Shown here: positions 1 to 64,000 of the stretch, piece after piece | Numbering within the stretch: position 1 is the stretch's first letter | How the letters are laid out: every line of letters begins with the position of its first letter | Origin: a virus | Reading direction: 5' to 3' (one strand) | Length of the DNA stretch: 64,000 nucleotides | Virus record (IMG/VR): IMGVR_UViG_3300045988_020586 | The notes under the pieces: model-generated | What the model was told of the DNA's origin: nothing | Databases searched by the model: none | What the model saw: only the letters and a program-made list of their open reading frames with translations | Made by a program: the position numbers and the translations under genes

Positions 1-1492
1 CAATTTTTCTGTACCGGTATTACTACCTCCTATTTATAGTGCACGAATATTGGGAATTCAACCCATACATTTCATCTTGTCACCCACTTATAAACGTAAT
101 ATACATGTATAGAGACAGTATACACATATAATATACACAGTCGTTTTACAACATAGAATATAAGCTGCCCATCAATTTCCTGTATTGCTTCGAACCTTTG
201 TGTTTACATATACTGTTGCACAGTATACTTTAGCATGGTTGGCATATCGGTTGGCACTCGATTTCTTTACCTCAAGTCCTTACTTACAACGTAAGATACA
301 CTCTATAAAGGGACATCAATTTTTTGTTAAACATGTTACATTTTAAACTTTCTAGATTTTCATAGTCTATATCTTTTGCATACAACATACGCATATATAA
401 TATACCAGCTTACTACTCTGTAGAGACTATATAATATTGCATATCATAATACAAATAGACTATTGGTCTAAATTGTTTTGGATGAAAGTGGAGGTCAAAT
501 GATCCTGGCTGGATATATCTCGAATCAACTTTCTACCTATTTTGCTATTTCTTATTCTAGGATAGCTTTCCATCAATTTTCTTTGACTGTAACGGAGTCA
601 TCGATCATAGTCTCATGAACGATTTAATTTTCATGGAAATTGGCTGTAAGTTCGGATTGCCTAACATCCTAATTGCAACTGGAATAGATTTTCACCGCGA
701 TCTTCACCCGCGTACGATACTCCCGTAGAGCTTCGATTAAGGGACTGCCCAACCCTTGTGCTTGTTTTACTTTTATATACCGCATAAACAAGAAAAGCCT
801 GGCGGTCTACCATGAACTCAGACGTCTTACACCTCATCCCTGGCACCCCTTCAATGGAGTTGTGACGAATCGAACGTCAAGGACTATATGCCAACGTATT
901 CACCATACGTCCCGTGAGTATTATCCTCACGATATTGCGTCTTAGATAAATTTTTCGGCCTTTATACTAGCTTTGGACACTAGAAACACTACCTACGGCT
1001 TAATAATACTTCTATATTGTTTGGGATATCCTCGGTTCTTCCAGCACCATGCACCATACCATGTATGCAATTCTGTTCACCTACTGGGGACCAATATAGT
1101 TCATCTCGTGTAACGTTCGTGTATGCTTAGTATTATCACATACAATTCCGATACGGTTCATTATGCCCTTCTTGGGACTTATGCGTTTTTAGATTACACA
1201 GCCTCATCCAGCTTGTCTCCAGACGGTTCTCACAAGTCCAGCTGTGTAATCTATAGGAGTTGATACAACGCTACTCCTACCTATATCAAACCGTTTCAAT
1301 GTTTGATACATTTCATCCTACCTTTTGAGTGATCTCGCCCTGCAAGACAGGGTTAACATATTCTCGGATCCAGTTTAATTTGATTGAGTTTTTCTTCTAG
1401 CTCCTTCGCGGGGGGATGTTCCAGAATAGTACGTAGACTAATGGGATCTACTATATGTACTTACCTAATTATAGCACATAGGGTTCTTATGT
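1..1492. other. ORF-free, hairpin-dense non-coding tract (continues beyond window start)
   Basis: Only one weak 61-aa frame. All three stop codons are frequent in all six frames. Many perfect stems, e.g. GATTACACAGC 1192-1202 / GCTGTGTAATC 1241-1251, TAGGAGT 1254-1260 / ACTCCTA 1273-1279, TATCAAAC 1284-1291 / GTTTGATA 1301-1308. Confidence 0.6.
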
Positions 1493-1894
1493 TTACTTAT
1501 GTACATTAGAGGCGATTTGGATATAATCACGGAGCTCTCCCTTACGAATGGTAGAGTTGTGATTAGTGGAGTCGACCTTTTCTCCAGGTTCCATAATATA
1601 CAGAAGTGGTACATACGACGTATCTGTCTTCTTAATTATGGTGCGTTTAACAATTGCCTTTGCAGGCAACTGTTTATGATTACAAGGTACAGGCACTTTT
1701 ACCTTAACGGTATCATGCACTGTATCAGGATTAGCACGATTCATCTGACCAAACAAATGGTCCATTGGTTGCGATACAGTAGATGCTGCTACTGTTTGCA
1801 CTGTCGTCGGAAGGGGCACGTTCTTAAGATCTGCAATATTCATGCCGATCGCAAGAAATGCTGCACCTAGCAACGTTGTTACTAATTTTTTCAT
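1493..1894 (-). CDS. small exported or membrane-anchored protein (N-terminal signal peptide-like segment)
   Basis: 133-aa ORF with hydrophobic N-terminus MKKLVTTLLGAAFLAIG; TAA stop. Confidence 0.6.
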   Translation of the reverse strand: MKKLVTTLLGAAFLAIGMNIADLKNVPLPTTVQTVAASTVSQPMDHLFGQMNRANPDTVHDTVKVKVPVPCNHKQLPAKAIVKRTIIKKTDTSYVPLLYIMEPGEKVDSTNHNSTIRKGELRDYIQIASNVHK

Positions 1895-1995
1895 ACTTTG
1901 ATAGTTAAATTATTTGCGTTCACTTTGCCATTGGATATCAAAGGCTCTTCTAACGCGACCAACTAGTTGTGAACCAGCTTTCTTAATTGGCCGTA

Positions 1996-3507
1996 TTATT
2001 TTTTTACCTGAGCCTTAGCCTTACCCTTGGCTTCCTTCTTCTTGTTCTCTGCTGCCTTCTTATCAGCTGCTTCCTTAGCAGCCTTGGCAACAGCCTCTTC
2101 CTCGGCCTTGATCTCTTCGTCGGTCTTAAATGCCAAGTCGATAATATTCTCCTTAGCATAACCTACGAGCGGATCAGAAGGATTACGGAACAGATTAGAG
2201 ATGATACCTGCATACTGAGTAGCGTTATCCAGCATAGAATCAGACTTAACCTTAGCCATCATCTCTGGAACTACATCGCGATAGTATGCACGCTTAATAG
2301 AGATAACAGTCTTCTTAGCGAAGCTATTACCATCCAAGAAGTTCTTCTTCAGGTTCTCAACAAACTCACCTGGAGCTGCAATAACTGCTGCAGTAGCCTT
2401 ATCGGCAAATGCGATATTCTTGTTAGCTGTATCGATATGCGCCTGAACACGCTCCTTCTCAGGAAGCTTGTTCTCTTCCTCAATCATAATCTTGCCCTTA
2501 GAGCGAACCTCATCAGCACTGATAAGAACAAGACATCTTACAGCGTCTGCAATCTGATTATCGGTATACTTACATACACCGGTGTTCTTGTCTGTAGAAT
2601 GGTCAAGAAGCTCACAGAACGCAGATACAGGAGATCCTGACGTAGCGGTAACGTTGAAGAGGTGAGCGCCAATTCCATAAGTGAGAGTTCCGACACGACC
2701 CGTAAGGCTAACAACCTCACGAAACACGTCATGAAAATTCATGTTGTTGACACGCTCAAGATTACTCTTAGCAGAAGCAAGAGCCTTCTCAGCGTTTTCC
2801 TTGTACTTCTTGTCCTTGGTGTCCTTAAGTGTCTTCTCGGCGGACTCGATCGCACGCTTAGCTTCGATAGAGCGATATGCCTTATAGAAGTTCACGCACT
2901 GCATAATGCTGTCCATAAGCTTAGAATCACGATTCATAGCCAGGAAACCAGACAACGCCTCCTTAAGCTCTTCCTCATCCTTGATCTTTGTAGGATCAAA
3001 GACCTTACCTGCTGTTGCAGCACGAGCCTGTGCGTCTTTGTCAAGATTCTTTGCAGTCTCTTCTGAAACTTGTACAGCTGCACCTGTAACCTCAACTGCT
3101 TCAGCGTCTTCGGTCGAAGGCAAGAGCTTAGCCTCGTCAAAGTTTACACCAATCTCTTTAAGAGCTTCCTTAAGCTCTGGGAGCGCAGACTTGCGAATTA
3201 CTAACGCAAAGTCACTAGAACCATACTTAACCTCATTGCACATGCATACAGCAATGCCAAGAGCATTAATATGATTGATCTTGTCGATGGCTCCCTGCGG
3301 GATACCAGTATGCTCTGCAGCGTTCTCATCCAAGAAGAAACGATCATGAGCCATCTTCAACAAGTCTACCTGATGGTTACGGTCCATGCTTGACCCACCT
3401 GTTGTTGTGAGCATAGCTGCAGCCTCAACAGCTGCATTTACACCGTTATCACCATTGTTGTTATTCTGGGCAACCTTAACGTTACCCTTGTTCTTTTTAT
3501 TAGCCAT
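1996..3507 (-). CDS. 503-aa protein with Lys/Ala-rich basic C-terminal tail; function unknown, probably abundant
   Basis: Long intact ORF. Codon usage is visibly richer in G/C-ending codons than its neighbours and produces long antisense shadow ORFs. C-terminus KAEEEAVAKAAKEAADKKAAENKKKEAKGKAKAQVKK. Confidence 0.8.
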   Translation of the reverse strand: MANKKNKGNVKVAQNNNNGDNGVNAAVEAAAMLTTTGGSSMDRNHQVDLLKMAHDRFFLDENAAEHTGIPQGAIDKINHINALGIAVCMCNEVKYGSSDFALVIRKSALPELKEALKEIGVNFDEAKLLPSTEDAEAVEVTGAAVQVSEETAKNLDKDAQARAATAGKVFDPTKIKDEEELKEALSGFLAMNRDSKLMDSIMQCVNFYKAYRSIEAKRAIESAEKTLKDTKDKKYKENAEKALASAKSNLERVNNMNFHDVFREVVSLTGRVGTLTYGIGAHLFNVTATSGSPVSAFCELLDHSTDKNTGVCKYTDNQIADAVRCLVLISADEVRSKGKIMIEEENKLPEKERVQAHIDTANKNIAFADKATAAVIAAPGEFVENLKKNFLDGNSFAKKTVISIKRAYYRDVVPEMMAKVKSDSMLDNATQYAGIISNLFRNPSDPLVGYAKENIIDLAFKTDEEIKAEEEAVAKAAKEAADKKAAENKKKEAKGKAKAQVKK

Positions 3508-3550
3508 TTTGATAATGTTTTAAAAATGTTAAATACTAAAATTAATTAAT
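3508..3550 (-). promoter_or_regulatory. conserved start-proximal leader (minus strand ...AACATTTTTAAAACATTATCAAA-ATG)
   Basis: The plus-strand string CAT-TTTGATAAT abuts the start codon here and at 7699, 8994 and 12004. Confidence 0.4.
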
Positions 3551-3575
3551 AAAATCCTGGGCAACTAACTTAGAT

Positions 3576-3971
3576 TCAACTTGTGTCGAATATAAAGTTC
3601 GTTTTTAACCAATCTTGTGGAGGCTTAGTGAGCACTTTAATATGCCCATCTTCACTCAAGTTAAGCGCAGCGACAGTATCTGCTACAACTGTATCCTTAC
3701 CTGCTGGTTTTATCTCATTACATGTACCAGCGCCCTCTGAGGGTTCCAAAGCCTGAAGTGAGCACGTCGGTGCCAGCATGGGAGTTGTAGAAGATTTAAC
3801 TGTGCTGGCTTCACTTTTATGGTCAACAAAGGCACTGTTGACCATGCTCTTACCAGTAAAACCAAGCAAGAGACTCACAAGAATGATCCAGAACAACTTG
3901 TTACTCTTGTTGTATCTTGCGAAACCAAGAGCGATAAAGATTGAGAGAATCAATAATAAAAGTGAAGTCAT
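3576..3971 (-). CDS. membrane protein, candidate anti-sigma partner of the upstream ECF sigma factor
   Basis: 131-aa ORF with two N-terminal hydrophobic segments. It starts 4 nt after the sigma factor stop; TGA stop. Confidence 0.55.
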   Translation of the reverse strand: MTSLLLLILSIFIALGFARYNKSNKLFWIILVSLLLGFTGKSMVNSAFVDHKSEASTVKSSTTPMLAPTCSLQALEPSEGAGTCNEIKPAGKDTVVADTVAALNLSEDGHIKVLTKPPQDWLKTNFIFDTS

Positions 3972-3975
3972 TTTG

Positions 3976-4533
3976 TTAAACTTTTAAGTTATTTTTAATT
4001 TTCCTACGAGTGCGGCTTAATGCTGCTTTTATAGTGCCTGTAGGAGTTTTTAGCACTTTGCTAATTTCGTCAACTGATAGATCCTCTACGTAAAACAAAT
4101 TAAAAATCTTTTGTGTCTTTTTAGGGAGCTTTTCAAACTCCTTTAAAAGAAATTCGTGTTCAAGAAGATTGACAAGATCTTCTTCTTCCGAAGAACTAGT
4201 TAATTCTACGGGTAGTCGGCCCATATCTTCTCCTAATTCCATAGATTTCTCCTTTATCTTTCGTAAATAATCTATAGCCGTTCTATTAGCTATAATTCTC
4301 AGCCATCCGCCAAAAGACGAATAATCTGTGAATGTCGAGAGTTTCTGGTGAACCTTAAGAAATACAACATTTGTAAGATCTTTAGCTTCATCCATATCAT
4401 TCACGTAATGAAAGAGTACGTTGTCAACGAACTCCTTATAACGGTTAAACAATTTATTAAACGCAAGCTCATTTCCCTTCTGAGCTTCTTTTATGGTCTC
4501 AATCTCAGATTGAGTGATACGCTGATACTCCAT
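3976..4533 (-). CDS. ECF-type (sigma-70 family, group 4) RNA polymerase sigma factor
   Basis: 185 aa. Region-2-like FGGWLRIIANRTAIDYLRK and region-4 helix-turn-helix LSVDEISKVLKTPTGTIKAALSRTRRKI. Confidence 0.8.
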   Translation of the reverse strand: MEYQRITQSEIETIKEAQKGNELAFNKLFNRYKEFVDNVLFHYVNDMDEAKDLTNVVFLKVHQKLSTFTDYSSFGGWLRIIANRTAIDYLRKIKEKSMELGEDMGRLPVELTSSSEEEDLVNLLEHEFLLKEFEKLPKKTQKIFNLFYVEDLSVDEISKVLKTPTGTIKAALSRTRRKIKNNLKV

Positions 4534-4562
4534 ATTGTGGAGTAGGGGAGATCTCTCTCACC

Positions 4563-4979
4563 CTACCCCTGATAAAACGGAAGGTCATATACCATCTTTT
4601 GACGGTACAATGACCAAACGTTGTTGACGAAATTGTTGAAAAGAATCAATTTTAAATCCTTTCCGCCGGTCTTCATTTCTACTTTTTCAAGTAGTCCTGA
4701 ACCAATACGCATACGAGTTGTAAGTGTTTTGAACTTCATAGAATTGGTTAGGACTATTGTTTTCATAATCCAATCACCAACTCTACGCAAATGTTCATTA
4801 CAACAGTATTCGTATATACAATCTTCGTCTAGGCTATCTCCAGCACAGAATACGTGCGCTCCATCAGTGAAGCCCTTTTTAAGGCGATTGTGGAACCAGT
4901 TAATCACATCTTCTACGTTGTCACTTTCATAGCCTAACAGACTAGCTCTGTAAATTAGCATTTTAGGGAAATACTCCAT
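4563..4979 (-). CDS. hypothetical protein (terminates on TAG)
   Basis: 138-aa ORF. The stop codon is TAG (plus-strand CTA at 4563-4565). Read-through would run into the sigma gene start region. Confidence 0.6.
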   Translation of the reverse strand: MEYFPKMLIYRASLLGYESDNVEDVINWFHNRLKKGFTDGAHVFCAGDSLDEDCIYEYCCNEHLRRVGDWIMKTIVLTNSMKFKTLTTRMRIGSGLLEKVEMKTGGKDLKLILFNNFVNNVWSLYRQKMVYDLPFYQG

Positions 4980-4991
4980 TTTCTATTTTGT

Positions 4992-5513
4992 TTAATTAAA
5001 TGTTTTCTTAATAAACTTAGAAAAATCTTCAAGATATTCATCTAGAAATCCAGCTTTCTCTGACAAGAAATTATCAAATAGTGCCATATTACCGCATTTA
5101 CATGATATTTTGTAATAGTTATCTAGGAATTTATAGTTATTTTGAAACCATACAACCCAACTATTAACCCATATCCAAAATGCGTATTCTCCAGCATTGA
5201 AAGTCTTGTTAATACATTCTAAGTTTATAGAGTCTGCAAAATTAAAATTTTGAGACCCCTCGTGGATTCCAAGAGCTTTTCTTATTGACGCATTCTTTTC
5301 ATCTGTTCTAGGTCTCCCTTTTCCAGTGTTGTAGATTGCTATATTCTCTTGATATACACGGTCTATCCATCGCGTTTTAACGGCATACTTAATTCTTTCG
5401 TGTGGCTTCTTACCAATATTTGATAATCTACCAAACTCTGTACACCATTTAAACGCGAGGTCGACAACATAAGGACACCTGTCCTTTATCATCGCTTTGT
5501 ATCCCTTTGTCAT
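4992..5513 (-). CDS. hypothetical protein
   Basis: 173-aa intact ORF, TAA stop. Confidence 0.65.
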   Translation of the reverse strand: MTKGYKAMIKDRCPYVVDLAFKWCTEFGRLSNIGKKPHERIKYAVKTRWIDRVYQENIAIYNTGKGRPRTDEKNASIRKALGIHEGSQNFNFADSINLECINKTFNAGEYAFWIWVNSWVVWFQNNYKFLDNYYKISCKCGNMALFDNFLSEKAGFLDEYLEDFSKFIKKTFN

Positions 5514-5522
5514 AACTAATAG

Positions 5523-5581
5523 GAAGAAGCTGGGGAATCGAACCCCAGACCCAAACCAAAAGGCGACGGTACCAACTTCTT
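5523..5581 (-). other. tRNA-like minihelix (acceptor-like stem plus canonical T-arm, no D or anticodon arm)
   Basis: Minus strand AAGAAGT...TGGGG-TTCGATT-CCCCA-GCTTCTT-C. The 7-bp closing stem has one G-U pair, and 27 nt lie between the stem and the T-arm. Confidence 0.3.
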
Positions 5582-5609
5582 TCTTCTCTCCACTTAGGTA
5601 GGAAGCACC

Positions 5610-5642
5610 TAGACTAAACTTACGCTACGCAAGTATAGTCTA
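5610..5642 (-). terminator. long hairpin (15 bp, one mismatch), better paired on the minus-strand RNA
   Basis: TAGACTAAACTTACG-CTA-CGCAAGTATAGTCTA. The A-C mismatch on plus becomes G-U on minus. No U-run follows, so its function is uncertain. Confidence 0.35.
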
Positions 5643-5728
5643 CAATGTTATTTACATTGCCGTTTAATTTATAGTATAGTGCTTAATGTATTTATCTCCT
5701 CTGTCTGTCAAAACCAAACACGCCCGTG

Positions 5729-5751
5729 TAGGCAGTTTTACAACATGCCTA
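5729..5751. repeat. hairpin family C copy 1 (loop GTTTTACAACA)
   Basis: Stem TAGGCA/TGCCTA around loop 5735-5745. Confidence 0.5.
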
Positions 5752-5808
5752 GGTTGCCACGTTTTCGCGAACAAAAATGTGATCTGTCATACATAGACAC
5801 AAACAGAA

Positions 5809-5831
5809 TAGACAGTTTTACAACATGTCTG
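5809..5831. repeat. hairpin family C copy 2 (loop GTTTTACAACA)
   Basis: Stem TAGACA/TGTCTG around loop 5815-5825. It shows a compensatory G-C to A-T change relative to copy 1. Confidence 0.5.
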
Positions 5832-5859
5832 GGTTGTTGTTCAGATTGAACACTCTCTG

Positions 5860-6700
5860 CGGGAGGGTGTGGACGTGAGGGGAGTCGACAAAATCTTCAA
5901 GTTCATTGCAACTATTCCACTCTGCTCCACGTTATATTTATATGGAACAGATAAAGAAATATATGCAAAACAGAAAGTTAATAACTTTCGTTTGTGATTG
6001 TTGTGGAAAAGAAGCTCAAAAACCTCTTTCCGAATACAACAGAAACAAGAAACTTGGTAGGAAGAATTTTTGTAGTAGAAGTTGTGCAATTCGTTATGCT
6101 AATAAAAATAAATTACATACATTTACAGATAAATGTAGAGAACATCTTTTAAGTATTTGCAACAATCAAATAGACGAATATACCGATTTTAGATATATCC
6201 TTAGAAGTGTCTATAAAAGATTTAAAGAAGTAGATATAGATTTAGAGTATCTAAAACAACTTTGGGAGACACAAAAAGGAATTTGCCCTTATACTGGTAT
6301 AAAATTAAAGCTTCCAACATATAAAAGCCATAACTTCTATTTTGATTGTGCATCTTTAGACAGAATAGATTCTTCTAAAGGCTACGTTAAAGGAAATGTT
6401 CAATTCATATCATTACCTATAAATTATATGAAATCTACTAAATCAGATATTGAAATCAGACAATTTCTTAAACAAATTTCTTCTTACACTTCACATTTCT
6501 GCGAAGATGAGACTATCTCTTCACCTAAAGAGGTGTTGGGCGCTCGAGCTGGTAATTAAGAAGACTATACTTCTCCAGTAGTCGTTGCACTTTCTTGTGG
6601 TGTACCACAAGCTTAGCTCAGGGTTAGCATGAACAATACTAGCTTTGAGCTATTATTGTTTTTAGCCTTCCTTGAATTCACCCAATATGGGCTCGGTAAG
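5860..6700 (+). mobile_element. group I intron-like element carrying an HNH ORF; boundaries and host exons unresolved
   Basis: P7-like GAGACTA 6509-6515 and TAGTC 6579-6583, flanking hairpins CACCT-AAAG-AGGTG and AGAAG/CTTCT. P9-like CTTGTGG-TGTA-CCACAAG 6594-6611. Same layout as the two splicing-competent introns in this window. Confidence 0.35.
5942..6559 (+). CDS. HNH-family homing endonuclease
   Basis: Zn-ribbon-like CDCCGKE...CSRSC at the N-terminus. C-terminal ASLDRIDSSKGYVKGNVQFIS motif typical of phage HNH endonucleases. ATG at 5942 (the track ORF begins at 5906). No in-frame TAG. Confidence 0.75.
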   Translation: MEQIKKYMQNRKLITFVCDCCGKEAQKPLSEYNRNKKLGRKNFCSRSCAIRYANKNKLHTFTDKCREHLLSICNNQIDEYTDFRYILRSVYKRFKEVDIDLEYLKQLWETQKGICPYTGIKLKLPTYKSHNFYFDCASLDRIDSSKGYVKGNVQFISLPINYMKSTKSDIEIRQFLKQISSYTSHFCEDETISSPKEVLGARAGN

Positions 6701-6897
6701 AACCCCTGTCCAAACAGATTATTTCATACACACTGTACATTTGTTTTGTAAATGTCCTGATGATCAGTCAGAACATTTGATTTAAACCACTTTAGGTGCG
6801 TTCTAAGGCATTTTTGCGACACTTGTGGTTAATTACTCCACTCGGTGACATACTCTGCCTCAGAATGCATTAGAACATGGTTGAAAATATATAGGAA

Positions 6898-6925
6898 TCC
6901 TCATGATACGAAGATACTTAGAGGG
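6898..6925. repeat. hairpin family A copy 1 (loop core TGATACGAAGATACTT)
   Basis: Stem TCCTC/GAGGG (one G-U); 16-mer at 6904-6919. Confidence 0.55.
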
Positions 6926-7065
6926 CTATATTCAGCATTTTTGATACATTTTGCAGGGTTCGATTAACTTTCTCAGAGCAACCAAATCTCCCCGATACAA
7001 AGATACGCACAAAACATATTGTTTGATCTACTGTCCCAATTTATTGTGTGGGTTCACATCTCTTC

Positions 7066-7098
7066 TTCTCATCGTGATACGAAGATACTTGATGAGAA
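7066..7098. repeat. hairpin family A copy 2 (loop GTGATACGAAGATACTT)
   Basis: Perfect 8-bp stem TTCTCATC/GATGAGAA; 16-mer at 7075-7090. Confidence 0.65.
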
Positions 7099-7167
7099 TG
7101 TTAATTCATTCTGAGATTCCTTCACTGTCTCGTCCCTCGGGACCTCCTGTAGTACTTGAGAATCTGT

Positions 7168-7192
7168 GTACGTGATACGAAGATACTTGTAC
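7168..7192. repeat. hairpin family A copy 3 (loop GTGATACGAAGATACTT)
   Basis: 4-bp stem GTAC/GTAC; 16-mer at 7173-7188. Lies 12 nt beyond the 3' end of gene 7204-7698. Confidence 0.5.
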
Positions 7193-7203
7193 TAGAAGAA
7201 GAA

Positions 7204-7698
7204 TTAGAAGCGATCGAACTGATAGTTGGCATAATACCAGCTGTTTGGATACTTGTCGCGCAACTCACGGTCGTGCTTCTCGTACTCCTGGTTCAGTTCG
7301 GTCATCTGCTTACGCTGATCCTCATCGATCTTCTGAGACAGGTCACGGAACATATTTGGCGTGATCTTCTGGTCGTCAGGAACGACGGTACCATTCTCGT
7401 CCTTGCCCAGAAGACGGGCCAACAGCTCTGTACGCTTCTTCAGAATATCGAGGGTGATCTTTGCCTTCGCACGGTCCTTACGGACATTGAGAAGCTCCTT
7501 AATACGGAGATAGTCAGCACACTTAACGATCTCTTTGACCTGGGAGATCTTACGCTTCTCCTCATCCTGGCGGATCTCTTCTGCCGCCTTGTCTGCAATG
7601 TCGGTTACGAGGTTACCCTTAACCAACTTTTCAACAACGTTGTCTACTGACGCATTCTGCTGCTCTTTAGCAGCACCTTTTGTTTCTGCTTTTGCCAT
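7204..7698 (-). CDS. hypothetical charged coiled-coil-like protein, probably highly expressed
   Basis: 164-aa ORF. Codon bias is like 1996-3507, with an antisense shadow ORF at 7156-7650. Shares the conserved leader. Confidence 0.8.
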   Translation of the reverse strand: MAKAETKGAAKEQQNASVDNVVEKLVKGNLVTDIADKAAEEIRQDEEKRKISQVKEIVKCADYLRIKELLNVRKDRAKAKITLDILKKRTELLARLLGKDENGTVVPDDQKITPNMFRDLSQKIDEDQRKQMTELNQEYEKHDRELRDKYPNSWYYANYQFDRF

Positions 7699-7740
7699 TT
7701 TGATAATGATTTAAAATGTTTGTAAATAAAATTAATTAAC
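7699..7740 (-). promoter_or_regulatory. conserved start-proximal leader (TTTGATAAT family)
   Basis: Plus strand CAT-TTTGATAATGATTTAAAATGTTTGTAAATAAAATTAATTAA, closely similar to 3508-3550. Confidence 0.4.
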
Positions 7741-7965
7741 ACATGTTACTTCGCCCACACTCCATGATGGATTCTTAACCAATACTGCACCGTCGCTATT
7801 AACGGTGATATCACATGGAGCCTTGTGGGCGTAGTTAGCCAAATGAATGAGTGCGAATCTAGCTTTTTGAGCTTGACTCTCATCAGGGTATTTGGATTCG
7901 AATGCCAATGTCTTGACAATCTTACCCTTTACCTTCTTAGTCGTATACACTGGAATCTTCCACAT
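7732..7965 (-). CDS. hypothetical small protein
   Basis: 77-aa ORF, TAA stop. Confidence 0.55.
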   Translation of the reverse strand: MWKIPVYTTKKVKGKIVKTLAFESKYPDESQAQKARFALIHLANYAHKAPCDITVNSDGAVLVKNPSWSVGEVTCVN

Positions 7966-8079
7966 AATCGAGAGGATTTAATTTGTTCTGAAACTTGTCA
8001 CGCTTATAAGCTTTTGCTTTAGCTTCTGCATGACGTTGACGATACACTTTCTTTGTATTACGTTGTGTTCTACACATAG

Positions 8080-8499
8080 TTACATATTATCTTGAACCAT
8101 TTTGAATACACAAATAACATCGGTAGAAATACCATAAGAATCACGCATTCTCTTACTTACACCACAAGATATAATCTTGATAGCGCTTGTGAGAGACTCG
8201 TTGTTAGGCTCGTCATTTACAGCCTCGGACAATGCAAGCAACAACTTCATTTTTGAGTTGAAGAACTTGCCAAACTTCTCTTTTGCGTAGATGCACGCAG
8301 ACTCTGCGACAGACAATTCTGTAGCACTCTTGTTTTCTGCGTGGCGGATAACAATGGAACTGACTTCTCTTTCATCCATTGTAGATACATGCACATCCGT
8401 AACATCTGATTTAATAACCTTTAATTGTGAGGCTATCAACGCAACTTCAGATGGGCCCAAATCTGAACCTTTGTAAGAGATAACGATGTACTGCTTCAT
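8080..8499 (-). CDS. hypothetical protein
   Basis: 139-aa ORF, TAA stop. Confidence 0.65.
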   Translation of the reverse strand: MKQYIVISYKGSDLGPSEVALIASQLKVIKSDVTDVHVSTMDEREVSSIVIRHAENKSATELSVAESACIYAKEKFGKFFNSKMKLLLALSEAVNDEPNNESLTSAIKIISCGVSKRMRDSYGISTDVICVFKMVQDNM

Positions 8500-8501
8500 A
8501 G

Positions 8502-8993
8502 CTAATCCTCCTTTGGTATTATGTTAGTACTGGAGGACTGCACAATCTGCACATGCTTACCATCAATAATGGTATCAATTGTTTCCGTGTTAGGAATGTC
8601 TGGCGGAGTCAAGATATTGTATTGGTCTGATTTATCGGGCAAGTTCATATACACATGCTTGTTAACCTCGAACTCATGGGATATACTTCCCTTAGTTATT
8701 GGTTCCCCAGATTTCTCTAGGACCGATACAACGTCACGCATAACCTTTTCAGGTATGCTGAAGAATACAGAATCCTGATGTCTCCACTGACCTTCCGTCT
8801 TCTGATATGTCAATGCATCAGAATAGTCGGCGAATGTAGGATTGTCAATTTCCTGCATCATCTTTGATACCATGAGCGAATCATCGTGTCTGATTTCGCT
8901 CTTTGTCTGCTTCACATAGTCACATGATGACACTGCGAAAGCTACAATAAGCACGATTAAGCACATGCTAAGCTTTTCAAATAATCTCTTCAT
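8502..8993 (-). CDS. putative lipoprotein (terminates on TAG)
   Basis: 163 aa. Signal peptide with lipobox-like AVSSC. Stop is TAG (CTA at 8502-8504). Confidence 0.7.
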   Translation of the reverse strand: MKRLFEKLSMCLIVLIVAFAVSSCDYVKQTKSEIRHDDSLMVSKMMQEIDNPTFADYSDALTYQKTEGQWRHQDSVFFSIPEKVMRDVVSVLEKSGEPITKGSISHEFEVNKHVYMNLPDKSDQYNILTPPDIPNTETIDTIIDGKHVQIVQSSSTNIIPKED

Positions 8994-9035
8994 TTTGATA
9001 ATTTATTAGAGATTTAACAAATGTTAACTATCCGG
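8994..9035 (-). promoter_or_regulatory. conserved start-proximal leader (TTTGATAAT family)
   Basis: Plus strand CAT-TTTGATAATTTATTAGAGATTTAACAAATGTTAAC. Confidence 0.35.
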
Positions 9036-9064
9036 GTTTTAAAGATTCACGGAATCATCTATTG

Positions 9065-9137
9065 TGATACATATGGGACTCGAACCCATGACCCATAGAT
9101 TAAAAATCTATTGCTCTACCAACTGAGCTAATGTATC
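9065..9137 (-). tRNA. tRNA-Lys (anticodon UUU)
   Basis: Hand-folded cloverleaf: acceptor GATACAT/ATGTATC, D-arm GCTC-AGTTGGTA-GAGC, anticodon arm ATAGA-TTTTTAA-TCTAT, T-arm ATGGG-TTCGAGT-CCCAT. Confidence 0.85.
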
Positions 9138-9229
9138 AAAAGAAGGAATACACACATACACCTAGTATTCGTTTAAGTATGCCCTCCTACAGCGGTTACC
9201 AGGAACGCCGCACCACCTCTTCCTTCTTG

Positions 9230-9303
9230 TGGACCAGCTAGGGTTTGAACCTAGGACCTCCAGATTATGAGTCTGTTGCTCTAACCGACTGAGCTACAAG
9301 TCC
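9230..9303 (-). tRNA. tRNA with CAU anticodon (Met, or Ile2 if lysidine-modified)
   Basis: Acceptor GGACTTG/CTGGTCC (one mismatch, one G-U), D-arm GCTC-AGTCGGTTA-GAGC, anticodon loop CTCATAA, T-arm CTAGG-TTCAAAC-CCTAG. Confidence 0.8.
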
Positions 9304-9429
9304 AAATGGCAGTTTTTCGTCTTGTTTTTATCCCTTTCTTAGATACTGCCAAACTCTACCCAGGACGCTATAATGCGTGATTTTATGCAGACTTGAACTG
9401 CTATGTAGGCCTTTAACCTAATAAATCTC

Positions 9430-9450
9430 GGGGACAGTATAAACTGCCCC
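9430..9450 (-). terminator. hairpin downstream of gene 9463-9684
   Basis: GGGG(A)CAGT-ATAA-ACTGCCCC: 8 bp with one bulge. The U-run on the minus strand is weak. Confidence 0.35.
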
Positions 9451-9462
9451 CTTGAAATGCAA

Positions 9463-9684
9463 CTAAATATATTTTTCCTCCTCCTCTTCTATTATATCAT
9501 TCCACGTAAAGTAGAATAATAGAAGGCCAAAAATCAAAGCAACTACCAACCATATTATTATAAGACCAATAGCAAGTGTACTTATCTCTCGCACATTACC
9601 TAATGCCTTTATAAGGCTAAGTAGCGGATAAAATGAAGCTAACATAATCAATAAGCTTCCACCTAAATATATTAATCTACTCAT
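9463..9684 (-). CDS. small membrane protein (terminates on TAG)
   Basis: 73 aa with two hydrophobic segments. TAG stop (CTA 9463-9465). Read-through would continue more than 30 codons through the hairpin. Confidence 0.55.
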   Translation of the reverse strand: MSRLIYLGGSLLIMLASFYPLLSLIKALGNVREISTLAIGLIIIWLVVALIFGLLLFYFTWNDIIEEEEEKYI

Positions 9685-9949
9685 GATCTAGTAATTGTTG
9701 AGTTCTACTAAAATTGAAGTCGTGCACAAAATAACTCTCTAGACTATTGCTAAGATATTCTTTTGTAGACCCAACTTCATATTCACTTTGAGACAATATA
9801 CATACATCATCATTAAGGGCTTCATCAAACTCTAACAACGCGATATTATTATCTCTACATACTTTCTTGAGCTTTCTTACGTCGCTATGAAAACGACGCA
9901 ACTCAAGTTCAGATTCGGACATTTGTCCGTTCTTTCTACGTTTTGCCAT
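9677..9949 (-). CDS. hypothetical protein (terminates on TAG)
   Basis: 90-aa ORF; TAG stop (CTA 9677-9679). Confidence 0.6.
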   Translation of the reverse strand: MAKRRKNGQMSESELELRRFHSDVRKLKKVCRDNNIALLEFDEALNDDVCILSQSEYEVGSTKEYLSNSLESYFVHDFNFSRTQQLLDHE

Positions 9950-9951
9950 AA

Positions 9952-10146
9952 TTAAGGACTAATAAAAATTATTCCGTCTTCAATGCAAGATGGTGATTCT
10001 TTATTATCCAAATTCTTTGAGTCGTTTATTCTTGGACAAGAAAAAGGATTATTAAAGACACATCCATTGCAATTGTATTGACGTTTAGCCCTAACAATAA
10101 TGCCATTTATTTTGTAGATTCTGCCAGGACTAAGTTTTTTACTCAT
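9952..10146 (-). CDS. small Cys-rich protein
   Basis: 64 aa with CNGC...SCPR...SPSC. Confidence 0.5.
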   Translation of the reverse strand: MSKKLSPGRIYKINGIIVRAKRQYNCNGCVFNNPFSCPRINDSKNLDNKESPSCIEDGIIFISP

Positions 10147-10595
10147 AGTTCATCAATCAATTGTAGTTTATACATTGGCTTTTTGACTGGAACGATTTGA
10201 TAATCTTTAATAGTTTCGCCAACTTTTCGTAGTACTCTAGATACTTCTCCAAGATGAAATGTTCTATGTACAGTTTCTCCATTCTTAGCTAGAATAAAGC
10301 ATACAAATTTTGTAGGGTTTGCGTATAATTTATCATACACATAGGATACTTCGTGATAGAACGAACCAACTCCTTTCATAGCGTCAATTTTATTCATATC
10401 ACTTTCTCCAACCATAATTTTTGTAGTTTCTAGCTTTTCCAGACTGCTTGACTTATATATACAACATTTCCCAGTTGATACATCTCTAACAGCTGTGCAT
10501 TTACCACCAGCTCCAGTGATTACCACCATCAAACCACCTACCATTGTTCCACTTGGTAGAACTCGGCGAACTACATCATTCTTCTGAAATTTCAT
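10143..10595 (-). CDS. hypothetical protein
   Basis: 150-aa ORF; 4-nt overlaps with both neighbours suggest an operon. Confidence 0.65.
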   Translation of the reverse strand: MKFQKNDVVRRVLPSGTMVGGLMVVITGAGGKCTAVRDVSTGKCCIYKSSSLEKLETTKIMVGESDMNKIDAMKGVGSFYHEVSYVYDKLYANPTKFVCFILAKNGETVHRTFHLGEVSRVLRKVGETIKDYQIVPVKKPMYKLQLIDEL

Positions 10596-10972
10596 TTACG
10601 TACAAATTTAATTTTATAACGAACAATAGACGTAATTACGCCATTTCTCAATCTAATACCAAGTGTTGGCTCAATAGAGAATTGCTTGCACGTATTGATG
10701 TAATCAACAACACTCTTTGAGATTGGGATAATCTCTGAGAATCCTGCTGACTTATCAATGTATGCAGCCATATACTTAACGGTTTTGCCGTTAGAACTAG
10801 GTTGTTGTACTATTTGCTTAATACATTCAACCTTACAGATCATAGTATCAATCGCTGCTTTTTGCTGCGCGTGACACTTTGAGGTCAGGAGTAGTAATAA
10901 TATTATTACAACTACTGCTATCAGTGGGCCAGGATTGTTTTTGTCCGGCTTCTCGTATAATCTTACAGCCAT
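10592..10972 (-). CDS. hypothetical protein with N-terminal TM or signal segment
   Basis: 126 aa; LIAVVVIILLLLLTSKCHA. Confidence 0.6.
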   Translation of the reverse strand: MAVRLYEKPDKNNPGPLIAVVVIILLLLLTSKCHAQQKAAIDTMICKVECIKQIVQQPSSNGKTVKYMAAYIDKSAGFSEIIPISKSVVDYINTCKQFSIEPTLGIRLRNGVITSIVRYKIKFVRK

Positions 10973-10978
10973 TTTTTA

Positions 10979-11359
10979 TCATCCTTTAGTAATTTCACAA
11001 ATACATCCTACAGATTCAAGATCGGCCTTCATATTATGAATGTAAGATTCGTCGAAGGACTGAGATAACAACACTTCTTCGCTTTCAACAGACGCATCCA
11101 TAATAGCTTTTGCTTTTCCCAAAGAAATACTAAGCTGTGCTGATAACTCTCTTGCCGTACTCAATTTATTATCATTTTTTACTTTATTCAAGTATAAATA
11201 ATAAGTGGTTCGTACAGGCCCTTTGTTGACTTTCTCTTCCATCTCCATAGATGATACTAATGCTAACAACAAATTAACATTATGTCTCATCTCTTTTACA
11301 CCAGAGCATTCTGTCTGAATCTTGATCTTTCCATCGTTCTGGATAGTAACATTCAACAT
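10979..11359 (-). CDS. hypothetical protein; C-terminal half resembles the ribosomal bL12 (L7/L12) C-terminal domain
   Basis: 126 aa. LSISLGKAKAIMDASVESEEVLLSQSFDESYIHNMKADLESVGCICEI has the spacing of GLGLKEAKDLVE...EEAGAEVEV. By-eye similarity only. Confidence 0.6.
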   Translation of the reverse strand: MLNVTIQNDGKIKIQTECSGVKEMRHNVNLLLALVSSMEMEEKVNKGPVRTTYYLYLNKVKNDNKLSTARELSAQLSISLGKAKAIMDASVESEEVLLSQSFDESYIHNMKADLESVGCICEITKG

Positions 11360-11363
11360 AAGT

Positions 11364-11621
11364 TCAATGAATCGTTAAAAATTTAACACTTGTCTTGCCA
11401 GCTCCTGGAACATTTGCATGCTTGTTATTAATATAACTTCTCAAAGTGTTCTCAAGGGACTTAGCATTGACCTTACTTAACCCAGAAGAGAGGATCATTG
11501 TAGATCCTCCCTCTTTAGCAACTACCTTGTAGTTAAGATACTCAGCATCAGGTTTCCCTTTTGCTGACTGTGGCTTAACTGCTTGGTTATGCGTCTGCTT
11601 GTGTTTCTTCTGACTCATCAT
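11364..11621 (-). CDS. small basic protein
   Basis: 85-aa ORF; overlaps the upstream gene by 35 nt. Confidence 0.5.
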   Translation of the reverse strand: MMSQKKHKQTHNQAVKPQSAKGKPDAEYLNYKVVAKEGGSTMILSSGLSKVNAKSLENTLRSYINNKHANVPGAGKTSVKFLTIH

Positions 11622-12003
11622 CTACATGAATAAATGGTTTGCAATCCATTCCGATGTTCTTGATAGTCTCAGGCTCACTGAGCTTTTCTTCCGCAATGCT
11701 GCTGATAGCAGCGGCAATATGTACAAGATGGTTCAGATGAGTGATACCATTGAACTTTCCAGCTACTTCAACTGTCACATTAATACTCTGCTCCCCAGTC
11801 TCCTGGTTCTTCGTAACTCCAATCCCATTAAGAATTGGAACATACTTCTCGAACTTGGTCTCCACATAACTTGGAGAGTCAAGATCAACGTGGTTAGGAG
11901 ACAGTATACAAGACACTGTCACAATTGTTGTAGCACCATCAGCAAAAATAGCTGTTTCAAACTTTGGGTAATCATTATCCACCAACTTATTTAAAATGTT
12001 CAT
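11587..12003 (-). CDS. hypothetical protein
   Basis: 138-aa ORF preceded by the conserved leader. Confidence 0.7.
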   Translation of the reverse strand: MNILNKLVDNDYPKFETAIFADGATTIVTVSCILSPNHVDLDSPSYVETKFEKYVPILNGIGVTKNQETGEQSINVTVEVAGKFNGITHLNHLVHIAAAISSIAEEKLSEPETIKNIGMDCKPFIHVDDESEETQADA

Positions 12004-12040
12004 AATTTTGATAATTTAAACATTATTTACTTGTATAGGA
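12004..12040 (-). promoter_or_regulatory. conserved start-proximal leader (TTTGATAAT family)
   Basis: Plus strand CAT-AATTTTGATAATTTAAACATTATTTAC. Confidence 0.35.
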
Positions 12041-12130
12041 CTACTTCTCACCTATACTTGAGTTTTGTGTTCCATCTGTAATTCGGTTTCCCTTTGGAGG
12101 CTTTGGACTCCCTACGGCTACATTAAACAC

Positions 12131-12379
12131 TTAGGGTTGATGCAACTCAACCCTTATGTTTTTAATTAATCTAAAATAGCACCAATGTAAGTTATGAAGA
12201 CAATACTTACACCAGTCTTTTTGTTCATGAAAATTTAAATCGCACATGTAACAATCTGTAAAACTAGATTTATTTTTCACAATTCTAAATACATTCTTAC
12301 AAATTGTAATCAATTGCCCTGGTTTATAATTCTTATGAGTACCAGATGTCTTCTGTGTGGTCTTCTTTTTCAAATTCAT
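12131..12379 (-). CDS. small Cys/His-rich (zinc-ribbon-like) protein
   Basis: 82 aa; CKNV...CYMCDLNFHEQKDWCKYCLHNLHWC. Confidence 0.55.
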   Translation of the reverse strand: MNLKKKTTQKTSGTHKNYKPGQLITICKNVFRIVKNKSSFTDCYMCDLNFHEQKDWCKYCLHNLHWCYFRLIKNIRVELHQP

Positions 12380-12387
12380 TCATACAC

Positions 12388-12681
12388 TTACTTGTTAATT
12401 AAGTTGTCTACTTTGGATTTTGCTTCTAAGTAATCACTACCATAATCTGTTGCAAGATCTGTATCCATAAGATCAAGATTATGTGTTCCATTGAGAGAGT
12501 CAAGCAATGTTTCGACACATGTATAGTATCTTTCATATGCTTCTATCTTTTTCTCTGCTTTTTTGCCCTTACCTGTATGGTAATTTGACATAAAGCAGGC
12601 ACCCACAAAGCAGCCTAATACTGCTCCTACTAACAATAAATTCATGTTGTCCATAAAACGATGTACTTTATTCTTTTCCAT
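12388..12681 (-). CDS. small membrane protein
   Basis: 97 aa with TM segment LLLVGAVLGCFVGACF. Confidence 0.6.
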   Translation of the reverse strand: MEKNKVHRFMDNMNLLLVGAVLGCFVGACFMSNYHTGKGKKAEKKIEAYERYYTCVETLLDSLNGTHNLDLMDTDLATDYGSDYLEAKSKVDNLINK

Positions 12682-12713
12682 ATATATAATTATTGATTAA
12701 TATACATAATAAA

Positions 12714-12743
12714 AACGTGCCTATCTTCACAGACCAGCACGTT
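12714..12743. repeat. hairpin family B copy 1 (loop CTATCTTCACAGACCA)
   Basis: Perfect 7-bp stem AACGTGC/GCACGTT; invariant 16-nt loop 12721-12736. Lies 33 nt upstream of the start of gene 12388-12681. Confidence 0.7.
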
Positions 12744-12817
12744 GAGCATCGAAATAAAACCTACGTCACTTAGTAAAAGATGATGTAAGAAAATCGGTAT
12801 GGTAAAAAACAAATTGA

Positions 12818-12936
12818 AGTGGTTACTGGACTCGAACCGTCGCTATGTTGCGCTTTACTATAGCCAAGTACAATATCCATATAATGCATTTGTACATAGT
12901 ATACCCTCTTGCTTTAGCAAGTGTATAATAACCACT
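12818..12936 (-). ncRNA. 119-nt multi-stem element closed by an 8-bp helix, with a T-loop-like GGTTCGAGTCC
   Basis: Closing helix AGTGGTTA 12818-12825 / TAACCACT 12929-12936. Internal hairpins on the minus strand: TATAC..CTTGC-TAAA-GCAAG..GTATA, GTACAA..TTGTAC, GCTAT..ATAGC. Not a canonical tRNA. Confidence 0.3.
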
Positions 12937-13221
12937 ATCCGTCTCTCCAGATTGTCATAGAGACTGGGTCTACATTTGACAGATTGCACCTTTTGCAAAT
13001 AGGCTGTAGTTACCGTATCTCAGTTTTACACGTAAACCTATTGCCTATAGACGACTCACCCTCTGTGTTCTACAATCGACATCTTATAGCTTTGCAAGTA
13101 CCATAAGCACGTGTTGTAGTCATGGGCTTGGGACCATGAACGCCACATTACTGCCTACGATTTATCACGTTAGCGTAGGCGCTCCGTCATCCTAGTTTAT
13201 ATACCGCATGAGATAACGGTT

Positions 13222-13253
13222 TAATACAACTATCTTCACAGACCATTGTATTA
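13222..13253. repeat. hairpin family B copy 2 (loop CTATCTTCACAGACCA)
   Basis: Perfect 8-bp stem TAATACAA/TTGTATTA; loop 13230-13245. Confidence 0.7.
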
Positions 13254-13370
13254 TGAGGTCTATTCGCGCTTTGAGTAATGAATCAGACTACACCATGATG
13301 CAACATGTGTAGTTTCGTCTAGGTCTCATCAGTGATGATTTTAGACTCTCCCTAGCTGAGTTTAAATAAA

Positions 13371-13402
13371 ACATACCACTATCTTCACAGACCATGGTAT
13401 GT
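13371..13402. repeat. hairpin family B copy 3 (loop CTATCTTCACAGACCA)
   Basis: Perfect 8-bp stem ACATACCA/TGGTATGT; loop 13379-13394. Confidence 0.7.
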
Positions 13403-13552
13403 GCCAAACCTATTGTTGTTACACTTAACAACTACAACCTACATCCTAACTAAAAAACCTGACATTTATTTGATTATTATACGTCTTTATTTGTCTTTCC
13501 AAATGCCAACGCTTATTTATACTCTTGCGTATAGAGTTATGTTATTATACAT

Positions 13553-13741
13553 TTAATCAAAAATGTAATATACTAACACCTTGTTTGCAGCCTTTACATA
13601 CGAAATACAAGGTATATTCAATGATGAAGCAAACTTGTCTGCTAAATCATTGCCATCAAACATTATCTCGACACCAAATTCTGTTATTAAACAGTTTTGG
13701 ATATCTTTGTTTGCTGCTCCATTCTCAATTATTGCTTTCAT
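13553..13741 (-). CDS. hypothetical small protein
   Basis: 62-aa ORF, TAA stop. It overlaps equally long plus-strand frames, so support is weak. Confidence 0.4.
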   Translation of the reverse strand: MKAIIENGAANKDIQNCLITEFGVEIMFDGNDLADKFASSLNIPCISYVKAANKVLVYYIFD

Positions 13742-13903
13742 ATTGATTATGTTTTTATTACCGATTTAAAAGTGTTCGTCTGTTCCGAACTGCCAACACA
13801 AGTCTTGTCTTGTGATTAATTTACTTTCCAAGATGTCTGTTACTAATTTTTATGTGCTATATGTAACAATATATACACAAGTATTTTTGTAGAAAAACAC
13901 AAA

Positions 13904-13944
13904 ACTATTTATCTCATACTATTTGCTCGGTTATGATAAATAGT
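13904..13944. repeat. 10-bp inverted repeat
   Basis: ACTATTTATC 13904-13913 / GATAAATAGT 13935-13944. Confidence 0.5.
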
Positions 13945-13956
13945 TTACCGAACAAA

Positions 13957-14037
13957 GCTTCTATAATGATTACACAACTAATTTGTCCTTCGTAATAACT
14001 TGTATTACGAAATTAGTTTCCATGTTGTTATAGAAGC
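13957..14037. repeat. 81-nt imperfect palindrome (three nested 9-10 bp helices)
   Basis: GCTTCTATAA/TTATAGAAGC, AACTAATTT/AAATTAGTT, TTCGTAATA/TATTACGAA. Confidence 0.6.
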
Positions 14038-14163
14038 AATTAAGTTTACACATCTACGCAATGTGCATAAAAGCTATATATTAAAACAGCCTATTTGAGC
14101 TGTTACGTAGAATTTTTCTGAAAAAAGGGGTTTGGGAGATTGTTTTACCAATCCCCATCCCCA

Positions 14164-14682
14164 CTAGTCTTCGTCGTCTGTTGAGTAGTCGAAATTGTCG
14201 CTTATCATATCAGCCAGGCGGACTTTTAGTTTCTTTACTTCTGCTTGCTCATCATCAACATTGCCAAGGTAAGTATTGGCAAGGCTTGAGTAAGTGTGCT
14301 CCCCGTCAGTGATTGATTTTTCTTTTCCGTCAGTAAGTTCAGAAATTGTGTAATCAAACGTGCTAAAGCGCGCCTTTTTACCTACAAACTTTGCGGACAA
14401 TTCTTTTAACGCTTCATCCTGTGCCTTTTCTGTATGCTTATTACCTTCTAGCACTCTATCAAAATTAAGAATGCAAGAATAAGACTTTCCGACAACTGCG
14501 CCGGCATCAGCGAAAGCCGCCAAAGAAAGGAAATCTTTATCCTCCTTATTATCGGAAGAATTAGAAATTGCGTAAGTTACACGCAATGCTACTCTGAATG
14601 TTTCGTTATCCTCATTAAATGAGTATAACTTTTCATTGAGTGATACGCTGTTAATTACAGCGATTTCGTTAACTTTTTTCAT
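14164..14682 (-). CDS. hypothetical acidic-tailed protein (terminates on TAG)
   Basis: ATG at 14682 (MKKVNEIAV...) is preferred over the track start at 14805. C-terminus DNFDYSTDDED. TAG stop (CTA 14164-14166). Confidence 0.6.
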   Translation of the reverse strand: MKKVNEIAVINSVSLNEKLYSFNEDNETFRVALRVTYAISNSSDNKEDKDFLSLAAFADAGAVVGKSYSCILNFDRVLEGNKHTEKAQDEALKELSAKFVGKKARFSTFDYTISELTDGKEKSITDGEHTYSSLANTYLGNVDDEQAEVKKLKVRLADMISDNFDYSTDDED

Positions 14683-14840
14683 GTGCTTTGAGTTTTTAAT
14701 GTGAATAAATTGTGTTTTGTCTTGGGGGGATATCCCAATCCGAAAGTATATACCGGGGTGTGATTCATTGCTGTTTCTCGTCTTTACACATTTATCACAA
14801 TTCAAAAAAAATCAAAAAAATATTTTTCTTACGTCCAAAC

Positions 14841-14870
14841 AACAAAAAAGCCGAGGCGTAAACCCCGGCT
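14841..14870 (-). terminator. intrinsic terminator after gene 15043-15462
   Basis: Minus strand AGCCGGGGTTTACGCCTCGGCT followed by TTTTTTG. Confidence 0.6.
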
Positions 14871-15042
14871 AATTAGCTTTTGCATTTTACTTTATACGCA
14901 CATATATATACGTTTTAACTGCTCTAAATCCTTGAATATATCCAGATGTTCTGCTTCTTTAACTATCATGCCAACAAGGAAGAAATCAAATAATTTACAC
15001 AGATGTAGTGTATAATCGTGATAAATTACGCACGGAAGACGC

Positions 15043-15462
15043 TTATTTTGCTATGTTGAAATCTTCGTTGTTTTTAGAATCATCTTCTGCATAATCTTCG
15101 CATTCTACTTCTTTTACAAGTATTTGTCTACCTCCCTTATGGCCCCTAGGAACATATCCCGATCCAAGCTGATCATGTATAATCTCTGTTACAGTCTTCT
15201 GTTTCTTAGGCTTTAAAGTATTTTGCATAGTAGGCGTAGAGTCTATCTCGCCATTCTCTACTATAGATTCGTAATCGGTATATAAAGGAGAACTTACATC
15301 CTCAAACTTCTTAAAGAAATCCTTTACTTCGCGCATGTATTTGTGACCTTCTCTCTCATATAATACCGAATCTATCCATGCGCCATCAAAATCGTTTTTA
15401 AATTTTCCAATTCCAAGGTATTTGTAGTCTTTACCTTTATATCTGTATATATAATCTTCCAT
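15043..15462 (-). CDS. hypothetical protein, paralogous N-terminal domain with 15516-15791
   Basis: 139 aa. YRYKGKDYKYLGIGKF...WIDSVLYE aligns by eye with IYIGTGQFQ...LVDTILYKYRG of the neighbour. Reminiscent of DUF1653-type domains (from memory, unverified). Confidence 0.65.
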   Translation of the reverse strand: MEDYIYRYKGKDYKYLGIGKFKNDFDGAWIDSVLYEREGHKYMREVKDFFKKFEDVSSPLYTDYESIVENGEIDSTPTMQNTLKPKKQKTVTEIIHDQLGSGYVPRGHKGGRQILVKEVECEDYAEDDSKNNEDFNIAK

Positions 15463-15515
15463 TACCTTGTCTCCTTATTAGCAATTTTTAACCTATTTAT
15501 CTATCTCTAGAAATA

Positions 15516-15791
15516 CTATTCTGCATCTGCAGTATTATGTTCGGCTTTATCTGGCTCAATACCAGGAGTGCATCCAGTGCCAATAATGTCTCCGATTCTA
15601 TCAAGTGTAGTAGATCTATCTGGCTCTGCGAGTCTTATAAACTCAGATGCTTCCATCATTTTGTATACTCCACGGTATTTGTAGAGTATGGTATCTACCA
15701 ATTTTCCAGAAGCTAATTGAAATTGACCGGTGCCGATATATATTACTTTTACATCACTATTTCTATTTAATATAAATCTATCATTCTCCAT
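15516..15791 (-). CDS. hypothetical protein, paralogue of 15043-15462 (terminates on TAG)
   Basis: 91-aa ORF; TAG stop (CTA 15516-15518). Confidence 0.65.
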   Translation of the reverse strand: MENDRFILNRNSDVKVIYIGTGQFQLASGKLVDTILYKYRGVYKMMEASEFIRLAEPDRSTTLDRIGDIIGTGCTPGIEPDKAEHNTADAE

Positions 15792-15796
15792 ACACG

Positions 15797-16117
15797 TTAT
15801 TTCTTTAAATTAGCAATCTTTAATCTAATTGACAATAGCTTCTTATTAACATTCTTGTCGTTCTTGATCAATCTCTTTGCCACAGTTATGTATTTAATGA
15901 TCTTTACGACAGGGATTGCAAGTTTTATTCCAATAAGAGAAATAGCTGCCCATAAAGGTAGAATTGCAAAGCATACGTACAATAGTATCGCCCAAAATGC
16001 CAAGTTTAGCATACTTACTGTAACACTTTTAGCATTCATAGCCTTACATACATTATCAAATATCTCCTTTTCATCTGCGTTTAATTCGTTTCTAATCTCA
16101 TATATATCTACTAACAT
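15797..16117 (-). CDS. membrane protein
   Basis: 106 aa with two TM segments (AFWAILLYVCFAILPLWAAISLIGIKLAIPVV). Confidence 0.6.
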   Translation of the reverse strand: MLVDIYEIRNELNADEKEIFDNVCKAMNAKSVTVSMLNLAFWAILLYVCFAILPLWAAISLIGIKLAIPVVKIIKYITVAKRLIKNDKNVNKKLLSIRLKIANLKK

Positions 16118-16134
16118 ATTTTAATCTCCTATTT

Positions 16135-16398
16135 TTAAAATCTCCACCATCTAGTAGTCTCTTTCTTTAATTCATTGAGACACGTCTCATATTTGTCTTT
16201 CCAATAACTAGTGTGCTCTTCCTGGCGTGCCAACTGTCTCTGCAGCAGTGTTATCTGAGCATCTCTAGCTTCTAACGCACTCTCATTATCTATTGACTTA
16301 CTATTCTGTACAAGCTTTTCGTAATCTTTTCTATCTAGAATTACATAATCCCTAAGCTGTCTAATCAATTGAACTAAGTCTAATTCCTTCGTCTCCAT
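16135..16398 (-). CDS. hypothetical coiled-coil protein
   Basis: 87-aa ORF. Confidence 0.6.
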   Translation of the reverse strand: METKELDLVQLIRQLRDYVILDRKDYEKLVQNSKSIDNESALEARDAQITLLQRQLARQEEHTSYWKDKYETCLNELKKETTRWWRF

Positions 16399-16418
16399 AT
16401 ATAATATCCAATAACATT

Positions 16419-16649
16419 TTAGTTGTTTCGGGATAATCCGAGAACATCTTTATCATCTATTCTGCTATCCCCGAACACTTCTTTAAATTTGTAGAACTCT
16501 CCTTTTTCATCAAGCTGCAGCGCTAATTGTAATATCTGTCTCGTTGGTGCTGCTTCCTCTCCTAGATTTTCTAGTTCCTTCAGTAATGTCTGATACGCAT
16601 CCCTCTGTCCTGGATCCATCTTTTCCTGTCTCTTCATCTTCTGTGTCAT
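16419..16649 (-). CDS. hypothetical protein (overlaps upstream ORF by 140 nt)
   Basis: 76-aa ORF with a protein-like sequence (DAYQTLLKELENLGEEAAPTRQILQLALQL). Confidence 0.5.
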   Translation of the reverse strand: MTQKMKRQEKMDPGQRDAYQTLLKELENLGEEAAPTRQILQLALQLDEKGEFYKFKEVFGDSRIDDKDVLGLSRNN

Positions 16650-16848
16650 TTAAAGCGTTTGTACCCATTTTTACTTTCTTTTTGAAGTTGTCATATCTTT
16701 CAATAACTTCATCAGCTGCCACATCCTTATCCTTAGGATCGTTTGGGTTATATAATACTTCTACTGGCCCAAAGCTTTTTAATATCTCTAGAAGCTCTTT
16801 GAAGTCCTCTTCATCTGCTCCGTCATTAAGTACTTGCATTGTTTCCAT
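16510..16848 (-). CDS. hypothetical acidic protein; last ~45 codons overlap the next ORF and look out-of-frame
   Basis: 112-aa ORF. The N-terminal two thirds look protein-like; the tail GKDGSRTEGCVSDITEGTRKSRRGSSTNETD is low-complexity. Confidence 0.5.
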   Translation of the reverse strand: METMQVLNDGADEEDFKELLEILKSFGPVEVLYNPNDPKDKDVAADEVIERYDNFKKKVKMGTNALNDTEDEETGKDGSRTEGCVSDITEGTRKSRRGSSTNETDITISAAA

Positions 16849-16935
16849 CTTTTTGGATTATTTTGTCTGTATTCTTTTATAGCTTTCCCTATAAAGGTAC
16901 ACGCTTCGATAGGCGTGAGTACAATTGGTTTTGGG

Positions 16936-17223
16936 TTAAGCTGCGATCGTCTCATTTGCTTCGTTTAAAGCGTTTACAACTTCAGCTTTGGTAGTCTTTG
17001 TTTTAGACTGCTCAATAAGCTTTTGTACAAGTTCGTCCTTATGAGGATTACCTTTTTGTGCATACATGTGCATAAGGATTGCTGTAGCACTTGCAAACTC
17101 TCTAGAGTTTTTGTCAAGTGTGTCTATAAGTTCCTCAAGTTCTTCAATTGTATATTTTCCTGGCTTATGCAAGAACTTTCCATCTTTGTCGTACAGGTTA
17201 CTATTTTTGCTAATTTTTCCCAT
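16936..17223 (-). CDS. hypothetical protein
   Basis: 95-aa ORF, TAA stop. Confidence 0.65.
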   Translation of the reverse strand: MGKISKNSNLYDKDGKFLHKPGKYTIEELEELIDTLDKNSREFASATAILMHMYAQKGNPHKDELVQKLIEQSKTKTTKAEVVNALNEANETIAA

Positions 17224-17394
17224 TATTACTTACTCCTTTAAGTATTACCCAACCAGCTGTAACAGCTATTATTGGGATGATTAAAAATATAGTTATTATA
17301 TCAAATGGATTCATCATTGTCTGGTTCATAAAACCCTAATCTTCTTCCGTTTTTCTCGGCTCTTTCTATTATTTCCGCAGCTCTTAAAAAGTCT

Positions 17395-17850
17395 TTATCT
17401 TTTGCTATTTTGCTCAGCATGGGCTATGTATTTTGTGCACTCTTCCTCTATAATTTCACCATCGTCGTTACGTGTTAAATGTGTGTATTTCATCTTTGAT
17501 CTGTTGAATTTAAACGCTCTAAACGCCTTATCTCGCTCCTATTTGTCATCATATCTATGGATGTATTTCATCATTTGTGTAGCATTTACAGATCCTGCTA
17601 CCCCAAGATTACATAGGTTTTTAATAAAGCTCATAGCCCCGTCTTCTCCAAACTTATGCTTTAGCATACTATACTCTTTAAGGCTCTTCTAGAACCACTA
17701 ATTGTCTATATCGTATACTGGATCTTGCTCAACAATATATGCTATATTTATTGGCACACCGTGCACAAAGAAGTATTTGCACTACTATGTACAAGGTTTA
17801 TTTTGATATTGTAGAGATAAGAAGTCAGCGTAATATAGTACGGCGCTCAT
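17395..17850 (-). CDS. hypothetical 151-aa protein, readable only if TAG is a sense codon (5 in-frame TAG)
   Basis: ATG at 17850, TAA at 17395-17397, with no TAA or TGA in 151 codons of AT-rich sequence. Tandem TAG-TAG at 17782-17787. Sequence is protein-like (…FFVHGVPINIAYIVEQDPVYDIDN-Q-WF-Q-KSLKEYSMLKHKFGEDGAMSF…). Confidence 0.6.
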
Positions 17851-17861
17851 CTCAAACTAAT

Positions 17862-18257
17862 TCATACTTTACTTGCTGTTTTGTTTACACACTCTGTAAA
17901 GTATCCAATCAAGTATGCGAATACCTCGTTAGTATCTTCAGAGAGATTTATATGACACGATTCTAGTATATCTACAGCCGCATGAAATGACTCGTGAGCA
18001 AACGTGTTTACATCATTATAATCATTCCAGATCTTGTTTACTACTATGATTTCGCAATCTTCGTCCGTTGATTTATCATATGCTCCATTTACTGTATAAG
18101 CCGTATATTTAGAATATTCACCATCGCATATAGATGATTCATCTTGTCTAAATGCAAATCTTTTATCTATTACAGACTTATCTGGGTTAACTATAACGAA
18201 TAAACTAAACCCATATACTGTATTGTATTCGTCTATTATACACTTCTTTTTATCCAT
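17862..18257 (-). CDS. putative zinc metallopeptidase-like protein (HExxH)
   Basis: 131 aa with FAHESFHAAVDIL. First gene of the minus-strand module. Confidence 0.65.
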   Translation of the reverse strand: MDKKKCIIDEYNTVYGFSLFVIVNPDKSVIDKRFAFRQDESSICDGEYSKYTAYTVNGAYDKSTDEDCEIIVVNKIWNDYNDVNTFAHESFHAAVDILESCHINLSEDTNEVFAYLIGYFTECVNKTASKV

Positions 18258-18304
18258 ACTATTCTTATTAGTCTTACTATTATTGTTAAGCTTATATATA
18301 GCTC

Positions 18305-18358
18305 TACTATACTGTAATAGCTTATTATACTATATAGTCTTACTATACTGTAATAGCT
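18305..18358. repeat. two perfect 18-nt direct repeats TACTATACTGTAATAGCT in the divergent control region
   Basis: Copies at 18305-18322 and 18341-18358. The related CT(T)ACTAT occurs near 18273 and 18424. Confidence 0.7.
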
Positions 18359-18560
18359 GTACTACTAAAGTAGATCTCCTAAAGAGAATATATAAGAGAA
18401 AGGGTTCTTAGTCTGACTAACCCCTACTATCCCCCTAACGCAAAAAAGCTAAAAAAGTTGCATATTGAATAGAAAAGTGCAATTTATATAAAATTTTTAT
18501 GCAGTTTGCAACCATTCTTACAAAAGTTTACGTTATGACGGCGTAAAACAATTAAATTTA

Positions 18561-18986
18561 ATGGATATGACAAAGATTTTAAAGGTTATTAAGCCTTTCT
18601 TCGTAATGGAGGTTGGCGATACATTTGAGTACAACGACAAAACAAAGGAGTACAAGAGTGTATATAACGAAGAGCATAATAGTTCAAACGAAGAGAATTC
18701 TACAGTTGTTTCCTCATACAATTCAGTTTACACTATTTCTGAAGACTACGCAAAGATGCTGGTTGAAAACGGTTATCTTGAAGAGGTTATGCAAAACACA
18801 AACAATGACAAGCAGTTTGTTAACATATTTGATGAGATTGAACATTTGCTTATTCAGTATAATACTGATTTGAATATTCTCTTAAACTCTGATGACGATA
18901 CACCTCAGTGTTTGAAAGTCGAGAAAGAGACAGTTCTTCGCAATATGATCAAATTACTCAAACACCTTAAGTCGTTGAAAAAGTAA
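18561..18986 (+). CDS. hypothetical protein
   Basis: 141-aa intact ORF with no TAG. First gene of the plus-strand module. Confidence 0.7.
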   Translation: MDMTKILKVIKPFFVMEVGDTFEYNDKTKEYKSVYNEEHNSSNEENSTVVSSYNSVYTISEDYAKMLVENGYLEEVMQNTNNDKQFVNIFDEIEHLLIQYNTDLNILLNSDDDTPQCLKVEKETVLRNMIKLLKHLKSLKK

Positions 18987-18987
18987 T

Positions 18988-19419
18988 ATGGAAGAAGAGA
19001 AGATGATAGATCAGACTCAGCTGGCAGAGGACTTAAGCTCAAAGATAAAGTATGAGTTTAGACAGATGTTCTTGGTAAAGCCGCTTGAGCCTGTTAAAGT
19101 TAAAAAGAAGATCTCCGAACCTGTGGCTAAGGACACTAAGCCAAAGAAGGATAAGGATGGGATCGAAGCAGTTGATTACGATGATGTAAAGACAGAGATT
19201 AAGGAAGTTGATTCAGATTTCTCTAGAGCTGTTGTGCTTAAGTTGCCATATGAGTATACACACCCATACGACGATGAAAAGATTCAGCAGATGCCTATCA
19301 AGGTTGGTGATATTGTTATATACAGATCTGCTAGAGGAGCTATGTATTTCGACTTACTTAAAGATTCTCAACTTGTATCTCTTTACGATATTGTAGCAAC
19401 GGAGACAGTAGAGAAGTAA
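18988..19419 (+). CDS. hypothetical protein; C-terminal part faintly GroES/co-chaperonin-like
   Basis: 143 aa. IKVGDIVIYRSARGAMYFDLLKDSQLVSLYDIVA resembles the GroES C-terminal pattern (by eye only). Confidence 0.65.
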   Translation: MEEEKMIDQTQLAEDLSSKIKYEFRQMFLVKPLEPVKVKKKISEPVAKDTKPKKDKDGIEAVDYDDVKTEIKEVDSDFSRAVVLKLPYEYTHPYDDEKIQQMPIKVGDIVIYRSARGAMYFDLLKDSQLVSLYDIVATETVEK

Positions 19420-19649
19420 TGAATATAGATAAAGTTTGTAGATAGATCGGACGACAATTAAACGAAGATCCAGAACTAGTAAAGCAAATAGTAATGCATT
19501 AGTTCTAGTTTGTAGTTGATGTTATGAAAGATCCAGATGACACTAGAGATGTGTTAATAAACAAACTATTTAGATTCAAGCTTAAGAATAGATTTAAAGA
19601 TAATAAGAATAAACCATTAAGTCCATATGAAGAAGATAATAAACATTGA
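19419..19649 (+). CDS. small protein with 3 in-frame TAG
   Basis: TAATG overlap with the upstream gene. MNIDKVCR-Q-IGRQLNEDPELVKQIVMH-Q-F-Q-FVVDVMKDPDDTRDVLINKLFRFKLKNRF..., TGA stop at 19647-19649. In the standard code only a 41-aa C-terminal fragment is open. Confidence 0.5.
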
Positions 19650-20001
19650 TCGTAAGCCGATTATGGTTGACACAGAGACGGCTTTTGTAACATCGATAGA
19701 TAGATCTACAAGAGGAATTGATGATGTATACGTTATCCCAGAAGATGCTCATATCGAATGGAGATCAAGAATGTTCCCAGACAAAACAATTGAGGCGGAT
19801 GTAAAGAAAGATGATATTCTTGTCACATTCTACGATAAGGATCTCGGTACAGATTTTGTAATAATCAAGTCTGCTGATTGGTTAAACGCTCTTAATAATG
19901 CAGCAGATGCTGATCAGAAGAGAAAGGAAGAGTGGGCAGCTAAACAGAAAAGCTCAAATTCTGAAGCTCTTGATTGTGGAGATAATTGTAGACCATGTTA
20001 A
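19627..20001 (+). CDS. hypothetical protein
   Basis: 124-aa ORF, no TAG. Confidence 0.65.
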   Translation: MKKIINIDRKPIMVDTETAFVTSIDRSTRGIDDVYVIPEDAHIEWRSRMFPDKTIEADVKKDDILVTFYDKDLGTDFVIIKSADWLNALNNAADADQKRKEEWAAKQKSSNSEALDCGDNCRPC

Positions 20002-20011
20002 TATTTAAGTT

Positions 20012-20335
20012 ATGAAGAAAGTTGTTAAAAAGACAGTTAAGGTAGCAAAGCCAAAGTACACAATTTCTATGATTGATGCAGCTAATGTAAGTGATATTAC
20101 AGCATACTTTATTGGCCAGAAGATTTTAAATGGCATGAAGCTCACTGATTCAGATATCAGTACAATCGTATCAATTGTTACAGATATTGTACTTGAGGAT
20201 CTTATGCCAGAGGATTGTGCAGCAATTGTAAACGATAATGGCACATACAGAAAGTGTACTGCTATTAGAGTTGAGAACAAGGTTAAGAAGCCTTGGTACA
20301 AGCGAGTATGGAATTGGATTACTCGTACTAAGTAA
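20012..20335 (+). CDS. hypothetical protein
   Basis: 107-aa ORF, no TAG. Confidence 0.65.
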   Translation: MKKVVKKTVKVAKPKYTISMIDAANVSDITAYFIGQKILNGMKLTDSDISTIVSIVTDIVLEDLMPEDCAAIVNDNGTYRKCTAIRVENKVKKPWYKRVWNWITRTK

Positions 20336-20345
20336 TCACCTTTAG

Positions 20346-20419
20346 AGTCTATTAGTCAAACGGTAAAGACAGCCCGATATAAAGGGAATAGTTAGCAGGT
20401 TCGACTCCTGCATAGACTC
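20346..20419 (+). tRNA. tRNA-like gene with aberrant anticodon arm (isotype undetermined)
   Basis: Perfect acceptor AGTCTAT/ATAGACT (an extra G-C pair is possible at -1/73), D-arm GTC-AAACGGTAA-GAC, T-arm GCAGG-TTCGACT-CCTGC. The anticodon region GCCCGATATAAAGGGAA pairs only CCC/GGG, leaving an 8-nt loop. Confidence 0.5.
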
Positions 20420-20476
20420 CGACTTTTTGAATTCATTTGTTATCATATAAAAAGAATTTAAGATTTATTTGAAATA

Positions 20477-20795
20477 GATTACGCCCGATTTTGTAATCTC
20501 GACCAGTTTGCTGGAATTAGTCGTTAAATATAGTAAACCAGCCGGTATTGCACCAGATGCCGTTATTTGTCTGGCGAAGACAAAGACACGAAGGAGGTCC
20601 AGCTTATTGGTGAGGCTAAACCAATCCCTTCCTGGTAGGGGTTAGATACCATTTGAGTGGCATCCCTGTGTGTACACTATAAATAAAAGGCTTCCATTGT
20701 AAGCTGACACAGGGACCCAATACTGGTTCTGCGTAACTCCAGCTAAAGGTTACGTGCTTATATCGAATGGGGTGCAGGTGGCAATACCTCATTAG
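20477..20795 (+). ncRNA. ~320-nt GC-richer structured element between two tRNA genes (class unknown, strand assumed)
   Basis: No ORF. Helices GATTAC/GTAATC, CCAG-TTTG-CTGG, ATTGG/CCAAT, and long-range CCCTGTGT/ACACAGGG. Flanked by AT-rich direct repeats 20442-20460 and 20804-20821. Confidence 0.35.
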
Positions 20796-20885
20796 ATATT
20801 TTCATCATAAAAATGAATTTATTTTAATAGGTCGCATGAGTTTTGCGAAATAGTTTTGTGTGTTTCTATAAAAAATACACAATAT

Positions 20886-20956
20886 CGCGGGATGGTGAAA
20901 TGGTATCACGTGTGGCTCATAACCATAGATTGCTAGTTCGACTCTAGCTCCCGCAA
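20886..20956 (+). tRNA. tRNA-Met-like (anticodon CAU), C1-A72 mismatch
   Basis: Acceptor CGCGGGA/TCCCGCA with an unpaired first position as in bacterial initiator tRNA. Anticodon arm TGTGG-CTCATAA-CCATA (CAT at 20918-20920). T-arm GCTAG-TTCGACT-CTAGC. Confidence 0.8.
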
Positions 20957-21174
20957 CACTGAGCTTCGATTGTGTGGTGTTCTACATATTTGGCCACCAG
21001 GAGCGAAATTGATATCAGAAAAATATGTCGGCTACAATGGTTTAAAGTGTAGCAATGTAGTTTTAGGCAGATAAAAAGCTCGGTAGCCTAAGGTGAGCTT
21101 CTACAATATTGCCCATTCGCGTACCAGCTAGCGCACCGGGCTCTTTTGTCCAATGAATAATTGAATATATAATA

Positions 21175-22077
21175 ATGGAAAATAAAATATATAAACTCTC
21201 AGACGAACAGTTTGTTGAGTTACTCAAGAAAAGTTCAACAATATCTGAAGTGTTGTTTAAACTTGGTTATACAGTTAAAGGAAACTCTTGGGGATATTCC
21301 CAAGTAAAAAGAAGAATGGATGATCTGAATTTAGACTATTCTATATTCAAAGGCAAATCAGCTGTTATAAAAACAACCAAGTTAAACAATGTAAAGAAGG
21401 AAGATATACTAAAGAAAAATTGTAGGCATCAGCGTACAGTACTAAGGAGATACGTTATTAAAAATAATTTAATCCCATACAAATGCGCGATATGCGGATG
21501 CACCGAATGGCAAGGAAAAACATTAAGCTTGGAACTTGATCATATAAATGGTGTAAACAATGACAATAGATTAGAAAACCTTAGGTTTTTATGCCCTAAT
21601 TGTCATAGTCAAACTTCAACGTATGGAAGCAGAAATCAGCAACTTAATAGTTCTGAATATGATATCCCAGACGATTTAAGAAAGATGGTTGAAGAGAAGT
21701 ATGATGAAGTTAAAAGTGTTAAAAGAGTATCATCAATACTTGGAATACGAAGATGCGTTGTTACAAAAATAGTTAATGAATCAGGTCAAAAACATTCTAA
21801 TCAAAAGTATATAATAAGGTACGATAAAGATTGGAATGAGCTCGCAAGATACGGTTCTCTCGTAGAAGCTGCCAAAGCTTTAATAGAAGCTAATGAAGTT
21901 AAAACAAAGCGAGTAAAGACTTGTACTAGAACTATAATGTACAATAAAGATAATTTTTGGTTGAACAGTCATTGGAAAATATTGGATGGTAGCGGGATAA
22001 TAAATAATCCGCTATTAGAACCTTCTCTAATTGACTCGGAAGACACTGTTGACGAGGCGCAAGCGAAAGCAGCGTGA
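21175..22077 (+). CDS. HNH homing endonuclease with C-terminal NUMOD/IENR-like DNA-binding region
   Basis: 300 aa with LELDHINGVNNDNRLENLRFLCPNCH. No in-frame TAG. The 3' end overlaps a group I core. Confidence 0.85.
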   Translation: MENKIYKLSDEQFVELLKKSSTISEVLFKLGYTVKGNSWGYSQVKRRMDDLNLDYSIFKGKSAVIKTTKLNNVKKEDILKKNCRHQRTVLRRYVIKNNLIPYKCAICGCTEWQGKTLSLELDHINGVNNDNRLENLRFLCPNCHSQTSTYGSRNQQLNSSEYDIPDDLRKMVEEKYDEVKSVKRVSSILGIRRCVVTKIVNESGQKHSNQKYIIRYDKDWNELARYGSLVEAAKALIEANEVKTKRVKTCTRTIMYNKDNFWLNSHWKILDGSGIINNPLLEPSLIDSEDTVDEAQAKAA

Positions 22078-22190
22078 CAGACTAAACGAGAAGGCTGACC
22101 TTAGGGTTGGATGCAATAGTCGAGCTAATGAACCCCGGGGGAGTGGGGGCAGCACCTACATGGGCGACAATAATTAAACAATATTATAAA
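22017..22190 (+). mobile_element. group I intron catalytic-core-like segment (host exons not identified)
   Basis: P3 candidate CCTTCTC 22021-22027 / GAGAAGG 22088-22094. P7 candidate CAGACTA 22078-22084 and TAGTCG 22117-22122. P8-like CTGACC-TTAG-GGTTGG. The string CAGACTAAA...ATAGTCG resembles the canonical Tetrahymena core. Confidence 0.45.
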
Positions 22191-22194
22191 TACT

Positions 22195-22446
22195 ATGGAG
22201 TTAAAATTTAAGAGACTTGAGGACGAAGCGGTCCTCCCTATTCGTAGCACAGAAGGTGCTGCAGGAATTGATTTGACATGCATTAAGATTGATACAGCTC
22301 TTAATGAAGCAAATCAGCTAATGTTGGTTTACCATACAGGATTGGCAGTTGAGATTCCTGCCGGATATGTTGGTTTACTTATACCACGCTCTAGTATTTG
22401 GAAGAAATCATTATGGCTTACTGATAATGTTGGAGTGATTGACGCT
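22195..22446 (+). CDS. dut: dUTPase, exon 1
   Basis: Motif I AGIDL, motif II IPRSS, and the first half of motif III GVIDA. The standard-code ORF then runs into the intron and stops at 22467. Confidence 0.8.
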
Positions 22447-23375
22447 AGAATATTGATACGTTATTGAGTATCAATGCAACCAACTCTATTCGCATATCGT
22501 TATGATGATATAACTAAACACAAAATATCATGATAACAAAAATTTGCAAACAATGTGGTAAGGAATTTGATGTACCAGAATACAGAAAGGATGCTAAATA
22601 CTGCTGTGACGAATGTAAACACAAAGCACTGCATGGAGATTTAAATTGTGAGTGTGAGGTTTGTGGCAAGAAATTCCACTTAAAACCATACGCTCTTAAA
22701 AAGAGTAAACATCATACATGTAGCCGCGAGTGTTTAAACAAACTTAAAAGTACATTATATAAAGGTGAAGGAAATCATCAATATGGTCTAAAAGGCGATA
22801 AGAATTCATCTTTCAAAGGAAACGTAATCCTGCGTAAGAACAATGGACTAATCGAGAGAATGATCTACAATCCTAGACACCCATACGCTGATCGTAATGG
22901 TAGGATTAAGGAACACAGATTAATAGTTGAGCAGAATTACAAAATGTTTGACGATAAATACTTTGAAGTTATAAACGGAGAGCATTATTTAAAGAAGAAT
23001 GTAGATGTACATCACATTAACTTTAATCATAACGATAATAGAATAGAAAACCTAATTCCCTTGACTAGAGCGGAACATACAAAGCTTCATAACCAAAATG
23101 AAGTTATATACAGAAATGAGAAGGGAATGATAATTGGTGTCTTAAAACAGGGTGAATTGCTGGAAAAGCCTGAAGAGGTCAATCAGCAGCCAAGCTTGGG
23201 TAGTGATACCCTTGAAGGTTCAGAGACTAACAGCCGAGTCTTACGAGACAGTAATGCTGACACGAGTGCCCTGCCCGGAAACGGTGAAGATATAGTCCGA
23301 TCTACTGATAACAAAATAAACAGTAGAAATATAGAGATAAAGAGCTCTATAGATTAACAACTCCTAATTTTGTTG
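22447..23375 (+). mobile_element. group I intron in dUTPase gene (junctions +/- a few nt)
   Basis: Splits motif III GVIDA|DYRGEI. Exon 1 ends in T and the intron ends in G. Core strings CAGAGACTA 23221-23229 and GATATAGTCC 23289-23298; GNRA hairpin CCG-GAAA-CGG. Contains an HNH ORF. Confidence 0.7.
22530..23357 (+). CDS. intron-encoded HNH homing endonuclease
   Basis: 275 aa. Cys-rich N-terminus and VHHINFNHNDNRIENLIPLTRAEHTKLH. No in-frame TAG. Confidence 0.85.
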   Translation: MITKICKQCGKEFDVPEYRKDAKYCCDECKHKALHGDLNCECEVCGKKFHLKPYALKKSKHHTCSRECLNKLKSTLYKGEGNHQYGLKGDKNSSFKGNVILRKNNGLIERMIYNPRHPYADRNGRIKEHRLIVEQNYKMFDDKYFEVINGEHYLKKNVDVHHINFNHNDNRIENLIPLTRAEHTKLHNQNEVIYRNEKGMIIGVLKQGELLEKPEEVNQQPSLGSDTLEGSETNSRVLRDSNADTSALPGNGEDIVRSTDNKINSRNIEIKSSID

Positions 23376-23669
23376 GATTATAGAGGAGAGATTATAGCTA
23401 TAATGAAAGCCACAACAGATGTGGTTCCTGCTATTTATAAGCAGGGCGAGCGCTTCTGTCAGTTGGTCATAGTTCCGGTGCCAGAATACGAGGTTACAGA
23501 AGTGTCTGAGCTTTCTGATACAAAACGAGGCGAGAATGGCTTTGGTTCAACTGGTACCGATAATAAGGAAGTTAGCGCAGCTGCGGGAACTGAGGCACAG
23601 GCTAGCGAACAGCCACAGTCCGTACCAGAGCAAGCGGCGGCACAAGATGGTGCTGAGGTAGGTGAGTGA
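23376..23669 (+). CDS. dut: dUTPase, exon 2
   Basis: DYRGEI (motif III), GERFCQLV (motif IV), RGENGFGSTG (motif V), then an Ala/Gln/Glu-rich tail; TGA stop. Confidence 0.8.
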   Translation, partial: DYRGEIIAIMKATTDVVPAIYKQGERFCQLVIVPVPEYEVTEVSELSDTKRGENGFGSTGTDNKEVSAAAGTEAQASEQPQSVPEQAAAQDGAEVGE

Positions 23670-23755
23670 CAAGCTTGACGATCCTACATAAAGGGGATTA
23701 CCGAAAGGTAGTTCCCTTTTACTGTTTATATATAAACAATATAGTATTAAATAAT

Positions 23756-25192
23756 ATGAATTTTAAGAAACAACCATTAAAAGGTGTAGAGATACATGGC
23801 GCTCCACAAGTTGGTACGCGTACAGTAAATATCTTAATGGGCGAACACGCAAACGAATTTGTCCGTGGTGATATTATGGATGCTAATGCAGTATTGCAGG
23901 CATTTGATGAGCTTAAGGGTAATGTTGATACAGATCATGATACGCTTGAAGAGCTTGTTAATGAAATCCATAAAAATGCTAATAATATTAGCAATAATAG
24001 CACATAGATACAAAAAGTTGATGCCGCATCAAAGGCTAGAGACGAAAAAGAAGCAAAGGATAGAACCGATGCAGATAATGCTCTCGGGGTAAGAATTGAC
24101 GAAGAGGCAGCTGCTCGTAAGGCAGCAGACGCAGCAGAGTTATCTAGAGCAACACAGGAAGAGGCTAGACTTGATGCAGCAATTAAAGCTGAGGCTAATA
24201 CCAGAAAGCTTAACGATGATACTATTACAAGCGCATTAAATGCAGAGATTGCCCGTGCAAAGGCTGCTGAAAAAGATAATAGTAACTCAATTGCAGCAGA
24301 AGCTGCTACAAGAAAGTCAGAAGACGACGCTATTAAGAATCTTCTTCAGAATGAGGTAACTAGAGCTACTGCTGCAGAGACAACACTTCAGGGTAACATA
24401 GATAGAGAAGCTGAAGAAAGAAAGGCAAGCGATAACACTATTACAACTAATCTTAACAATGAAATAGCAAGAGCAAAAGCTGCCGAAAAAGACAACAAGG
24501 ATAGGATTGATGTACTTGATGGAGATTCTAACACAGAAGGATCTTATAGAAAAGCTATTAAAGATCTTATCAACGGCGCTCCAGAAGCATATGACACACT
24601 TAAAGAAATTGCTGACAAGCTTGCAGAAAATGATGATCTTCATCAGGCTATTGAAGAAGCTATTGCAACAAAAGCCTCTAAGGAAGAGCTTAAAGCAGAA
24701 TCAAATAGAGCAAAGGCTGCTGAAGCTGATAATGCCGCTGCAATAACAGCAGAGAAGAATAGAGCTACACAGGCAGAAAGTAATATTACTTCAAATCTCA
24801 ACAAAGAGATAGATAGAGCCAAGAAGGCAGAGTAGGCTAACACTACAGCTATTACAAGCGAGGTAACCAGAGCTACTGCTAAGGAGGCAGAGTTATCTAA
24901 TTCTATCGCTGCCGAAGCTAGTACTGCTAGAGCTGCTGAAAAGGCAAACACAGATAAGATTAATACAGAAATTCAGGATAGAAAGAACGCTGATACAATA
25001 CTTAATAACGCAATTAATAAAGAGGTAACAGATAGAACTACTGCAATCTCTAATGCTACAACAACTCTGAATAATAGTATTAATCAGGTTAGTACAAATC
25101 TTGCTAATCTTACAGCTACTGTAAACAACATTAGTGCATCAGTATCAAATATCACAGCAATTAGCACAGATTATATTAACGGTTTAAGCTAA
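23756..25192 (+). CDS. coiled-coil tail-fibre-like protein (2 in-frame TAG)
   Basis: Single frame from ATG 23756 to TAA 25190-25192, with TAG at 24005-24007 and 24833-24835. Recurrent N-x-E-I-x-R-A-K-A-A-E-K-D-N modules. Confidence 0.7.
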
Positions 25193-25198
25193 TAAGAT

Positions 25199-26470
25199 AT
25201 GAAAGAGAATATTGAAACAAAAGACGTACAGAGAACCGAGTATCTTGACAAGAATGGTCTTGATATGTTGTGGGCAAAGGTCAAGGAAAACACACATAAT
25301 CAGGTTGAAGTAGAAAGAAATAGAGCTGTAGCTAAAGAGAATAGTATAATTGATACAAAAGCTGATAAATCTGCACTTGATAATTACGTTCTTAGCACCG
25401 CTCTTGCAGAATATGCAAAGAAGACAGATATTCCAGAAGTCGACACTAGTGATTTTGTAAGCAAAACTACTACCGACGCACAAATCATTAATTCTTCCTT
25501 AGGTATCGTTGGTGGTGATAAATATATACAAATTGTCGAATCTATTGTAGATGAAGACCCTGTATTTGCGACTTTATCCCCTGCTCTGTTAGAATTCAAT
25601 GGTAGTGATAGATCTACTATAGAATTAAATGGTTACGATGTAGATTCTAATAAAAGAAGCAGGATTACAATAGACGCTTTTAACGAAAATCCGCAGATTT
25701 TGTTGAATAACACTTCAATTAGCGACACTACCTTTTAGAACTATCTAGAAATAACCAACAAAGGCATTTCTAGCCTTGATAATAACGCTAACCACGTTTA
25801 TGCTACAGATGGTTCTATAGCTGATTTGACACAATATGCTAAGAAGAGCGAGATTTCTGCAAGTGGCAATGTTGACGATGTACAAGTTAATGGCGTAAGT
25901 GTTGTAGAAAACAAGATAGCTAATATTAAACCTGCTACTAAAGAAAGTCTTGGAGTTGTAAAGGTTGGTGATGGTCTTAATGTTGCTGATGGTACTATAA
26001 GTGTTGATAGTACTGCTATAGGTGCTGGCAACTATATTCCTTATGCGAGATATGAAAGCGGCGAGTATATTATGCTTAACAATATTTGTGTAGAAGGCGC
26101 CAGAACTAAATCACTTATAGGTGGTAACGGTTTGTCTGTGTTTAAAATTGCAAATAATGGTATACATTCCAATATATAGTGTGCTGAAATAGAATTGCAA
26201 AGTGATAAAAATCGAGTACGTATTAACGACGACGGTATTGATATATGGAAACTTGATGTTCATGCTGAGTTAGGCATTTCTGATCATCTGCTTGGTTTAA
26301 GCAATAGAGGCATAACATTACATGGTGGTGACAATAATCATGTATTAACTTCTAACGCTTCTACTATAGATATAACTCAATATGTATTGAAGTCAGTATA
26401 CGATGAAAAGATTGCAGCACTTGAAGCACGTATTGCAGCACTTGAAGCTAAGCATACAGAAACTGCTTAA
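25199..26470 (+). CDS. tail-fibre-like protein (2 in-frame TAG)
   Basis: Track ORFs 25199-25738, 25826-26179 and 26195-26470 share one frame and are separated only by TAG. C-terminal IAALEARIAALEAK. Confidence 0.7.
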
Positions 26471-26483
26471 TGAAATAAAAAAT

Positions 26484-26507
26484 AACGTTAAGAAAGATTT
26501 TAACGTT
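26484..26507 (+). terminator. hairpin after the tail-fibre gene
   Basis: AACGTTAA-GAAAGATT-TTAACGTT. Confidence 0.4.
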
Positions 26508-26510
26508 TAA

Positions 26511-26556
26511 GCTAGGTCTTAATGAAAGCATGACGGGGTTCGCTGCCCCGCCTAGC
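26511..26556 (+). other. tRNA-like minihelix (closing stem plus T-arm-like hairpin)
   Basis: GCTAGG...CGGGG-TTCGCTG-CCCCG-CCTAGC. Confidence 0.3.
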
Positions 26557-26722
26557 ACAACAGATTCTACCACGACTCCTTCCAAATGCGTACCAGGGTA
26601 GGACTTTTATTACTCCTAGGTGGAATATACTAGGACACGCGTAGCAATACGCTTATATTTAACGGGACTAGGATTAATCCAGTCCTAGTTCCATATTGTT
26701 TTACTTTTAAAACTTAAAGACT

Positions 26723-27535
26723 ATGGATACAATCGAGAAAGTTTATTGTACAGGACACGACAATAACGACGCTTTAGTAGCCGCTTTGGCTTCTAAGAAT
26801 AACTGTGATCCAATGGCTATGGCAGCCATGATGAATCAGAATGATTATATGAATAACCCATTTGCTTACCTTATCTGGATGATCTTCGCTATGCGTATGT
26901 GGAACAACCAGGATGGTGGTAACCAGGGAAATGCAATTCAGAGTCAGCTCGACGCAATGCGCTCACAGATCGCTGACAATCAGAATAGTTCATTGGTAAT
27001 GGATGCCATAAGAGGCAATAGTAATGCAATTACTCAGTTAGCCTCTAATCTGAATTGTGATTTCAACGCATTGAATAACGCTATTTGCTGCGTTAAGTCA
27101 GGAATTCAGGAAGTAGCAGGTAATGTAAACTTCTCTGCAGAACGCGTTATTAACGCTATTAATCTCGGAGACGCTAATATTACATCTGCATTGCAGAACT
27201 GCTGCTGCCAGACGCAATAGAACATTATCAAGATGGGCTACGAGAATCAACTTGGGCAGAAGGACATCGTTAACCAGATGCAGACAGGTTTCAGCTACAC
27301 AAACGCAGGTTTGGAAAGAGCTGCAAGTAACCTTGGTTTCCAGATGAGTTAGATGGCTTGCGATCTTAAGACGAACGCAAATGCTAATACTCAGAGAATT
27401 GTAGATGTATTGAATAATCATTGGCAGTCAGATTTGCAGTAGAGATACAATGACGCACGCCTTGAATTATCACAGTAGAAACAGAATGCTACTCTTATAG
27501 CAGCACTCAAGACTACTCCAACAGCTGCAGCTTAA
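26723..27535 (+). CDS. Asn/Gln-rich hypothetical virion or late protein (4 in-frame TAG)
   Basis: Track ORF 26723-27220 continues in the same frame through TAGs to TAA 27533-27535. Confidence 0.65.
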
Positions 27536-27559
27536 TTAAGTTTTAAATTATGTGTAAGT

Positions 27560-27577
27560 GCTCCTTCGGGAGCCTTT
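27560..27577 (+). terminator. UUCG-tetraloop hairpin followed by CTTTG
   Basis: GCTCC-TTCG-GGAGC. Confidence 0.4.
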
Positions 27578-27598
27578 GCATGTTAAATATGACATAAT

Positions 27599-28102
27599 AT
27601 GGCATTTAAAGACGTAAAACAAAATTATTCAATCTACATATTGAATAAACAGGATATATCTATTACCGACGGTAAGGTTATATCAGTTGGTTTTCCGCAT
27701 ATGGATTTAAACAATAAGCCAACTATTGGTTAGTCATAGATGGTTATAGATGTAACTATAGAATCTAATGACAAAACCGCAACATATACAATTCCTGAAA
27801 ATCTTTCTGTTACATATGCTGGAGATATTGTGCTCTCTACAGATAAGCAAGGTCTTATAGCAGAAGTTGAATCTATGAAGAATACTGCTGAAAAGATTCT
27901 CGAGTCTGTTCCAAAATAGAAAGAGGTTGTTGAAAAAGCAACAACCCTTCTATCTGATCTTAATCCAATATATAAGGAAAAGAAAGAGACTGAGTAGAGA
28001 TTTGCTAAGATAGAGGAAACTATTAACAGAATGGAATCAACTGTAACTAACTTTATTAATTCGTTTCACAATGGACAAGGTAATAGTAATACGGCACAGT
28101 GA
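27599..28102 (+). CDS. hypothetical late protein (4 in-frame TAG)
   Basis: ATG 27599, one frame to TGA 28100-28102. Confidence 0.6.
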
Positions 28103-28556
28103 TGAAGAATTGCCAAATACAAAGTATACTGCTAATGTGAAAAAGAACGAAGATGGCAGCTATACAGCTAGCTTAGATATTTAGAAGTAGAGCGATTATA
28201 AAGACTATGTGAATAAGAATGGATTACATTTTACAAAGTCATTACAAGAATACGCTAGCAAACAGATGGTTAATTCAAATGGATTAGAACATACATGGAC
28301 TCCAGAATAGGTTCAAAATGTATGCAATGTTCTCAATCTAAAGATACCAAGCACATCAACAATATATGATGTTACATATACAGCAAACATGGCTTATGCT
28401 GATTTCTATCCAGAGTTGCTTACTGAGCACGAGTGTGTTAAGTATGCAATGGCAGTTGCAAACGACGAAGATGGATACGAAGGAATATAGTTTTGTAGAT
28501 GGATTGCTGATGTAATAGCAAAGAAAGAAAATATAGATTGGGAGAAATTTAAGTAA
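28071..28556 (+). CDS. hypothetical late protein (4 in-frame TAG)
   Basis: ATG 28071 to TAA 28554-28556. Protein-like sequence (…NMAYADFYPELLTEHECVKYAMAVANDEDGYEG…). Confidence 0.6.
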
Positions 28557-28634
28557 TCTTTAACTGTGGCGTTTTAGACGTAGTCTTCAATGACACCACA
28601 GTACTATAATTAATAATAATTTAAACGAATTAAC

Positions 28635-31415
28635 ATGACTGAATTACTATCATAGAATGATTAGGTTATCGAGAAGAAACCAAATCCAATCGAAGAACTT
28701 AATACAACGATGGCTTAGTATTATTCTGTATTACACTCGAAGATTTATAGTCACGAGAGCAATAATGATATACACGTAACTTCAGATGATAAAAAGATCT
28801 GGAACAATAAAGCCAATTAGTCTGATTTAGAATCTGTTAAAGAATATGCTGATAGTTTAAAGTAGTCTTTAGATAAAGTTAAGCCAGATATAATTAAGGA
28901 AGTCGAGACTATGATAGATAATAGTAAAGACATTAATTTATCTGACTATGCCACAAAGGTTTATGTAGATGCCAAGATTGCAGCACTTAATATAAGTGAT
29001 GACATTGCTACAAAAACATGGGTGTCAAATAACTTTGTAAACTCTACAAATTATCAAAGATTTGACTCTACAAAGTATTATACAAAAGATGAAATTGATA
29101 ATAAAATTGCAGGAGCAAATGTAGATAACTATCAGATAACAGAGTTTAGTTTGGCTAATGATTATCTTAACCTTACATAGAATAATGGTATATCTACACA
29201 GGTAAAACTTTCTGATGTATCTGGCGGAGCAATAACCAGCGATAATTTGGATAGAAAGCTATAGGACTATTTAAAGATATCTGCTATAGGAAATATTACA
29301 TTTACTAGAGGCGGAAGAATAGTTAAAACATGGAATCCTGCTGCAGAAAATGCTACAGTAGAGCTTTCTGGAGGAAGCGGAGCAGATTCTTAGAGTGGTG
29401 GATATTATAAGCCGTACTTTAAGAATTATCCATCAGATGATAGCCTGCCTACATCACAATTACCAATAGTTGGATAGGATCCTACAAATGCAGGATGGAG
29501 CTCTGTTAATGTAAATCCTGAACAAGGATATTTTACTTGGGAGATATGGGTATACATTAAAACTGGTGGTGGCTTTGGTGATATCATAGGTCCAGTTTGT
29601 ATTTCTGGAAAAGATGGAGATAACGGCTCAGATGTTACTGGAAAAGAATATATATATCAGTTAAATAATAATCAGCCTACAAAACCAACAACAAAACCAG
29701 CATGGGGTGATGTTCCGGCTGGATGGACAGATAATCCTACAGGTATAGATTCTACTCATCGTACAGAATGGATGATGTATAGAACATAGGATTCCAATGG
29801 AGTTATAAGTAATTGGCTCCCAGCTAAGGGCCCTGTGATTTGGGCGCATTGGGGTAAAGATGGAACAGATGGCGATGGTGTACAATATATATTCTGTGCA
29901 TTAAAACCTGGTGAAACCACATCTGTATTTACAGGTGTAAACGATCCTGCATCGTGGACAAACGATTCAGGTTTTCAGAATGGAAAAGCTGGAGAATACA
30001 TTAAACCAGGATCTAGATGGACAGATAACCCAATAGATATTAAAACAGCAATTGGTTACGGTTAGGGATCAAGTTAGTATGTAAGTATAAGAAGATATAG
30101 AGGGTCTACAGGAAGCGCTGAAGATAGCGATGGAAGATGGGAAGCTTATAGCGAGCCTAGCTTGTGGACATACATGGCAAAGGATGGAGAAAGTTCATCC
30201 CAGACATTAAAGGGATCTCCTTTAAGAAATAGAGGTGTATGGCAGGCTGGCGTACAATATTTTGATGGTACAACCTAGTCTGATGGAGGTCTATTTTACT
30301 AGGACTTTGTATCATATACTCATTCTGTAGTAGCTGATGGAACATCTAAGAATGTTACAGATTTCTACGTTTGTAAAAGACAATGTGCAAGCATCGTTCC
30401 TACAAATACTGATTATTGGGACAAGCTTAGTGATATGGGCCCAATATACACCGACGTCCTTGTAGCTATGAAGGCATACATAAAAGAGCTTACAGCAGAA
30501 GAGGTTATAATCACAGATAACGAGAATATTGTAGCTGGTATGACTTCTGGTAATTCTGATAAAGTTTCATCTCAAGGAAATGTGAGAATATGGGCCGGCA
30601 CAAATGATAAGAATGCTAGTAATATAGCAGAAGCTCCATTTACTGTTACAGATAAAGGTGTGTTAACCTGTAGAGGAAACGATGGAAACATCGTATTAAA
30701 AGATGGCACAATTTATTTCATAGTCGGCGGAGTAGAATATAAGTTGGGCATAACGCATGGTAAGCCGGATTGGATTAATAGCGCCGGAGCTGACTCAGTT
30801 GAACAATGGCATACTAAAATTGAAACAGAGCACAACGTTTCATTTAGCGCTATTGATTCTTTTAGTATCAAAGATAACATTTATTATACAAATGGTACGA
30901 TGTCAGATATGGTAAATGGTACATATTATAAACGCGCATTAAAAATGACATGTTTGTATAATATTAGTGAGGGTATTGTATTTACATTTAAAGATACATT
31001 CGGAATAGATATATATACTAAAGCAATATTTTCGAATGGTATTAAAACAGTAGAAGGCGTAGTTGCTATCAGTGGATATTCTACTACAATATCTATACCT
31101 ACTTAGGATATTCCTGGAAAAATAAATATAGATACAACTAGCAAATAGTGGTGTTCTATAGAGAAAGAAAACAAAGATATTTTGCCAAGTATGTATTATA
31201 CAAAGGACACTCCTGTAGGTAAATTACACGAAGCTAGTTATCGTTCAGTTGATGATAGAAATATTACATATGGAAGTGGTACAGAAGATGGTATATATGT
31301 AATAAAGCCAGCGTCAAAAGAAACTGTAAGCACAGATAGAAAAATATCAATATTTGTCGACGAGTCTTCTGAGTAGAATGTATTTAGACCAACAGTAACA
31401 ACAGTATCATTATAA
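28635..31415 (+). CDS. large tail-fibre or receptor-binding-like protein, 926 aa (many in-frame TAG)
   Basis: Track ORFs 28911-29180, 29835-30065, 30435-31106 and 31182-31376 all lie in one frame, linked only by TAG. TAA at 31413-31415. Confidence 0.7.
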
Positions 31416-31924
31416 TGTTTGACATAGTACAGAATAAGATATAGTTAAGTACAGAAGATCTAGCTATACCACCATTTAAAGACTTCTATAATAATGCAAA
31501 AGATAAGCAAGACGCATTAAAGAAGATTGAATTCATAGTGTGGAGATACAAATGGAATAGTCCATATGAGGCTTATCCAGAGAAAGAACGCACATGGAGA
31601 GTAGCTAAAGATGTACTTAATGATGAGAATTACAAACCTGATGACGTTGTAAAAGAATTAGCAAAAAGGTTCCAGGAGTTCCAAGAGACTCCTGCTACCC
31701 GTCTGCTTAAATCTTCTAAGAGCGCAGCAGAGGGCATTATGAACACGATGGATAGCTATGCTGAAGAAGAACTTGATATAGATACAGCTAAGAAGCTTTC
31801 TGCCATATTGAAAGATGTTAGTGGTATTATCAAGTCGTTAGACATGGCTACGAAGTAGGCAAAAGCAGAACAAGCAGAAACCGGTAGAGTCAAGGGTGGT
31901 GGCGTTATTGGTATGTACGAATAA
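31415..31924 (+). CDS. hypothetical protein immediately upstream of terL (small-terminase position)
   Basis: TAATG overlap start; contains track ORF 31538-31858; 2 in-frame TAG; TAA 31922-31924. Function is guessed from position only. Confidence 0.6.
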
Positions 31925-31926
31925 TT

Positions 31927-33990
31927 ATGATAGACTTTAATTAGAAGCTCCATAATACTGATAAGTTCAGATAGGCAGCTATTTTTTTTGAAAAGCATGG
32001 GTGCTACACTTTAGCTCCAAGAGGTACTACTGATTATAAGAAATATTGGGACCAGGAAACAGAAAGGTGCCTAAATGGTTATACGGCTCCAGATGGAGAA
32101 GGTATAACAGGTTATAACTATTTTTATCTGAATTATAGTCCTATCTTTAAGCTTGTAGAAACAGAGTACACTGACAGAAACGGAGATATAAGAAAAAGAA
32201 GAGAGCGTGTGCTTTAGTTCCCTAGTTTTTGGGATTACGATTATTATTATTTTTGTGCTATAGAAGAAGCCGAGCAACAAGGCAAACATATGGCTGTTCT
32301 AAAATCAAGACAAAGAGGATACAGTTTCAAAGGAGCTTCTATGCTCGTAAGAAACTATATGCTTATTCCTGGATCAAAGAACTTTGCTGTAGCTTCGGAG
32401 TAGAAGTTTCTTGTAGGAGATGGATTGCTTACAAAAGCTTGGTAGATAATGGACTTCCTTGACAAACATACAGAATGGGCGAAACAAAGACTTGTATCAA
32501 CTCGTATGGAAAGAGTTTCTGGTTATAAAGTTACAGATGAATTTGGAAAACAAACTGAACAGGGATACCTTTCTAGTATAGTTGGAATAACACTTAAGAA
32601 CGACCCTGAACGTATCCGTGGTACTCGTGGTAAACTTGTACTATGGGAGGAGGGAGGTAAGTTTCCGGACCTTCTTGATGCATGGCGTATTGAATAGCCT
32701 TCTGTAGAAACTGATGATGGTGTAGCATTTGGATTGATGATAGCGTTTGGAACTGGAGGTACGATAGGTGCAAGTTTCGAAGGACTAAAAGAATTATTTT
32801 ATAAGCCTAATGCTAATAATGTACTAGCATTCCCTAACATATGGGATGATGGTAGAGAGAATACAGAATGCGGATTCTTTGTTCCAGCTTATTCAAATCT
32901 AGAATCATTTGATGATGACGGAAATCAAAGGTTCATGGACAAAGATGGTAATAGCCTAAAAGAGTTAGCTATACAAAATTTAATAGACCAAAGAAACAAA
33001 ATAAAAGACGGTGGTGCTAGCTAGCAATCTATAGACCGTTTTATATCAGAACGTCCTATGAAGCCAGCAGAAGCAGTATTGGAGCTTGGTAAGAACATAT
33101 TCCCTAGAAAACTATTAATGGACTAGTTGACCAGAATAAGGACAAACAAGAAGCTTCAAAGTATGAAGCATATAGTTGATCTAGAATGGGATGGAAATGG
33201 TCAAGTAAAGGCTACAGAAAAGCCTAGTGGGGATATAACTAACTACCCTCTTAAGAAAGGCGACAAACCTCATGGATCCGTAGTTATATGGGAGTACCCA
33301 GTAAAGGATCCTCCGCTTGGATTATATATAGGAGGATGTGATCCATACGACCACGATGACAGCTTTACAAACTCTCTTGGTTCTACATTTATATTTAAGC
33401 GTGTAAGAGCTGGAGAAGCTTGGACCGATGTAATAGTAGCAGAGTATTCTGGAAGACCAGATACGGCAGAAGAATACTACGAGAATGTACGTAAACTACT
33501 TACGTTTTATAATGCTAGATTATTGTTTGAGAATGAAAGAAAAGGAATCTACCCTTACTTTACGAATAAACACTGCGATTACCTCTTGGCTGATTAGCCA
33601 GATAAAATCATATCTGAAGTCTTCAAAGACAGTAAAGTACAAAGAAGAAAAGGATGCCACATGACCAAATAGATTAGGGCATATGGCGAAGGATTAATAT
33701 TAGAGTGGCTATTAGACGAGTTTGAAGAAGGCCACCCTAATGTAGAAAGAGTATACAGCGAACCTCTAATAGAAGAGCTTATAGAGAACGATGGTGTACG
33801 AAATGTAGACCGTGTGATAGCTTTGTGTATGGTAATGATATACAGAGAGGAGCTCTATTAGGTAAAGGTGTCGTCTGCAAAAGAACAAAACAAATAGGTT
33901 GAACTCTTCGAGATGCCGTTATTTAGCAAACAATGGTTTGAAGAAGATAGCAGCACAAGTGAAGACGGTATGCCGATATTCACATTTTAA
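31927..33990 (+). CDS. terL: terminase large subunit
   Basis: One frame across track ORFs 32449-32697, 32734-33024 and 33127-33597, linked by TAG. Typical TerL-like ATPase and nuclease-region sequence (…LKSRQRGYSFKGAS…, …GGCDPYDHDD…, …YNARLLFENERKG…). Sits directly before the portal gene. Confidence 0.85.
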
Positions 33991-33993
33991 TAC

Positions 33994-36900
33994 ATGGAAG
34001 ATAACTTATACAATTCAGCTTTCCCCAGACAAAAGCTCCCTCTTTCAAAGAAAGGAAAGAAGTGGCAGGAGGATTGCGTTAACTATATTATAGGTGAAGG
34101 TAACGTAACATCTGGAGGAAATAGTACATCATATTACGGAGAGCTGTAGACCTATTATAACTTATATAACAGCATCTTCGACGAGAAGGATTTTAAATCA
34201 ATTACAAACCCATTCAAGGTCGAGGATGGTTTTCCTGCTACTCCTCATGACTTTAATATTATAAGACCTAAAGTAGACTTACTTATAGGCGAGGAGACAA
34301 AAAGACCTCTTAACTTCAGAGTTATCAGAACTTCATAGGAGGCCACATCAGAAATGCAGGAGAAAGAGAAGTAGATGATACTACAATATATAGAAGCAGC
34401 TATCACAGCTAGAATGAGCCCGGAAGAAGCTCAGTAGTTCCAGGAGCAGCTATAGTTTGGAGAGGTTATGCCGCCAGAATAGATAGCTAAGTATATGGAT
34501 AAGGACTACAAAGATATTGTAGAGAATACTGCATATCATTCACTTACCTATCTGAGAGAAAAGCTTGATCTTGACAATGAGTTTATCAAAGGCTGGAAAG
34601 ATGGATTGATCTCAGGTAGAGAAATTTATTACGTTGGTGTGCTTAATGCAGAGCCATATGCCGAAAGAGTTAATCCTATATGTTTCTCTTACGACAAGAG
34701 TCCAGACCTTGAGTTTATTGAGGATGGTTCATGGTGCTGTAGAAAGATGCGTATGCCTATAACTGAAGTATACGACAGATATTACGATAAGCTTGAAGAG
34801 AAAGATCTTGATAAGCTTGAAGAAATGATTGGTTCTACTCCTGGTAGAAACCTTGGAGACAGAAGCCCTGTTGATATGGGTATACAGTTACGTATATACG
34901 ACAACCCAATATTCGAAGGATCCGGCAAATCACTTGTAAACGTATGGCATTGCTGTTGGAAATCTTTCAAAAAGATATTCTACGTAACTACTACAGATGA
35001 AGCAGGATAGCCTTAGATTAACATAGTTGATGAAACATATCAGCCTGTTGGTAATGAGGTTAGCGTAGAACCAGATTGGATTATAGAAGTATGGGAGGGA
35101 TATAGAGCTGGTAGCGACTTATACTTTGGTATATAGCCTATTGAATACCAGCATGTAAGTATTGATAATCCTAATAGTCAGAAGCTTCCTTATTGTGGAG
35201 CTATTTATAGCAATACAAATAGTAAGCCTAGATCATTGGTTAGCATTCTTAAGCCATTACAGTATATGTATATTGTACTGTGGTACAGACTTGAGTTAGC
35301 TATTGCTAGAGATAAAGGTAAGGTTGTTAATATGGATATTACATAGATTCCTAAGTCTATGAATATTAGCCCAGCTAAATGGATGCATTACTTATCTAGT
35401 GTCGGTGTTAACTTTATTAATCCATACGAAGAAGGCTGGTGTTTCGATCCAGAAACGCTTGTGGCTACACCTAGTGGTAATACTAAGATGAATGATATTA
35501 GATTAGGATAGTTTGTATATACTCCTGGTCACCATCTAGCTTAGGTTACAAATCTTTTCCATGGAGAAGATGAGATGTACAACATAATACCATCTATAGG
35601 GTCTAATGTTTAGAAAGTTACAGCTAATCACTTGGTTAGGTATAGATATAGAATAAACGGACATTCCGATTCTGAAGTAAGAGTAGATAAAGCTAAAGAT
35701 CTTATGCTTAAATTTAAGCAAAATAAGTATTACGCACAGAGATGTTTCCTTGAGAGAGAAGATAATTTCTTTGATCCTAAGGAACCTAGTAAATTTGGTG
35801 GAAGAGATATGTATTTGCTTGGGCTTTGGCTTGGAGGTGGTACAAAGAATACTCCTGAATTTGAATCTATGGATCCTGAAATAATACAGTATCTTGAGGA
35901 TTATGCTTGTACGCACGGATTAAGATGTTCTTATAGACATAAGAATGGTAGCAGATCAATGACAATTAGACTTAGCTCTGTTAACAACAAAAAGAAAGGA
36001 TAGGCTTTCTTGAATCCATTTATAGAAGATCTTAGATATTTCGGCGTATACGATAACAAAGAAGTAAGCGGTTTGCATATAGATAATATTGATGACGCTT
36101 TAAACTTCTTAGCGGGATTAATAGATACTGATGGAAGCGTATTTAAAGGAAACGGAAATCATAAAGGGTATGTAGAATTTACACAATGTGAATCACATAA
36201 AGATATATTTGATTTATTCGTTGACTTGGCGAGAAAATTAGGATATAGAGTATCTGTAAAGAGAAAAGAATCAGTTGTTAAGAAGATATACAAAAATAAG
36301 ACTATAACTATTTATGAACCTTTCTATAAAGCTAGAATATTTGATGGGAACTATGATATACCTACAAAGATAGAAAGAAAGAAATTTCATTTTACATAGG
36401 GTAGAGTATATAATAAGAACTATTCACATTTCAAGATAGAATACGCTGGCAGAGGTGAATATTACGGATTTGCTATTGATGATCCAAAGCATGAATTCTT
36501 ACTCTCTGATATGACAATAGTTCATAACTGTATCCCAGGAAGAGAAGGTGGTAAGCCTGCGCAGTTTAATCAGATAACGGCATTGGATCTTACAATGTCT
36601 AATGTCATAGCTGAATATATCCAGCTTATGGACAAGATAGAATAGCTTGCTGGAACTATCTCTGGTATTACAGCACAACGCGAAGGAGCTGTAAGCTCAT
36701 CAGAAATGGTAGGTAACGTAGAGAGATCTGTAGTACAGAGCTCGCATATTACTGAGCCGTTGTTCTGGGTTCATAACCAGTGTAAGCGAAGAGTGCTTAA
36801 TATGCTTCTCAATACAGCTAAAGGTGCTTGGGAAGAGACCGGTAAGCAGAAGCTTCAATATATCTTTGATAATGGAGAAAGAGCGTTCTTGGATATTACT

Positions 36901-37554
36901 CCTAAGTTCTACTACGAGGATATGGATGTATTCGTAAGTGATACATCTAAAGACCTTGAGAATATACAGAAACTTCAGCAGCTTATACAGCCAGCTATGC
37001 AGAATGGCGCAAGCTTACTTGAAGCAGCAGAGGTTCTTACAAACGACAACTTCAATATCATTAAGCAGAAGCTTAAGGATATGTAGACTAGACAGTAGCA
37101 GATGTAGCAACAGCAGCAGGAGGCAGAAGCTCAGCAGCAACAGCAGTTACAGCAGATGCAGAACGAAGCTAAACAGCAGGAGCTTATGTTGCAGGAAGCT
37201 CAGATGGATCTTCAGAGATACCAGATTGACCAAGATAATCAGACTAAGATAGCTGTAGCACAGATTAACGCTTATCGTGGAACAGAGGAATTAGATCAGG
37301 ATCAAAACGGAATCCCAGACCCAATCGAAATCGGAAAGCAAGCTATTGAGCAGCAGAAGATTAATCAGGAGGCTTACAACAAGCGTTACGAAGCAAAACA
37401 GAAGCGCGAGATAGAAGACTAGAAGATTTAGCTTGAGAAGGATAAGATGAAGCATGAGACAGAGCTATAGAAGGCAAAGGACGATGCTGCTTACGAACGC
37501 GAGAAACTTAAGGCAAAGACAGCTATCAAAAATAGGGTTCCGGGAGAGAAGTAA
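33994..37554 (+). CDS. portal protein (extein) interrupted by an in-frame intein
   Basis: One frame across track ORFs 34495-35010, 35632-36003, 36010-36399, 36706-37086 and the 37156-37422 region. Located after terL. Poly-Gln/coiled C-terminus. TAA at 37552-37554. Confidence 0.8.
35440..36528 (+). mobile_element. intein with LAGLIDADG homing-endonuclease domain inside the portal protein
   Basis: Starts with Cys (W|CFDPETLVATPSG), block B TANH, LAGLIDADG motifs LLGLWLGGGT and FLAGLIDTDGSV, and ends ...TIVHN|C. 363 codons in frame, including in-frame TAGs. Confidence 0.8.
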
Positions 37555-37556
37555 TC

Positions 37557-38579
37557 ATGAAGTTCGACAACAAGACATTTCAATAGAAGTATGAAGCGTG
37601 GAAGAATGGCGCTGATTACTGGAAGGACATTAGAGGAATCAACTTTGGTGGAGACACCCAGGCTGAGGAACCTAGTCCAGAAGAGCAGTAGTAGCTTGAT
37701 TAGAGTGTATAGTCTATACTTAATGCTTACAATGAAGGTAAAGATGTTAATATAGCTGAAGATATTATTAAGCCATTACCTTTTGATACCCCATTAAATG
37801 AAGAGCATCCAATACTGCATAAATATAAAGGAGGCAAGAATGATTCTATTAATACTTTTGTTCACCGAATGGGCCCTCTTGTAGGACAATAGTTAAATAG
37901 ATACGGTTATGGTGATACTGCATTTTACAATGTAATGCGTTAGCTTGCATACGAATCAAATTACGGTAGATCAAGAGTTGCTAGACAACAGCATAATTAT
38001 GGCGGAGTAGGATGGAATGGCAAGACTTATACAACATATAAGAGTGATGCAGATTTTGTTAAGGACTATGTAAGGCTTATGCACACTAGGTACGGAGCAG
38101 CACTTAGAGCCAAATCTACACAGGATTATGCAAGAGCGCTTAAACAGAAGGGATATTATACAGATTCTCTCGAGAATTATTCTAGAAACCTTAGGAGTAT
38201 GGATAGCTTAGTAAAGGCGGCCCACTATCACAGGAATGCACATAAAGACGCTTACAACTATAATGTTAAGTTTGATGATCTTGTGTAGGATTATGAAGAT
38301 GCAAAGAATGCTAGCCCTATAATTATTAATTCTCCTTCTACGAAACAGCCTAAAACTATTAGAACTGATGTTCCAACAACGTTGATTGGTCCTACTTAGG
38401 AAGAGATTAAAGCTTAGCAATAGCGCGATCTTGATCTGTATAAACAATAGATGTATAATAATATAACTTAGCCTTCACTTCCGAACATACTTAATCTACT
38501 TCCTTAGAATAACTTTGGTAAAGATTCTTATGGCTAGAAGTTCTGGTGGAGAAAAGGCAACAATCTTAAACTGATGTAA
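37557..38579 (+). CDS. protein with glucosaminidase/FlgJ-like peptidoglycan hydrolase domain
   Basis: …LAYESNYGRSRVARQQHNYGGVGWNGKTYTTYKSDADFVKDYVRLM…YYTDSLENY… resembles the mannosyl-glycoprotein endo-beta-N-acetylglucosaminidase family (by eye). Many in-frame TAG; TAA 38577-38579. Confidence 0.65.
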
Positions 38580-38581
38580 TT

Positions 38582-38761
38582 ATGACACAGATGGAAAGTC
38601 CTAAGCGAAAGATGTAGAAGAAGAACGACTATCAGCGTCATAAGCTCTTTCGTAAGATTAAACGTAGAAGAAAAGTATAGGCTGAAGCAGAGTAGTAGGT
38701 AGCTATGAAGCAGCTTAGAAAGAAATTAAGGAAACCATAGAGAGGAGGTGCTTATGCCTAA
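38582..38761 (+). CDS. small highly basic protein (59 aa, 6 in-frame TAG)
   Basis: ATG 38582 to TAA 38759-38761. Short and low complexity, so support is weak. Confidence 0.35.
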
Positions 38762-40250
38762 GCGTTTAAATAAGCCTGTACTTGTTAGAACAAGAGATGA
38801 GAATGGTAATTATGTTACTTTAAATATGACTACTGGTTCTCGCAAAATAAATTAGTAGACAAAACAATCTACCAGTATAAATAAGCCTAGACGCAAACAA
38901 AATGTAAAGCGAACTTTAAAGCAAGGAGAACAAATATTTACAGATTGGAGGACAGGAAAGAAAACTGTATTTACTCCTAGGAGAGCTGAAGTCAAAAGTG
39001 ATAATCGTAGTGAATATCAAAAGCAAGAAGATTAGAAGACTGCTGATATTTTGCATTAGAAATATTCTCAACAAAAAACAACTAAAGAGGGATTAAAAAA
39101 CCTTGAAGCTATTGGTAAAGTAATTAGCCCTTCTACATATTTTGGACCATTGGCAAACAAATTTGTCGCTTCGGTTTAGGGTGATAAGCAAGATCATAGA
39201 TCTATTGGCGAGTAGATTTTGTCTGGAGAAGGAACTGGTGATACTGCTGGTAATTTGTTGCTAGATTTTGCTAGTCCATATGTATTCTCAAAATTACCAA
39301 ATGCTACTAAATAGTTATATAAAGCCGCTAGATATGCTAACAATAAAGTTTTAGATAATCTTGGTTCTGCAGCTATATATGCGAATGGATTAGGATTTGA
39401 TGGAACTGTTGGTAAATCATTCTTTAGAGATCCAAACAAAGCTTATAGAATTACAGAGTTTCCGGAAGTTGAAGGTATACGTGAAGCCGGTAAAAATGTA
39501 ACAACAATAGATGCAAGACCAGGTATTGACAGAGCCAATGATTGGAGATTGGCCGCATTTGATAATTATGCATATTCTAAAGATGGTAGTTGGTATAAAC
39601 TCCCATAGAGTGTTAGTTCGTATGAAGAAGAAAACCCTTTTATGTTTACTGATATTGTAGGAGATGACATAATGTCTAAACGAATGGGGATTAAAACTGG
39701 ATCTGCTCATGGTAATAGAACATAGGCGTCTCTTGGTAAGATATGGAATGGCAGCACATCAACTTCGGATGGATTATTTCCTGGTGGCATATTAGAAATA
39801 CAGGGAGGCAACAAAGTCTCATATGGTGTTGGTAATAATAGAAAATTTTTTAAATTATCTGATTGGGAAGATGTTCCAATAGGGAACAGAGTTGGGTACA
39901 AAACGGGCGAAATGCCACTAGATAATCTTACTTGGTATTAGAGACTACCTAATGGTAGGTACACTATGGGCGAACCTGTTCTTCCAAATAAAACAATAAA
40001 ATATACGACTAATCTTTCTCCAGGATATGACAATAAAATGTTTTGGGTAACAGATCATTATAATTACAATTCTGGTAAAGATATTCATATAAAGAAATCT
40101 AAACGTGGAACATTTACCAAAGCAGCTAAATAGCATGGCATGAGCGTACAAGGTTTTGCTAATAAGGTTTTAAGGAATCCAAGTAATTATAGTGCAGCTA
40201 TGAGAAAGAAAGCCAACTTTGCGCGCAATGCATCAAAGTGGAATAAATAA
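38754..40250 (+). CDS. hypothetical virion protein, 498 aa (many in-frame TAG)
   Basis: Single frame ATG 38754 to TAA 40248-40250 with no TAA or TGA inside. Confidence 0.65.
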
Positions 40251-40256
40251 TAACAT

Positions 40257-40279
40257 TACACGGGTTCGAATCCCGTGTA
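40257..40279 (+). terminator. T-arm-mimicking hairpin (TACACGGG-TTCGAAT-CCCGTGTA)
   Basis: 8-bp stem with a canonical T-loop heptamer, 7 nt after the stop codon. No other tRNA arms are present. Confidence 0.4.
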
Positions 40280-40322
40280 GCGTACAACAATTAAAAATAT
40301 TAACTTAGTTATAATTTAAATT

Positions 40323-41519
40323 ATGGCAAGAAAGAAGAAAAATCCATTAGGTGATTTTGAAGACGCTTTGAGCTCTCTCGGGTTCGGTGGCCAGGAAGGT
40401 GGCGATAGCGTTACAGACATCGATAACCAGGATGTGGCTAATCAGGTGTTAGACGACCCTAATGATGATGTTGAAAATTTAGACAATCCAGATGACGATA
40501 AGTCTTCTGAGGATAATAAAGATAATAAGAATGTAACTGGCGATCCTAATGCTCATGATGACGAGACACAGATCCCAGATAATATTTTAAATAATAATAC
40601 GTCCGACACAACTATAGTTGACAACGAATAGGATAATGACAATGATGATAATGATCAGTAGACTGACACTGATGTCGTAGATCCTGGAGAGGCAGAACAG
40701 ATTGGTGCCTTCTTTGACGCATTCGCCGAAGCTAATGGTTGGAGTGTTGATGAAGACGAGAAACCTAAGACAATTGAGGGTATCGTAGAATACATCAAAG
40801 ATGTCGTAGATGAGAATTCAACCCCACAGTACGCCGATGATCGTATTGCTAAACTTGATCAGTACGTAAAGAATGGTGGTAGATTTGAAGACTTCTATCA
40901 GACACAACAGAAATCTATGTCTTATGATAGTATAGATTTGGAGGACGAATCTAATCAGAAAGCAGCTGTTCGTGAGTTCTATAGATTACAAGGAATGAAC
41001 GACGAACAGATTAGTCGCAAGATTGAGCGCTATGAAGATGCTGATATGCTGGAAGACGAAGCAGCTGATGCTGTTAATTATCTTAAGGCGTACGAGCAGC
41101 AACAGCAAGAATATATGGCTCAGCAATAGGAAGCTCAAAGACAAAAACAGGAGCAGCAAGCTGCATAGTTCATGAATGATCTTACATCTAGTATTAATGG
41201 TCTTACTAATATTAGAGGTATTAATATCCCAAAGGAGGATAGAAAAGCGTTGTTCGATTATATTACGAGAACTGATGCAGATGGCTTAACAGAGTATCAG
41301 AAGGCTTTTAACGATAACCTTGTTAACAATTTGATAGAATCAGCCTACTTCACAATGAAGGGTGATGCTCTACTGGGCGAAGCACAGCGCAATGGTCAGA
41401 CATCTGCTGCGAGTAAACTTAGACAAATGCTCAAACATCAAACAAAAAATCATACATCATACAATGTTGGGCATGAAAAACAACCTCAGGCATGGGATAT
41501 CGCGTCAAAATACCTATGA
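40323..41519 (+). CDS. acidic scaffold-like protein upstream of the capsid gene
   Basis: Track ORFs 40323-40631, 40917-41129 and 41172-41519 share one frame linked by TAG. Asp/Asn/Gln-rich; TGA stop. Function is guessed from position and composition. Confidence 0.6.
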
Positions 41520-41537
41520 TGAGACAATTAACATATT

Positions 41538-41921
41538 ATGAATAATTCAAGTTCTTTATTAAATAATCTTCAGCTCTACCGTGGTAAGCGTTTTGCTGAC
41601 TTGGTAGACGAAAACATGATTGCTAATGCAATGCTTACAAAGCCTCATGAAGTAGCAGGCTTGTTGTCATTGGTTTTTGGTACAAAGGATGATGGTATTT
41701 CAACTACCATCGACTTGTTAACTGGTGGTCTTGGTTCAACCATGACTATCGAAAACAGAGAGTATGAGTGGTCTGTAATGATTGATGCTGACCACGCTGT
41801 TAATATCCGCTATGCTAAGTGGAATGGCAAGGAGATCACTCCTAAGTCAATTACAGACGGTTTGACCCCAGGTATTAATAATACTCCTATTTATCTTGGT
41901 CTTGAGGAGAAATGGTTCGGT
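41538..41921 (+). CDS. major capsid protein, exon 1
   Basis: 128 codons ending …LGLEEKWFG. The track ORF continues only 6 codons into the intron. Confidence 0.75.
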
Positions 41922-42802
41922 GGGTTCTATAGCGCATAACCTGTGCCGCCTTTTATAGTAATATAAATTGAAAAATCCAGAGAATTGCTGGAAACTCCTA
42001 AAGAATTTTATACCCTAGAGTTATAAATAAAATTATAGATATATGAATAATATAAAAAATGGACAATCAGCAGCCGAGCAAGGCTACTAGATGAAAGACA
42101 TACCGGGATGGGAAGGTCTTTACGCATGTACAACACATGGTGATATTTGGTCATATAGAAGTGATAAGTTTTTATCGCCAAGTAAAAATAAAAGAGGTTA
42201 TCTACACGTTACTTTTACAAAAGATGGCAAAAGATACGATTATAGAGTCAATAGACTTGTAGCTATGACATTTCTAGATAACCCAAACAATTTGCCACAA
42301 GTAAACCATATAGATGGAAACAAATTGAATAATTATCTATCTAATCTAGAATGGTGCACACCAGAATATAATATACAACACGGAAAGGAACACGGATTGT
42401 TTAAAGGACATTGCTTTAATCCTCCAATACATACAAAAGATGGTCCACAAGTTGCATATGTATTTACTAATGTTTATAATGGGGCGCAGTTCACCATATA
42501 TGGTTTTAAAGCTTTGAGGAAGCAATTTAGAATAAGTGGTTATACTTATGGGTTGATTCAAAAACATGCGAACACAGGAGACTATATTAAAGCTGGATTG
42601 CTTAAAGGTCTTCGTGTTGACAAAGTAGACTTGAAGGTTCATCGACTAACCGCTAACCACGGTGTAGGGTCAAGTGACCCGAAGTACTGGAAACCCTTTC
42701 TTTAGGGTTGTGATATAGTCAATTCTTCATCGAAAGATGAAGCTGCTAGCGAGAATGCCATAGCTAGCGATTCGGAATTAACGACTCCGAGTGAATAAAA
42801 AG
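41922..42802 (+). mobile_element. group I intron in the major capsid protein gene (junctions +/- ~15 nt)
   Basis: Frame shifts from 0 to 2 across it. Exon 1 ends in T and the intron ends in G. Core strings CGACTAA 42643-42649 and GATATAGTC 42712-42720; GNRA hairpin CTTCATC-GAAA-GATGAAG 42725-42742. Contains an HNH ORF. Confidence 0.7.
42091..42705 (+). CDS. intron-encoded HNH/NUMOD4-type homing endonuclease
   Basis: 204 aa. IPGWEGLYACTTHGDIWS (NUMOD4-like) and VNHIDGNKLNNYLSNLEWCTPEYN (HNH_3-like). The stop codon is TAG. Confidence 0.85.
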   Translation: MKDIPGWEGLYACTTHGDIWSYRSDKFLSPSKNKRGYLHVTFTKDGKRYDYRVNRLVAMTFLDNPNNLPQVNHIDGNKLNNYLSNLEWCTPEYNIQHGKEHGLFKGHCFNPPIHTKDGPQVAYVFTNVYNGAQFTIYGFKALRKQFRISGYTYGLIQKHANTGDYIKAGLLKGLRVDKVDLKVHRLTANHGVGSSDPKYWKPFL

Positions 42803-43951
42803 CCAGGCGCTATTTTGGCATTTGACAACGTAAACTTCCAGGTACGTGTAAACGGTACTCCATATCAGGATGGTAGCACATGGGTATATGAGTGCTACGT
42901 AGCAGAAGGCTTCCAGGGTTCTTATATTCCTTGTGAGTATTTGCTCCCAGGTCGTCAGGTAGATCGTATCGGTTCTGCATACGAGGAGTACAGTGATGAG
43001 GCAGATATCATCAACTATCAGACTCCATTTAAGATGCGTAATAGCTTGATGACTATGCGTCTTACTTACGATATCACCGGTGATGCTTACTCTACAGTAT
43101 TGGCTATCGCTTTGACTGATCCTGAGACAGGCAAGAAGTCTTATTTGTGGTCTGACTATCAGTATTGGAAGGCTCTTCGTGAGTGGAAGAAGAGAGAGGA
43201 GAAGCAGTTGCTGTTCGCTCACTCTAACCGTAATGCAGATGGTACTTATAATCTGAAGGGTACTAATGGTCGTTTCGTTCCAATCTCTGCAGGTTTGTTC
43301 GAGCAGATTGCTCCAGCTAACGTACGTTACTATACAAAGCTGACTACAGAGTTGTTTGAGGATTACCTGTTCGACCTCTGCTATAATATCATCGGTACTA
43401 ACGAGCGTAAGTTTGTTGCCTTGACTGGTGAGATGGGTATCCGTGAGTTCGACCGTATCTTGAAGGAGAAGGCAGCTAGCTTCAATATGATTGACACACA
43501 CTTCATTACAGGTTCTGGTCAGGATCTGAAGTTGGGTGGTCAGTTCACAACTTACACTATGACTAATGGTATTGAGTTGACAGTTAAGCGTTGCGCTATG
43601 TTTGATAACATGGAGATGTTCCGTCAGCTTCACCCATTGACAGGTAAGCCATTGATGTCTTACACATTCTTGTTCGTTGATCTTGGTCGTCGTGATGGTC
43701 AGGCTAACATCGTTAAGGTATGTCGTAAGGGTCGTGAGTTCGTACAGTGGTGTACTGGTGGTTCTGTATTGCCAAATGGTTATGCAAACAACATCAATAC
43801 TATGCGTTCTAACAGCCGTGATGGTTACCAGGTACACTTCCTTGGTGAAGAGGGTATCATGTTGAGAAACCCATTGTCATGTGGTATCTTGTACTGTGAT
43901 GCTGAAGACCAGGAGTCTATTGCAGTTGAGAATAGAGCAGCAGAGCTCTAA
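42803..43951 (+). CDS. major capsid protein, exon 2
   Basis: 382 codons with no in-frame TAG. Strong codon bias gives a 357-aa antisense shadow ORF. Position after the scaffold-like gene. Sequence resembles crAss-like MCPs from memory. Confidence 0.75.
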   Translation, partial: PGAILAFDNVNFQVRVNGTPYQDGSTWVYECYVAEGFQGSYIPCEYLLPGRQVDRIGSAYEEYSDEADIINYQTPFKMRNSLMTMRLTYDITGDAYSTVLAIALTDPETGKKSYLWSDYQYWKALREWKKREEKQLLFAHSNRNADGTYNLKGTNGRFVPISAGLFEQIAPANVRYYTKLTTELFEDYLFDLCYNIIGTNERKFVALTGEMGIREFDRILKEKAASFNMIDTHFITGSGQDLKLGGQFTTYTMTNGIELTVKRCAMFDNMEMFRQLHPLTGKPLMSYTFLFVDLGRRDGQANIVKVCRKGREFVQWCTGGSVLPNGYANNINTMRSNSRDGYQVHFLGEEGIMLRNPLSCGILYCDAEDQESIAVENRAAEL

Positions 43952-43978
43952 TTAATTAAATAATATACAATGTTCAAC

Positions 43979-43998
43979 CCCACCCAAAATCGGGTGGG
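43979..43998 (+). terminator. hairpin after the capsid gene
   Basis: CCCACCC-AAAATC-GGGTGGG. Confidence 0.4.
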
Positions 43999-44030
43999 AG
44001 CTTGGCATTGCAACAACTAATTGAAAAATT

Positions 44031-44783
44031 ATGGTAGTTGAATTAAAGATCAGAAAGAAAAATCCCTGGGCTGGATTGTTAAAGTACAAACATTGTTTTG
44101 ATTATATTGCACCTTACTTTACCAGATCTGGGTCGATATACACAGGTTTAACACCTGAGGACGAAAAGAAATTTGAAAAGGAGCTTGGCTATCCAGAAGG
44201 CCATCTCGCTAAGAATTCACCATTCTGGAATACATTCTGTGTTAAGGTTGGCTCTAAGAGCACAATTCTCGACGATTCGTTCCCACGATAGGCTATGATT
44301 ATTAAGTTCCTTGAGGGACATAAGAGAGTAGCTACATCGCTTGATAAGCTTAATGCTGGTAAGGATTATCTGCTTATTAATAGGCAGGCTGAAGCTATTG
44401 AGAAGAATAAGATTAATAAGCTTCGTAGAGACGCTATTATTGCCTTTGGCAAGCTTTCTCTTGAAGAGATGCGTAAGTGTCTCAGACTGTTCGGTGTTAG
44501 CGCTGATACAATGTCTAATGAGCTTGTAGAGTCTACATTGTTCTCATTGGTTGACAAGTAGCCATAGAACTTCTTTACTAAGTGGGTTAATAACAAGACA
44601 AAGGAAACAGAGTTCTTGATCGAGAGTGCTATTGCCAAGGGTATTATCCGCAAGGATAGAACACAGTACTATTATGGTTCTGAGATGCTTGCAGACTCAT
44701 TGTAGGATTGTATTGCATACTTGGACGCAAAGAAGAATCAAGACTTAAAGATCTCGATCATTAATCAGGTTGAGAATAAATAA
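44031..44783 (+). CDS. hypothetical capsid-module protein (4 in-frame TAG)
   Basis: Track ORFs 44031-44291 and 44295-44561 share a frame; TAA 44781-44783. Confidence 0.65.
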
Positions 44784-44797
44784 TAAACTAACGACGT

Positions 44798-45514
44798 ATG
44801 ACGCACAGTGATATTTATATTAAGTTTATGATTGAATATGACAAGGCAAATATAACTTCGTCATATCCGTCGCTAACTGAATATGAAATTGCAACAATAT
44901 TAGATAAAGCGTACTTAGCTTTAATAGCTCAAAAATTAACAGGGAACAATCCAAGAAGATCTGCTTTTGAATCTGATGTTAAAGCAATTGAAGATTTAAG
45001 ACCGCTAATAAAACAAGCTTCATTACATGGAGAACATAGCAATATTGTTACAAATGAATACATTTATTCATTAAATATACAAGACTATCTATATTACATT
45101 TCTAGCACAATATCATTAAATGCTAATAATAGTTCTATAGATAATCAGAAGCATATAATTCAGTCTATTAGTCTTATCTCTCATGAAAATGCAAATAAAT
45201 TTAAGTCCACATCAACAAATTTACCTTGGGTTAAGAACCCAGTATGTTACATAGATAATAAGCGTATACATGTTTTAATTGATCCGTATGACGTTAAAAA
45301 CAACAGCGGTGATATGGTGTTAGATGTAACATATATAAAGACTCCTAACAAGTTTGTAAAAGGCACAAGTTTAGTTGATTTTGGAGATACAGAATTAGAG
45401 ATAAATGATGCTATGGCTGAAGAGCTTGTTAATTTAGCAATTATAATGTCTACTGAGATTGTAGAATCCAGTAGATTATCTACTAAAGTAAATACTAGAC
45501 CACTAGAATCATGA
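44798..45514 (+). CDS. hypothetical capsid-module protein
   Basis: 238-aa intact ORF, no TAG. Confidence 0.75.
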   Translation: MTHSDIYIKFMIEYDKANITSSYPSLTEYEIATILDKAYLALIAQKLTGNNPRRSAFESDVKAIEDLRPLIKQASLHGEHSNIVTNEYIYSLNIQDYLYYISSTISLNANNSSIDNQKHIIQSISLISHENANKFKSTSTNLPWVKNPVCYIDNKRIHVLIDPYDVKNNSGDMVLDVTYIKTPNKFVKGTSLVDFGDTELEINDAMAEELVNLAIIMSTEIVESSRLSTKVNTRPLES

Positions 45515-46269
45515 CGCAAGAACAAACTAGAAAGCTTGGTATTGAGTTTGAAAGAAGGATAACAGAAATGTATCCACAGTTCGCAATAGAAGATAAACTT
45601 GATACCGATACAATATATTCTTTTTTAAGTGAATATCAATCCTAGTATGTAAAGACTTTATATGTAGCCGAAGGTTAGACACAAAGTGGTACTAGGCAAG
45701 ATAATAAAATTCACGACATATTGTCTAATCTTATTAGACATGAAGATATCAAACCTTCAAATGAAGTAGATAACTGCTAGTTAGAGTTTGACTTACCTGC
45801 AGACTATTCTATGTATATTACTTCATATAGTGTCGTAGATAGAACTTATAAAAGTAACAAAACCTTAGACACGCCTGTGTATCTTGATAATGTAAACGTT
45901 AAGCAAGATTTGGCTGTTAGGTTTTTAGATGTAGCCTATAACTAGAAAGGGGTTCTGTAGAAACCATTGGTAGTATTAGATCAGAATAATCAAAATACCA
46001 CAATCAGACTTATACATGATACTTATACGCATATATCTAGTATAAATCTTACATACTATTGTTACCCATACGCATTCAATGTGATGAAGTTTAATGATTA
46101 GGATAAATCAACTGGAGCTGTACATAGTTATTGTGAATTACCTTATAGCTGCTTTGAAGACATAGTTTCAGGAGCTGTAGATATGTATATAACTTAGTAT
46201 AAATTCAGATTATAGCTTGGAGGTAAACAGCAATAGTAGAAACCACAACAAGAATAGGAGGATAAGTAA
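45511..46269 (+). CDS. hypothetical capsid-module protein (many in-frame TAG)
   Basis: ATGA overlap start; single frame to TAA 46267-46269. Confidence 0.65.
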
Positions 46270-46964
46270 TGAGATATATAGATATATTAGTAAGCCTCGA
46301 AAGAGAAATTAATAAGTTTGACGACCCAGTACAGAAGCCTTCTACAGACGAATCATTATTCTGGCTTAATCAGGCTGTAGCCAAGTTTGTTAAAACTAGG
46401 TTTAATGGAGATATCGTTCACGGTACGTCATACGAACAGAATGAGAAGCGTAGAAACGATTTAATTAAGCTGTATCAAACAATTGTCTATCAAAGTGACA
46501 ATATGTAGGTAGACGAATCAGAACCGTCTTATACTTCATACTATGCGCAATATCCTAATGATTTTATGTTCGCTCTTAACGAAGATGTTGTTATATCTGA
46601 TTTGCAAAACCACAATAAGATTAACACTTGTATGTTTGAGTGTACTTAGGATAGTTTTATGTATAGAGTCAATAATAGTTTAACCGACTTCCATTATAGA
46701 TACCACAGAGCTAGACCATTAAGAGTTCGTGTTAATGATGGATGTAAACTATTAACTGACAAATAGTACAAAATATATAAATATTCTTTAGGTTATTTGC
46801 GCAAGCCTAAAGAGATAACCCTCGAAAAACCATATGATGAGTACAATGATTTCGAGGATATTATAATGCCTGAGATAATTAAAATAGCAGCACAAATGTA
46901 TCTTGAAAACAAGAAGGACGAAAGATACCGCACTATTACTCAGGAAGTTAGTACTCAAGAATAA
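46269..46964 (+). CDS. hypothetical capsid-module protein (3 in-frame TAG)
   Basis: TAATG overlap start; track ORF 46269-46508 extended in frame to TAA 46962-46964. Confidence 0.65.
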
Positions 46965-47036
46965 TTTTAACGCGGAAAGCCCAGCTGGTTAGGTCCAGTG
47001 TAACTAATTAGGGTGAGTAGAAAAAATTAATATATT

Positions 47037-48161
47037 ATGATTACATATGTAAATACCGTATTGGTATCAAATAAGGGTGGTGATACACTCGCTACAAAGG
47101 AAGAGCTTGCAGGCAAGCAGAAGAAGGGTGATCTTAAAGAGTTGGTTGGTAAGTTCGTATTTATGAATTGCGACGCAGCTGCTCAGGATGGCTCAAATAT
47201 CGAGGATATTTATGCAGTTGATGAGAACTGCGATAGATTTAAGATTGGTGTTGTAACTAGTGATAGTTTCCAGAAGGCTGACAAGATGGGTAATGTAACA
47301 TACATCCCTGTTGTTAAGTGGTCTAATATCATCAATGCAGCAGACATTAAGTCTATTACAAAGCTCGATTATAAGGAGGATACAGAGGATACAATTTCAA
47401 TTGATTTCTCTACAATTCCTGCAGAGACTTTGGATATTCTTTCAGCAGGTGGTTGTCCTGTAGTACTTCGCCTTACTTTCAAGGATATGCCTATGCGTTA
47501 TCGTAAGTGGACTGAGTCTTATAGCTATGTAACAATGCCTGGCGATGGTATTCAGAATATTATGCAGGGCCTTGTTAAGGATATCGTACGTGCTTCTAAG
47601 CGTCAGCGTGTATACGCAAAGATTGATGGCACTAAGCTCGTGCTTGAGGCAATGAAGTATGACGATGATGAGCAGGCTGTAACAGAGAACGTTTATGCAA
47701 AGGTTCGCTTTGATGCAAATGCTTATTGGATGAATCCACAGGCTCCAGGTTGGGCGGCTAATAACAAGTATGACCTTGGTGTTAAGTTTGTTAAGAAGGA
47801 GGGTGTAACTTACCCTGCATCTGCAAAGCTTGTACGTGATCGCGAGCGTTCAGCATTTGACTATCAGGGTGTACTCCATCGTAGCTGCTGGTATGACCCA
47901 CAGCCTAATATGGTTACAAATATTGATAACCATTACGGTGGTATTACTATCGAGTTCGAGAACCAGTATCGTACAGCTGACGATCTCTGGCGTAGAACAA
48001 AGCAGACAGTAGAAATCTATGCTTCTAACAATGGTACCGAGATTGGTGCTGCAGAGATCGGTGATGGTCTCTTGGCTAAGTTTGGCAAGATGGTTGCTAC
48101 TCGTCAGAACATCGCTAACCCAGTTAGCAATTCAACTGCGTACGACGGTACAAAGTATTAA
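47037..48161 (+). CDS. abundant virion structural protein (possibly auxiliary capsid or decoration protein)
   Basis: 374-aa intact ORF with no TAG. MCP-like codon bias, followed by a strong terminator. The specific role is a guess. Confidence 0.8.
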   Translation: MITYVNTVLVSNKGGDTLATKEELAGKQKKGDLKELVGKFVFMNCDAAAQDGSNIEDIYAVDENCDRFKIGVVTSDSFQKADKMGNVTYIPVVKWSNIINAADIKSITKLDYKEDTEDTISIDFSTIPAETLDILSAGGCPVVLRLTFKDMPMRYRKWTESYSYVTMPGDGIQNIMQGLVKDIVRASKRQRVYAKIDGTKLVLEAMKYDDDEQAVTENVYAKVRFDANAYWMNPQAPGWAANNKYDLGVKFVKKEGVTYPASAKLVRDRERSAFDYQGVLHRSCWYDPQPNMVTNIDNHYGGITIEFENQYRTADDLWRRTKQTVEIYASNNGTEIGAAEIGDGLLAKFGKMVATRQNIANPVSNSTAYDGTKY

Positions 48162-48168
48162 TTTAAAT

Positions 48169-48203
48169 ACCGGGGTGGGGTTCTTACCCTATCTCGGTTT
48201 TTT
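48169..48203 (+). terminator. intrinsic terminator
   Basis: 12-bp stem with G-U pairs (ACCGGGGTGGGG/CCCTATCTCGGT) followed by TTTTTTG. Confidence 0.6.
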
Positions 48204-48223
48204 GTTTTTAAACATATTATAAT

Positions 48224-49576
48224 ATGCAAAAGATTAGAATTGGAAACGATATTAGATTAAATCTAACTCTTCGTGGTCCTAGAACATACGATTAGGCTAG
48301 TATTAAGAAATTAGCTTGTTATTTAATAAATACATCTGTAGCAGACTTTTATACTGGTGAGACATGTTGCAATGACCCACATATGTATGGCCATCCTTGC
48401 TTTAATAGATGCGGTTGCCATTCATATCATGTAGAGCCACGTTGCTGCAGACCATATCATCACGACTGTAGATTAAGTGGTAGAGGATGCAATCCTTGCG
48501 CAGGAGCTTCTTGTATTCCACCTGCATATTGCAAGCCGTTTGATAGAGTACTTGCTGGCTATGATGATAAGTTCTGCTATACAGCATATTCTAAGGTTCT
48601 TCCTAAGGCTAACAGTATTCAGTGCTATTTCCCTGCTAAGGATCAGCTTTTCTGCGGAGTATATAAACTTGTAGTTGTAGCAGAGATGTATGAACCAGGT
48701 TGGGGTAAGACCGACCTTCATACATACACAATGGATTACGGTGAAGTACTTATGCTTGTAAATGACAATACTGGAGCAAGTGGCGACATTACTCTTGATG
48801 TAGATAAGGACGATATTCTTAATAAGAATATTATTGATATAAGAGTAAAGACTCACGACTTGTATTTGTATGGTGGTAATCAGATTAGACTTGGTGAACA
48901 GGATAAGAAAGACCATTATTATATCATAGAGGTAGAGCTTGAAAATGGTTCTGTACTTGAATATACTCCTGGCAATTGGCCTTACGAGAAGCTTCAGTTT
49001 GTTGCTACAAAGTCTAGTGTTATATCAATCGAGGAAGAGACTGGTATAATTAGAGCTATTAATCAGGAGAATACAAACAGTACTTACGTAACTGTAAAAG
49101 CTAAGAACAACGATATTACAACCGGATTTAATGTAACTGTAGTTGGTGGTGATTACGATTATATTGGTTATCTCCCAGTTAGACCATTTGCTGCTAATGT
49201 TGAAGATGATACAGAAGTAGGATTTAATAGAACTGATCAGTCGTACGAAGACAGTAGCCAGGAGTATTATACAGCTACAGGTGTAGAAGCTGTTAATACA
49301 GACGATCTTAAGAGAGTTGATGATCTTACAAAGCCTGTACAGGTAGAGAATACAAGAGATGGACAGTATCTTTGGATTGTTACACGTAGACCTATTGCTT
49401 ATGCTGCAAACATCACAGATAATGGTACAACGGATCTTAACTCAGCTATATATGTACCTCTCACAAAGTATCAGTAGAAATTGAACGATAGCAAGTATTA
49501 TTATTGCTGTCCTAACCCAATGAGCGCTAATACTAAGTCTGGTGGAGATATTTTCTATATTAAACTTGAAGCTTAA
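48224..49576 (+). CDS. Cys-rich structural protein with Ig-like (BIG2-type) domain
   Basis: ATG 48224; track ORF 48383-49477 in the same frame; 2 in-frame TAG. N-terminal CCNDPHMYGHPCFNRCGCHSYHVEPRCCRPYHHDC… and VISIEEETGIIRAINQENTNSTYVTVKAKNNDITTGFNVTVV. Confidence 0.7.
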
Positions 49577-49581
49577 TAACT

Positions 49582-50613
49582 ATGGAAGCAAAGAAAGAAG
49601 ATATTAAAATATATGGTAAGCTTGTAAATGTTACCACAGAGAATGTTGTTGCAGATGCTGAGCAAATCTGGGACTCTTATTACAAAAAGAACCAGACAGC
49701 TGTAAACAGATCTATGCGTGATGACTTTACAAAGTTTGCTAAGAATCCTACATTTGAATCTGCCGTATTTACAGGAGACTCTACATTCCAGGGCAATATG
49801 GCTGTAGAGAAATCTCTTTCTGTAAAAGGCTCTTCAAAATTCTAGGATTAGGCTACATTTAACAGTACTATTAGAGCTCATGGAACTCCTAATGGATTGG
49901 TTGTAGACCATAAGATTATTACAAACGATATTGAGGTTATGGGTACATTCTAGGCACTTAATATTGACACAAATAACCTTGTAGTTCATAATTTGTTAAA
50001 GGTAGAGAATGGTGGCTCATTTAGAGTTGATGGAGATACTATCCTTAATAATCTTTCGGTTAGTGGTACTCTTGATGTTCCTAATGCTACTACAGCTAAA
50101 TACGGAAGCGTTAGACTTGCTACATCACCATCAGGTTAGGCTAGTACAGATGTCCTTACAGTTGGCCTTGTAAAGAATATGTTACAGTATGTTCTCCCTG
50201 CCTCATCTGAGAACAATATACTTATCTACAGTAATGGCAAGTGGGTTACATCTGCTATTGACTAGGTTATTAATAGCAATGCAACTATTAATGAGCATAT
50301 TAAAAGTATTACTAAGAATACATCTTATACAAAGAATGAGGTATATACCAAGGGAGATGTATATAACAAATCTGAAGTAGACAATAAGATTTCTAGCAAT
50401 ATGAATACAGTATATACTAAACAAGAGGTATATACAAAGAGCTAGACGTATAGCAAGGCAGAAGTAACATAGCTGTTGCAGGATCTTAAAGAGTCAATTC
50501 TTAGAGAATACAAGAACAGCTGTTTATGGGAGACTAGCGGAACTGAATTTATTGTTCCTAAAGATAATAAGAAGATCAAGGTTAACGCAGCTTATAAAAA
50601 TGCAACATCTTAA
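49582..50613 (+). CDS. tail-fibre-like protein (many in-frame TAG)
   Basis: Track ORF 49582-49845 extended in frame to TAA 50611-50613. Repeats YTKxEVY. Confidence 0.65.
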
Positions 50614-50627
50614 TAGAGGAGGTATTT

Positions 50628-52187
50628 ATGGAAGAATCAAGTTATAAACATAATTATGAATACCTCTCTATTGAAGAGGCTAAGGCAATTGTAAACGGAA
50701 CATTTGTACAAGGAACTACAAATATTGGAGGCGAGCTTGCTACTAAGGCTGATATTGACAAATTGCTTACAGCTGCTGATAAAAAGTTAACCTCTATTGT
50801 TCCTTCTACTGAGGTAAGTAATGAGTTTGTGTGTTTCTTTGAATGCGTTGATAATAGAGTAGACCCAACTGGTGTTCATGTTACAAATGTTATTATACAG
50901 GTTGGTCAGAACCAGAAAATACAATACGAATTAACTCCATCTAATGCTACTGTAGATACATGTACATATGAAGTAACAAGTGGATCAGAATACGTTCATA
51001 TAGCAGATGGTGTAGTTTACGCCGATGCTATTGGAGAAGCTACATGCAAGATAACTATAAATGGAAATATTGTTGCTACATTTGTAGTTACTGTTACAAA
51101 TAATCAGACTGTAAGGTTTGTTGGAAATATATATTTATTAACAAACAAATGGCAATTTGATGCGAAGATTCTTTTTTATCATAAAGACTATTTGTATCAA
51201 TTATCAGACGATCTATAGGATAATGATTATATGATTCATCCAACTTGTTATGTAAAAGGATTGCCTGCGTCAATTTGGACTGGAGTTCCTAGAACCATGC
51301 TTATAGATTTGCAAGAAATTAAAAATGTGTATCAAAAAATTAAAGATGAACCATCTTTAATTAGGGGTAAAACTGTAGAATAGGCCTGTGAGATAAATGG
51401 TGGACATTATGTAAAGATAGAGTTTGTTTGTTGGAATAATAATAACGGAGTAGAATACCCGTTTGTAGTTGATAATTTTGATATAGAGTCTTACTCTTTT
51501 GAGAAATATTCAAATTCTTCTATTGTTGCTACAGATAGACTAAATAGACGATTAACATTGGTTAATTGTAAACAGATGAGTGAAAAAGTTAGTTTTTCTG
51601 CTGGTACTATTTATGGAAAATTTGAAGAATACAGTAATGAATTTGACGGAGAGCGCTATAGTTATACAGATGATAAAAAATAGGATTTGCTTATAACAGA
51701 TTCTGCTACTTGTATTGGATATATACTTGTAGATCTTGATGCAGAAAATCAAAGTATATATACATTAGTCAAAAATAATGGATCATATATTAGAAAAGGA
51801 TACCCTTTGTATGGAAATACTATAAAAGAACCAAATATAAGTATAACTACAAATAGTGTGGACTCAACTGGTGATACTGTAAAAATAAATGCAACTATAA
51901 ATAGTGTTAATGGAAAAACGGACATTACTAGCATTAGAGGTGGAATATATGCGTTGTGTGTTAAAGACGGGAAAACTAATGGAAAGAGATTATTTGGATA
52001 TGATGACAACGGAGCGTACTGTTGGTTTAATCAGATAGATACCTTACCTTATACTACGTAGATAAATATACCTAAAGAAGATTATAAAAAAATACAATTA
52101 AAGGCAATGTATTATGACACATCTGAAGAAAAGCCTGTAAGATATGCAAGCAAGGATACCCCTTTAATTGACGAAATTACATTATAA
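50628..52187 (+). CDS. structural protein with Ig-like domain (4 in-frame TAG)
   Basis: Track ORFs 50628-51218 and 51687-52061 share a frame; TAA 52185-52187. Confidence 0.65.
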
Positions 52188-52432
52188 TGGAAGTACTTAG
52201 TAAAACTGGACTAGATACGCTCTGGTCTAAAATAAAGGCTAAATTTGCTCTGATATCTGATCTCAATGCCTTATCAACAAGAGTTTCAACATTAGAGGCA
52301 TCATTAAGATCTCTAACTACAACCGTCAATAATCTTCCAACAGCAGTAACTAACGACTAGAAATATCTTCGTAAGGATAGAAATGATTCTACAAGTTACA
52401 CCATAACAGCAAAAGGTGTTTATAAAGCTTAA
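52187..52432 (+). CDS. small coiled-coil protein (1 in-frame TAG)
   Basis: 82 codons, TAATG overlap start. Confidence 0.5.
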
Positions 52433-52437
52433 TTACT

Positions 52438-52863
52438 ATGAAGTTAACATTAAAGAGAATGGCTTTAAAACCAACATATACAATTGGTAAGCTATACATA
52501 GACGATAATTATTTCTGTGACACATTGGAGGATACCGTAAGAGATCTTAATAAAGACGGTAAGTTTGATAACGGAGAGAAAAAGATTAAAGGTAAAACTG
52601 CTATTCCGTACGGTACGTACGAGATTAAGTGGACGTATTCACCTAGGTTCAAGAAATATACACCACAACTTATGAATGTTCCTTCGTTTGAAGGTATCCG
52701 TATACACGCAGGAAATACTAATGCATCAACATCAGGGTGCTTACTGCTTGGTGAGAATAAAAAGGTTGGAATGGTCCTTAACTCAAAAGCTACCATAGCG
52801 AAGTTTTGTCCAATTATAAAGGACGCTTGCGCCAAAGGAAAGGTAACAATTGAGATTAAATGA
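52438..52863 (+). CDS. putative cell-wall-acting or lysis protein (DUF5675-like, from memory)
   Basis: 141-aa intact ORF. …GTYEIKWTYSPRFKKYTPQLMNVPSFEGIRIHAGNTNASTSGCLLLG…. Followed by holin-like and spanin-like ORFs. Confidence 0.7.
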   Translation: MKLTLKRMALKPTYTIGKLYIDDNYFCDTLEDTVRDLNKDGKFDNGEKKIKGKTAIPYGTYEIKWTYSPRFKKYTPQLMNVPSFEGIRIHAGNTNASTSGCLLLGENKKVGMVLNSKATIAKFCPIIKDACAKGKVTIEIK

Positions 52864-53150
52864 GCAAGATAACAGGAACGTGGCGTGAGAAAATTTAGTA
52901 CACAACCGCATGTCTCGCGTTTTTAAGCGGTCAAGCTCTAACTTGGATATAGTATTTACAATATGGTGAAATCTCCACAGGAGTACTAGGGTTTGTAGCC
53001 CAAACATTAGTTTATTCTGCTAGTATCTATGGAGTATCTATTTATATACAGGGCAAGTTTGGAGAAATGAGAACATATTTAAAAGAATATTTAACAAACA
53101 ATGAAGCAGCTAATTCAAACAATAAAGAAGAACTACAAGCTGCTGCTTAA
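52860..53150 (+). CDS. holin-like small membrane protein (2 in-frame TAG)
   Basis: ATGA overlap start; 96 aa with two hydrophobic segments. Confidence 0.45.
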
Positions 53151-53751
53151 CGCTGTTTTAGGGCTTCTAACGGCCTTTTGCTTAGCATCTGGTATATTCT
53201 ACCACAACAAAGCTAATAGGCTCTCAGAGGAGCTTAAAATGGCTAATAACAACATCGAAGCCTATTAGGATGCCTTATATGGTGCCTAGTAGGCTTCTGG
53301 TGTTTTAAGACTAGATGTAAAAAAGTTGTCAGAATATAATGATAAACTTGTATAGTAGATAGACTCTATTAGAAAGATACAGAAGGTCAAAAAGAACGAA
53401 ATACAGGTAGCAGCAACTCAAAAGTAGATATTAAACGTTAATAAAAGTAAGGGGGTAGGGGGTGATATTATAGCAATTATTAAATACTCTACTTATAAAG
53501 ATAGTTTATAGTATAACCCTTTAACTAAAGTATACTATACAATCGGTAAAGATAGTGTTAATATTAAGCTTGATGTATAGAATACGTAGTACCTCTACGT
53601 CTATAAACATAGAGAATATAAGAATAAGAAGAACTTCTTTAAGAGACTTATAACATTCGATTGGAAGAAGAAGGATGTATACAAATATAAGATACACAAT
53701 ACAAATGATTTACTTAAAGAAGATAGTATTAAAATAATAGAAGCAATATGA
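53101..53751 (+). CDS. N-terminally anchored coiled-coil protein (spanin-like position; many in-frame TAG)
   Basis: MKQLIQTIKKNYKLLLNAVLGLLTAFCLASGIFY then coiled coil; TGA 53749-53751. Confidence 0.45.
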
Positions 53752-54434
53752 ATTACTTTTCACTTAGAACATTAATAGATGATATTCTCCTTATTGTCCG
53801 CAATAACAATATAAGTGAAAGTGAGGATCTTTCAAGGGATTAGGTAGCGTCTTGGATAATACAATATAAGACTTATTTACAAAAGAAGAAAGAGGAGCAA
53901 GATAAAGAAAACGACGAAAGTGAACCAGATGATTCATTATAGTCAACTGTTGGTCCGATTGAACTTATTGTAGATAAAACAGAAAAGAACGTAGATTGTG
54001 AAGATTGCTGCTGTGATACTATTAAGCGTACAAAAGATAAAATATACACAGTAAACAAAAGTGCTGATGATATAGTTAGTGTATGTGATAAGAATGGTTG
54101 TGTTATACAATATATGCATAAGCTTAGAAAGCATTATCATAACTTTAGAAGATACACTTACGCAGAGCCTGTATGCTGGTTTGATGATGGATATATTTAC
54201 GTAGAAGGGGATGTTGATTCAATAAACTCTGTATACATTACAGGATATATAGATGAATCTAAAACCGCTGATACCGAAGATGATATAACAATACCAGGCT
54301 GGATGATCCCTGACATAAAGAAAGCTATACTTACAAATGAGCTTGCATTTATGATTAAGAGACCTAGTGATGATAGTAACAATTCAACATTAGCTAGTGT
54401 AAAACCAAATGGTCCTCAAGATAAGGAAGAATAA
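53748..54434 (+). CDS. hypothetical head-tail joining region protein (2 in-frame TAG)
   Basis: ATGA overlap start; track ORF 54114-54434 in the same frame. Confidence 0.65.
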
Positions 54435-54876
54435 AAAGAGTTATACGATCTTAGACATATATAGAGCGTATAATAAAATCAATGAGAACGTCCCATATTT
54501 GCGATATAAGCGCATATTGGACGAGTTTAATAAAGTTGTAAAGGATGAGATTTTAGAGCGCTCACAGCTATTTAAAATGCCATATGGACTAGGTAGTATA
54601 TGTATAGTAAAATACAAACCAAAGTCATATACACCAAAGTCGTTATCTGTAGATTATAAAACATCTAAAGAAGAAGGTAAGAAGATATATCACCTAAACG
54701 AGCATTCTAATGGATACAAATACAGATTATACTGGACAAAGATACCTAGAACATTTCCAAAAAGATATATGTATCAGATACAGTTTGTAAGAGATAATAA
54801 AAGGCATCTAGCACAACTTATATTCAATAAACAAGATTATATAAACATAAATGATATTCAAGTATACAAAATGTGA
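54409..54876 (+). CDS. IHF/HU-like DNA-binding protein of the crAss capsid block (tentative)
   Basis: 155-aa intact ORF with no TAG. FKMPYGLGSICIVKYKPKS resembles the beta-arm region of IHF-like proteins. Position just before the large tail genes. Confidence 0.6.
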   Translation: MVLKIRKNKKSYTILDIYRAYNKINENVPYLRYKRILDEFNKVVKDEILERSQLFKMPYGLGSICIVKYKPKSYTPKSLSVDYKTSKEEGKKIYHLNEHSNGYKYRLYWTKIPRTFPKRYMYQIQFVRDNKRHLAQLIFNKQDYININDIQVYKM

Positions 54877-55714
54877 ATCTGTTATAGCCAAAATAATGGC
54901 TGATGCAGACATGTCTGAAAAGAATATTCGGGTCACAGATATACGTGAATGGATATTCGAAGCTGTTGAAAAAATAGGTGCACCAGTATAGTATGTATAG
55001 AAGGAATCTGGAGATGATTGCGTTCCTATATTTGAGATACATGAGAACCAAATATCTATACCAGATGATCTAGAATCTCTTACGTCTGTAGCGTATTCTG
55101 TAGACGGTACAAATTGGATGTAGGCAAGGAAGGATGAAAGTTCATTTAAACTGAAAGCAAACGCTCATAAGAATCCTAGTTATACTCCACAATAGCCACC
55201 TAGATAGCCTTTAATAACACATAGATCTTAGCTGTTAGGTATTAATGGTTCAACAGCTGTATTAAACGTATTAAACAACAAAAATGTTAACGAGCCAACA
55301 TACTGGATTAAACCTGGTTGGATAGTATTTAACAAAGATAAGGGATTTGTAAAGCTTTCGTACAAAGCAATTGCTACTGATGAAAGAGGTTATCCTCTTA
55401 TCCCAGATTTAGCTTCATATCAAGAAGCTATATATTGGTACGTAATGATGAAGCTTAACTTTCCTAAGTTCTTAAAAGGTTAGCTTGGAGGTAAAGTAAG
55501 ATTTAACTAGAATACTTATTTTTACATGCAATAGCAGTGGAACTTTTATAGAAACCAAGCATATGCAGAAGCTATGATGCCTAATGAAAGTGAAATGTCT
55601 TCAATAAAGAACGAGTGGACAAAACTTATTCCAGACTGGGATTCTGATGACACGCTGTTTAATAACGTCGGAAAGAGATAGTTAAACTTTAATGATTACT
55701 ACTATGGCTACTGA
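54851..55714 (+). CDS. tail-associated protein (many in-frame TAG)
   Basis: Single frame ATG 54851 to TGA 55712-55714. An alternative start is the internal in-frame ATG beginning MADADMSEK. Confidence 0.6.
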
Positions 55715-58700
55715 TAATAATACATTCGTAAATAGCTTTGTAACAGGAATAGATAGTGATAGCTCTTTAGATAGAGTAAAAAATACCAGTTACTTAGAGG
55801 CTAAGAATATTAGGGTGCTATCATTCGATTCTACAAACCAACACGGATCCATTAAACCTATAAATGGAATAAAGCAGGTTGGATCAATAATTGACGAAAA
55901 GGTAGAAAGAATATTAGCTACAGGAGCAGTACGAGATAGAGGCGTAATTATATACATATCAGAGAAAAGAAATAAGCCAGAGTTCTGTATATCCTGCTTT
56001 GATAATAAAATTGGTCAAGATAGTGATACTGACAGCTCTGTAAAAGAAATATAGAATATATCTAATATATTTAGATCAGAACTTATAGATTGGCCTACAG
56101 ATAGATCAAAGTGGCCTAAGAATGTATCAATTACATTCAAATATGAAGGCGATGATAATATTAAATTATATGTTGCTACAGGATTCAATCCTATAATGGT
56201 TTTTAATATAGCGAAATTATACAGCTATAATAATACATCATTCAACACAGTATAGTCTTACCCAAAGATTATATTTCAGAAACCTAAGTTTGTTAAATAT
56301 GTAGATGGAACACTTAAGACATCTTACGTAAGCTACTCGTACTAGATATACAGCAATCACGGAGTATCTACAGATATATCTCCAGCTTGTTAGTCTATAC
56401 CTGTTATTAATGTACCATCAGATAGAACAGACGTATTAGGAATAAAGACTGATTAGTTTGATAAGAAAACTAACTGCGGTGTTTAGATTTTAATTAAACC
56501 AGAGACAGATTATTCTTTTCTTAACAGAATAAAGATATATAGAATCTCAGTATAGATTAATGGTTAGTTGCCAACAATTGAAGTTATATATGACTCTGCG
56601 TACGAACCAAACAGAAATGGAGATTTCTTTGTAAATGATACAGGCCAACAGGCTTTGGACACCATAACAATAGAAGAATACAACAGTATGTCTGGTGTAC
56701 ACATTATTCCAAAGGTTATAGAAAGCAAGGATAATATATTGTTTGCTGCAAACATATAGGAAAGATCAACTTTCATTGATACAGACCTGTTTAAAAAATG
56801 GGACGCTAGATCGTTTAGAGCAAATGGACAAGGATAGATAGTTCTGTAGAATACATCCGGAGATCAAAAGGTAACATATAAATGGTCTGAGCTTAACGAA
56901 TTGTCTATAAGTAACGGGTATATTGAAAGAGACTCTTATAATCCATATAATGATATAAATAAGCAATACTATCTTAGTGACTCGTACTGTATATATGACA
57001 AAGATAATTTCTATGGAGGAACTGGAGTAAACGTTTCCTGGAGATTTACAGTTACGTATATTCCTATTGATACTTGTAGTACTACTGGATCAAAGGAGAT
57101 TGGAACGATGTGGAACGTTCTCAAGGTTAAGAACACACAGGACAGGCCAACTCTTTATTTTGTTAACAAGAACGGCCTTTAGAAAGCCGACATTGAGATA
57201 TCTACAGAAGAGGGTAGAATTAATAACTCATGGGTAACAAAGTCTCTTAAACGAAACGAATTGTATAGATATGGTATTATACTATACGACTCTACAGGAA
57301 GCCCTAGCCCTGTAAAATGGATAGCAGATATTCGTACACCAAATTTATATGATAAGTATTTCAATACTTTCATATCGCATTATAACAATATGTACGATCT
57401 AGCATCAATTCCTCTTGGTGTAGCATTCAATGTTAAAAACTTACCAGAAGGATGTACTGGATATGAAATCGTAAGATGTTAGAGAAGAGAGTAGGATATA
57501 GCCTCAATAGCATAGGGTGTTATTAGTAAGCCAATAGTTGGATATAGCACACCTGAATGCCATAGACCAGATAGAACTACATACTTCCCTACAGGATTAC
57601 TTACAACCGCAATGGTGGCCCAAGGATCAGTATTTAAGTATTTTACAGAGAACTACAATCCTGCTAACGATGGTAAAGTAGATGCGATACAAGCCGCTGG
57701 TAGAGTATGCGCATCAAATTTTGGTAATACATAGATATTCTAGTTTGTATCAGCAGAAACTACTTATTAGCCAGAATCTATAAAAGTGCTTACAAATAAC
57801 AAAGATTTCAAGTTAGAGCCACTTAGGTATATTTTTGGTCAAAGCGGAAAGTTCTAGAAAGAGAAGCATATTGGAAATAAATATTTCATGAGCCCCGGTA
57901 TTTCAAATACTAACATATATACAAAACCAGATTAGACTAATGATGGTAAATCCTACGAATGGAAGTACTATACAAATAAGAGCGGTGGTGGATATACTGA
58001 TTATCAATACAAGTCTTCTCCGTATATTCTCAAGATGCTTACAGCGCATTTGAAAACTATGTACTATAAAGCTGATGTATCAGATAAAATGTGGACATGT
58101 TTGAGTCCTGGTAAGATAGGTGAGAATATTAAGTATTCTGGATCTGATATGAACAAAATAGATGATAAGGTTTTTGCTTATATAAAACTGTATGAACAGG
58201 GATGTTCATTAAGAACAAGGGTATGCGGAATAACTGATCATTTTATTGATTATGGTCCAAGCTCTATGGATGAGCATATTGATAACAATACAAAACTTGC
58301 CGATATCGATGACATATAGATAGCTTCTGAGTTAAAATGGAATGAAGTAATTAAAAGAACATTCCTGGAAAAAGGCTCAAATTCAGATGTTAAAGAGAAT
58401 GGTAAATGGTGGCCAACAATAGAATACAACAACCACATAGATTCTGTAGGTAAATACTAGTTCTGTAATACTGTATTTTATGGATGTGATGGAGCTGTTA
58501 TAGATAGAGGAGGAATTGAAGGAGATGACAACACAACAATTGCGCACGATATGGTAGATGGCGCAGATTAGGGTGATGTTATAGGAGATGATAATCCTGG
58601 ATATATCCTAAGATTCCCATTTAGTACCGGAGGTAGATGCGCTTTGTTATCAATGAAAAACGATTGCGCAAATATGTTGTTCAATAGTATTATTGGAGCA

Positions 58701-60350
58701 TAGTCTTATTATAAAAACGTTGATAATAATCTATAGGAATTCAATTCTTTTTCTAGCTACTACAGGGTCAACATTAATAGTATTCCAGGAACTGTGTTGT
58801 GTAATATAAGAAAAACAGTAACTCCATATGACGGATGTACAGAAAAGTCAATAACTGCTAGCACATATAGATCTGATGGCTAGTTCTTTACAAAAGCAAA
58901 TGAGTGGAACGCTGTATTCGATGGGGATACTTACATATCTGTACTTGATTACACATCAATGCATAAAGCTACTTGCAACTTCTTGAAAGGAAAGGATGAT
59001 AGGGCTAGTAGAGATTATAGTGATTATAGATCACCTTCAATGATGCTTGGATATGCTATACCGGTAGAATCTAATATAAATTGTAGATTTGCATATGGTT
59101 ACGAATTCTCAAAGAACTCTACAAATGAAGGTGCATCTATGATTTAGATTGAGCCTGCTAATGTAAACAATATGTATACTCAAACTGAGCCAGAATACCT
59201 GTTTAACACAACATATGCTGCAGAAAATAACAGTAGAATTCATGCTGCTTTTGATACTACGAATATAGAAGACTTCAATAAGAATGTTGATTATATGTGT
59301 AGATATTCTATGCTAAAAGAAAACAATGAGCACATTGATAGTTGGACTAAGTTCTAGAGCTCAAATTACCTTGACGTAGATAGTAAGTATGGCAAAATAA
59401 CAGGTTTGAGAACATATAAGCAATGGCTTGTATTCTGGCAGTAGATGGCTACAGGTTTGTTATCTGTTAATGAAAGAGCTATAACTGATAGCATAAATGG
59501 TACATAGTTAATACTTGGTACTGGTGGAGTACTTAGCAGATACGACTACCTTGATCAAACAGCAGGTATGCATAATGATGAGCTATGTGACACTTAGTCT
59601 AGCTCTACACTATATTGGTTTGATCATCATAACTAGGAGATTAGATCATTTGATGGATAGGGCGTATATCCTTTAAGTAAGGGGTCACAAGCTTAGAATA
59701 TATTATACAAGTATTAGGACAAAGATTCTGATCCGACATTGTTCTTCGATAATAGAAACAACGAGGTTATATGTAAGGTAATTGGAGAAGATTCATTTGT
59801 GTATAATGAGGCCGCAAAAGCATTCCCTTCAATTTATACAATACCGTTTGATGGAGCTATATAGTTTAGTAATAAAACTCTGTTAGTTAAGAATATAAAC
59901 GGAGATATAAAAATTGCATAGTGGGATGCAGACAATAAGTATACAACATCTTGGGAAGAAAAGATATTACCAACATATATTAAGTATGTTGTTAATAGCA
60001 TTCCTACAGCAACTAAAGTGTTTGATAACCAAGAAATAATTACACCTCAAGACGAATTCTAGTATATTGATATATAGGGCGATAAAAAAGATAGAGATTC
60101 TTATTTTGGATTATCTAAAGAGTATAAATGGTCTACTGATTCTGGAATGAAATCAGAAGATGATCTGCATGGAAAGATAACTATAAGAGAGCATAATTAC
60201 AGGTATGCTATTCCTAGAGATAATAGAGCTAATGCATACGGCTCAAGAATGAGGGGTAAATATCTTGTATGCGAAATGTAGGATAATAAACCTAATACAA
60301 ACGTTGCTATATAGTATATACTAACTAAATTTAGAGCATCATGGATTTAA
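55692..60350 (+). CDS. very large tail protein, 1552 aa (muzzle or tail-stabilisation-like position)
   Basis: Track ORFs 55692-56054, 56568-56759, 56901-57182, 57261-57482, 58035-58319, 58959-59147 and 59172-59357 all share one frame linked only by TAG. TAA 60348-60350. Confidence 0.75.
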
Positions 60351-61222
60351 GATAGAGAAAAAGAATAAATAATATTCCTAAGTTTAATTCAGGTACTGGC
60401 TCATTATCTGATTCAATAAATGGAATTGGCGGAGATATAACTGGTCTTAATTAGTATAAGACAAATATAACTTCGATTCCAACATAGTCTGATATAAACA
60501 ATATGAGAGGCCCTGGAAAGATAACTATGGGTTTAGGATCTAATTCAAAGCCTACTGCTGGATAGGTTATAGGTCAAGTAGGGAATGCAATAGGCGGAGC
60601 ATTTGACTAGAGCTCTAAATTTACTAATGGTGCATCGAAATCTCTTGGGTAGTTTGGAGATCTTGCTTCAAAAATACCTGGGCCATATGGATAGGCTATA
60701 GGAGGAGTATTCAAGCTTGCTTCAAATTACTCTGGAATGGCGAACTATAGTCACGGCAGTTCCGAGATGATGAACTAGGCAGGAACCACTGAAAGTTCGG
60801 TAAATGGGATAGGATATACAAGATAGAATGTAACAGACACAAAAGCTGCTTATAACGATGTATCTAAGACAGGTTTGAATAACACAGTATCAAGTACTGC
60901 TACAGGAGCTACAACAGGTGCTGCCATAGGCTCAATTATTCCTGGCTTAGGAACAGTTGCCGGAGGAATAATTGGAGGTATTATAGGCGGAATAGGAAGC
61001 TTGTTTGGAGCCAGAAGAGCTAGAAGAAGATAGAATAGAATTGGAAAGAACGCCATAATACAGACAGATGTTATAAATTCTGCTAATATGGCTTCAGCTG
61101 ACACTGTTGGATTAGAAAATAATTATTACGCAAATAATTACAACACAACTGGTGGAGTTCTGTATGCTAATAGGGGAAAGGATTTAAAATTAAGAAAACG
61201 AATTAATAGAGCTAAGGTATGA
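60341..61222 (+). CDS. Gly-rich virion protein with glycine-zipper segment (many in-frame TAG)
   Basis: ATG 60341 overlapping the previous stop. …GSIIPGLGTVAGGIIGGIIGGIGSLFGARRARRR…; TGA 61220-61222. Confidence 0.6.
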
Positions 61223-62814
61223 TAAAATAGAAAGTATGGACTCCTAATGGTTATTAGGTTGGTCCAACTAACAGTATGGTAGGTAAAGGTGAGTCTATTA
61301 TAGACTACACTAATGGTACCGGTACACTTGTAACTAAGGGAAAGGTTGGTGTAGATAATCAGCCTAGCTCTGTTAGACAAGACGATAGAAACGTAATAGC
61401 TGGAAACGATATAGACTGGACTAACGGTATGAAGTTCTCGCAATAGATAGCGCCACTTACAGCTAGATTACAAATGTATAACGATATTGAAAAGAAGGCA
61501 AATAAAAAGCCAAGCATGAGCTCGTTGTCAAAGTAGACAATGCAGCTTCAAAGTGCCCAATTAGAGCGCGCTAAAGCCCCTATTTTATAGGCTATGAAGA
61601 ATATTACAGATAGGTAGGAGAAATAGCATTAGATCGAAGATTATGCAGCTTAGTTTAAAGCTAATTGTGGTAAAGATAGATTCGCTAATGGTAAGAATAT
61701 GTGGGAAGGAGTAAAAGACTCTTTTAACAACTGGATTAAATCCGGAAAAGGAAAAGTATCTAATGCTGTACTTGATACAGGATATATGATTCCAGCTGTT
61801 CTTGAAAAGCAGATGCTTAATCATTGGATGAAAGAAAATCCATTAATGCCAAATATTTATGCTGCAAATAGATATAGTTAGTCTGCATTACAAACACTTA
61901 ATAGATTAAGAGTTAATCCTTACAATCAGTTGTAGAGTCTTAATCAAAACGACAGAGCAGCATACTACAGAATGCAGTAGGATGGTGGATATACTGGAGG
62001 ATAGAGATAGGCTGGTAGAGTAGCTCTCGCTTTAGGTAATGCTAGAAATGTAGCCGACGTTCTTAATAATGCTGATTTACAAAATAATAAGTATAGATAG
62101 GATTGGGCTACTGCAGCGTTGACTGAAGGTAATCAAGATGCTGCTAGAAGACAGGCTGCCAACCAGTACGCATGGGAAGCTTATAATAGAGCACATGGCG
62201 CTAAGACTAAAGGAATTGAAACACACTTATCAAATCTCGGTCTTATTGGTCAGAAATGGTTAGCTCAGCGCATTAAGAATAAGCAATATGGAGATGTGCT
62301 TGATATGTATCAACAAGATCTCGATAATAAAAAGGATGCATTAAAAGCAATATATGGTATAGGTGCAGATGGTACAAAAAGTGCAGTAGCAAGCGGATCT
62401 GTAAATAATAATACTACAACTGGAACTACAGGTGGCAATCTTAATATACTTAATCAATATTATCGTAACGCACCATTAGGGGATGTATTTTCGTTATAGA
62501 ATCCATACAGAATTCCATAGACTGATATCTCTATGCAAAGAATACCTAAGGGAAAATATTGGATGACACCAGATCAGATGCCATTAAAGAGGTATAATTC
62601 TGATTAGGTAAGGCAAGCTATATCTAAGGCGCAAAACACTAGATAGTGGGCCTAGAATGTACTTAATCAGAATGAGATAAACATGGGAACTATAGGAGAC
62701 GGTAATATATACAGAGATGCTAGTATTCATTTTATTGAGCCAAATAATTATACTTGGTAGTTACAAAATAAGTATCCGCTTGCTAAGGTAACATATATAC
62801 CAAGAATTGGATAA
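61219..62814 (+). CDS. hypothetical virion protein, 531 aa (many in-frame TAG)
   Basis: ATGA overlap start; track ORFs 61699-61881 and 62119-62499 in the same frame; TAA 62812-62814. Confidence 0.6.
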
Positions 62815-62832
62815 TCATATAAATAATAACAG

Positions 62833-64000
62833 ATGATAGGAATGTATGACGAACCAGTAGCGGTACCTATAATCGACTTACTGGATAGCAGCATGATGTC
62901 ATAGTACATTAGTGCTGCGAGGGAACAATATAACTAGGCTGTACAGGACCAAAAAGAGTTTGCTAAGGAATTTGGTGAACTCTATGGTCCTAACGCTAAC
63001 ATTAACAAGCAATTCTACGATGATACTAGAGGGGCTGTAAATAAGGGCCTTGATTATCTGTATTAGAATGGCATAGATCCTCTTAGATCTGCAGAAGGTA
63101 GAGCGTATATAGCTAAGATTATCAGAGAGAGACCATATGCTGAAATAGCTAATCTTAAAGCTTAGAATGAGTCTATGAAGACTTATTAGAAGTATAGAGC
63201 AGAAGCTATGCGTAACGGTACATATGATCCAGACTTTGAGAAGTTTGTATTAGGCGGTAAGACATTGGAGTCTTGGGATCCTTCAACAGATGGTATGTGG
63301 ACAAGAGAAGCGCCTTCTAAATATTCTAGCCTTAAGGATTGGACAAGCAATTTGTTTGACAATATGTAGCTTGAGTACGATGATGAAGCAACTAAGAAAG
63401 CTGGGGGAATGTATCAAGTCTATTCAAAATCTCCAAAGAAGATGTAGCAGATTCTTGATGCGAACATAAAAGATATGGCAAAATCTGATTTAGGAAGATA
63501 TTATCTTGATATGTATGGAGGTGATATAGATGCACTTAAGGCCGATATCATTAATCGTAATAGAGAGTATACGCAGATTGATAGACGACCAGATCAAGTT
63601 TAGATACATCTTAATGATCAGATATTCTAGGCTGCAGAAGCTGCTAAACAGAGAGCATTCCAGCATAGAGAAAACGAGCTTAATAGAAAGAATTAGCGTG
63701 ATATTGCTGCAGCTAAAAGTGCTGATGGCTCTGGTGCAAATGGACAACAATCTCCATTATAGTGGTCTACTAGATCTGAAAGAACATCATAGAGATAGAA
63801 GGATAATCAAGTAATGACAAACTTATTTGATACAATGCAGAGAGTATCTAAATATTGGAAAGATCGAGCTAATAATACAAAGCTTTCTGCTGCATAGAGA
63901 AAATAGGGAAGAGATCATGCTGCATGGTGGAATAATGCCATTAAGTAGGCTGAAGTTAATCCTAATTCTCTTATGAAGAATGGTCTTGTACAGATTGATG
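62833..64000 (+). CDS. hypothetical virion protein, 3'-truncated by window end (many in-frame TAG)
   Basis: ATG 62833; frame stays open apart from TAG to position 64000. Confidence 0.6.

Follow-up and report, generated by a model that had tools for sequence, protein, structure and literature searches.

A conserved gene-free tract of Suoliviridae phages very probably encodes a structured RNA

crAss-like phages are among the most abundant human gut viruses. The window analysed here, a stretch of 64,000 nucleotides of viral DNA (IMG/VR virus record IMGVR_UViG_3300045988_020586), derives from a crAss-like phage with 95% identity to cr7_1 (Burzaovirus, Suoliviridae). Positions 1-1492 belong to a tract without genes that is about 2.17 kb long in total, of which they make up the right-hand two thirds. 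The full element occupies L001 5319-7489 in cr7_1; about 680 nt therefore lie outside the window, to the left of position 1. A preliminary description of the window had reported at least 1.5 kb of non-coding DNA. The non-coding extent stands, but the actual element is longer and is cut by the window edge, and it is a Suoliviridae-wide feature of the minus strand.

All sampled lineages of the Suoliviridae have a 2.0-2.5 kb gap at the same genomic place, in the order sigma factor, ~500-aa protein, small protein, gap, four to five genes and DNA polymerase. Total tract length is kept across three deep clades (2.0-2.2 kb in Oafivirinae, 2.0-2.1 kb in the cr53_1/cr4_1 group and 2.4-2.5 kb in Boorivirinae), and nhmmer recovers full-length matches to the tract in about 60 loci. 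Comparison with related phages reveals strong conservation: between genera the gap DNA is 70-80% identical, whereas the adjoining 503-aa protein is 25-28% identical. This conservation takes the form of islands with variable stretches between them, and the best conserved part is the 5' end, ~1.9 kb from the downstream genes. As far as word-matching searches of the literature could show, the tract is unreported. A scan of genome contigs with the core loop pattern for bacterial chromosomal homologues gave, among the matches listed, chance matches only, with the exception of one phage contig. That contig, 101.5 kb in length, is binned in a Segatella copri MAG.

The lack of coding potential in 1-1492, noted at the outset from the letters alone, is confirmed by stop counts and by missing codon periodicity. 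The longest stop-free stretch is 85 codons under the standard code and 146 codons (plus strand, 673-1110) with TAG as sense. The minus strand carries 26-37 stops per frame, and under the three codes tested all three stop types are frequent in all six frames. Across 35 related genomes, variability is 3-periodic in the flanking genes (0.167/0.034/0.062 and 0.169/0.045/0.065), and such periodicity is absent from the whole tract, annotated ORF included (0.049/0.050/0.056). Tract variability is about half that of the flanking coding sequences. The tract is thus non-coding and under strong purifying selection. The 146-codon stretch is annotated in cr7_1, by TAG read-through, as a hypothetical protein, and a Bohxovirus record also places a plus-strand ORF in the tract. 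The idea of a protein gene read with a non-standard code, or of a gene in decay, is nevertheless refuted for practical purposes by the periodicity test and the stop-codon statistics: no protein signal was seen under any code, the conceptual translation products do not look protein-like, and conservation exceeds that of real genes, whereas a pseudogene would show the reverse.

All hairpins named in the preliminary description are present to within 1-2 nt (1192-1251, 1254-1279, 1284-1308, 1338-1352, 913-931 and 209-228), as is a T-arm-like hairpin at 863-879 on the minus strand, and those named keep pairing through compensatory changes in relatives. The claim that the tract is dense in perfect hairpins fares less well. 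The hairpins are real, and their number in 1-1492 is modestly above that in shuffles (35 versus 22.8±5.0 perfect stems of at least 5 bp; 12 versus 5.9±2.4 of at least 6 bp), but it does not exceed that of other 1492-nt pieces of the window, which are mostly coding (means of 33 and 10, respectively). Single-sequence folding gives weak z-scores of -1.37 for the minus strand and +0.12 for the plus strand, with minimum free energies of -244 versus -198 kcal/mol. Given that density and thermodynamics alone are not beyond chance, the case rests on comparative evidence, that is, on covariation. The features mapped in this way, together with a candidate start site, are as follows.

1..1470, minus strand: window part of the probable structured non-coding RNA gene, with its 5' end near 1470, running leftward off the window (synteny, missing periodicity, nhmmer, G-U/A-C strand call)
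1465..1492, minus strand: promoter-like site TAAACA-16 nt-TATAAT, a candidate RNA start, which shares sequence with the upstream gene's stop codon (10/12 in a consensus scan of the cr7_1 copy)
1424..1459, minus strand: 5' two-tier hairpin Pa, GUAC...GUAGA-UCCCAUUAG-UCUAC-GUAC (compensatory changes in alignments; helix in the MFE folds of 7/10 clades)
1180..1375, minus strand: universal 5' core, common to all three Suoliviridae clades (covariance model and pair counts)
1369-1366 with 1318-1315, minus strand: 5' core helix P1, enclosing hairpin Pb
1352-1338, minus strand: 5' core hairpin Pb, inside P1
1308-1284, minus strand: 5' core hairpin Pc, loop UGAAA[A/C]
1279-1254, minus strand: 5' core hairpin Pd
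1251-1192, minus strand: 5' core hairpin Pe, conserved terminal loop UGAGAACCGUCUGGNGA (about 1233-1217)
1166..1176, minus strand: small hairpin CCC-AAGAA-GGG (CCC/GGG to CUC/GAG in relatives; helix in 8/10 clades)
about 1163-1149, minus strand: conserved strand AAUGAACCGUAUCGG, directly after the preceding hairpin
1120..1144, minus strand: hairpin UGUAUG/CAUACA (all 7 stem pairs covary)
1135-1129 with 1010-1004, minus strand: pseudoknot of loop U(A/G)AUACU with AGUAU(U/C)A, spanning ~125 nt
1004..1010, minus strand: 3' partner strand of the pseudoknot
739..984, minus strand: central multi-hairpin domain, 43 pairs in 9 helices
984-964, 931-913 (loop GGAUAAUA), 911-893, 860-845, 792-761 and 757-739, minus strand: hairpins of the central domain
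879-863, minus strand: T-loop hairpin UGACG-UUCGAUU-CGUCA in the central domain (96.8% paired; 5/5 pairs covary)
843-839 with 802-798, minus strand: medium-range helix in the central domain
78..315, minus strand: domain with predicted long-range closing helix UGUC.CC/GG.GACA, closing strands 315-310 and 84-78 (RNAalifold)
295-283, 228-209 and 125-105, minus strand: hairpins inside the 78..315 domain, which covary
near 262-247, minus strand: conserved strand GAGUGCCAACCG inside the 78..315 domain
51..65, minus strand: hairpin UGGG-UUGAAUU-CCCA (stem GGG/CCC to GAG/CUC to GUG/CAC between genera)
directly after 51..65, minus strand: conserved strand AUAUUCGUGCACUAUAAA

Across divergent relatives, the comparative alignment reveals covariation of the kind characteristic of RNA, with at least 25 helices in the tract showing compensatory base changes. 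In the supported domains 84-90% of cells are paired, compared with 61-74% in shuffles and 25-58% with slid partners; the pairs changed on both sides number 9-31 per domain, and almost no shuffle attains the observed values. For the 5' core, an unfitted MAFFT alignment gives 84.5% paired versus 61.4% in shuffles, with 26/27 pairs changed on both sides, and the model alignment gives 89.8% paired and a covariation score of 0.715 versus 0.189. The central domain is likewise 89.8% paired (73.8% in shuffles, 36-42% slid), with 31 pairs changed on both sides. Region 1195-995, which includes the pseudoknot, is 87.2% paired versus 73.1%, and in the pseudoknot 8 sequences have GC at pair 88/244 and 4 have AU, A-U having changed to G-C twice independently. 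Hairpins in 330-1 also covary. The closing helix 315-310/84-78 has wobble-type support only, together with a perfect GUCACCC/GGGUGAC in L133.

Conservation extends to unpaired sequence. The 9-nt loop of Pa, UCUCAUUAG, is conserved in Oafivirinae, UGCCAACCG of the 78..315 domain is common to clades A and B, and AACCGU, noted with the conserved strand AAUGAACCGUAUCGG, is 6.7-fold enriched on the minus strand. Clades B and C gave no match to the T-loop hairpin at 879-863. The supported helices are almost all short-range, mostly spanning less than 100 nt; among long-range helices from single-sequence MFE folds one medium-range helix recurs, and no others.

In the minus orientation G-U exceeds A-C by about 3:1 (125 versus 42), and an independent helix scan shows the same bias in that orientation. 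The RNA is therefore read from the minus strand, as are its neighbours. The RNAalifold energy is -431 for the minus orientation versus -377. Taken together, we are highly confident of a structured, minus-strand RNA here. The initial reading, one or more large structured RNAs or else an array of cis-elements, is supported by the non-coding signal, the conservation and the covariation.

A covariance model of 184 positions built on the 5' core, R1, finds exactly one match per genome in 43/43 loci, at 99-182 bits; in the window the match is 1180-1375 on the minus strand, at 140.5 bits. More than 80 distinct 5' core sequences are available from the three deep clades. The element is present in all sampled Suoliviridae, and the model serves as a Suoliviridae marker that also exposes spurious ORF calls in public records.

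Scans of the window and three divergent homologues against Rfam 15 (cmscan, at the gathering threshold and at E<=10) gave no family match in the tract, with GOLLD, ROOL, HEARO, OLE, tmRNA and introns specifically absent. Permissive scans returned inconsistent sub-threshold noise only, such as CRISPR-DR65, RAGATH-16 and snoRNAs. With every known family negative, the earlier statement that no known class could be assigned also holds. Group I/II introns and self-cleaving ribozymes were rejected, as no catalytic-core model matches 1-1492. Elsewhere in the window, the same scan finds group I introns and a RAGATH-1 hammerhead. ARAGORN detects nothing in the tract, and no tRNA-like module. A tRNA or YrlA-type Y RNA was considered for the T-loop hairpin at 879-863 and rejected, as ARAGORN and the Rfam tRNA model are negative there, in agreement with the first impression of a T-arm without the other tRNA arms. 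A tmRNA was rejected because the tract gives no hit to RF00023 or the permuted model, nor by ARAGORN; applied to the phi14:2 gap, the same search does pick up a tmRNA-like match. The preliminary description had also noted that large ornate RNAs occur in phages near tRNA genes; no tRNA gene is close to the tract, the nearest being at 9064-9137.

Among nine flanking proteins searched against Pfam and PHROGs, an ECF-type sigma factor is the sole one named, and no RNA-binding signature was found in the neighbouring proteins. The 503-aa protein was rejected as an RNA-binding partner: it has no PDB relative by sequence or profile and is unrelated to the crAss001 TROVE protein. Two large protein searches with it returned near-identical Burzaovirus sequences alone, and for this reason its AlphaFold model is poor (pLDDT 56) and unusable.

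Searches for expression signals returned no convincing conserved promoter, as Bacteroidetes TAnnTTTG and sigma-70 type motifs are not consistently placed. The count of promoter-like sites in the region is not above that in shuffles, and almost all the clade B genomes examined have a TATAAT ~146 nt upstream of P1. At the 3' end, a terminator-like hairpin recurs in most Oafivirinae clades and is the sole terminator-like site found. Directly before the next start codon lies a conserved palindromic leader, ATCGTTA..TAACGAT, followed by ATCAAAAAGGAT.

To our knowledge, no Suoliviridae phage has been cultured. The nearest precedent for expression is phi14:2, of the Steigviridae, in which g004-g005 and g005-g006 are reported to yield two separate intergenic transcripts, long non-coding RNAs that are co-directional, expressed above most genes, early and persistent, and whose function is stated as unknown (Drobysheva et al., bioRxiv 10.1101/2020.03.07.982082). 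As in the Suoliviridae, a crAss-like phage has 1.7-2.2 kb without genes, co-directional with its neighbours and ~5 kb upstream of DNA polymerase. However, the families differ, and homology of the tract to the phi14:2 gap or to crAss001 was rejected, as nhmmer and model R1 gave nothing significant. Part of the phi14:2 gap matches tmRNA (46 bits, E 1.4e-16) and the Suoliviridae tract does not, so the analogy is one of position only. The published RNA-seq of the phi14:2 gap, together with the covariation and the G-U bias, indirectly supports transcription of the Suoliviridae tract.

We propose, with moderate confidence, that the locus holds a gene, one copy per genome, for a very large structured RNA that accumulates early and acts in trans. 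The minus-strand gene, co-directional with its flanking genes, would specify an RNA of ~2.1-2.5 kb. This RNA would start shortly past the point where the 133-aa gene stops, at about 1470-1490 in the window, and end at the hairpin and A/U-rich tail, ~620 nt beyond the left window edge and immediately ahead of the next gene's conserved leader. It would fold into ~35 mostly local hairpins arranged in sub-domains, among them the universal 5' core, the pseudoknot, the T-loop hairpin and the helix closing a 220-nt domain, with sequence-conserved loops and junction strands. By analogy with the phi14:2 long non-coding RNAs, a stable RNA may build up early in infection and then act in trans as an ornate RNA or RNP; for trans rather than cis action we consider the chances even. 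The conserved loops may make tertiary contacts, be bound by proteins of the phage or host, or both, and a possible role would be, for example, sequestering or scaffolding a host factor during takeover.

A first alternative is that the tract is a very long structured cis leader or spacer for the downstream operon, acting through processive antitermination, attenuation at the terminal hairpin or as a platform for RNase processing. The tract is co-directional with both neighbours, has no clear promoter of its own, and is followed, directly before the next start codon, by the terminator-like hairpin and the strongly conserved palindromic leader; the covariation observed is also what a long structured leader would produce. 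Counter to this, known antitermination and attenuation RNAs measure 50-300 nt, and a leader would hardly call for 2.0-2.5 kb kept in three clades with a universal core far from the regulated gene; we regard this explanation as unlikely.

The same covariation would be expected if the tract were an array of several small RNAs, independent of one another and either processed or transcribed separately. The short range of most supported helices, the conservation islands and the two phi14:2 transcripts fit such an arrangement. It is nevertheless improbable: the only terminator-like site found lies at the extreme 3' end, no promoter stands out inside the tract, the pseudoknot bridges ~125 nt and a predicted helix encloses ~220 nt, and total length is conserved.

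The tract could also act in cis as an origin of replication, its structured RNA serving as primer or R-loop, as in ColE1 RNA II or the transcription-activated origins of T4 and T7, where early transcription would leave a persistent RNA-DNA hybrid that primes the downstream-encoded phage DNA polymerase. The tract heads the gene block leading to that polymerase, conserved RNA structure is also needed by ColE1-type primers, and we know of no other origin described for these phages, which we count in favour of this idea. The preliminary description likewise raised a replication cis-region, but within the window no GC- or AT-skew inflection marks an origin at the tract: its base skew agrees with the sense strand of the neighbouring genes, and the one inflection lies near 18-19 kb, where gene orientation switches. 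Moreover, known primers need far less than 2.1-2.5 kb with ~35 conserved hairpins whose loops are sequence-specific, and the 5' end, ~1.9 kb from the downstream genes, is the best conserved part. An origin seems unlikely.

Very unlikely is a DNA-level element, whether hairpins in single-stranded or supercoiled DNA (N4-type promoters, priming signals or a packaging site) or palindromic protein-binding sites. crAss-like phages do have an N4-kind virion RNA polymerase with unknown promoters, and palindromic operators also covary symmetrically; however, a 3:1 excess of G-U over A-C on one strand is unexpected for duplex palindromes bound by dimers, ~35 unrelated hairpins with asymmetric internal loops, a pseudoknot and a T-loop are typical of RNA, and within 2 kb such promoters would have no gene to drive.

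Returning to the trans-acting RNA, a stronger form can be entertained only tentatively, and we think it doubtful: a single folded RNA of ~2.1-2.5 kb needed by every member of the Suoliviridae, the largest structured non-ribosomal phage RNA yet seen, and neither leader nor primer. Its functional class would be new: an RNA machine, or an assembly of RNA alone or of RNP, that might be catalytic, a ROOL/GOLLD-like cage or a host-RNA mimic capturing a host factor or defence sensor. The locus amounts to ~2% of each genome in the family, a share that records either leave without annotation or wrongly assign to small hypothetical proteins. Its constraint, greater than that of the adjacent genes, and its size, several times that of known phage-associated ornate RNAs, point to an unrecognised and apparently indispensable RNA function in infection. 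The tract provides a concrete, alignable target and an entry point to the unexplained long non-coding RNAs of phi14:2.

Looking across known systems, ColE1 RNA II-type primers are similar in being structured RNAs transcribed toward replication functions; the tract, in contrast, is ~4 times longer, has no origin signature in skew and shows no sign of an antisense regulator. The Ro60/Rsr-Y RNA module of crAss001 consists of a gene for a ~470-aa protein followed by a same-strand gene-free gap with a tRNA-like RNA. Here too, the gap is preceded, two genes upstream, by a gene for a ~500-aa protein, and the RNA has a T-loop hairpin, but the 503-aa protein has no TROVE/vWA similarity (Pfam, PDB profile search, hhalign), Y RNAs measure 100-200 nt, and ARAGORN and Rfam detect no tRNA-like module in the tract. 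With OLE, HEARO/IscB omega-RNA and raiA-type RNAs the tract shares conserved complex secondary structure without coding capacity; it differs from them in having neither a model match nor an adjacent signature protein (an OapA-type partner, IscB/TnpB). GOLLD and ROOL, ornate RNAs often carried by phages or prophages, are like the tract large and non-coding, with many covarying helices and an obscure function; they are rich in pseudoknots, of which the tract has one with a covarying pair. Unlike them, the tract has no match to their Rfam models even at E<=10, lies away from tRNA genes and is confined to one phage family at one fixed syntenic position. GOLLD and ROOL measure roughly 0.6-0.8 kb, and the Suoliviridae element, at 2.1-2.5 kb, is ~3-4 times longer.

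Across the Suoliviridae we find, in single copy, a non-coding tract whose transcript from the minus strand would adopt a conserved structure with several domains. The window itself is from a crAss-like phage. Window 1-1900 is 95% identical to cr7_1 (NC_055895; Crassvirales, Suoliviridae, Oafivirinae, Burzaovirus) and 92% identical to cr124_1. In cr7_1 (locus L001) the gene-free tract covers 5319-7489, or 2171 bp. As L001 6001 is window position 1, the tract is represented in the window by its right-hand two thirds only, with ~680 nt lying past the window's left edge. Every related genome compared has a gap at the same place. It is gene-free in cr131_1 (2037 bp), cr130_1 (2025 bp), cr273_1 (2223 bp) and Bohxovirus (2189 bp), and in Dulem virus 42 (2116 bp) the record packs it with tiny ORF calls. 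The genes around the tract are all minus-strand genes.

More than 119 IMG/VR loci were recovered with a 16-nt pattern drawn from the most conserved block. Of these, ~60 match an HMM of the gap at full length and ~30 others match it in a 150-180-nt core alone (window ~1195-1375), placed at one end of a 2.0-2.1 kb tract in which stop-to-stop ORFs of at least 100 codons are absent. Three clades are distinguished:

Clade A: Oafivirinae
Clade B: cr53_1, cr4_1, cr52_1, cr60_1, cr113_1, cr109_1, cr56_1
Clade C: Boorivirinae (cr50_1, cr55_1, cr1_1, cr10_1), in which the core heads a 2.4-2.5 kb gap

Gene order is constant in all three: sigma factor, small gene, ~470-500-aa protein, ~133-aa protein, gap, four to five genes, DNA polymerase. 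No bacterial chromosomal counterpart occurs among the genome matches listed, where the one true match is a complete-looking phage contig with the full element (L162, JAJWOH010000001.1, 101,563 bp), binned in a Segatella copri MAG, a weak hint at the host.

The sequence features listed in the preliminary description are present in the window, and its view that window 1-1492 lacks a credible ORF holds: with the standard code, no stop-free run exceeds 85 codons. Reading TAG as sense extends this to 146 codons, on the + strand at 673-1110, and there are 26-37 stops per frame on the minus strand, from which the neighbouring genes are read. The 'hypothetical protein' of the cr7_1 record is this TAG-read-through ORF on the + strand, the Bohxovirus record has a comparable + strand ORF, and that of Dulem virus 42 has a dozen ORFs of 30-100 codons across the gap. 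All of these are very likely annotation artefacts. Two such annotations from public records fall inside the RNA gene:

L001 6630-7112 (window 630-1112), +: 'hypothetical protein' of cr7_1, requiring TAG read-through
L003 (a related locus) 5327-5833, +: 'hypothetical protein'

Between genera the gap DNA retains 70-80% identity, versus only 23-28% for the adjacent 503-aa protein. Per-site variability in 35 Burzaovirus-like genomes is strongly 3-periodic in the flanking genes (0.167/0.034/0.062 and 0.169/0.045/0.065) and in no part of the tract (annotated ORF, 0.049/0.050/0.056), and its mean is 0.047 in the tract versus 0.088-0.093 in the genes. Thus, the tract is non-coding and more strongly constrained than its neighbours. 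Coding under an odd genetic code is largely excluded by the missing periodicity and frequent stops.

Hairpins are present as first described, but a density beyond chance is not evident from one sequence. Window 1-1492 contains 35 perfect stems of at least 5 bp and 12 of at least 6 bp, compared with 22.8 ± 5.0 and 5.9 ± 2.4 in dinucleotide shuffles. Averages for 1492-nt pieces elsewhere in the window, which are largely coding sequence, are 33 and 10, and folding z-scores for window 1-1000 are weak (minus strand, -1.37; plus strand, +0.12). Single-sequence hairpins are therefore not clearly above chance.

Comparison among relatives indicates the strand. When the alignment was scanned for covarying local helices, A:C mismatches exceeded G:T in the + orientation (for example 17:2, 11:2, 15:4 and 9:0), which places the G-U pairs on the minus strand. 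In minus orientation the helices of two tested domains have 125 G-U versus 42 A-C pairs, an excess that largely excludes hairpins formed at the DNA level. Sliding RNAalifold energies are -431 for minus versus -377 for plus, and in base skew the tract agrees with the coding strand of the genes on either side, without an inflection. We conclude that the tract is very probably a structured RNA on the minus strand. Its 5' part contains these elements:

1459-1424, minus: two-tier hairpin Pa, conserved loop UCUCAUUAG
1375-1180, minus: 5' core, with helix P1 (AUCC 1369-1366 with GGAU 1318-1315) enclosing conserved strands and hairpin Pb
1352-1338, minus: hairpin Pb, inside P1
1308-1284, minus: hairpin Pc, loop UGAAA(A/C)
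1279-1254, minus: hairpin Pd
1251-1192, minus: hairpin Pe, conserved terminal loop UGAGAACCGUCUGGNGA
1176-1166, minus: small hairpin
1144-1120, minus: hairpin in which all seven pairs covary
1135-1129 with 1010-1004, minus: pseudoknot pairing the loop of hairpin 1144-1120, U(A/G)AUACU, with AGUAU(U/C)A

When 37 diverse sequences are aligned with plain MAFFT, the 27 specified pairs of the 5' core are 84.5% paired, versus 61.4% in shuffles and 33-48% with slid partners. Both sides change in 26 of the 27, and every cell of P1 is paired (100%), the helix reading GUUC/GAAC, GUAG/CUAC, GUGG/CCAC or GCCC/GGGC in relatives. R1, a covariance model derived from this alignment, matches 43 loci spanning the three clades once each and at full length (99-182 bits; in the window 1180-1375, minus, 140.5 bits), and its own alignment is 89.8% paired with a covariation score of 0.715 versus 0.189. 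The pseudoknot exchanges A-U for G-C in two independent cases (window clade versus locus L056; L082 versus L005).

The central domain is likewise 89.8% paired (shuffles, 73.8%; slid partners, 36-42%), with both sides changing in 31 of 43 pairs. Single-sequence MFE folds of 16 representatives place ~35 helices at conserved positions, nearly all spanning <100 nt. The central and 3' elements are:

984-739, minus: central domain, nine helices, 43 pairs
931-913, minus: hairpin of the central domain, noted in the preliminary description
879-863, minus: T-loop hairpin of the central domain, 96.8% paired, five of five pairs covarying
295-283, 228-209 (also noted earlier), 125-105 and 65-51, minus: covarying hairpins of region 330-1
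315-310 with 84-78, minus: closing helix predicted by RNAalifold, with wobble-type support only
cr7_1 L001 5393-5375 (~window -608 to -626), minus: 3' hairpin then A/U-rich tail, before the next gene's conserved leader, in most Oafivirinae clades
cr7_1 L001 5319-5365 (~window -681 to -635), minus: nearly invariant element immediately 5' of the start codon of the gene after the RNA, reading AAUCAUAUCGUUAGUUAAUCAAUAACGAUAUCAAAAAGGAUAUGAUU-AUG

This last element has two mutually exclusive pairings, the inner stem covarying (GUUA/UAAC, GUGG/CCAC, GUUU/AAAC), and could be an operator, promoter or translational switch. On the RNA strand AACCGU is enriched 6.7-fold (63 occurrences versus 4 for its complement), and this motif recurs in three conserved contexts.

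The Rfam scan proposed at the outset left the tract outside every known class: neither at the gathering threshold nor at E<=10 does any Rfam 15 family match it, be it in the window or in any of three divergent homologues. Elsewhere in the window, these Rfam and tRNA scans do find RNAs:

6489-6781, minus, and 23077-23318, plus: group I introns (81 and 65 bits)
13281-13362, minus: RAGATH-1 hammerhead ribozyme (72 bits)
9064-9137, 9229-9303 and 20886-20957: tRNA-Lys(UUU) and two tRNA-Met

Both the cr7_1 and the cr131_1 record list a tmRNA lying ~4 kb upstream of the gap (L001 11525-11881, window ~5525-5881, minus); neither ARAGORN nor the Rfam gathering scan reports one in the window.

Among other crAss-like phages, phi14:2 has long non-coding RNAs whose functions "remain to be determined" (Drobysheva et al., bioRxiv 10.1101/2020.03.07.982082). 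Its intergenic regions g004-g005 and g005-g006 are reported there to be transcribed in the direction of their neighbours, early and persistently and at a level exceeding that of most genes. The phi14:2 gap (NC_021806 2905-4601) and our tract both lie ~5 kb before the DNA polymerase, with no detectable similarity between the two. Within the former, a tmRNA match (L161 4031-4502, NC_021806, +; 46 bits, E 1.4e-16, gathering score 47) suggests that at least one of these RNAs may be a phage tmRNA. In crAss001, Gp96 is a TROVE and Ro60-vWA (Ro60/Rsr-like) protein. Just downstream lies a gene-free 905-bp gap (L283 35966-36870; NC_049977 95965-96869) in which a 46.6-bit match to the Rfam tRNA model extends across 144 nt, longer than usual; protein and gap together resemble an Rsr plus Y-RNA (YrlA-like) module. 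Given these tmRNA-like and tRNA-like gaps, crAss-like phages may in general carry an ncRNA locus here, with contents that differ by family.

Three neighbouring genes deserve mention:

3976-4533, minus: ECF-type sigma factor (Sigma70_r2/r4, PHROG 1740), ~2.5 kb upstream of the RNA and co-oriented in all three clades
1996-3507, minus: conserved 503-aa protein with a long Lys/Ala-rich tail, two genes upstream
L001 2238-3191: 317-aa protein with a long Lys/Ala-rich tail, three genes downstream

The promoters of the sigma factor could include that of the RNA gene. The composition of the two tails suggests binding to nucleic acids; searches gave neither a family nor a structure, and the AlphaFold model of the 503-aa protein has a pLDDT of 56.

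The RNA would be made early in infection, be abundant and stable, and act in trans as an ornate RNA or RNP; we give a trans-acting role an even chance. Alternatively, it may be a primer or origin RNA. A replication cis-region had been suggested for the tract, where the GC skew is without inflection; the sole inflection in the window, where cumulative skew turns from falling to rising, is at ~18000-19000 and probably marks a switch of gene orientation. The tract could also be a long leader acting in cis, or an array of separate small RNAs. We prefer a stable trans-acting RNA because of the conserved total length, the universal 5' core ~1.9 kb from the next gene, the sequence-specific loops and junctions, the pseudoknot and T-loop, and the phi14:2 precedent.

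We found no description of the tract in the literature searched, including genome analyses checked for non-coding or intergenic content, and public records leave it blank or filled with doubtful ORFs. It belongs to a known kind, the large structured phage ncRNAs of unknown function. It differs from the known examples in its size, ~3-4 times that of GOLLD or ROOL, in its fixed syntenic position within a replication/early block, and in that all sampled members of a single phage family have it.

Follow-up and report, generated by a model that had tools for sequence, protein, structure and literature searches.

A suppressor tRNA(CUA) gene split by a group-I-like intron, and two readings of TAG, in a gut crAss-like phage

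The window analysed here, a stretch of 64,000 nucleotides of the virus record IMGVR_UViG_3300045988_020586, is a portion of a genome of ~102 kb, and ~30 kb of the same genome lies outside the data. Judged by sequence, it belongs to a gut crAss-like phage (Crassvirales, Suoliviridae, Oafivirinae) near Burzaovirus coli cr7_1. cr7_1 (NC_055895.1) is the nearest relative, with a nucleotide identity of 72-95% and a matching gene order; over TerL and portal the best matches are cr7_1 and cr124_1 (~90%), as for members of Suoliviridae, and the crAss-type PHROG profiles phrog_6681, phrog_6547 and phrog_11589 (TerL, portal, MCP) are matched. The rightmost and largest part of the window is the late module:

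23756..64000, plus strand: late module of 34 contiguous, tightly packed genes, TAG read as Gln
28635-31415, plus strand: late gene, single frame with 17 TAGs, TAA end
31927-33990, plus strand: TerL, single frame with 12 TAGs, TAA end
33994-37554, plus strand: portal with intein, single frame with 22 TAGs, TAA end
37081..37150, plus strand: C-terminal poly-Gln stretch of the portal, containing three TAG codons, M-TAG-TRQ-TAG-QM-TAG-QQQQEAEAQQQQQLQQ
41538-43951, plus strand: split MCP, PHROG profile match
55692-60350, plus strand: virion protein of 1552 aa, single frame with 41 TAGs, TAA end

The plus strand from 23756 to 64000 tiles into these 34 genes only when TAG is sense. Their 13,019 codons include 244 in-frame TAGs and no in-frame TAA or TGA, and the genes stop on TAA (25) or TGA (8), never on TAG. 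When table 15 is used instead of table 11, the plus-strand length covered by open frames (stop-to-stop, 150 codons or more) increases from 14.6 kb to 44.3 kb. Conserved late genes reach full length only with TAG read through: the rebuilt TerL covers profile positions 78-746 of 758, the portal matches its PHROG profile on either flank of the intein, and the MCP matches its own. The original prediction, made from the letters of the window, had named the four structural genes at 28635, 31927, 33994 and 55692 as continuous through TAG with ends on TAA or TGA, and had pointed to TAGs within the portal poly-Gln run; all of this holds, the last by translation of 37066-37170 (QKLKDM-TAG-TRQ-TAG-QM-TAG-QQQQEAEAQQQQQLQQ).

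Homologue alignments indicate that TAG in the late structural module is glutamine, as had been proposed. At 134 aligned TAG sites in close relatives, the non-identical partners are CAG 75 times and CAA 40 times, with any other codon at 9 or fewer; counted by site, CAG is found at 37, CAA at 19 and any other codon at no more than 3. Across seven distant Suoliviridae and cr7_1, homologues carry Q in 44% of TAG columns against a background of 4.7%, a nine-fold enrichment. The residues that follow Q in these columns are E, D, A, K and R, in keeping with the residues that commonly replace Gln.

Outside the late module, two kinds of gene can be distinguished:

1493..14682, minus strand: genes with no in-frame TAG, five of which end on TAG
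4563-4979, minus strand: TAG-terminated gene, TAG kept in 17 of 17 relatives
8502-8993, minus strand: TAG-terminated gene, end reads TAG-CTN-TGA
9463-9684, minus strand: TAG-terminated gene, TAA at the same position in relatives
9677-9949, minus strand: TAG-terminated gene, TGA at the same position in relatives
14164-14682, minus strand: TAG-terminated gene, TAA at the same position in relatives
15462..15791, minus strand: 109-aa gene with three sense TAGs, by comparison with one relative (L084)
17395..17865, minus strand: 156-aa gene homologous to cr7_1 gp71, six sense TAGs by codon-difference counts
19419..19649, plus strand: 76-aa gene with three sense TAGs, gp75 in cr7_1, by codon-difference counts

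Across the scored minus-strand and plus-strand (18561-23357) gene sets, which leave out the last three genes in the list, there are 4,886 codons without one in-frame TAG; the late-gene rate would give ~92. Six minus-strand genes had been proposed to terminate on TAG. Five of these stops (at 4563, 8502, 9463, 9677 and 14164) look genuine on comparison with relatives; when the first gene is read through, its tail enters the next gene and differs among relatives by 15 non-synonymous changes against 1 synonymous change. The sixth, annotated as 15516-15791, is read through, for L084 has GAG, AAG and GAG (E, K, E) at the three TAG positions of 15462-15791 and shares the identical C-terminal INRLKIANKETR and stop position. 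The gene at 17395 differs from 13 relatives by 477 synonymous and 152 non-synonymous codons (142/54/533 by codon position), with TAG opposite TAG, CAA and GAA, and in-frame TAA or TGA is absent in every relative compared. For the gene at 19419 the counts are 240 and 97 (64/44/264); it sits in a rightward block, 18561-20335, that is otherwise TAG-free. By these comparisons all three are real genes with sense TAG. The code is thus not divided by strand, as had been supposed: sense TAGs occur in at least two minus-strand genes and in one gene within a TAG-free plus-strand block. At the level of single genes, the comparisons do support a terminating TAG for most genes beyond the late module.

A small tRNA array that includes the suppressor locus lies where the TAG-free rightward genes give way to the recoded late genes, in the same orientation as both:

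20346..20419, plus strand: tRNA-like element with a non-canonical anticodon loop (Rfam tRNA, 37.9 bits), which anchors the tRNA array
20886..20957, plus strand: initiator-like tRNA(CAU) with a C1xA72 mismatch, in the array upstream of the suppressor
21110-22167, plus strand: split suppressor tRNA(CUA) gene, two exons and a 986-nt intron
21110..21144, plus strand: tRNA(CUA) exon 1, nucleotides 1-35, TGCCCATTCGCGTACCAGCTAGCGCACCGGGCTCT
21145..22130, plus strand: intervening sequence, group-I-like, 986 nt, with a conserved structured core
21149-21156 with 21969-21976, plus strand: long-range helix closing the ORF loop, by covariation
21175..22077, plus strand: HNH homing-endonuclease ORF, 300 aa (Pfam HNH E = 8e-5, above cut-off)
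22021-22027 with 22088-22094, plus strand: P3, hand-built model
from 22078 with 22118-22122, plus strand: P7, hand-built model
22095-22110, plus strand: P8, hand-built model
22130, plus strand: terminal G of the intron
22131..22167, plus strand: tRNA(CUA) exon 2, A36 A37 C38 through the discriminator A

The 20346-20419 element is conserved, with a 32-mer found exactly in 25 related contigs, and the ends CGCG...GCAAC of the tRNA(CAU) are common to all array Met tRNAs in relatives. In the suppressor gene, exon 1 (which occurs also in L081, L089 and L100) supplies the acceptor 5' strand, the D arm, the anticodon stem 5' strand and C32 U33 C34 U35, and exon 2 the anticodon stem 3' strand, variable loop, T arm and acceptor 3' strand, so that the gene is split within the anticodon, between U35 and A36. 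Splicing in silico gives a 72-mer that folds into a perfect cloverleaf with stems of 7/4/5/5 bp and a 7-nt anticodon loop, CUCUAAC, with the anticodon CUA. None of 3000 shuffled sequences gave a cloverleaf, and of the possible exon 2 starts only 22129-22131 yield one on joining to exon 1. The folding energy is no better than that of shuffles (z = -0.32), and support for the tRNA therefore comes from topology. The conserved G18 G19 and T54-Psi55-C56 of elongator tRNAs are missing (D loop ACCAGCUA, T loop GGCAGCA), and ARAGORN does not call the window's sequence even when it is spliced in silico. The ~1-kb intron and the non-canonical D and T loops explain why standard tRNA finders miss the gene. 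It had been correctly stated that the four detectable tRNA-like genes lack a CUA anticodon; the fifth, intron-split gene does have one, so the suppressor need not be sought elsewhere or in the host, as had been concluded. The phage thus encodes a CUA suppressor gene whose splicing and expression are predicted.

The HNH ORF ends on TGA and has no in-frame TAG. When 8 homologous introns are scored on the hand-built model, 99.7% of cells in the core helices, those of the P3/P7 pseudoknot among them, are paired; compensatory changes support 5 pairs, and none in slid controls. A P3/P7/P8 pseudoknot core and a terminal G are what a group I intron should have. The window-type, L112-type, L152 and L154 variants are G-ended (the L120 type is outside this count), and a U precedes the 5' splice site in every homologue. 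A search of 21100-22180 with Rfam Intron_gpI (RF00028) gave no match at E <= 10, although three other introns within the window do match that family; the model, which may be thrown off by the 830-nt ORF loop, likewise misses an intron of another type that occupies this site in L077. For the tRNA intron of the window, neither a P1 helix nor an internal guide sequence could be convincingly identified; a clear guide, GGAGC, appears solely in the L077 type.

Relatives carry the gene in both forms. In cr7_1 an intact tRNA(CUA), called by ARAGORN, occupies the syntenic site and adjoins the dUTPase. All nine close relatives without an ARAGORN-called CUA tRNA carry a hidden suppressor gene or part of one. 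In L112, L115 and L152 the same intron interrupts tRNAs whose loops are canonical, and after in-silico splicing ARAGORN calls tRNA(cta) from each; spliced L152 equals the intron-less L088 tRNA except for one D-loop nucleotide.

We consider it likely that the two readings of TAG are connected through this phage-encoded, intron-split tRNA(CUA). The leftward and first rightward genes are mostly TAG-free and some end on TAG, so that an unmodified host apparatus can translate them. From 23756 on, the whole module for structure, packaging and lysis requires TAG to be read as glutamine, as do at least three small genes elsewhere, and the decoder would be the tRNA(CUA) of the small array. Mature suppressor would arise only through removal of the intron, for which self-splicing is the likeliest route; as Gln-charged suppressor accumulated, TAG-containing messages would be read through. 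From gene content, the two modules are presumably early and late. Of the temporal code switch first proposed by analogy with crAss-like phages, the late reading of TAG as Gln stands, the division by strand does not, and the timing is presumed from gene content.

Three other explanations were weighed. That TAG encodes some other residue, such as Glu, Lys, Tyr or pyrrolysine, seems scarcely credible. The E, K and E opposite the TAGs of 15462-15791 in the sole relative available, and GAA at some sites of 17395-17865, would fit it, and ARAGORN names CUA tRNAs Pyl, but by convention. CAA, two substitutions away from TAG, nevertheless ranks second among the partners behind CAG, Q is strongly enriched in distant homologues, and no Pyl genes were found in Pfam and PHROG scans covering part of the window's proteins. 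The suppressor also begins with U1, a typical feature of tRNA-Gln. In crAss-like phages, proteomics found Gln (PMC9523058). It is also very improbable that a uniform code 15 applies, with TAG sense throughout the genome and every TAG-terminated gene read through. RefSeq and the ENA gene caller treat TAG as sense everywhere in relatives, cr7_1 gp57 is annotated with 162 aa against 138 aa for the window gene, one claimed stop (15516) turned out to be sense, and three genes beyond the late module hold sense TAGs. Yet, of the five TAG stops that are left, three have TAA or TGA at the exact position in relatives, another has a TGA backup one codon on, the read-through tail at 4563 has no coding signature, and the TAG-free gene sets fall far short of the late-gene rate.

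A dead tRNA gene, broken by insertion of the homing endonuclease, with a suppressor supplied in trans by the host, a co-infecting relative or the ~30 kb of genome beyond the data, is the more serious of the three, though still unlikely. The Rfam miss, the failure to identify P1 and a guide sequence, and the odd loops that lead ARAGORN to reject the spliced form all speak for it; many related strains occur together in the single metagenome 3300045988, which makes complementation conceivable, and host-encoded suppressors have been put forward for such cases (PMC7886860). A decaying gene would not, however, be expected to retain every cloverleaf stem in both halves, or to vary among four genomes only at three paired acceptor positions (at 1:72 and 2:71, where pairing is still possible) and at three sites without a partner (D loop, position 26, variable loop). 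Nor would one expect the splice-site U, terminal G and covarying core to be kept in at least three intron variants, the identical architecture to occur with canonical tRNA loops in L112, L115 and L116, or intron-less alleles to match spliced ones. Relatives lack tRNAs in the rest of the genome; a second, intact suppressor may lie in the ~30 kb beyond the window, a region without any tRNA in six relatives. A phage whose essential TAG codons number 244 or more is unlikely to live by chance complementation.

Late-gene recoding of TAG to Gln is known biology of the delta-group crAss-like phages (Suoliviridae): it has been described for their late genes (Yutin et al. 2021, PMC7886860), a temporal model has been put forward (Borges et al., bioRxiv 10.1101/2021.08.26.457843), and for other crAss-like phages code 15 was proven by proteomics (Peters et al. 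2022, PMC9523058). Recoded phages without a detectable suppressor tRNA are on record (PMC7886860, 10.1101/2021.08.26.457843, PMC12386605), and only 40% of TAG-recoded genomes had one in the survey of 10.1101/2021.08.26.457843. Standard tools would place the window in this suppressor-less class; the intron-split gene with a non-canonical elbow accounts for the apparent absence, the gene itself being present.

As in cr7_1, TAGs occur in TerL, portal and tail genes while replication and early genes are TAG-free, the tRNA(CUA) locus lies beside the dUTPase, and core genes have introns and inteins. Unlike the canonical, uninterrupted suppressor of cr7_1, that of the window has odd D and T loops and is split by the 986-nt HNH-bearing intron, and the window adds three small genes beyond the late module that contain sense TAGs. 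Group I introns are known in the anticodon loops of cyanobacterial and plastid tRNA-Leu(UAA), cyanobacterial tRNA-fMet and Azoarcus tRNA-Ile, and the Synechocystis tRNA-fMet intron carries the homing endonuclease I-Ssp6803I. The window's intron resembles these bacterial examples in its anticodon-loop site, the U before the 5' splice site, the terminal G, the compact P3/P7 pseudoknot core and the homing-endonuclease ORF in a peripheral loop; its motif GACUA(A/G)ACG resembles the P7 region of Azoarcus and Tetrahymena. It differs in its host gene, a phage amber suppressor, and in its insertion point between 35 and 36; in addition, the ORF is HNH and overlaps the 5' part of the core, Rfam Intron_gpI is unmatched and splicing is predicted. 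Lak megaphages are likewise TAG-recoded gut phages whose tRNAs have intervening sequences, predicted with eukaryote settings and called enigmatic (Devoto et al. 2019, PMC6784885). The text of that report mentions neither group I features with endonuclease genes nor a location in a suppressor tRNA.

By PHROG profile matches, 31927-33990 encodes a crAss-type large terminase, 33994-37554 a portal and 41538-41939 plus 43034-43951 a major head protein; when a piece of the giant virion protein was used as a protein-search query, one fragment matched. The uncultured phages cr7_1, the nearest named relative (Burzaovirus coli; Crassvirales, Suoliviridae, Oafivirinae), and cr124_1 share about 90% DNA identity with the window across TerL-portal, and cr7_1 is collinear with it at 72-95% identity. 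An ENA contig, ERZ27272202:k141_148590 (102,289 bp), is 100% identical over 13.5 kb. No contig in IMG/VR is identical to the window; the nearest is 3300045988_013227 (98.5-99.7% identity), and 3300045988_076858 shows 84-93%. The latter, 162 kb long (L004 plus L006), contains two differing versions of the tRNA locus, L081 (93% to the window) and L115 (83%), and is probably a chimeric or concatenated assembly from two strains.

On the plus strand, open frames of at least 150 codons go from covering 14.6 kb to covering 44.3 kb once TAG is taken as sense. Setting TAA or TGA as sense brings no comparable gain in plus-strand coverage, and the minus strand gains little from TAG. With TAG read, 34 genes tile the stretch from 23756 to the window end, separated by short gaps or overlapping slightly. 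Their 13,019 codons include 244 in-frame TAGs, 38% of all Gln-type codons, and no in-frame TAA or TGA; their stops are 25 TAA, 8 TGA and 0 TAG. The terminase rebuilt over 12 TAGs aligns with its profile along almost the whole length, and thus its TAG-separated fragments are not independent proteins. The plus-strand late genes are continuous only with TAG read through, as in the original prediction, and translation confirms the poly-Gln stretch with three TAGs described there at the portal C-terminus.

The late genes at 41538-43951, 44798-45514, 47037-48161, 52438-52863 and 54409-54876 (all plus strand) are free of TAG, with Gln codons of 11 CAG and 0 CAA in the major head protein and 13 CAG and 0 CAA in 47037-48161. 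From these TAG-free, almost CAG-only genes, TAG decoding could be costly for the most highly expressed proteins.

The amino acid read at TAG can be obtained from two independent tests. At 134 window TAG sites with aligned codons in close relatives (IMG/VR loci plus cr7_1), the non-TAG partners are CAG (75) and CAA (40), with every other codon at nine or fewer; counted by site, CAG occurs at 37, CAA at 19 and any other codon at no more than three. The reverse comparison has the same outcome. Because CAA is two substitutions from TAG, the TAG/CAA exchange does not reflect mutational proximity. The second test uses TerL and portal alignments with cr7_1 and seven Suoliviridae that are more distant, and leaves out every residue not encoded by an ordinary sense codon: at TAG columns 44% of the residues are Q, versus 4.7% overall, and E, D, A, K and R come next. 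The relatives used are mostly recoded themselves; cr10_1 is not. Both tests agree that TAG is read as Gln, the assignment first proposed from the poly-Gln run.

The scored set outside the late module, 27 minus-strand ORFs (3,706 codons) and seven plus-strand genes at 18561-23357 (1,180 codons), contains no internal TAG versus about 92 expected at the late-gene frequency. The two regimes had been divided by strand, a division that fails on three genes with sense TAGs:

Genes with sense TAGs outside the late module
17395-17865 (-): gene of 156 aa with six sense TAGs, counterpart of cr7_1 gp71
15462-15791 (-): gene read past the TAG at 15516, from one relative's codons and tail
19419-19649 (+): gene of 76 aa with three TAGs and a coding signature, amid TAG-free genes

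Across 13 relatives, codon differences in 17395-17865 are 477 synonymous versus 152 non-synonymous (142/54/533 by codon position), with no in-frame TAA or TGA; judged by this substitution pattern, the minus-strand ORF is a real gene. The corresponding figures for 19419-19649 are 240 versus 97 (64/44/264). For 15516-15791, one relative carries GAG, AAG and GAG in place of the three TAGs, the identical C-terminal INRLKIANKETR and a shared stop abutting the next gene, so that the TAG stop placed at 15516 was an error and the gene continues to 15462. This stop was one of six listed for the 27 minus-strand ORFs; the other five hold up, on the evidence of relatives' stops, a TGA backup or a non-coding tail:

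TAG stops retained on the minus strand
9463-9684 (-): TAG stop, TAA in 4 relatives
9677-9949 (-): TAG stop, TGA in 4 relatives
14164-14682 (-): TAG stop, TAA in 2 relatives
8502-8993 (-): TAG stop, TGA one codon past TAG
4563-4979 (-): TAG stop, TAG in 17/17 relatives; read-through tail has no coding signature and enters the next gene

The read-through tails are 23-52 codons long in four of these genes and a single codon in one. Four other TAG-containing minus-strand ORFs (16298-16510, 18236-18463, 9328-9825 and 13165-13395) show no coding signature and were not accepted as genes. Public annotations that apply code 15 (TAG as Gln) throughout lengthen such genes: 162 aa is given for cr7_1 gp57 and for the ENA call, versus 138 aa for the window gene; such uniform annotation over-extends early genes that truly end on TAG.

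It had also been noted that none of the four detectable tRNA-like genes has a CUA anticodon, and this is borne out: within the window, ARAGORN and Rfam call Lys(UUU), Met(CAU), an initiator-like tRNA(CAU) and one odd tRNA-like element. ARAGORN with default settings, introns allowed or lowered thresholds returns no CUA tRNA, or noise alone; Rfam, run at both gathering and permissive cut-offs over sub-regions as well as the full window, returns no additional tRNA; and a scan of non-coding regions for CUA-presenting hairpins gives weak candidates, none in tRNA context. The suppressor was accordingly predicted to lie elsewhere or to be host-derived. Instead, a split tRNA(CUA) gene is located in the window itself, at 21110-22167:

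Parts of the split suppressor gene
21110-21144 (+): exon 1, TGCCCATTCGCGTACCAGCTAGCGCACCGGGCTCT, ending C32 U33 C34 U35
21145-22130 (+): intervening sequence of 986 nt, enclosing an HNH endonuclease ORF
21175-22077 (+): HNH endonuclease ORF (Pfam HNH), no TAG
22131-22167 (+): exon 2, AACCCCGGGGGAGTGGGGGCAGCACCTACATGGGCGA

The predicted join of 21144 to 22131 reads ...GGGCUCU/AACCCCGG... (slash, junction), and the joined 72-mer forms an exact cloverleaf with the loop CUCUAAC. The folding energy of the spliced tRNA gives an uninformative z-score, and a topology test was used in its place: the cloverleaf appears in 0 of 3000 shuffles. Among exon 1 partners tested over 21145-23500, complementary starts occur at 22129-22131 only. 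The window tRNA has a non-canonical elbow, and its function is assumed from conservation.

Several other tRNA-like elements were rejected as suppressors. The element at 20346-20419 (+), conserved in 25/25 relatives, has a mismatched anticodon stem and an odd 6- or 8-nt loop, GAUAUAAA, with no CUA. Adjoining it is a phage initiator-type tRNA(CAU) at 20886-20957 (+), with a C1xA72 mismatch, orthologous to relatives' Met tRNAs that co-exist with CUA tRNAs. Members of the relatives' tRNA arrays with 6-nt or 8-nt anticodon loops (AACAGA, UUAAAG) were likewise set aside. So was a cloverleaf outside the window, in the ENA contig (L003, 18189-18262; loop UAGAUAA), which ends 2 bases before the DNA polymerase start codon. 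Such polymerase-adjacent cloverleaves, also found in L038, L045, L063, L068, L071 and L072, represent a 176-nt insertion in some relatives only; they have a purine at position 33 and the loop UAGAUAA, CAGACUG or AGGAUAAA. Back in the window, a T-arm-like hairpin, ACACGGGTTCGAATCCCGTGT, directly follows the stop of 38754-40250 (40255-40290, plus strand), with no other tRNA features nearby.

In cr7_1, an ordinary tRNA(CUA) lies between a 107-aa gene and the dUTPase. A conserved 32-mer of the tRNA-like element was used to retrieve this locus from 25 related contigs; ARAGORN calls a CUA tRNA at the locus in 16 of them and none in nine. When IMG/VR was scanned with the conserved 3' half of the suppressor, five of those nine matched, one (L115) where the locus occurs a second time in divergent form and four several hundred bases further downstream. 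On inspection, tRNA genes interrupted in the anticodon came to light. The window-type split gene is also present in L081, L089 and L100; the differences fall at three base-paired acceptor positions (1:72, 2:71), with pairing kept, and at three unpaired sites (D loop, position 26 and variable loop). L112, L115, L116 and L152 have the same intron within tRNAs with canonical loops; L154 has the same intron core and a canonical 3' half, its exon 1 not being located. Spliced in silico, L112, L115 and L152 are called tRNA(cta) by ARAGORN, and spliced L152 differs from the intron-less L088 tRNA by a single D-loop nucleotide; this agreement sets the junction at CUCU/AAC. In L077 the same position is occupied by another intron, in which a GGAGC guide sequence can be seen. 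In L076, L078 and L086, an uninterrupted but unusual CUA tRNA (C33, T loop AUGGACA) is followed by a small HNH gene and then a leftover canonical 3' half; L083 and L097 share this HNH-ORF end and leftover 3' half, with no 5' part found. The nine relatives that appear to have no suppressor thus comprise six with intron-split or unusual full-length genes, one with exon 1 only and two with the 3' half only: suppressor sequence, hidden or partial, is present in 9/9.

Several features of the window intron speak for group I. It has a 3'-terminal G and is preceded by U. Its homing-endonuclease ORF occupies a loop, and the long-range helix that closes this loop covaries: UCCAAUGA/UCAUUGGA in the window, UCCAAUAAC/GUUAUUGGA in L112 and 11 bp in L120. 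For the 3' end we propose a compact core of a hairpin, P3, P4, P6 (GAAA loop), P7 (bulged A) and P8. Applied to eight homologues, this model gives 99.7% paired positions, with five pairs changed on both sides, versus 32-48% and 0 compensatory changes in slid controls. The arrangement ACAGACUAAACG...AUAGUCG resembles P7 in known group I introns. Rfam Intron_gpI does not match the tRNA intron (three other window introns were matched) and no P1 can be assigned in it, so it is named only group-I-like; Rfam does not confirm the second intron type, that of L077, either. We infer that the tRNA intron is excised.

A possible order of events is as follows. Genes without internal TAG, among them an ECF-type sigma factor (3976-4533), would be translated by the host system. 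Rightward transcription would start from the divergent region at about 18.3-18.5 kb and proceed through TAG-free genes, the tRNA array with the split suppressor, the dUTPase and the recoded module. The suppressor would be usable only once its endonuclease-bearing, putative group I intron had self-excised from the anticodon; probably charged by host GlnRS, it would then permit translation of the late genes and the three small TAG-bearing genes, and TAG stops of earlier genes would be partly read through. No release-factor domain was found among the scanned window proteins, which are part of the set.

Much of this is established. Late-biased recoding, the Gln assignment and an imperfect match between recoding and detectable suppressors have been published (PMC7886860), as have the temporal model (10.1101/2021.08.26.457843) and proteomic proof of the recoding (PMC9523058). 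In this phage group the double use of TAG is textbook knowledge, and the window adds one more member. In one survey, suppressors are detectable in 40% of the genomes that recode TAG and undetectable in 60% (10.1101/2021.08.26.457843); the latter were still unexplained in a 2025 paper (PMC12386605), and suppressors from the host or tRNAs that are "extremely divergent" have been put forward in explanation. The window genome offers a concrete case of another kind, a suppressor that is present yet split by a mobile intron in the anticodon and has an unusual elbow. Delta-group crAss-like phages are dense in introns and inteins (PMC7886860). Introns are reported in Lak phage tRNAs but differ in kind from that of the window (PMC6784885). 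In the literature searched, whose coverage is incomplete, no phage was found described as having an intron-split suppressor tRNA, and an earlier description may exist. That the code switch is gated by splicing, and that split or non-canonical suppressors are a general cause of the suppressor tRNAs apparently missing from a large share of phages that recode a stop codon, is a tentative proposal that we consider somewhat doubtful; an extra layer of timing control on the switch is possible. Other hidden suppressors can be sought as half-tRNAs flanking endonuclease genes close to the early/late boundary.

Other genes in the window are also interrupted. In the major head protein gene (41538-43951, plus strand), the profile is covered at positions 5-121 by exon 1 (41538-41939) and at 200-492 by the part from 43034; what is absent may be encoded in a frame that is open from 42791 (GTG ORF 42791-43951). 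Between the two parts are an HNH endonuclease ORF with two TAGs (42043-42798) and a weak Rfam group I match (42497-42742). The dUTPase gene (22195-23728, plus strand) has an N-terminal part at 22195-22467 (Pfam dUTPase positions 2-71) and a C-terminal part at about 23376-23728, aligned with the cr7_1 dUTPase, and encloses a second HNH ORF (22530-23357) and an Rfam group I intron core (23077-23318, 65 bits). The portal gene has an intein-like insertion at about 35500-36480 (+), with two portal profile stretches and a weak match to an intein-bearing terminase family; a LAGLIDADG domain is annotated there in a relative's record. The insertion includes five TAG codons, so the portal intein is recoded too.

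On the minus strand, the region 5520-6800 contains an Rfam group I intron (6489-6781, 81 bits) adjoining a plus-strand ORF (5963-6559) and a tmRNA-like element at about 5530-5720, with a T arm, an acceptor 3' end and the tag-like frame GNVNNIVDYTCVA*. At the counterpart site, many relatives have an ARAGORN tmRNA call, and the RefSeq annotation of cr7_1 includes a tmRNA. A RAGATH-1 hammerhead ribozyme at 13281-13362 (-) scores 71.9 bits in Rfam, over threshold, and the ORF-free 1.5 kb around it (12681-14164) is conserved in cr7_1. Finally, the motif AAGTATCTTCGTATCA occurs four times (one copy degenerate) at 6900-7200 (-), upstream of a non-coding RNA region, and its copies may be phage promoters or binding sites.

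Follow-up and report, generated by a model that had tools for sequence, protein, structure and literature searches.

A conserved ~460-nt RNA with a four-fold repeated module between a phage gene and the permuted tmRNA gene of crAss-like phages

Related RNA systems and the locus

In one-piece tmRNA, the pseudoknots PK2-PK4 form a series of compact structured elements that are contiguous with the tmRNA gene on the same strand and lie immediately 5' of the 3' strand of P2 and the T-arm; in two-piece tmRNA, the 5' "protruding" region of the acceptor piece takes this place. Short conserved sequences presented by several hairpins with variable stems are known from CsrB/RsmZ, where the shared sequence is GGA. 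Among the operator hairpins of phages (coat-protein sites of MS2 and PP7, lambda boxB), the coat-protein operators are irregular stem-loops with bulged bases, and the MS2 replicase operator overlaps a start codon. GOLLD, ROOL, and OLE are ornate large RNAs with palindromic hairpin loops that mediate oligomerization (PMC12286853).

The window of 64,000 nt (64 kb; IMG/VR record IMGVR_UViG_3300045988_020586) analyzed here belongs to a crAss-like phage (Suoliviridae, Oafivirinae, Burzaovirus-like). No viruses of the human gut are more abundant than the crAss-like phages, yet to our knowledge hardly anything is known of the non-coding RNAs that they encode; a literature search found no description of a crAss tmRNA or non-coding RNA. 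One other crAss-like phage abundantly transcribes long intergenic regions into lncRNAs whose function is unknown (10.1101/2020.03.07.982082). We found that a previously undescribed, self-contained multi-helix RNA domain of ~460 nt (7203 to ~6745, minus strand; Table 1) lies between a conserved phage gene (7204-7698) and a split phage tmRNA gene. It starts right after the stop codon of the former, ends ~8 nt before the latter, and contains a small, structured RNA module four times. This now defines a covariation-supported RNA with a new four-fold module, physically linked to a phage permuted tmRNA.

Like PK2-PK4, the domain is a same-strand series of compact elements contiguous with a tmRNA gene, immediately 5' of the equivalent of the P2 3' strand and the T-arm. 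However, it is much larger, consists of hairpins and long-range helices without recognizable H-type pseudoknots, contains four identical modules, and is covered by neither the Rfam nor the ARAGORN tmRNA model, with no detected pairing to the coding piece. With GOLLD, ROOL, and OLE it has in common that it is a large, covariation-supported phage RNA by a tRNA-type gene, with similar palindromic loops, but it is smaller and has a four-fold repeated module, which is not known to have been described for those RNAs. A search of 6745-7203 against Rfam 15, whose families include the RAGATH motifs, gave no match at the gathering threshold; with the E-value limit raised to 10, both the window and the related genome cr130_1 gave chance-level matches only, none of them to GOLLD, ROOL, or OLE. 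The multivalent design is similar to that of CsrB/RsmZ, but the module loops carry GWRYC pairs and no GGA, which places them outside that class, and CsrA is not known in Bacteroidota. The module also resembles an irregular stem-loop with bulged bases, as in the coat-protein operators; unlike those operators and the CsrB/RsmZ hairpins, the modules are held in a fixed conserved scaffold, not a loose array.

The repeated module and its RNA domain

A preliminary description of this DNA had reported three hairpins that share a 16-nt loop and had read them as a series in the 3' UTR of the gene at 7204-7698. The hairpins are real and are three of the four module copies. The 16-mer TGATACGAAGATACTT occurs exactly at 6904-6919, 7075-7090, and 7173-7188 (+ strand coordinates), and allowing up to three mismatches gives five matches against 1.13 expected, a number reached in 0 of 100 shuffles. 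Read on the + strand in this order, the stems are TCCTC/GAGGG, TTCTCATC/GATGAGAA, and GTAC/GTAC, as first described, and they covary strongly across relatives. The first of them is only 4 bp in the RNA sense because its fifth pair, T.G on the + strand, reads C.A on the minus (RNA-sense) strand; this hairpin is lengthened by an outer helix (ATATAG/CTATAT). A covariance model of the hairpins found three sites only in the whole window, all on the minus strand, and the one nearest the gene begins 11-12 nt past the stop codon. The fourth, degenerate copy (GATACAAAGATAC, 6994-7006) had been overlooked. It has no local stem in any genome, whereas a short variable stem closes the other three copies, and the helix that encloses it (consensus pairs 239-245/306-312) shows compensatory changes. 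What follows the gene on the sense strand is not a simple series of hairpins in a UTR but a conserved multi-helix RNA that carries four modules and abuts the tmRNA gene.

Table 1. Features of the locus (window coordinates; descending order)
Feature	Position	Strand	Details
Upstream gene, 164 aa, long helical hairpin	7204..7698	-	stop codon 7204-7206 directly abuts RNA domain
P1 closing helix, 5' strand UUCUUCUUCU	7194..7203	-	pairs with 7060-7069
HpA (copy 3 of the preliminary description)	7168..7192	-	GUAC-AA-GUAUC-UUC-GUAUC-AC-GUAC; covariance model 41.1 bits
Variable hairpin between HpA and HpB	7132..7144	-	GGUCCC-G-AGGGAC region; sequence not conserved across genera
Conserved hairpin GAAUG-AAUUAA-CAUUC, directly 5' of HpB	7096..7111	-	RNAalifold pairs 137-142/149-154, compensatory changes
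HpB (copy 2)	7066..7098	-	8-bp stem UUCUCAUC/GAUGAGAA around AA-GUAUC-UUC-GUAUC-AC; 39.5 bits
P1 closing helix, 3' strand AGAAGAAGAG	7060..7069	-	pairs with 7194-7203
Small conserved hairpin GUG-AACCCA-CAC	7046..7057	-	CCG-AACNUA-CGG in other genera
M4 GUAUCUUUGUAUC (6994-7006) in helix 7010-7015/6949-6954	6949..7015	-	helix encloses M4 and a nested hairpin
HpC (copy 1)	6889..6931	-	outer AUAUAG/CUAUAU, inner CCUC/GAGG; 16.8 bits
Long helix GCAUUCUGAGGCA/UGCCUUAGAACGC with nested Hp-d (6825-6841)	6798..6868	-	pairs 399-412/458-471 and 427-430/440-443, many compensatory
Hairpin with palindromic loop UGAUCA, abuts tmRNA	6750..6778	-	pairs 490-501/509-519
tmRNA acceptor piece, 5' exon: P2 strand and T-arm 5' half (GGACAGGGGU)	6702..6742	-	RF04321; alignment to cr7_1
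Group I intron, 813 nt, in tmRNA T-loop	5889..6701	-	RF00028, 81 bits; absent from three intron-less relatives
HNH endonuclease ORF inside intron	5906-6559	+	PHROG endonuclease matches
Remaining tmRNA gene	5514..5888	-	T-arm 3' half, acceptor 3' strand, intervening segment, acceptor 5' strand (5719-5725)
tmRNA tag frame GNVNNIVDYTCVA*	5620-5658	-	within 5514..5888
Terminal tRNA-like minihelix of tmRNA gene	T-arm 5530-5548	-	within 5514..5888

The module "loop" is itself folded. It reads G-W-R-Y-C N2-4 G-W-R-Y-C, and in the full module, (N)AA-G-W-R-Y-C-N2-4-G-W-R-Y-C-A, the central dinucleotides of the two pentamers pair with each other as a 2-bp helix (R3-Y12 and Y4-R11). Both inner pairs are paired in 100% of cases (types AU/GC/GU and UA/CG), and the pairing is compatible in 47 of 47 distinct instances against ~27 expected; for the instances other than GUAUC this is 31 of 31, matched in 0 of 5000 shuffles. 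M4 shows the same inner covariation. The half-sites are complementary in their centers and not identical: GAGTC partners with GAACC and never with GAGTC, and the combinations GAACC+GAACC and GAGUC+GAGUC were never found among the module instances. In the lineage of the window all eight half-sites are GUAUC (8/8; in HpC the module is UAA-GUAUC-UUC-GUAUC-AU), whereas other genera mix GAGUC, GAGCC, GAACC, and GAAUC, with GUGUC as an intermediate form. The tandem GATAC repeat seen in the loop is therefore only apparent, since the central dinucleotides of the half-sites pair. The conserved sequence is plausibly a recognition element, as had been suggested, but its two pentamers are paired and do not stand as a tandem repeat in an open loop.

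Loop and stem are conserved together well beyond the window. The four elements occur in unchanged order in at least five other Oafivirinae genera, whose flanking protein is only 26-34% identical, with lineages that include Burzaovirus-like phages, Cacepaovirus, Chuhaivirus, Buhlduvirus, Bohxovirus, and further metagenomic lineages. The HpA orthologs use at least 12 distinct, perfectly paired stems, and the outer helix of HpC is replaced by AAGCG/CGCUU in other genera. Across the outer stems, 94.6% of cells are paired against 50.5% in shuffles, with a covariation score of 0.95 against 0.17 (0 of 500 shuffles as high). The compared genomes are mostly close relatives, so the independent evolutionary events behind these figures are far fewer than the sequences. 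A scan of IMG/VR for distant relatives with a degenerate protein pattern found close relatives only, and a host-genome scan with GAGTCTTAGAACCA gave scattered single matches in unrelated taxa, which is uninformative because 14 bases match by chance in 596 Gb. We consider the evidence for the structure and conservation of the modules and the domain to be strong.

Repeats of this kind could also act in the DNA, as iterons or as direct repeats bound by a protein (at an origin, a packaging site, or transcription-factor sites), with inverted repeats that are incidental or form cruciforms. The four same-orientation repeats in a 460-bp non-coding stretch, several of whose loops are DNA palindromes (TGATCA, TAATTA/TAGCTA, GAATTC), would fit this. 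However, the flanking stems covary while the repeat stays constant, the half-sites are center-complementary, the spacing of 98, 82, and 89 bp is irregular and out of helical phase, and the GC-skew switch lies ~11 kb away, near 18.5 kb. The long-range helices, moreover, contain 47 G.U against 20 A.C on the sense strand. A DNA-level role is thus very improbable. Nor do the copies form a CRISPR array, as the stems flanking the repeat differ between copies and the sequences between copies are conserved among phages.

The domain around the modules is structured as well. Its consensus fold (RNAalifold) has 45 pairs, of which 31 show compensatory changes, and folding is more favorable for the sense than for the antisense strand (alifold -38.1 versus -31.3 kcal/mol; single-sequence z -2.59 versus -1.58). 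The long-range closing helix P1, which the preliminary description had missed, encloses HpA and HpB as one subdomain, and its pairing is retained with other sequences elsewhere (UAUUCUUUCC/GGAAAGAAUG, UUGAAUUC/GAAUUCAG, AUGUUUUCUC/GAGAAAACAU, and AUUAGAUCC/GGAUCUAAU). The conserved hairpin directly 5' of HpB (GAATTAAC) is present in 50 of 56 loci. Among the palindromic loops, that of Hp-d reads UAAUUA in 44 loci and UAGCUA in 12, and the UGAUCA (TGATCA) loop beside the tmRNA gene is invariant (54/54 loci). With these pairs, P1, and the module stems, the domain has the large multi-helix, covariation-supported build of the ornate RNAs.

The upstream gene, the probable transcript, and the permuted tmRNA gene

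It is reasonable to assign the hairpins to the downstream transcript of the gene at 7204-7698, since the closing helix starts right behind the stop codon, so that no promoter would fit in between. A scan for sigma-70-type promoters found 10 against 7.1 expected from shuffles, with a model that is not applicable to Bacteroidota promoters. The 164-aa protein itself has no Pfam or PHROG match; AlphaFold2 predicts a helical hairpin (pLDDT 82), for which Foldseek returned no informative fold match.

Such a position invites a simpler explanation, namely that the hairpins are 3' UTR or processing elements, which would block 3' exonucleases in the manner of REP elements or mark cleavage or termination between the mRNA and the tmRNA precursor. 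The start of the domain directly at the stop codon fits this, as does the processing that a permuted tmRNA precursor requires (PMC11915505), and other hairpins with short stems and big loops (family B, see below) flank RNA genes of these phages. Yet the hairpins lack the features of intrinsic (Rho-independent) terminators, with loops of 16-17 nt and no U-run after them, and a terminator scan of 5400-7900 found nothing between 6745 and 7203. In addition, neither a stabilizer nor a cleavage site would need four identical modules, a concerted switch of their sequence, and a ~460-nt scaffold with long-range helices. We therefore regard this explanation as improbable.

The tmRNA gene next to the domain is circularly permuted (two-piece), in the order P2, T-arm, acceptor 3' strand, intervening segment, and acceptor 5' strand, and in the window it is also split by a group I intron (boundaries: U at -1, terminal G). 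The permuted-tmRNA model RF04321 scores 66.4 bits in cr7_1, 63.3 in cr124_1, and 54.4 in cr130_1; in the window the match is truncated (6700-6742, model positions 1-43). ARAGORN called tmRNA* in three relatives, to which the window aligns except for the intron. The hairpins (6889-7192) lie outside the modeled tmRNA, which starts at 6742 in the Rfam model and at ~6772 according to ARAGORN. They are not part of the intron either: an Rfam group I match at 6489-6781 takes the UGAUCA hairpin as P1, but this hairpin is conserved in intron-less relatives, and the true intron is 5889-6701.

The gene-gap-tmRNA order is retained across all relatives examined, with the hairpin-bearing domain filling the gap on the same strand. 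This strict adjacency and conserved order give moderate support for a link of the domain to the tmRNA, along with the abundant intergenic lncRNAs of the other crAss-like phage and with the whole-locus consensus fold, in which the stretch from the tag hairpin to the terminal tRNA-like minihelix holds a single 4-bp stem as its sole helix. The Rfam model covers the tRNA-like domain only (PMC11915505) and so cannot confirm this. In the same fold, coding piece included, the domain paired with none of the tmRNA pieces, and it could thus be an independent RNA or a plain 3' UTR. Pairing of the module loops with the T-arm of tmRNA or tRNA was considered because GAGUC/GAACC are complementary to GACUC/GGUUC, and was rejected because the T-arm is unchanged in the GUAUC lineage.

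Possible partners and roles of the modules

We propose, with a probability of roughly 0.4, that a single sequence-specific partner, probably a protein, docks at each of the four modules alike, on an RNA that would be co-transcribed with the tmRNA. According to this proposal, which we infer from the comparisons above, the upstream gene, the domain, and the tmRNA precursor would be transcribed together, with the domain in the position held by PK2-PK4 in one-piece tmRNA. A single trans-acting partner would then bind the near-identical modules. It would most probably be an RNA-binding protein, encoded by phage or host, that recognizes the invariant A, G, and C together with the two bulge-like W positions on an irregular stem-loop, in the way that coat proteins of phages recognize their operator hairpins. 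The RNA would thereby serve as a multivalent platform, or sponge, linked to the maturation or function of the tmRNA. That the partner is single and shared has moderate support from the concerted presence of GUAUC at all eight half-sites, from the covariance model, which found no further modules elsewhere in the 64 kb, and from a module-like sequence at the start of a sigma gene (see below). The neighboring proteins have no Pfam or PHROG match, and none was identified as a binding partner. If the modules do bind a protein, they would represent a new RNA-protein recognition code, and the natural specificity switch from GAGYC to GUAUC could be used to find that partner.

The inner pairing and the palindromic loops suit an RNA-RNA role as well as they suit a protein role.

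An RNA-only architecture is somewhat unlikely but is the main rival of the docking-site proposal. The domain would then be a new ornate phage RNA in which the modules and palindromic loops make tertiary or intermolecular RNA contacts (as a homodimer or higher oligomer) and are structural joints, not protein sites. The large size and many covarying helices of the domain are consistent with this, and the inner covariation shows that the conserved "loop" is folded; ROOL and GOLLD are likewise phage RNAs near tRNA genes (PMC12286853). Moreover, Hp-d alternates between two palindromes and the terminal loop is an invariant one, and covariation from palindrome to palindrome is the signature that backs symmetric intermolecular kissing loops in OLE and GOLLD (PMC12286853). 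However, the Hp-d loop shows a single switch, that is, one evolutionary event, and about one in three double changes would keep palindromy by chance. The identical modules lack self-complementarity, neither the domain nor the tmRNA was found to hold a complementary receptor that varies in step with them, and Rfam shows no similarity to GOLLD, ROOL, or OLE. If the RNA does self-assemble, it would be a new example of RNA quaternary structure in nature, of which there are very few. In both cases, docking sites or RNA contacts, the domain offers a concrete handle on why a lytic phage has its own ribosome-rescue RNA.

The preliminary description had also placed the three hairpins (family A) in one class with a second hairpin family of the window, family B, which flanks a RAGATH-1 hammerhead, because both carry the heptamer TATCTTC. 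The heptamer is present in both families in the window (repeat D4), and they share a design of short covarying stems, conserved loops of 15-20 nt, sense-strand orientation, and a location near RNA genes. One factor could then bind both, or UAUCUUC of A could kiss GAAGAUA of B on sense transcripts; in the window the sense-strand loops are complementary at 9 of 10 positions, 7 of them contiguous. Against a kinship, the conservation of family B on the sense strand puts the heptamer on opposite strands in A and B. Nor did the kinship survive comparison with cr130_1, where family B has the loop GGUUCGUGAGAAUAG and family A has loops of the GAGUC/GAACC type, without the heptamer, which is therefore specific to the window lineage. 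There, complementarity is confined to GGUUC with GAACC, in another part of the B loop, and the A loops changed to GUAUC without a matching change in B. The B consensus, GGUYYGUGARRAUAG in both the window and cr130_1, lacks the bipartite GWRYC and occurs at other loci, and the family A covariance model found no family B hairpin in the window. We therefore reject kissing or a common factor, and a shared class is highly unlikely.

Beyond the domain, a fifth module-like sequence overlaps codons 2-7 of a phage ECF sigma gene in the window lineage, which recalls the overlap of the MS2 replicase operator with its start codon. The proposed partner could in this lineage control translation of the sigma gene through its start region, and a copy of the module at its start codon is easier to explain by a trans-acting regulator than by a structural joint. 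A broader and unlikely possibility is that a new class of ornate phage RNA is fused to a two-piece tmRNA, its modules and palindromic loops building an RNA-only or RNA-protein multimer that would couple ribosome rescue to ECF sigma control. The motif at the sigma start is absent from the non-GUAUC lineages, and we rejected it as a general feature; the match is also partly accounted for by conserved Arg-Ile-Thr codons. Within the GUAUC lineage it is found in every genome, with AGC, AAC, or CUC as the spacer and both half-sites kept.

The repeat, its setting and the neighbouring tmRNA gene

The exact 16-mer TGATACGAAGATACTT starts at 6904, 7075 and 7173 on the plus strand, with three flanking stems as in the preliminary description, and to these copies we add a fourth, degenerate one (Table). 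At up to three mismatches we found 5 matches against 1.13 expected by chance (0 of 100 shuffles reached 5), and a covariance model built from the family A hairpins (6898-7192) recovered three sites only in the whole 64-kb window, each on the minus strand. The RNA-sense form of the repeat is AAGUAUCUUCGUAUCA, because all genes of the first 18 kb lie on the minus strand. The initial observation on family A is confirmed and much extended by these results.

The window belongs to a crAss-like phage that is about 90% identical in this region to the genomes cr7_1 and cr124_1 (Suoliviridae, Oafivirinae, Burzaovirus), both of which have an annotated tmRNA just downstream, in the sense direction, of the hairpins. 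The Rfam permuted-tmRNA model scores 66.4 and 63.3 bits at these tmRNAs, and ARAGORN reports them as permuted, with the tag (D/G)NVNNIVDYTNVA. ARAGORN called no tmRNA when run on the window, because an 813-nt insertion interrupts the T-loop. Alignment to relatives places a group I intron here (RF00028 core, 81 bits), the borders of which fit the -1 U/terminal G rule, with GGGU/GCCC as P1; the true 5' splice site lies just after the U at 6702. The Rfam group I coordinates (6489-6781, minus strand) were rejected as the extent of the intron, since intron-less relatives also keep the two elements that had been taken as P1/P2, namely the UGAUCA hairpin and the P2 strand of the tmRNA. A recent paper on a tmRNA database gives standard, permuted and intron forms, and the combination of permuted with intron is not among them (PMC11915505). 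Given the location of the two-piece tmRNA gene, the hairpins therefore fill a 460-nt gap between it and the stop codon of gene 7204-7698.

Features of the window and of related loci
Feature	Position	Strand	Description
Fourth family A copy	6994-7006		degenerate, GATACAAAGATAC
Long-range closing helix	7194-7203 with 7060-7069		UUCUUCUUCU with AGAAGAAGAG; encloses the first two module hairpins as one subdomain
Hairpin			GAAUG-AAUUAA-CAUUC; RNAalifold consensus
Helix around the fourth module			RNAalifold consensus
13-14-bp helix			GCAUUCUGAGGCA / UGCCUUAGAACGC with nested hairpin; RNAalifold consensus
Terminal hairpin			adjoins tmRNA; carries the UGAUCA loop listed below; RNAalifold consensus
Palindromic hairpin loop (Hp-d)	6825-6841	minus	UAAUUA; UAGCUA in other genera
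Palindromic hairpin loop	6750-6778	minus	UGAUCA; invariant, 54/54 loci
tmRNA gene	5514-6742	minus	circularly permuted (two-piece), intron-split
Group I intron	5889-6701	minus	813 nt, in tmRNA T-loop
HNH endonuclease ORF	5906-6559	plus	within the intron, opposite to tmRNA
Fifth module-like sequence	4514-4530	minus	A-GUAUC-AGC-GUAUC-AC, perfect match to family A module; codons 2-7 of ECF sigma gene 3976-4533
Family B hairpins	13224-13251, 13373-13400; weaker copy 10821-10848		short stem, sense-strand loop GGUYYGUGARRAUAG
Family B hairpins, locus L217	6197-6233, 6348-6384, 6555-6591		
Family B hairpins, locus L003	~2935, ~2660		

A conserved structured domain with four folded modules

Across genera, the conserved core of the repeat reads (N)AA, G-W-R-Y-C, 2-4 nt, G-W-R-Y-C, A, and the pentamers seen are GAGUC, GAGCC, GAACC, GAAUC, GUGUC and GUAUC. 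Inside this core R3 pairs with Y12, and Y4 with R11, without exception: GAGUC is partnered by GAACC, GAGCC by GAGCC, GAAUC by GAAUC and GUAUC by GUAUC, while GAGUC with GAGCC gives wobble pairing. GAACC+GAACC and GAGUC+GAGUC do not occur among the 47 distinct module instances, all of which are compatible with inner pairing (about 27 expected). With GUAUC left out, compatibility holds for 31 of 31 instances, as high a value as none of 5000 shuffles gave, and pair counting finds 100% paired (AU:25 GC:9 GU:1 and UA:27 CG:8). The fourth module follows the same rule despite its missing local outer stem. Judged by these pairing patterns, the 'loop' is a folded module. The tandem GATAC-GAA-GATAC described earlier is present in the sequence, but not as a tandem repeat in a free loop, since the centres of the two pentamers always pair; it is a by-product, because the paired dinucleotides are both R-Y, and the strands of the tiny helix so resemble a direct repeat.

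Cross-genome comparison bore out the conservation of loop and stem. Four motif copies stand at matching places in 39 IMG/VR relatives (at one locus, only three fit the exact pattern), and the stems vary in sequence with pairing kept; those of the gene-proximal hairpin include GUAC/GUAC, GUGC/GCAU, AGAC/GUCU, GGAC/GUCC and GGGC/GCCC. Cacepaovirus, Chuhaivirus, Buhlduvirus, Bohxovirus and further lineages from metagenomes share the arrangement of gene, gap, tmRNA, two small ORFs and ECF sigma gene; in them the protein flanking the gap is only 26-34% identical, and each gap holds the four elements in unchanged order. When 36 hairpins were aligned to the model, pairing in the 4-bp outer stem reached 94.6% (50.5% in shuffles), with two-sided changes at all four pairs and a covariation score of 0.95 against 0.17 (0 of 500 shuffles as high), and all slid-register controls collapse. 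Among the sequences used in the analysis as a whole, many are close relatives, so that the independent evolutionary events are modest in number. A role at the DNA level, with the repeats acting as iterons, is less likely, as it conflicts with the covariation of the stems and with half-sites that are complementary at their centres.

The modules lie within a larger fold. For 12 genomes RNAalifold predicted 45 pairs, of which 31 show compensatory changes, and the closing helix is replaced in other genomes by UAUUCUUUCC/GGAAAGAAUG, UUGAAUUC/GAAUUCAG, AUGUUUUCUC/GAGAAAACAU or AUUAGAUCC/GGAUCUAAU. Because this helix begins directly after the stop codon, there is no promoter space between gene 7204-7698 and the domain. 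Of the two strands, the sense strand is predicted to fold better (sense versus antisense: alifold energy -38.1 versus -31.3 kcal/mol; single-sequence z-score -2.59 versus -1.58), and the predicted sense pairs include 47 G.U versus 20 A.C. With an E-value limit of 10, no Rfam family matched the domain, whether in the window or in cr130_1, and we found no description of it in the literature. We conclude that the sense strand carries a structured RNA domain that is conserved and self-contained, holds four copies of a folded module and is strictly linked to a permuted tmRNA gene. It falls outside every family tested; in kind it is comparable to the accessory domains of tmRNAs, to the ornate RNAs of phages and to RNAs that bind protein through several hairpins. 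That it merely stabilises a UTR, terminates transcription or directs processing is less likely: terminator features are not present in the domain, and the repeated folded module and its scaffold would be left unexplained.

Concerted change and the proposed role

Essentially all half-sites of the four modules are GUAUC in one lineage, comprising the window, cr7_1, cr124_1 and loci L123-L161, L196 and L216; the sole exception seen is one GUGUC. Other genera mix GAGUC, GAGCC, GAACC and GAAUC inside single genomes, and L209 and L210 carry the intermediate form GUGUC. Specifically, the two W positions are U at eight of eight half-sites in the GUAUC lineage and A elsewhere, the GUGUC exception aside. 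Such a concerted change would be expected if one partner were common to all modules. The Hp-d loop in this lineage has also changed, from UAGCUA to UAAUUA, palindrome to palindrome.

We propose, with a probability of about 0.4, that a single sequence-specific partner, probably a protein, docks at all four modules as equivalent sites, and that the domain serves as a multivalent platform or sponge linked to the maturation or function of the tmRNA. One transcript would join the domain to the upstream gene and to the precursor of the tmRNA, and the position of the domain would correspond to that of PK2-PK4 in a one-piece tmRNA; in the consensus fold of the whole locus, a single helix, a 4-bp stem, separates the tag hairpin from the terminal tRNA-like minihelix. 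The main rival, a role for the domain as RNA only, we hold to be rather unlikely. It draws on the palindromic loops UGAUCA (54/54 loci) and UAGCUA/UAAUUA, a type of signature cited in support of symmetric intermolecular kissing loops in OLE and GOLLD (PMC12286853). ROOL and GOLLD are phage RNAs near tRNA genes (PMC12286853), and the present domain resembles them as a phage RNA with a tRNA-type gene nearby. That the domain belongs to a truly new class, an RNA or RNP that assembles and is coupled to a phage tmRNA, seems more doubtful still.

The fifth module-like sequence, at the start of the sigma gene, occurs in every GUAUC-lineage genome, with AGC, AAC or CUC as spacer and with half-sites and four synonymous positions constant. 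Other genera, with GAGYC-type modules, have AUGAAGAAUCCUAAGAUUACC or similar at this place, with no fit to the module. The match is partly due to conserved Arg-Ile-Thr codons, and we regard this possible module as a lead rather than a finding.

Family B hairpins and further observations

Family B resembles family A in general design, and its hairpins seem to delimit RNA genes. They flank a RAGATH-1 hammerhead in the window (13281-13362); three of them surround the orthologous hammerhead in cr130_1 (loop GGUUCGUGAGAAUAG), and B-type hairpins lie inside and after the tmRNA gene in cr131_1 and after it in cr130_1. The two families had been thought to form one class, possibly bound by the same factor and read on opposite strands. 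They share a heptamer in the window, and their sense-strand loops are complementary at 9 of 10 positions; in cr130_1 both the heptamer and this complementarity are absent, and only GGUUC/GAACC could pair, elsewhere in the B loop. The same-class idea is therefore unsupported.

Three minus-strand genes, gene 7204-7698 among them, have a common 20-45-nt sequence ending in ...TTAAA(A/T)CATTATCAAAATG ahead of their start codons (3505-3549, 7696-7739 and 8991-9013), and a similar motif stands before genes in cr130_1 and cr273_1; the sequence probably serves the phage as a promoter or as a signal in the 5' UTR. The tRNA-like minihelix (7-bp acceptor-like stem and T-arm, GGGGUUCGAUUCCCC) closes the tmRNA coding piece (~5520-5592, minus strand; 2710-2776 in L001) and may be a handle for RNase P or RNase Z processing; ARAGORN calls it in cr7_1 as an odd 67-nt 'tRNA-Cys(aca)'. 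The predicted tmRNA tag of the window (5620-5658, minus strand), GNVNNIVDYTCVA*, has Val-Ala at its end, where Ala-Ala is usual, and Cys in place of the Asn of close relatives. Relative to cr7_1, the tmRNA intervening segment has a 28-nt hairpin (sense-strand sequence UAGGCA-UGUUGUAAAAC-UGCCUA) in duplicate, at 5729-5756 and 5809-5836. The other half of the window holds a second group I intron core, at 23077-23318 on the plus strand (RF00028, 65.2 bits).

Follow-up and report, generated by a model that had tools for sequence, protein, structure and literature searches.

A widespread stem-loop with a conserved apex in intergenic regions of crAss-like and other gut phages

Three hairpins in a ribozyme-rich non-coding tract

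The window analysed here, a 64,000-nt stretch of viral DNA (IMG/VR record IMGVR_UViG_3300045988_020586), contains no convincing ORF between positions 12682 and 13552, in agreement with an earlier sequence-only reading of this DNA. All neighbouring genes lie on the minus strand, which is referred to below as the gene strand or transcribed strand. The word CTATCTTCACAGACCA matches the plus strand exactly three times in the window (12721-12736, 13230-13245 and 13379-13394), so that a word search recovered all three of the copies reported in that reading, each of them exact; on the gene strand the motif reads UGGUCUGUGAAGAUAG. Apart from these copies, the window holds no match to CTATCTTCACAGACCA with fewer than three mismatches, and shuffled sequences gave a mean of 0.59 matches when up to three mismatches were allowed. 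We could also confirm that the copies are enclosed by perfect inverted repeats of 7-8 bp that are unrelated to each other (AACGTGC/GCACGTT, TAATACAA/TTGTATTA and ACATACCA/TGGTATGT), and that copy 1 lies near the start of ORF 12388-12681, the ATG of which is found about 32 nt downstream on the minus strand. A shorter relative that had been proposed at 694-711 (ccgcgATCTTCACccgcg) did not hold up, having only 8 nt in common with the motif and being missed by the motif covariance model. This model, derived from 54 distinct copies, identifies only the three hairpins in the window (Table 1), the next best hit scoring 12 bits with an E-value of about 1. A search of the window for perfect stems of 7 bp or more revealed no other family of hairpins with a shared loop.

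Table 1. Features of the non-coding tract, listed in the order in which they are met on the transcribed strand.
Feature	Position	Strand	Sequence elements and scores
Putative Bacteroides -7 promoter box	13405-13412	-	TAGGTTTG, matching TAnnTTTG; 2 nt upstream of copy 3
Hairpin copy 3	13369-13404	-	Exact 16-mer; first hairpin on the transcribed strand; stem ACAUACCA/UGGUAUGU (13402-13371), apex UGGUCUGUGAAGAUAG, then UUUUAUUU; covariance model 48.3 bits, E 4e-12; RNA MFE -15.7 kcal/mol, z -4.0
RAGATH-1-type hammerhead ribozyme	13281-13362	-	Rfam RF03152, 71.9 bits against a gathering threshold of 56.3, E 3.5e-10
Hairpin copy 2	13220-13255	-	Exact 16-mer; stem UAAUACAA/UUGUAUUA (13253-13222), same apex, no U-tract; covariance model 46.3 bits; RNA MFE -11.4 kcal/mol, z -4.9
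Twister (type P5)-like candidate	13122-13188	-	RF02684, 23.6 bits against a gathering threshold of 37.6, E 0.022 (1.2-kb search)
Conserved non-coding RNA, about 375 nt	12747-13121	-	Alignment of 15 crAss-like relatives
Hairpin copy 1	12711-12746	-	Exact 16-mer; stem AACGUGC/GCACGUU (12743-12714), same apex, then UUUUUAUUAUG; covariance model 49.3 bits; RNA MFE -15.3 kcal/mol, z -4.0

On the transcribed strand the tract begins with a possible -7 box (TAnnTTTG is the consensus of the Bacteroides -7 promoter box), followed by hairpin 3 with its U-tract, the hammerhead, a 32-nt spacer, hairpin 2, 33 highly conserved nucleotides, the twister-like element, the conserved RNA of about 375 nt, hairpin 1 with its U-tract and another 32-nt spacer, after which a long cluster of leftward genes begins. 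The U-tracts directly 3' of copies 1 (UUUUUAUU) and 3 have no counterpart at copy 2, which separates the cleavage site of the hammerhead from the twister-like element. The hammerhead, 8 nt 3' of copy 3, has intact CUGAUGA and GAAAC cores, is predicted to cleave after GUC near 13287, and is kept in 15 relatives. The twister-like candidate is below threshold in Rfam and is nearly invariant across the same number of relatives. The conserved RNA ends with a T-loop-like GGTTCGAGTCC followed by AGTAACCAC; it has no Rfam match at E-values up to 10, and its fold z-score is just -1.2. The arrangement of hairpins and ribozymes is kept as a whole in 15 crAss-like contigs, the alignment of which includes at least one compensatory change in a hairpin, and a homologous tract with 77.6% identity, devoid of annotation, is found in the crAss-like phage cr7_1 (Crassvirales, Suoliviridae, Burzaovirus). 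In the window, the hairpins would act as punctuation within a ribozyme-rich leader that precedes an operon of small genes transcribed leftward.

Fold, strand and covariation of the stem-loop

Folded as RNA (RNAfold), the minus strand forms a variable stem, a U·G pair, a 1x1 G/A mismatch, a G·U pair, the pairs U-A, C-G and U-A, and a GUGA tetraloop of the GNRA type. The single-stranded 16-nt loop assumed in the sequence-only reading is ruled out by folding and by compensatory changes, according to which 12 of these nucleotides constitute a helix with a GNRA tetraloop. The more general proposal, that of a secondary structure under selection in which the top is conserved and the stem co-varies freely, is correct. 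Folding energies are -11.4 to -15.7 kcal/mol for the minus strand versus -5.7 to -10.5 kcal/mol for the plus strand, and the minus-strand z-scores of the three copies range from -4 to -4.9; under DNA parameters, folding is weak and much the same for either strand (-4 to -7.5 kcal/mol). Because mismatches of the G·U type outnumber those of the A·C type by 30 to 6 in the lower stems of 73 distinct 36-mers collected from viral contigs, the structured strand must be the minus, i.e. coding, strand. Stem positions 1 to 6 are paired in about 95% of these 36-mers.

Each lower stem comprises 6-8 bp of free sequence. Covariation was scored on 116 distinct sequences, in which 97.3% of the cells are paired (66% when shuffled) and the covariation score amounts to 0.75 versus 0.15 in shuffles, none of 500 of which reach 0.75; registers slid along the sequence score 0.07-0.13. 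Changes on both sides occur in seven of the eight lower-stem pairs, and the stem is variable at every position. The apex varies as well, in ways that preserve its pairing: C5-G12 changes to U-A (four cases) or A-U (three cases), U6-A11 and U4-A13 to C-G, U1·G16 to C-G (nine cases) or U-A (two cases), and G3·U14 to A-U in one case. Position 2 is free while the mismatched A15 is kept, and all loop variants are either of the GNRA type (GUAA, GCGA, GAGA) or have one extra base, as in the pentaloop GUGAU. Orthologues of the window hairpins illustrate this: those of copy 1 in four related contigs (L023, L051, L308 and L350) have the sequence C-GGUUCGUGAGGAUAG, in which C5 is changed to U and U6-A11 to C-G, and that of copy 2 in locus L343 reads CAGCCUGAGAAGGUAG, with U4-A13 changed to C-G and a GAGA loop. 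In other loci the covariance model finds many diverged copies beside exact ones. The invariance of the apex is nevertheless inflated, partly by construction, because the exact 16-mer served as seed for the collection and variants were found only near exact copies. Outside the hairpin, no conserved column was detected in either 54 or 116 distinct sequences, except for a richness in T on the 3' side.

Several resemblances to known elements could be discarded at this stage. An anticodon-loop mimic (CUGUGAA, a 7-nt loop like that of tRNA-His) does not agree with the stem register or with the changes at 5-12 and 6-11, which fit only a GNRA hairpin, and an antisense role towards the 3' end of tRNAs (...TTCACAG-A-CCA on the plus strand) finds no support, and the plus strand is not the structured one. 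A P1 helix of group I introns, with U·G at the splice site, is rejected as no intron follows any copy. Finally, single-stranded DNA hairpins of the integron attC or IS200/REP kind carry their conserved sequence at the ends of the stem, as R/L boxes or as the GTAG typical of REPs, around a variable centre, which is the opposite of what the motif displays.

Distribution and genomic neighbourhood

The exact 16-mer occurs in at least 120 viral contigs and at least 120 metagenome contigs, and more than 100 unrelated lower stems are represented among the collected copies. Occurrences of the 16-mer in related genomes without flanking repeats had been named as counter-evidence in the sequence-only reading; among the viral matches listed, 120 of 126 copies have a flanking stem of at least 5 bp (these gave the 73 distinct 36-mers). 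The metagenome matches listed comprise 86 distinct copies, 58 of them with a stem of at least 5 bp, and many of these stems are new. Cellular genomes provide a natural negative control, because chance matches to the 14-mer core are expected by the thousands in the 596-Gb collection; among the matches listed, the core is embedded in a hairpin at only four of 120 loci. These four hairpins, in Bacteroides reticulotermitis, Prevotella sp., Mediterranea sp. and Sangeribacter sp., all belong to Bacteroidales, and a fifth, partial case is also from Bacteroides. One of the cellular examples (L215) looks like a small RNA of a housekeeping locus. A Prevotella chromosomal locus, in which the gene downstream of the hairpin is convergent, is sRNA-like and consists of a -7 box, a spacer of about 45 nt, the hairpin and a U-tract. 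Overall, the carriers include prophage-like and chromosomal Bacteroidales loci as well as contigs of 30-250 kb.

The three hairpins are copies of a widespread RNA stem-loop that is found in crAss-like and other gut phages and apparently has not been described previously. The sequence-only reading knew of no described motif with this loop, and this appears to be correct: no Rfam 15 family overlaps any of the hairpins at E-values up to 10 in a 1.2-kb search, and the core 13-mer, searched as RNA and DNA on both strands, gave no literature match. Papers on theta ribozymes linked to phage tRNAs, on 224 motifs, on 10,006 viral structured-RNA candidates, on MasB and on RbpB do not describe the motif, which may sit among the unnamed candidates of the 10,006 set or in the RAGATH supplement.

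The hairpin is a selected RNA element on the transcribed strand, with a conserved apex, and it is located in intergenic boundaries: at most one of 108 distinct hairpins lies inside an ORF, and on each side about 75 neighbours are co-oriented versus about 5 opposed. It is also strongly associated with devices that make RNA ends just downstream, namely U-tracts, RNase P sites and ribozymes. A U-tract follows 47 of 107 hairpins (44%) versus 7 of 107 in a mirrored control, and a tRNA or tmRNA starts on the same strand within 25 nt downstream in 31 of 107 (29%), compared with 0.46% of random positions. The gap to the tRNA or tmRNA ranges from 1 to 20 nt and is 1-7 nt in 27 of these 31 cases; upstream tRNAs end 23-84 nt from the hairpin. 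According to Rfam, hairpins are found directly 5' of a tmRNA (L109), of intron-containing tRNAs (L038, L119 and L090) and of hammerheads (L023), and one copy (L115) is near a cluster of RAGATH-7, -9, -20 and hatchet RNAs. Copy 2, and about 32% of the family (34 cases), have neither a U-tract nor a detected tRNA directly downstream. Judging by eye, odd tRNA-like sequences or hammerhead cores follow the hairpin in many of these 34.

With respect to protein genes, 28 of 107 hairpins have a same-strand stop codon 9-101 nt upstream, and 26 of 107 precede an ORF start codon by 8-119 nt. Six hairpins have a convergent gene downstream. At tRNA arrays, hairpins are found at the start in 12 cases and at the end in 4, and each locus has one to three copies, even where 20 or more tRNAs are present. 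TTTG or TAnnTTTG is enriched about 2-fold in the 0-12 nt upstream of hairpins across the family; with enrichment of only this size within 12 nt, a promoter immediately upstream was rejected as a general feature. An all-against-all BLAST of the 2167 ORFs within about 7 kb of the hairpins revealed no protein gene common to all loci; it gave lineage-specific clusters only, besides HNH endonucleases and a family of ORFs in divergent position that resemble repressors when inspected by eye. A divergent ORF of this appearance (helix-turn-helix plus peptidase, by eye) is 0.4-4 kb from the hairpin in about 25 loci.

A proposed boundary element and its alternatives

With moderate confidence, we infer from this context that the motif is an RNA 3'-end or boundary stem-loop, i.e. 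a terminator or a cleavage-protected end, with its apex as a handle for a factor. At copies with a U-tract, such as 1 and 3, the transcript would terminate at the hairpin, and at other copies RNase P would cut a few nucleotides downstream, at the 5' end of the tRNA or tmRNA, or a neighbouring self-cleaving ribozyme would do so. In either case the upstream RNA would keep a 3'-terminal stem-loop with too short an overhang for 3'-exonucleases to engage. Against a stem-loop, RNase R, RNase II and PNPase act only from a single-stranded 3' tail of at least roughly 7-10 nt, and the 1-7 nt spacing to tRNA starts would be explained because an overhang of up to 7 nt resists these enzymes. Copy 3 would not be 3'-terminal unless termination occurs, because the hammerhead cleavage site is about 85 nt further on. 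Of the roles listed in the sequence-only reading, those at the RNA level (regulator binding, processing, stability) form the class that is best supported.

The spacing to the downstream tRNA would be equally expected if the hairpin were a 5'-leader element, and this argues against the boundary reading. The hairpin would then belong to the downstream RNA, whether tRNA, tmRNA, ribozyme or mRNA, as a stabiliser, a folding insulator or a processing signal (read by an endonuclease or an RNase P cofactor). We consider this rather unlikely, even though spacing is tight towards downstream tRNAs (1-7 nt) and loose towards upstream ones (23-84 nt), hairpins are commoner at the start of arrays than at the end, and 26 of 107 hairpins precede an ORF start by 8-119 nt. 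Moreover, a -7 box occurs 1-7 nt upstream in several loci, including copy 3, which would place the hairpin at the 5' end of the transcript. However, RNase P would strip the hairpin from tRNAs, so that the mature product would not be stabilised by it, and a stem-loop 1-7 nt from the cleavage site would occupy the leader region to which the RNase P protein normally binds near that site. The U-tracts present in 44% of cases would terminate transcription before the supposed cargo is reached, and in the six convergent cases nothing lies downstream on the same strand, which makes a leader role impossible there and leaves only that of a 3' end. An unlikely alternative is a factor-controlled terminator or a site of the nut/boxB kind, in which a phage or host protein bound to the GNRA apex decides whether the polymerase stops and thereby times the downstream operon or stable-RNA genes. 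The strong enrichment of U-tracts is consistent with this, as are the two U-tract copies that bracket the long leader before the operon of the window, and the roughly 25 loci with a divergent repressor-like ORF (by eye) at 0.4-4 kb have a geography like that of nutL and nutR. The nut/boxB logic proposed in the sequence-only reading could apply only loosely: the apex is a GNRA loop closed by U-A, as in boxB-type hairpins, and some variants have the pentaloop GUGAU; neither a boxA-like nor any other conserved flank is present in the 54 and 116 distinct sequences, and loci have several copies, some inside tRNA arrays where termination would be harmful. A U-tract is also missing from over half of the copies, and the apex shows no covariation with phage lineage; because apices are near-identical across very different phages, a fast-evolving N-like partner is disfavoured. 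No protein within about 7 kb is common to the loci, although N-like proteins are too small and divergent for this to exclude one.

Structure alone cannot formally tell single-stranded DNA from RNA, and DNA hairpins tolerate G·T. Since crAss-like phages carry a virion RNA polymerase, the sequence-only reading had considered extruded DNA hairpin promoters of the N4 type, to which a recombination or replication signal may be added; we find such a DNA-level role highly improbable. The hairpin forms on the coding and not the template strand of the neighbouring genes, as the 30 to 6 asymmetry of G·U-type over A·C-type mismatches and the orientation of the neighbours indicate, either strand folds equally weakly as DNA (-4 to -7.5 kcal/mol), and associations with U-tracts and tRNA starts are strand-specific RNA features. 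For an N4-type promoter in particular, the 16-nt apex would have to be a 3-nt loop on a stem of 5-7 bp, whereas it is a 4-bp helix with a GNRA loop, and the motif also turns up inside tRNA arrays, in loci of Bacteroidales that are prophage-like or chromosomal, and in contigs from 30 to 250 kb. It is just as improbable that the hairpin is a very small ribozyme of a new class, active in self-cleavage or ligation, or that neighbouring ribozymes require it as one of their parts. Its neighbourhood of hammerhead, twister-like, hatchet and RAGATH RNAs is typical of finds of new classes, and positions that are not Watson-Crick paired are conserved, but the hairpin is plain and almost fully paired, its flanks have no conserved junction or pseudoknot partner, most copies are far from any ribozyme, and none matches the Rfam ribozyme models.

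Returning to the boundary stem-loop, the retention of two wobble pairs, the mismatched A and the GNRA loop means that stability alone is insufficient as an explanation, and points to a specific trans-acting partner. The invariant apex would be the recognition handle of a conserved factor of this kind, most likely a host protein and less likely one of the phage; a host factor is favoured because the hairpin-embedded cellular matches listed are all from Bacteroidales. Bacteroidales are not known to have Hfq, ProQ or CsrA. One global RNA-binding protein, RbpB, has been characterised in Bacteroides; it binds single-stranded regions (PMC11697453) and for this reason is not an obvious partner of the apex. 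A more speculative idea, which we regard as fairly doubtful, is that the apex docks an RNA-binding factor of Bacteroidales through a handle common to host small RNAs and many gut phages, and that phages release handle-bearing small RNAs by RNase P, hammerhead and twister cuts in order to exploit or titrate this factor. The cassette would then amount to a natural 'tRNA/ribozyme-flanked small RNA expression cassette' or to a decoy.

The observation is far more general than could be seen from the window alone. If our interpretation is true, the hairpin ranks, both in spread and in support, with the foremost undescribed RNA motifs of human-gut phages, its independent stems numbering well over 100 and both helices showing compensatory changes. 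It then provides a link between the self-cleaving ribozyme clusters, the large arrays of tRNAs and tmRNAs, and the long tracts of non-coding DNA in crAss-like phages. In addition, it offers a 34-nt bait for the recognising protein in a bacterial order with a largely uncharted RNA-binding machinery. It could further serve as a portable RNA-end or terminator part for the engineering of Bacteroides and their phages, and as an annotation marker of transcript boundaries in uncultured phage genomes.

Likeness to known RNA elements

In a 51-nt search of Rfam 15, in which again no family reached its gathering threshold, the best hits were BTnc201 with 14.3 bits (gathering threshold 105) and Prevotella-2 with 13.8 bits (gathering threshold 72). 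Like the motif, the 3' terminator hairpin of the Bacteroides sRNA MasB (BTnc201, RF04177) and the GUGA hairpin of Prevotella-2 (RF03043) are of Bacteroidales origin and have a lower stem, a small internal irregularity, a short upper stem and a U-tract. The MasB consensus shares GUCU...GAUAG with the motif, although the loops of MasB differ, and we treat both likenesses as leads only, the common positions being in part weakly conserved in those families. The RAGATH RNAs, reportedly the ribozyme-associated structured RNAs of Weinberg et al. from 2015 and 2017, occur in the same neighbourhood, as exemplified by the RAGATH-1 hammerhead between copies 3 and 2.

Hairpins of the lambda boxB type are likewise short, phage-encoded and cis-acting, with a GNRA-type loop closed by U-A. 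Unlike them, the motif has no boxA, occurs in several copies per locus, has a variable lower stem and is often the terminator itself; furthermore, the boxB apex co-evolves with the N protein, whereas the apex of the motif is the same across distant phages. Another parallel is provided by the RNase III processing hairpins (R-sites) of phage T7, which are mutually similar, punctuate intergenic regions in the orientation of the genes, and equip the upstream RNA with a 3' stem-loop that protects it. The motif is also a phage intergenic punctuation hairpin co-oriented with genes, but with only 12-14 pairs it is too short for a canonical RNase III substrate, and its conservation is concentrated in the apex and the GNRA loop.

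The motif resembles intrinsic terminators and 3' protective stem-loops in being a stable, co-oriented intergenic hairpin, often 9-101 nt past a stop codon, and in having a U-tract on its 3' side in 44% of copies, among them copies 1 and 3 of the window. A simple terminator scan missed all three window copies because it limits loops to 3-8 nt and allows no mismatch. Ordinary terminators do not have a conserved loop or apex, whereas the motif keeps 12-16 nt including two wobbles and a mismatch, and over half of its copies have no U-tract and abut a tRNA, a tmRNA or a ribozyme. The motif appears to be a stem-loop of the terminator or processing type with an unusually conserved apex, which is presumably recognised by a factor.

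RNA elements between the hairpin copies

The RNA and protein-coding features found in the window and at locus L063, another locus carrying a hairpin copy, are listed below.

Features in the window and at L063, with scores or distinguishing motifs
Feature	Location	Strand	Score or remarks
Group I intron	window 6489-6781	-	81 bits
Group I intron	window 23077-23318	+	65 bits
tRNA gene	window 9064-9137	-	
tRNA gene	window 9229-9303	-	
tRNA gene	window 20886-20957	+	
RAGATH-1-type hammerhead ribozyme	window 13281-13362	-	71.9 bits; gathering score 56.3
Twister (P5)-like element, candidate	window 13122-13188	-	23.6 bits vs Rfam threshold 37.6 (sub-threshold)
Conserved non-coding RNA, ~375 nt, class unassigned	window 12747-13121	-	
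366-aa ORF	L063 715-1815	-	RuvC-like N-terminus, arginine-rich helix, HNH motif (by eye)

The hammerhead ribozyme lies between hairpin copies 3 and 2 (13369-13404 and 13220-13255) and has both of its cores, CUGAUGA and GAAAC, intact. Across 15 crAss-like relatives the sequence of the candidate twister-like element is almost unchanged, and the same holds for the preceding 33 nt (AACCGUUAUCUCAUGCGGUAUAUAAACUAGGAU).

The conserved RNA of about 375 nt matched nothing in Rfam and no tRNA or tmRNA. It contains a CUUGC-UAAA-GCAAG hairpin with covariation, and a T-loop-like GGTTCGAGTCC at 12838-12828. After this T-loop-like sequence comes AGTAACCAC, which is complementary enough to pair with an upstream AGTGGTTAT at a distance of about 105 nt.

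Neighbours of the hairpin in other contigs

Contig L115, which is viral and 101 kb long, carries RAGATH-20, RAGATH-9, a hatchet ribozyme and RAGATH-7 together with one hairpin copy, all within a single 6-kb stretch (1806-7602, minus strand). A putative hammerhead core (CUGAUGA-stem-GAAAC), recognized by eye, follows the hairpin copy of L257 by at most about 10 nt (around 6135-6180), and the same hairpin and putative core sequence occurs in L319.

At L109 (1803-2239, plus strand), a phage tmRNA gene is located 16 nt downstream of the hairpin copy, with an apparent tRNA 5' fragment in the gap between them. L023, a relative of the window, has a permuted tmRNA (6173-6408, plus strand) about 6 kb downstream of its hairpin region. 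The 366-aa ORF of L063, which by eye appears IscB-like, groups with shorter HNH ORFs near hairpins (14 loci).

Comparison with Bacteroidales small RNAs

A candidate small RNA of about 90 nt was noted in the Prevotella sp. P5-92 chromosome (L215, 3400-3580), where a TACCTTTG -7 box is followed by a spacer of about 45 nt, a hairpin whose apex is identical to that of the window hairpins, and a U-tract. It is flanked by convergent housekeeping genes (maf-like and yfcE-like), with no obvious prophage around.

At window 13362-13412 (minus strand), the hairpin and its flanks show a weak resemblance to MasB (BTnc201, Rfam RF04177), a Bacteroides small RNA, in its 3' terminator part, with a score of 14.3 bits that is far under threshold; the MasB consensus and the window hairpin have in common GUCU...GAUAG and an upstream G/U-rich stretch.
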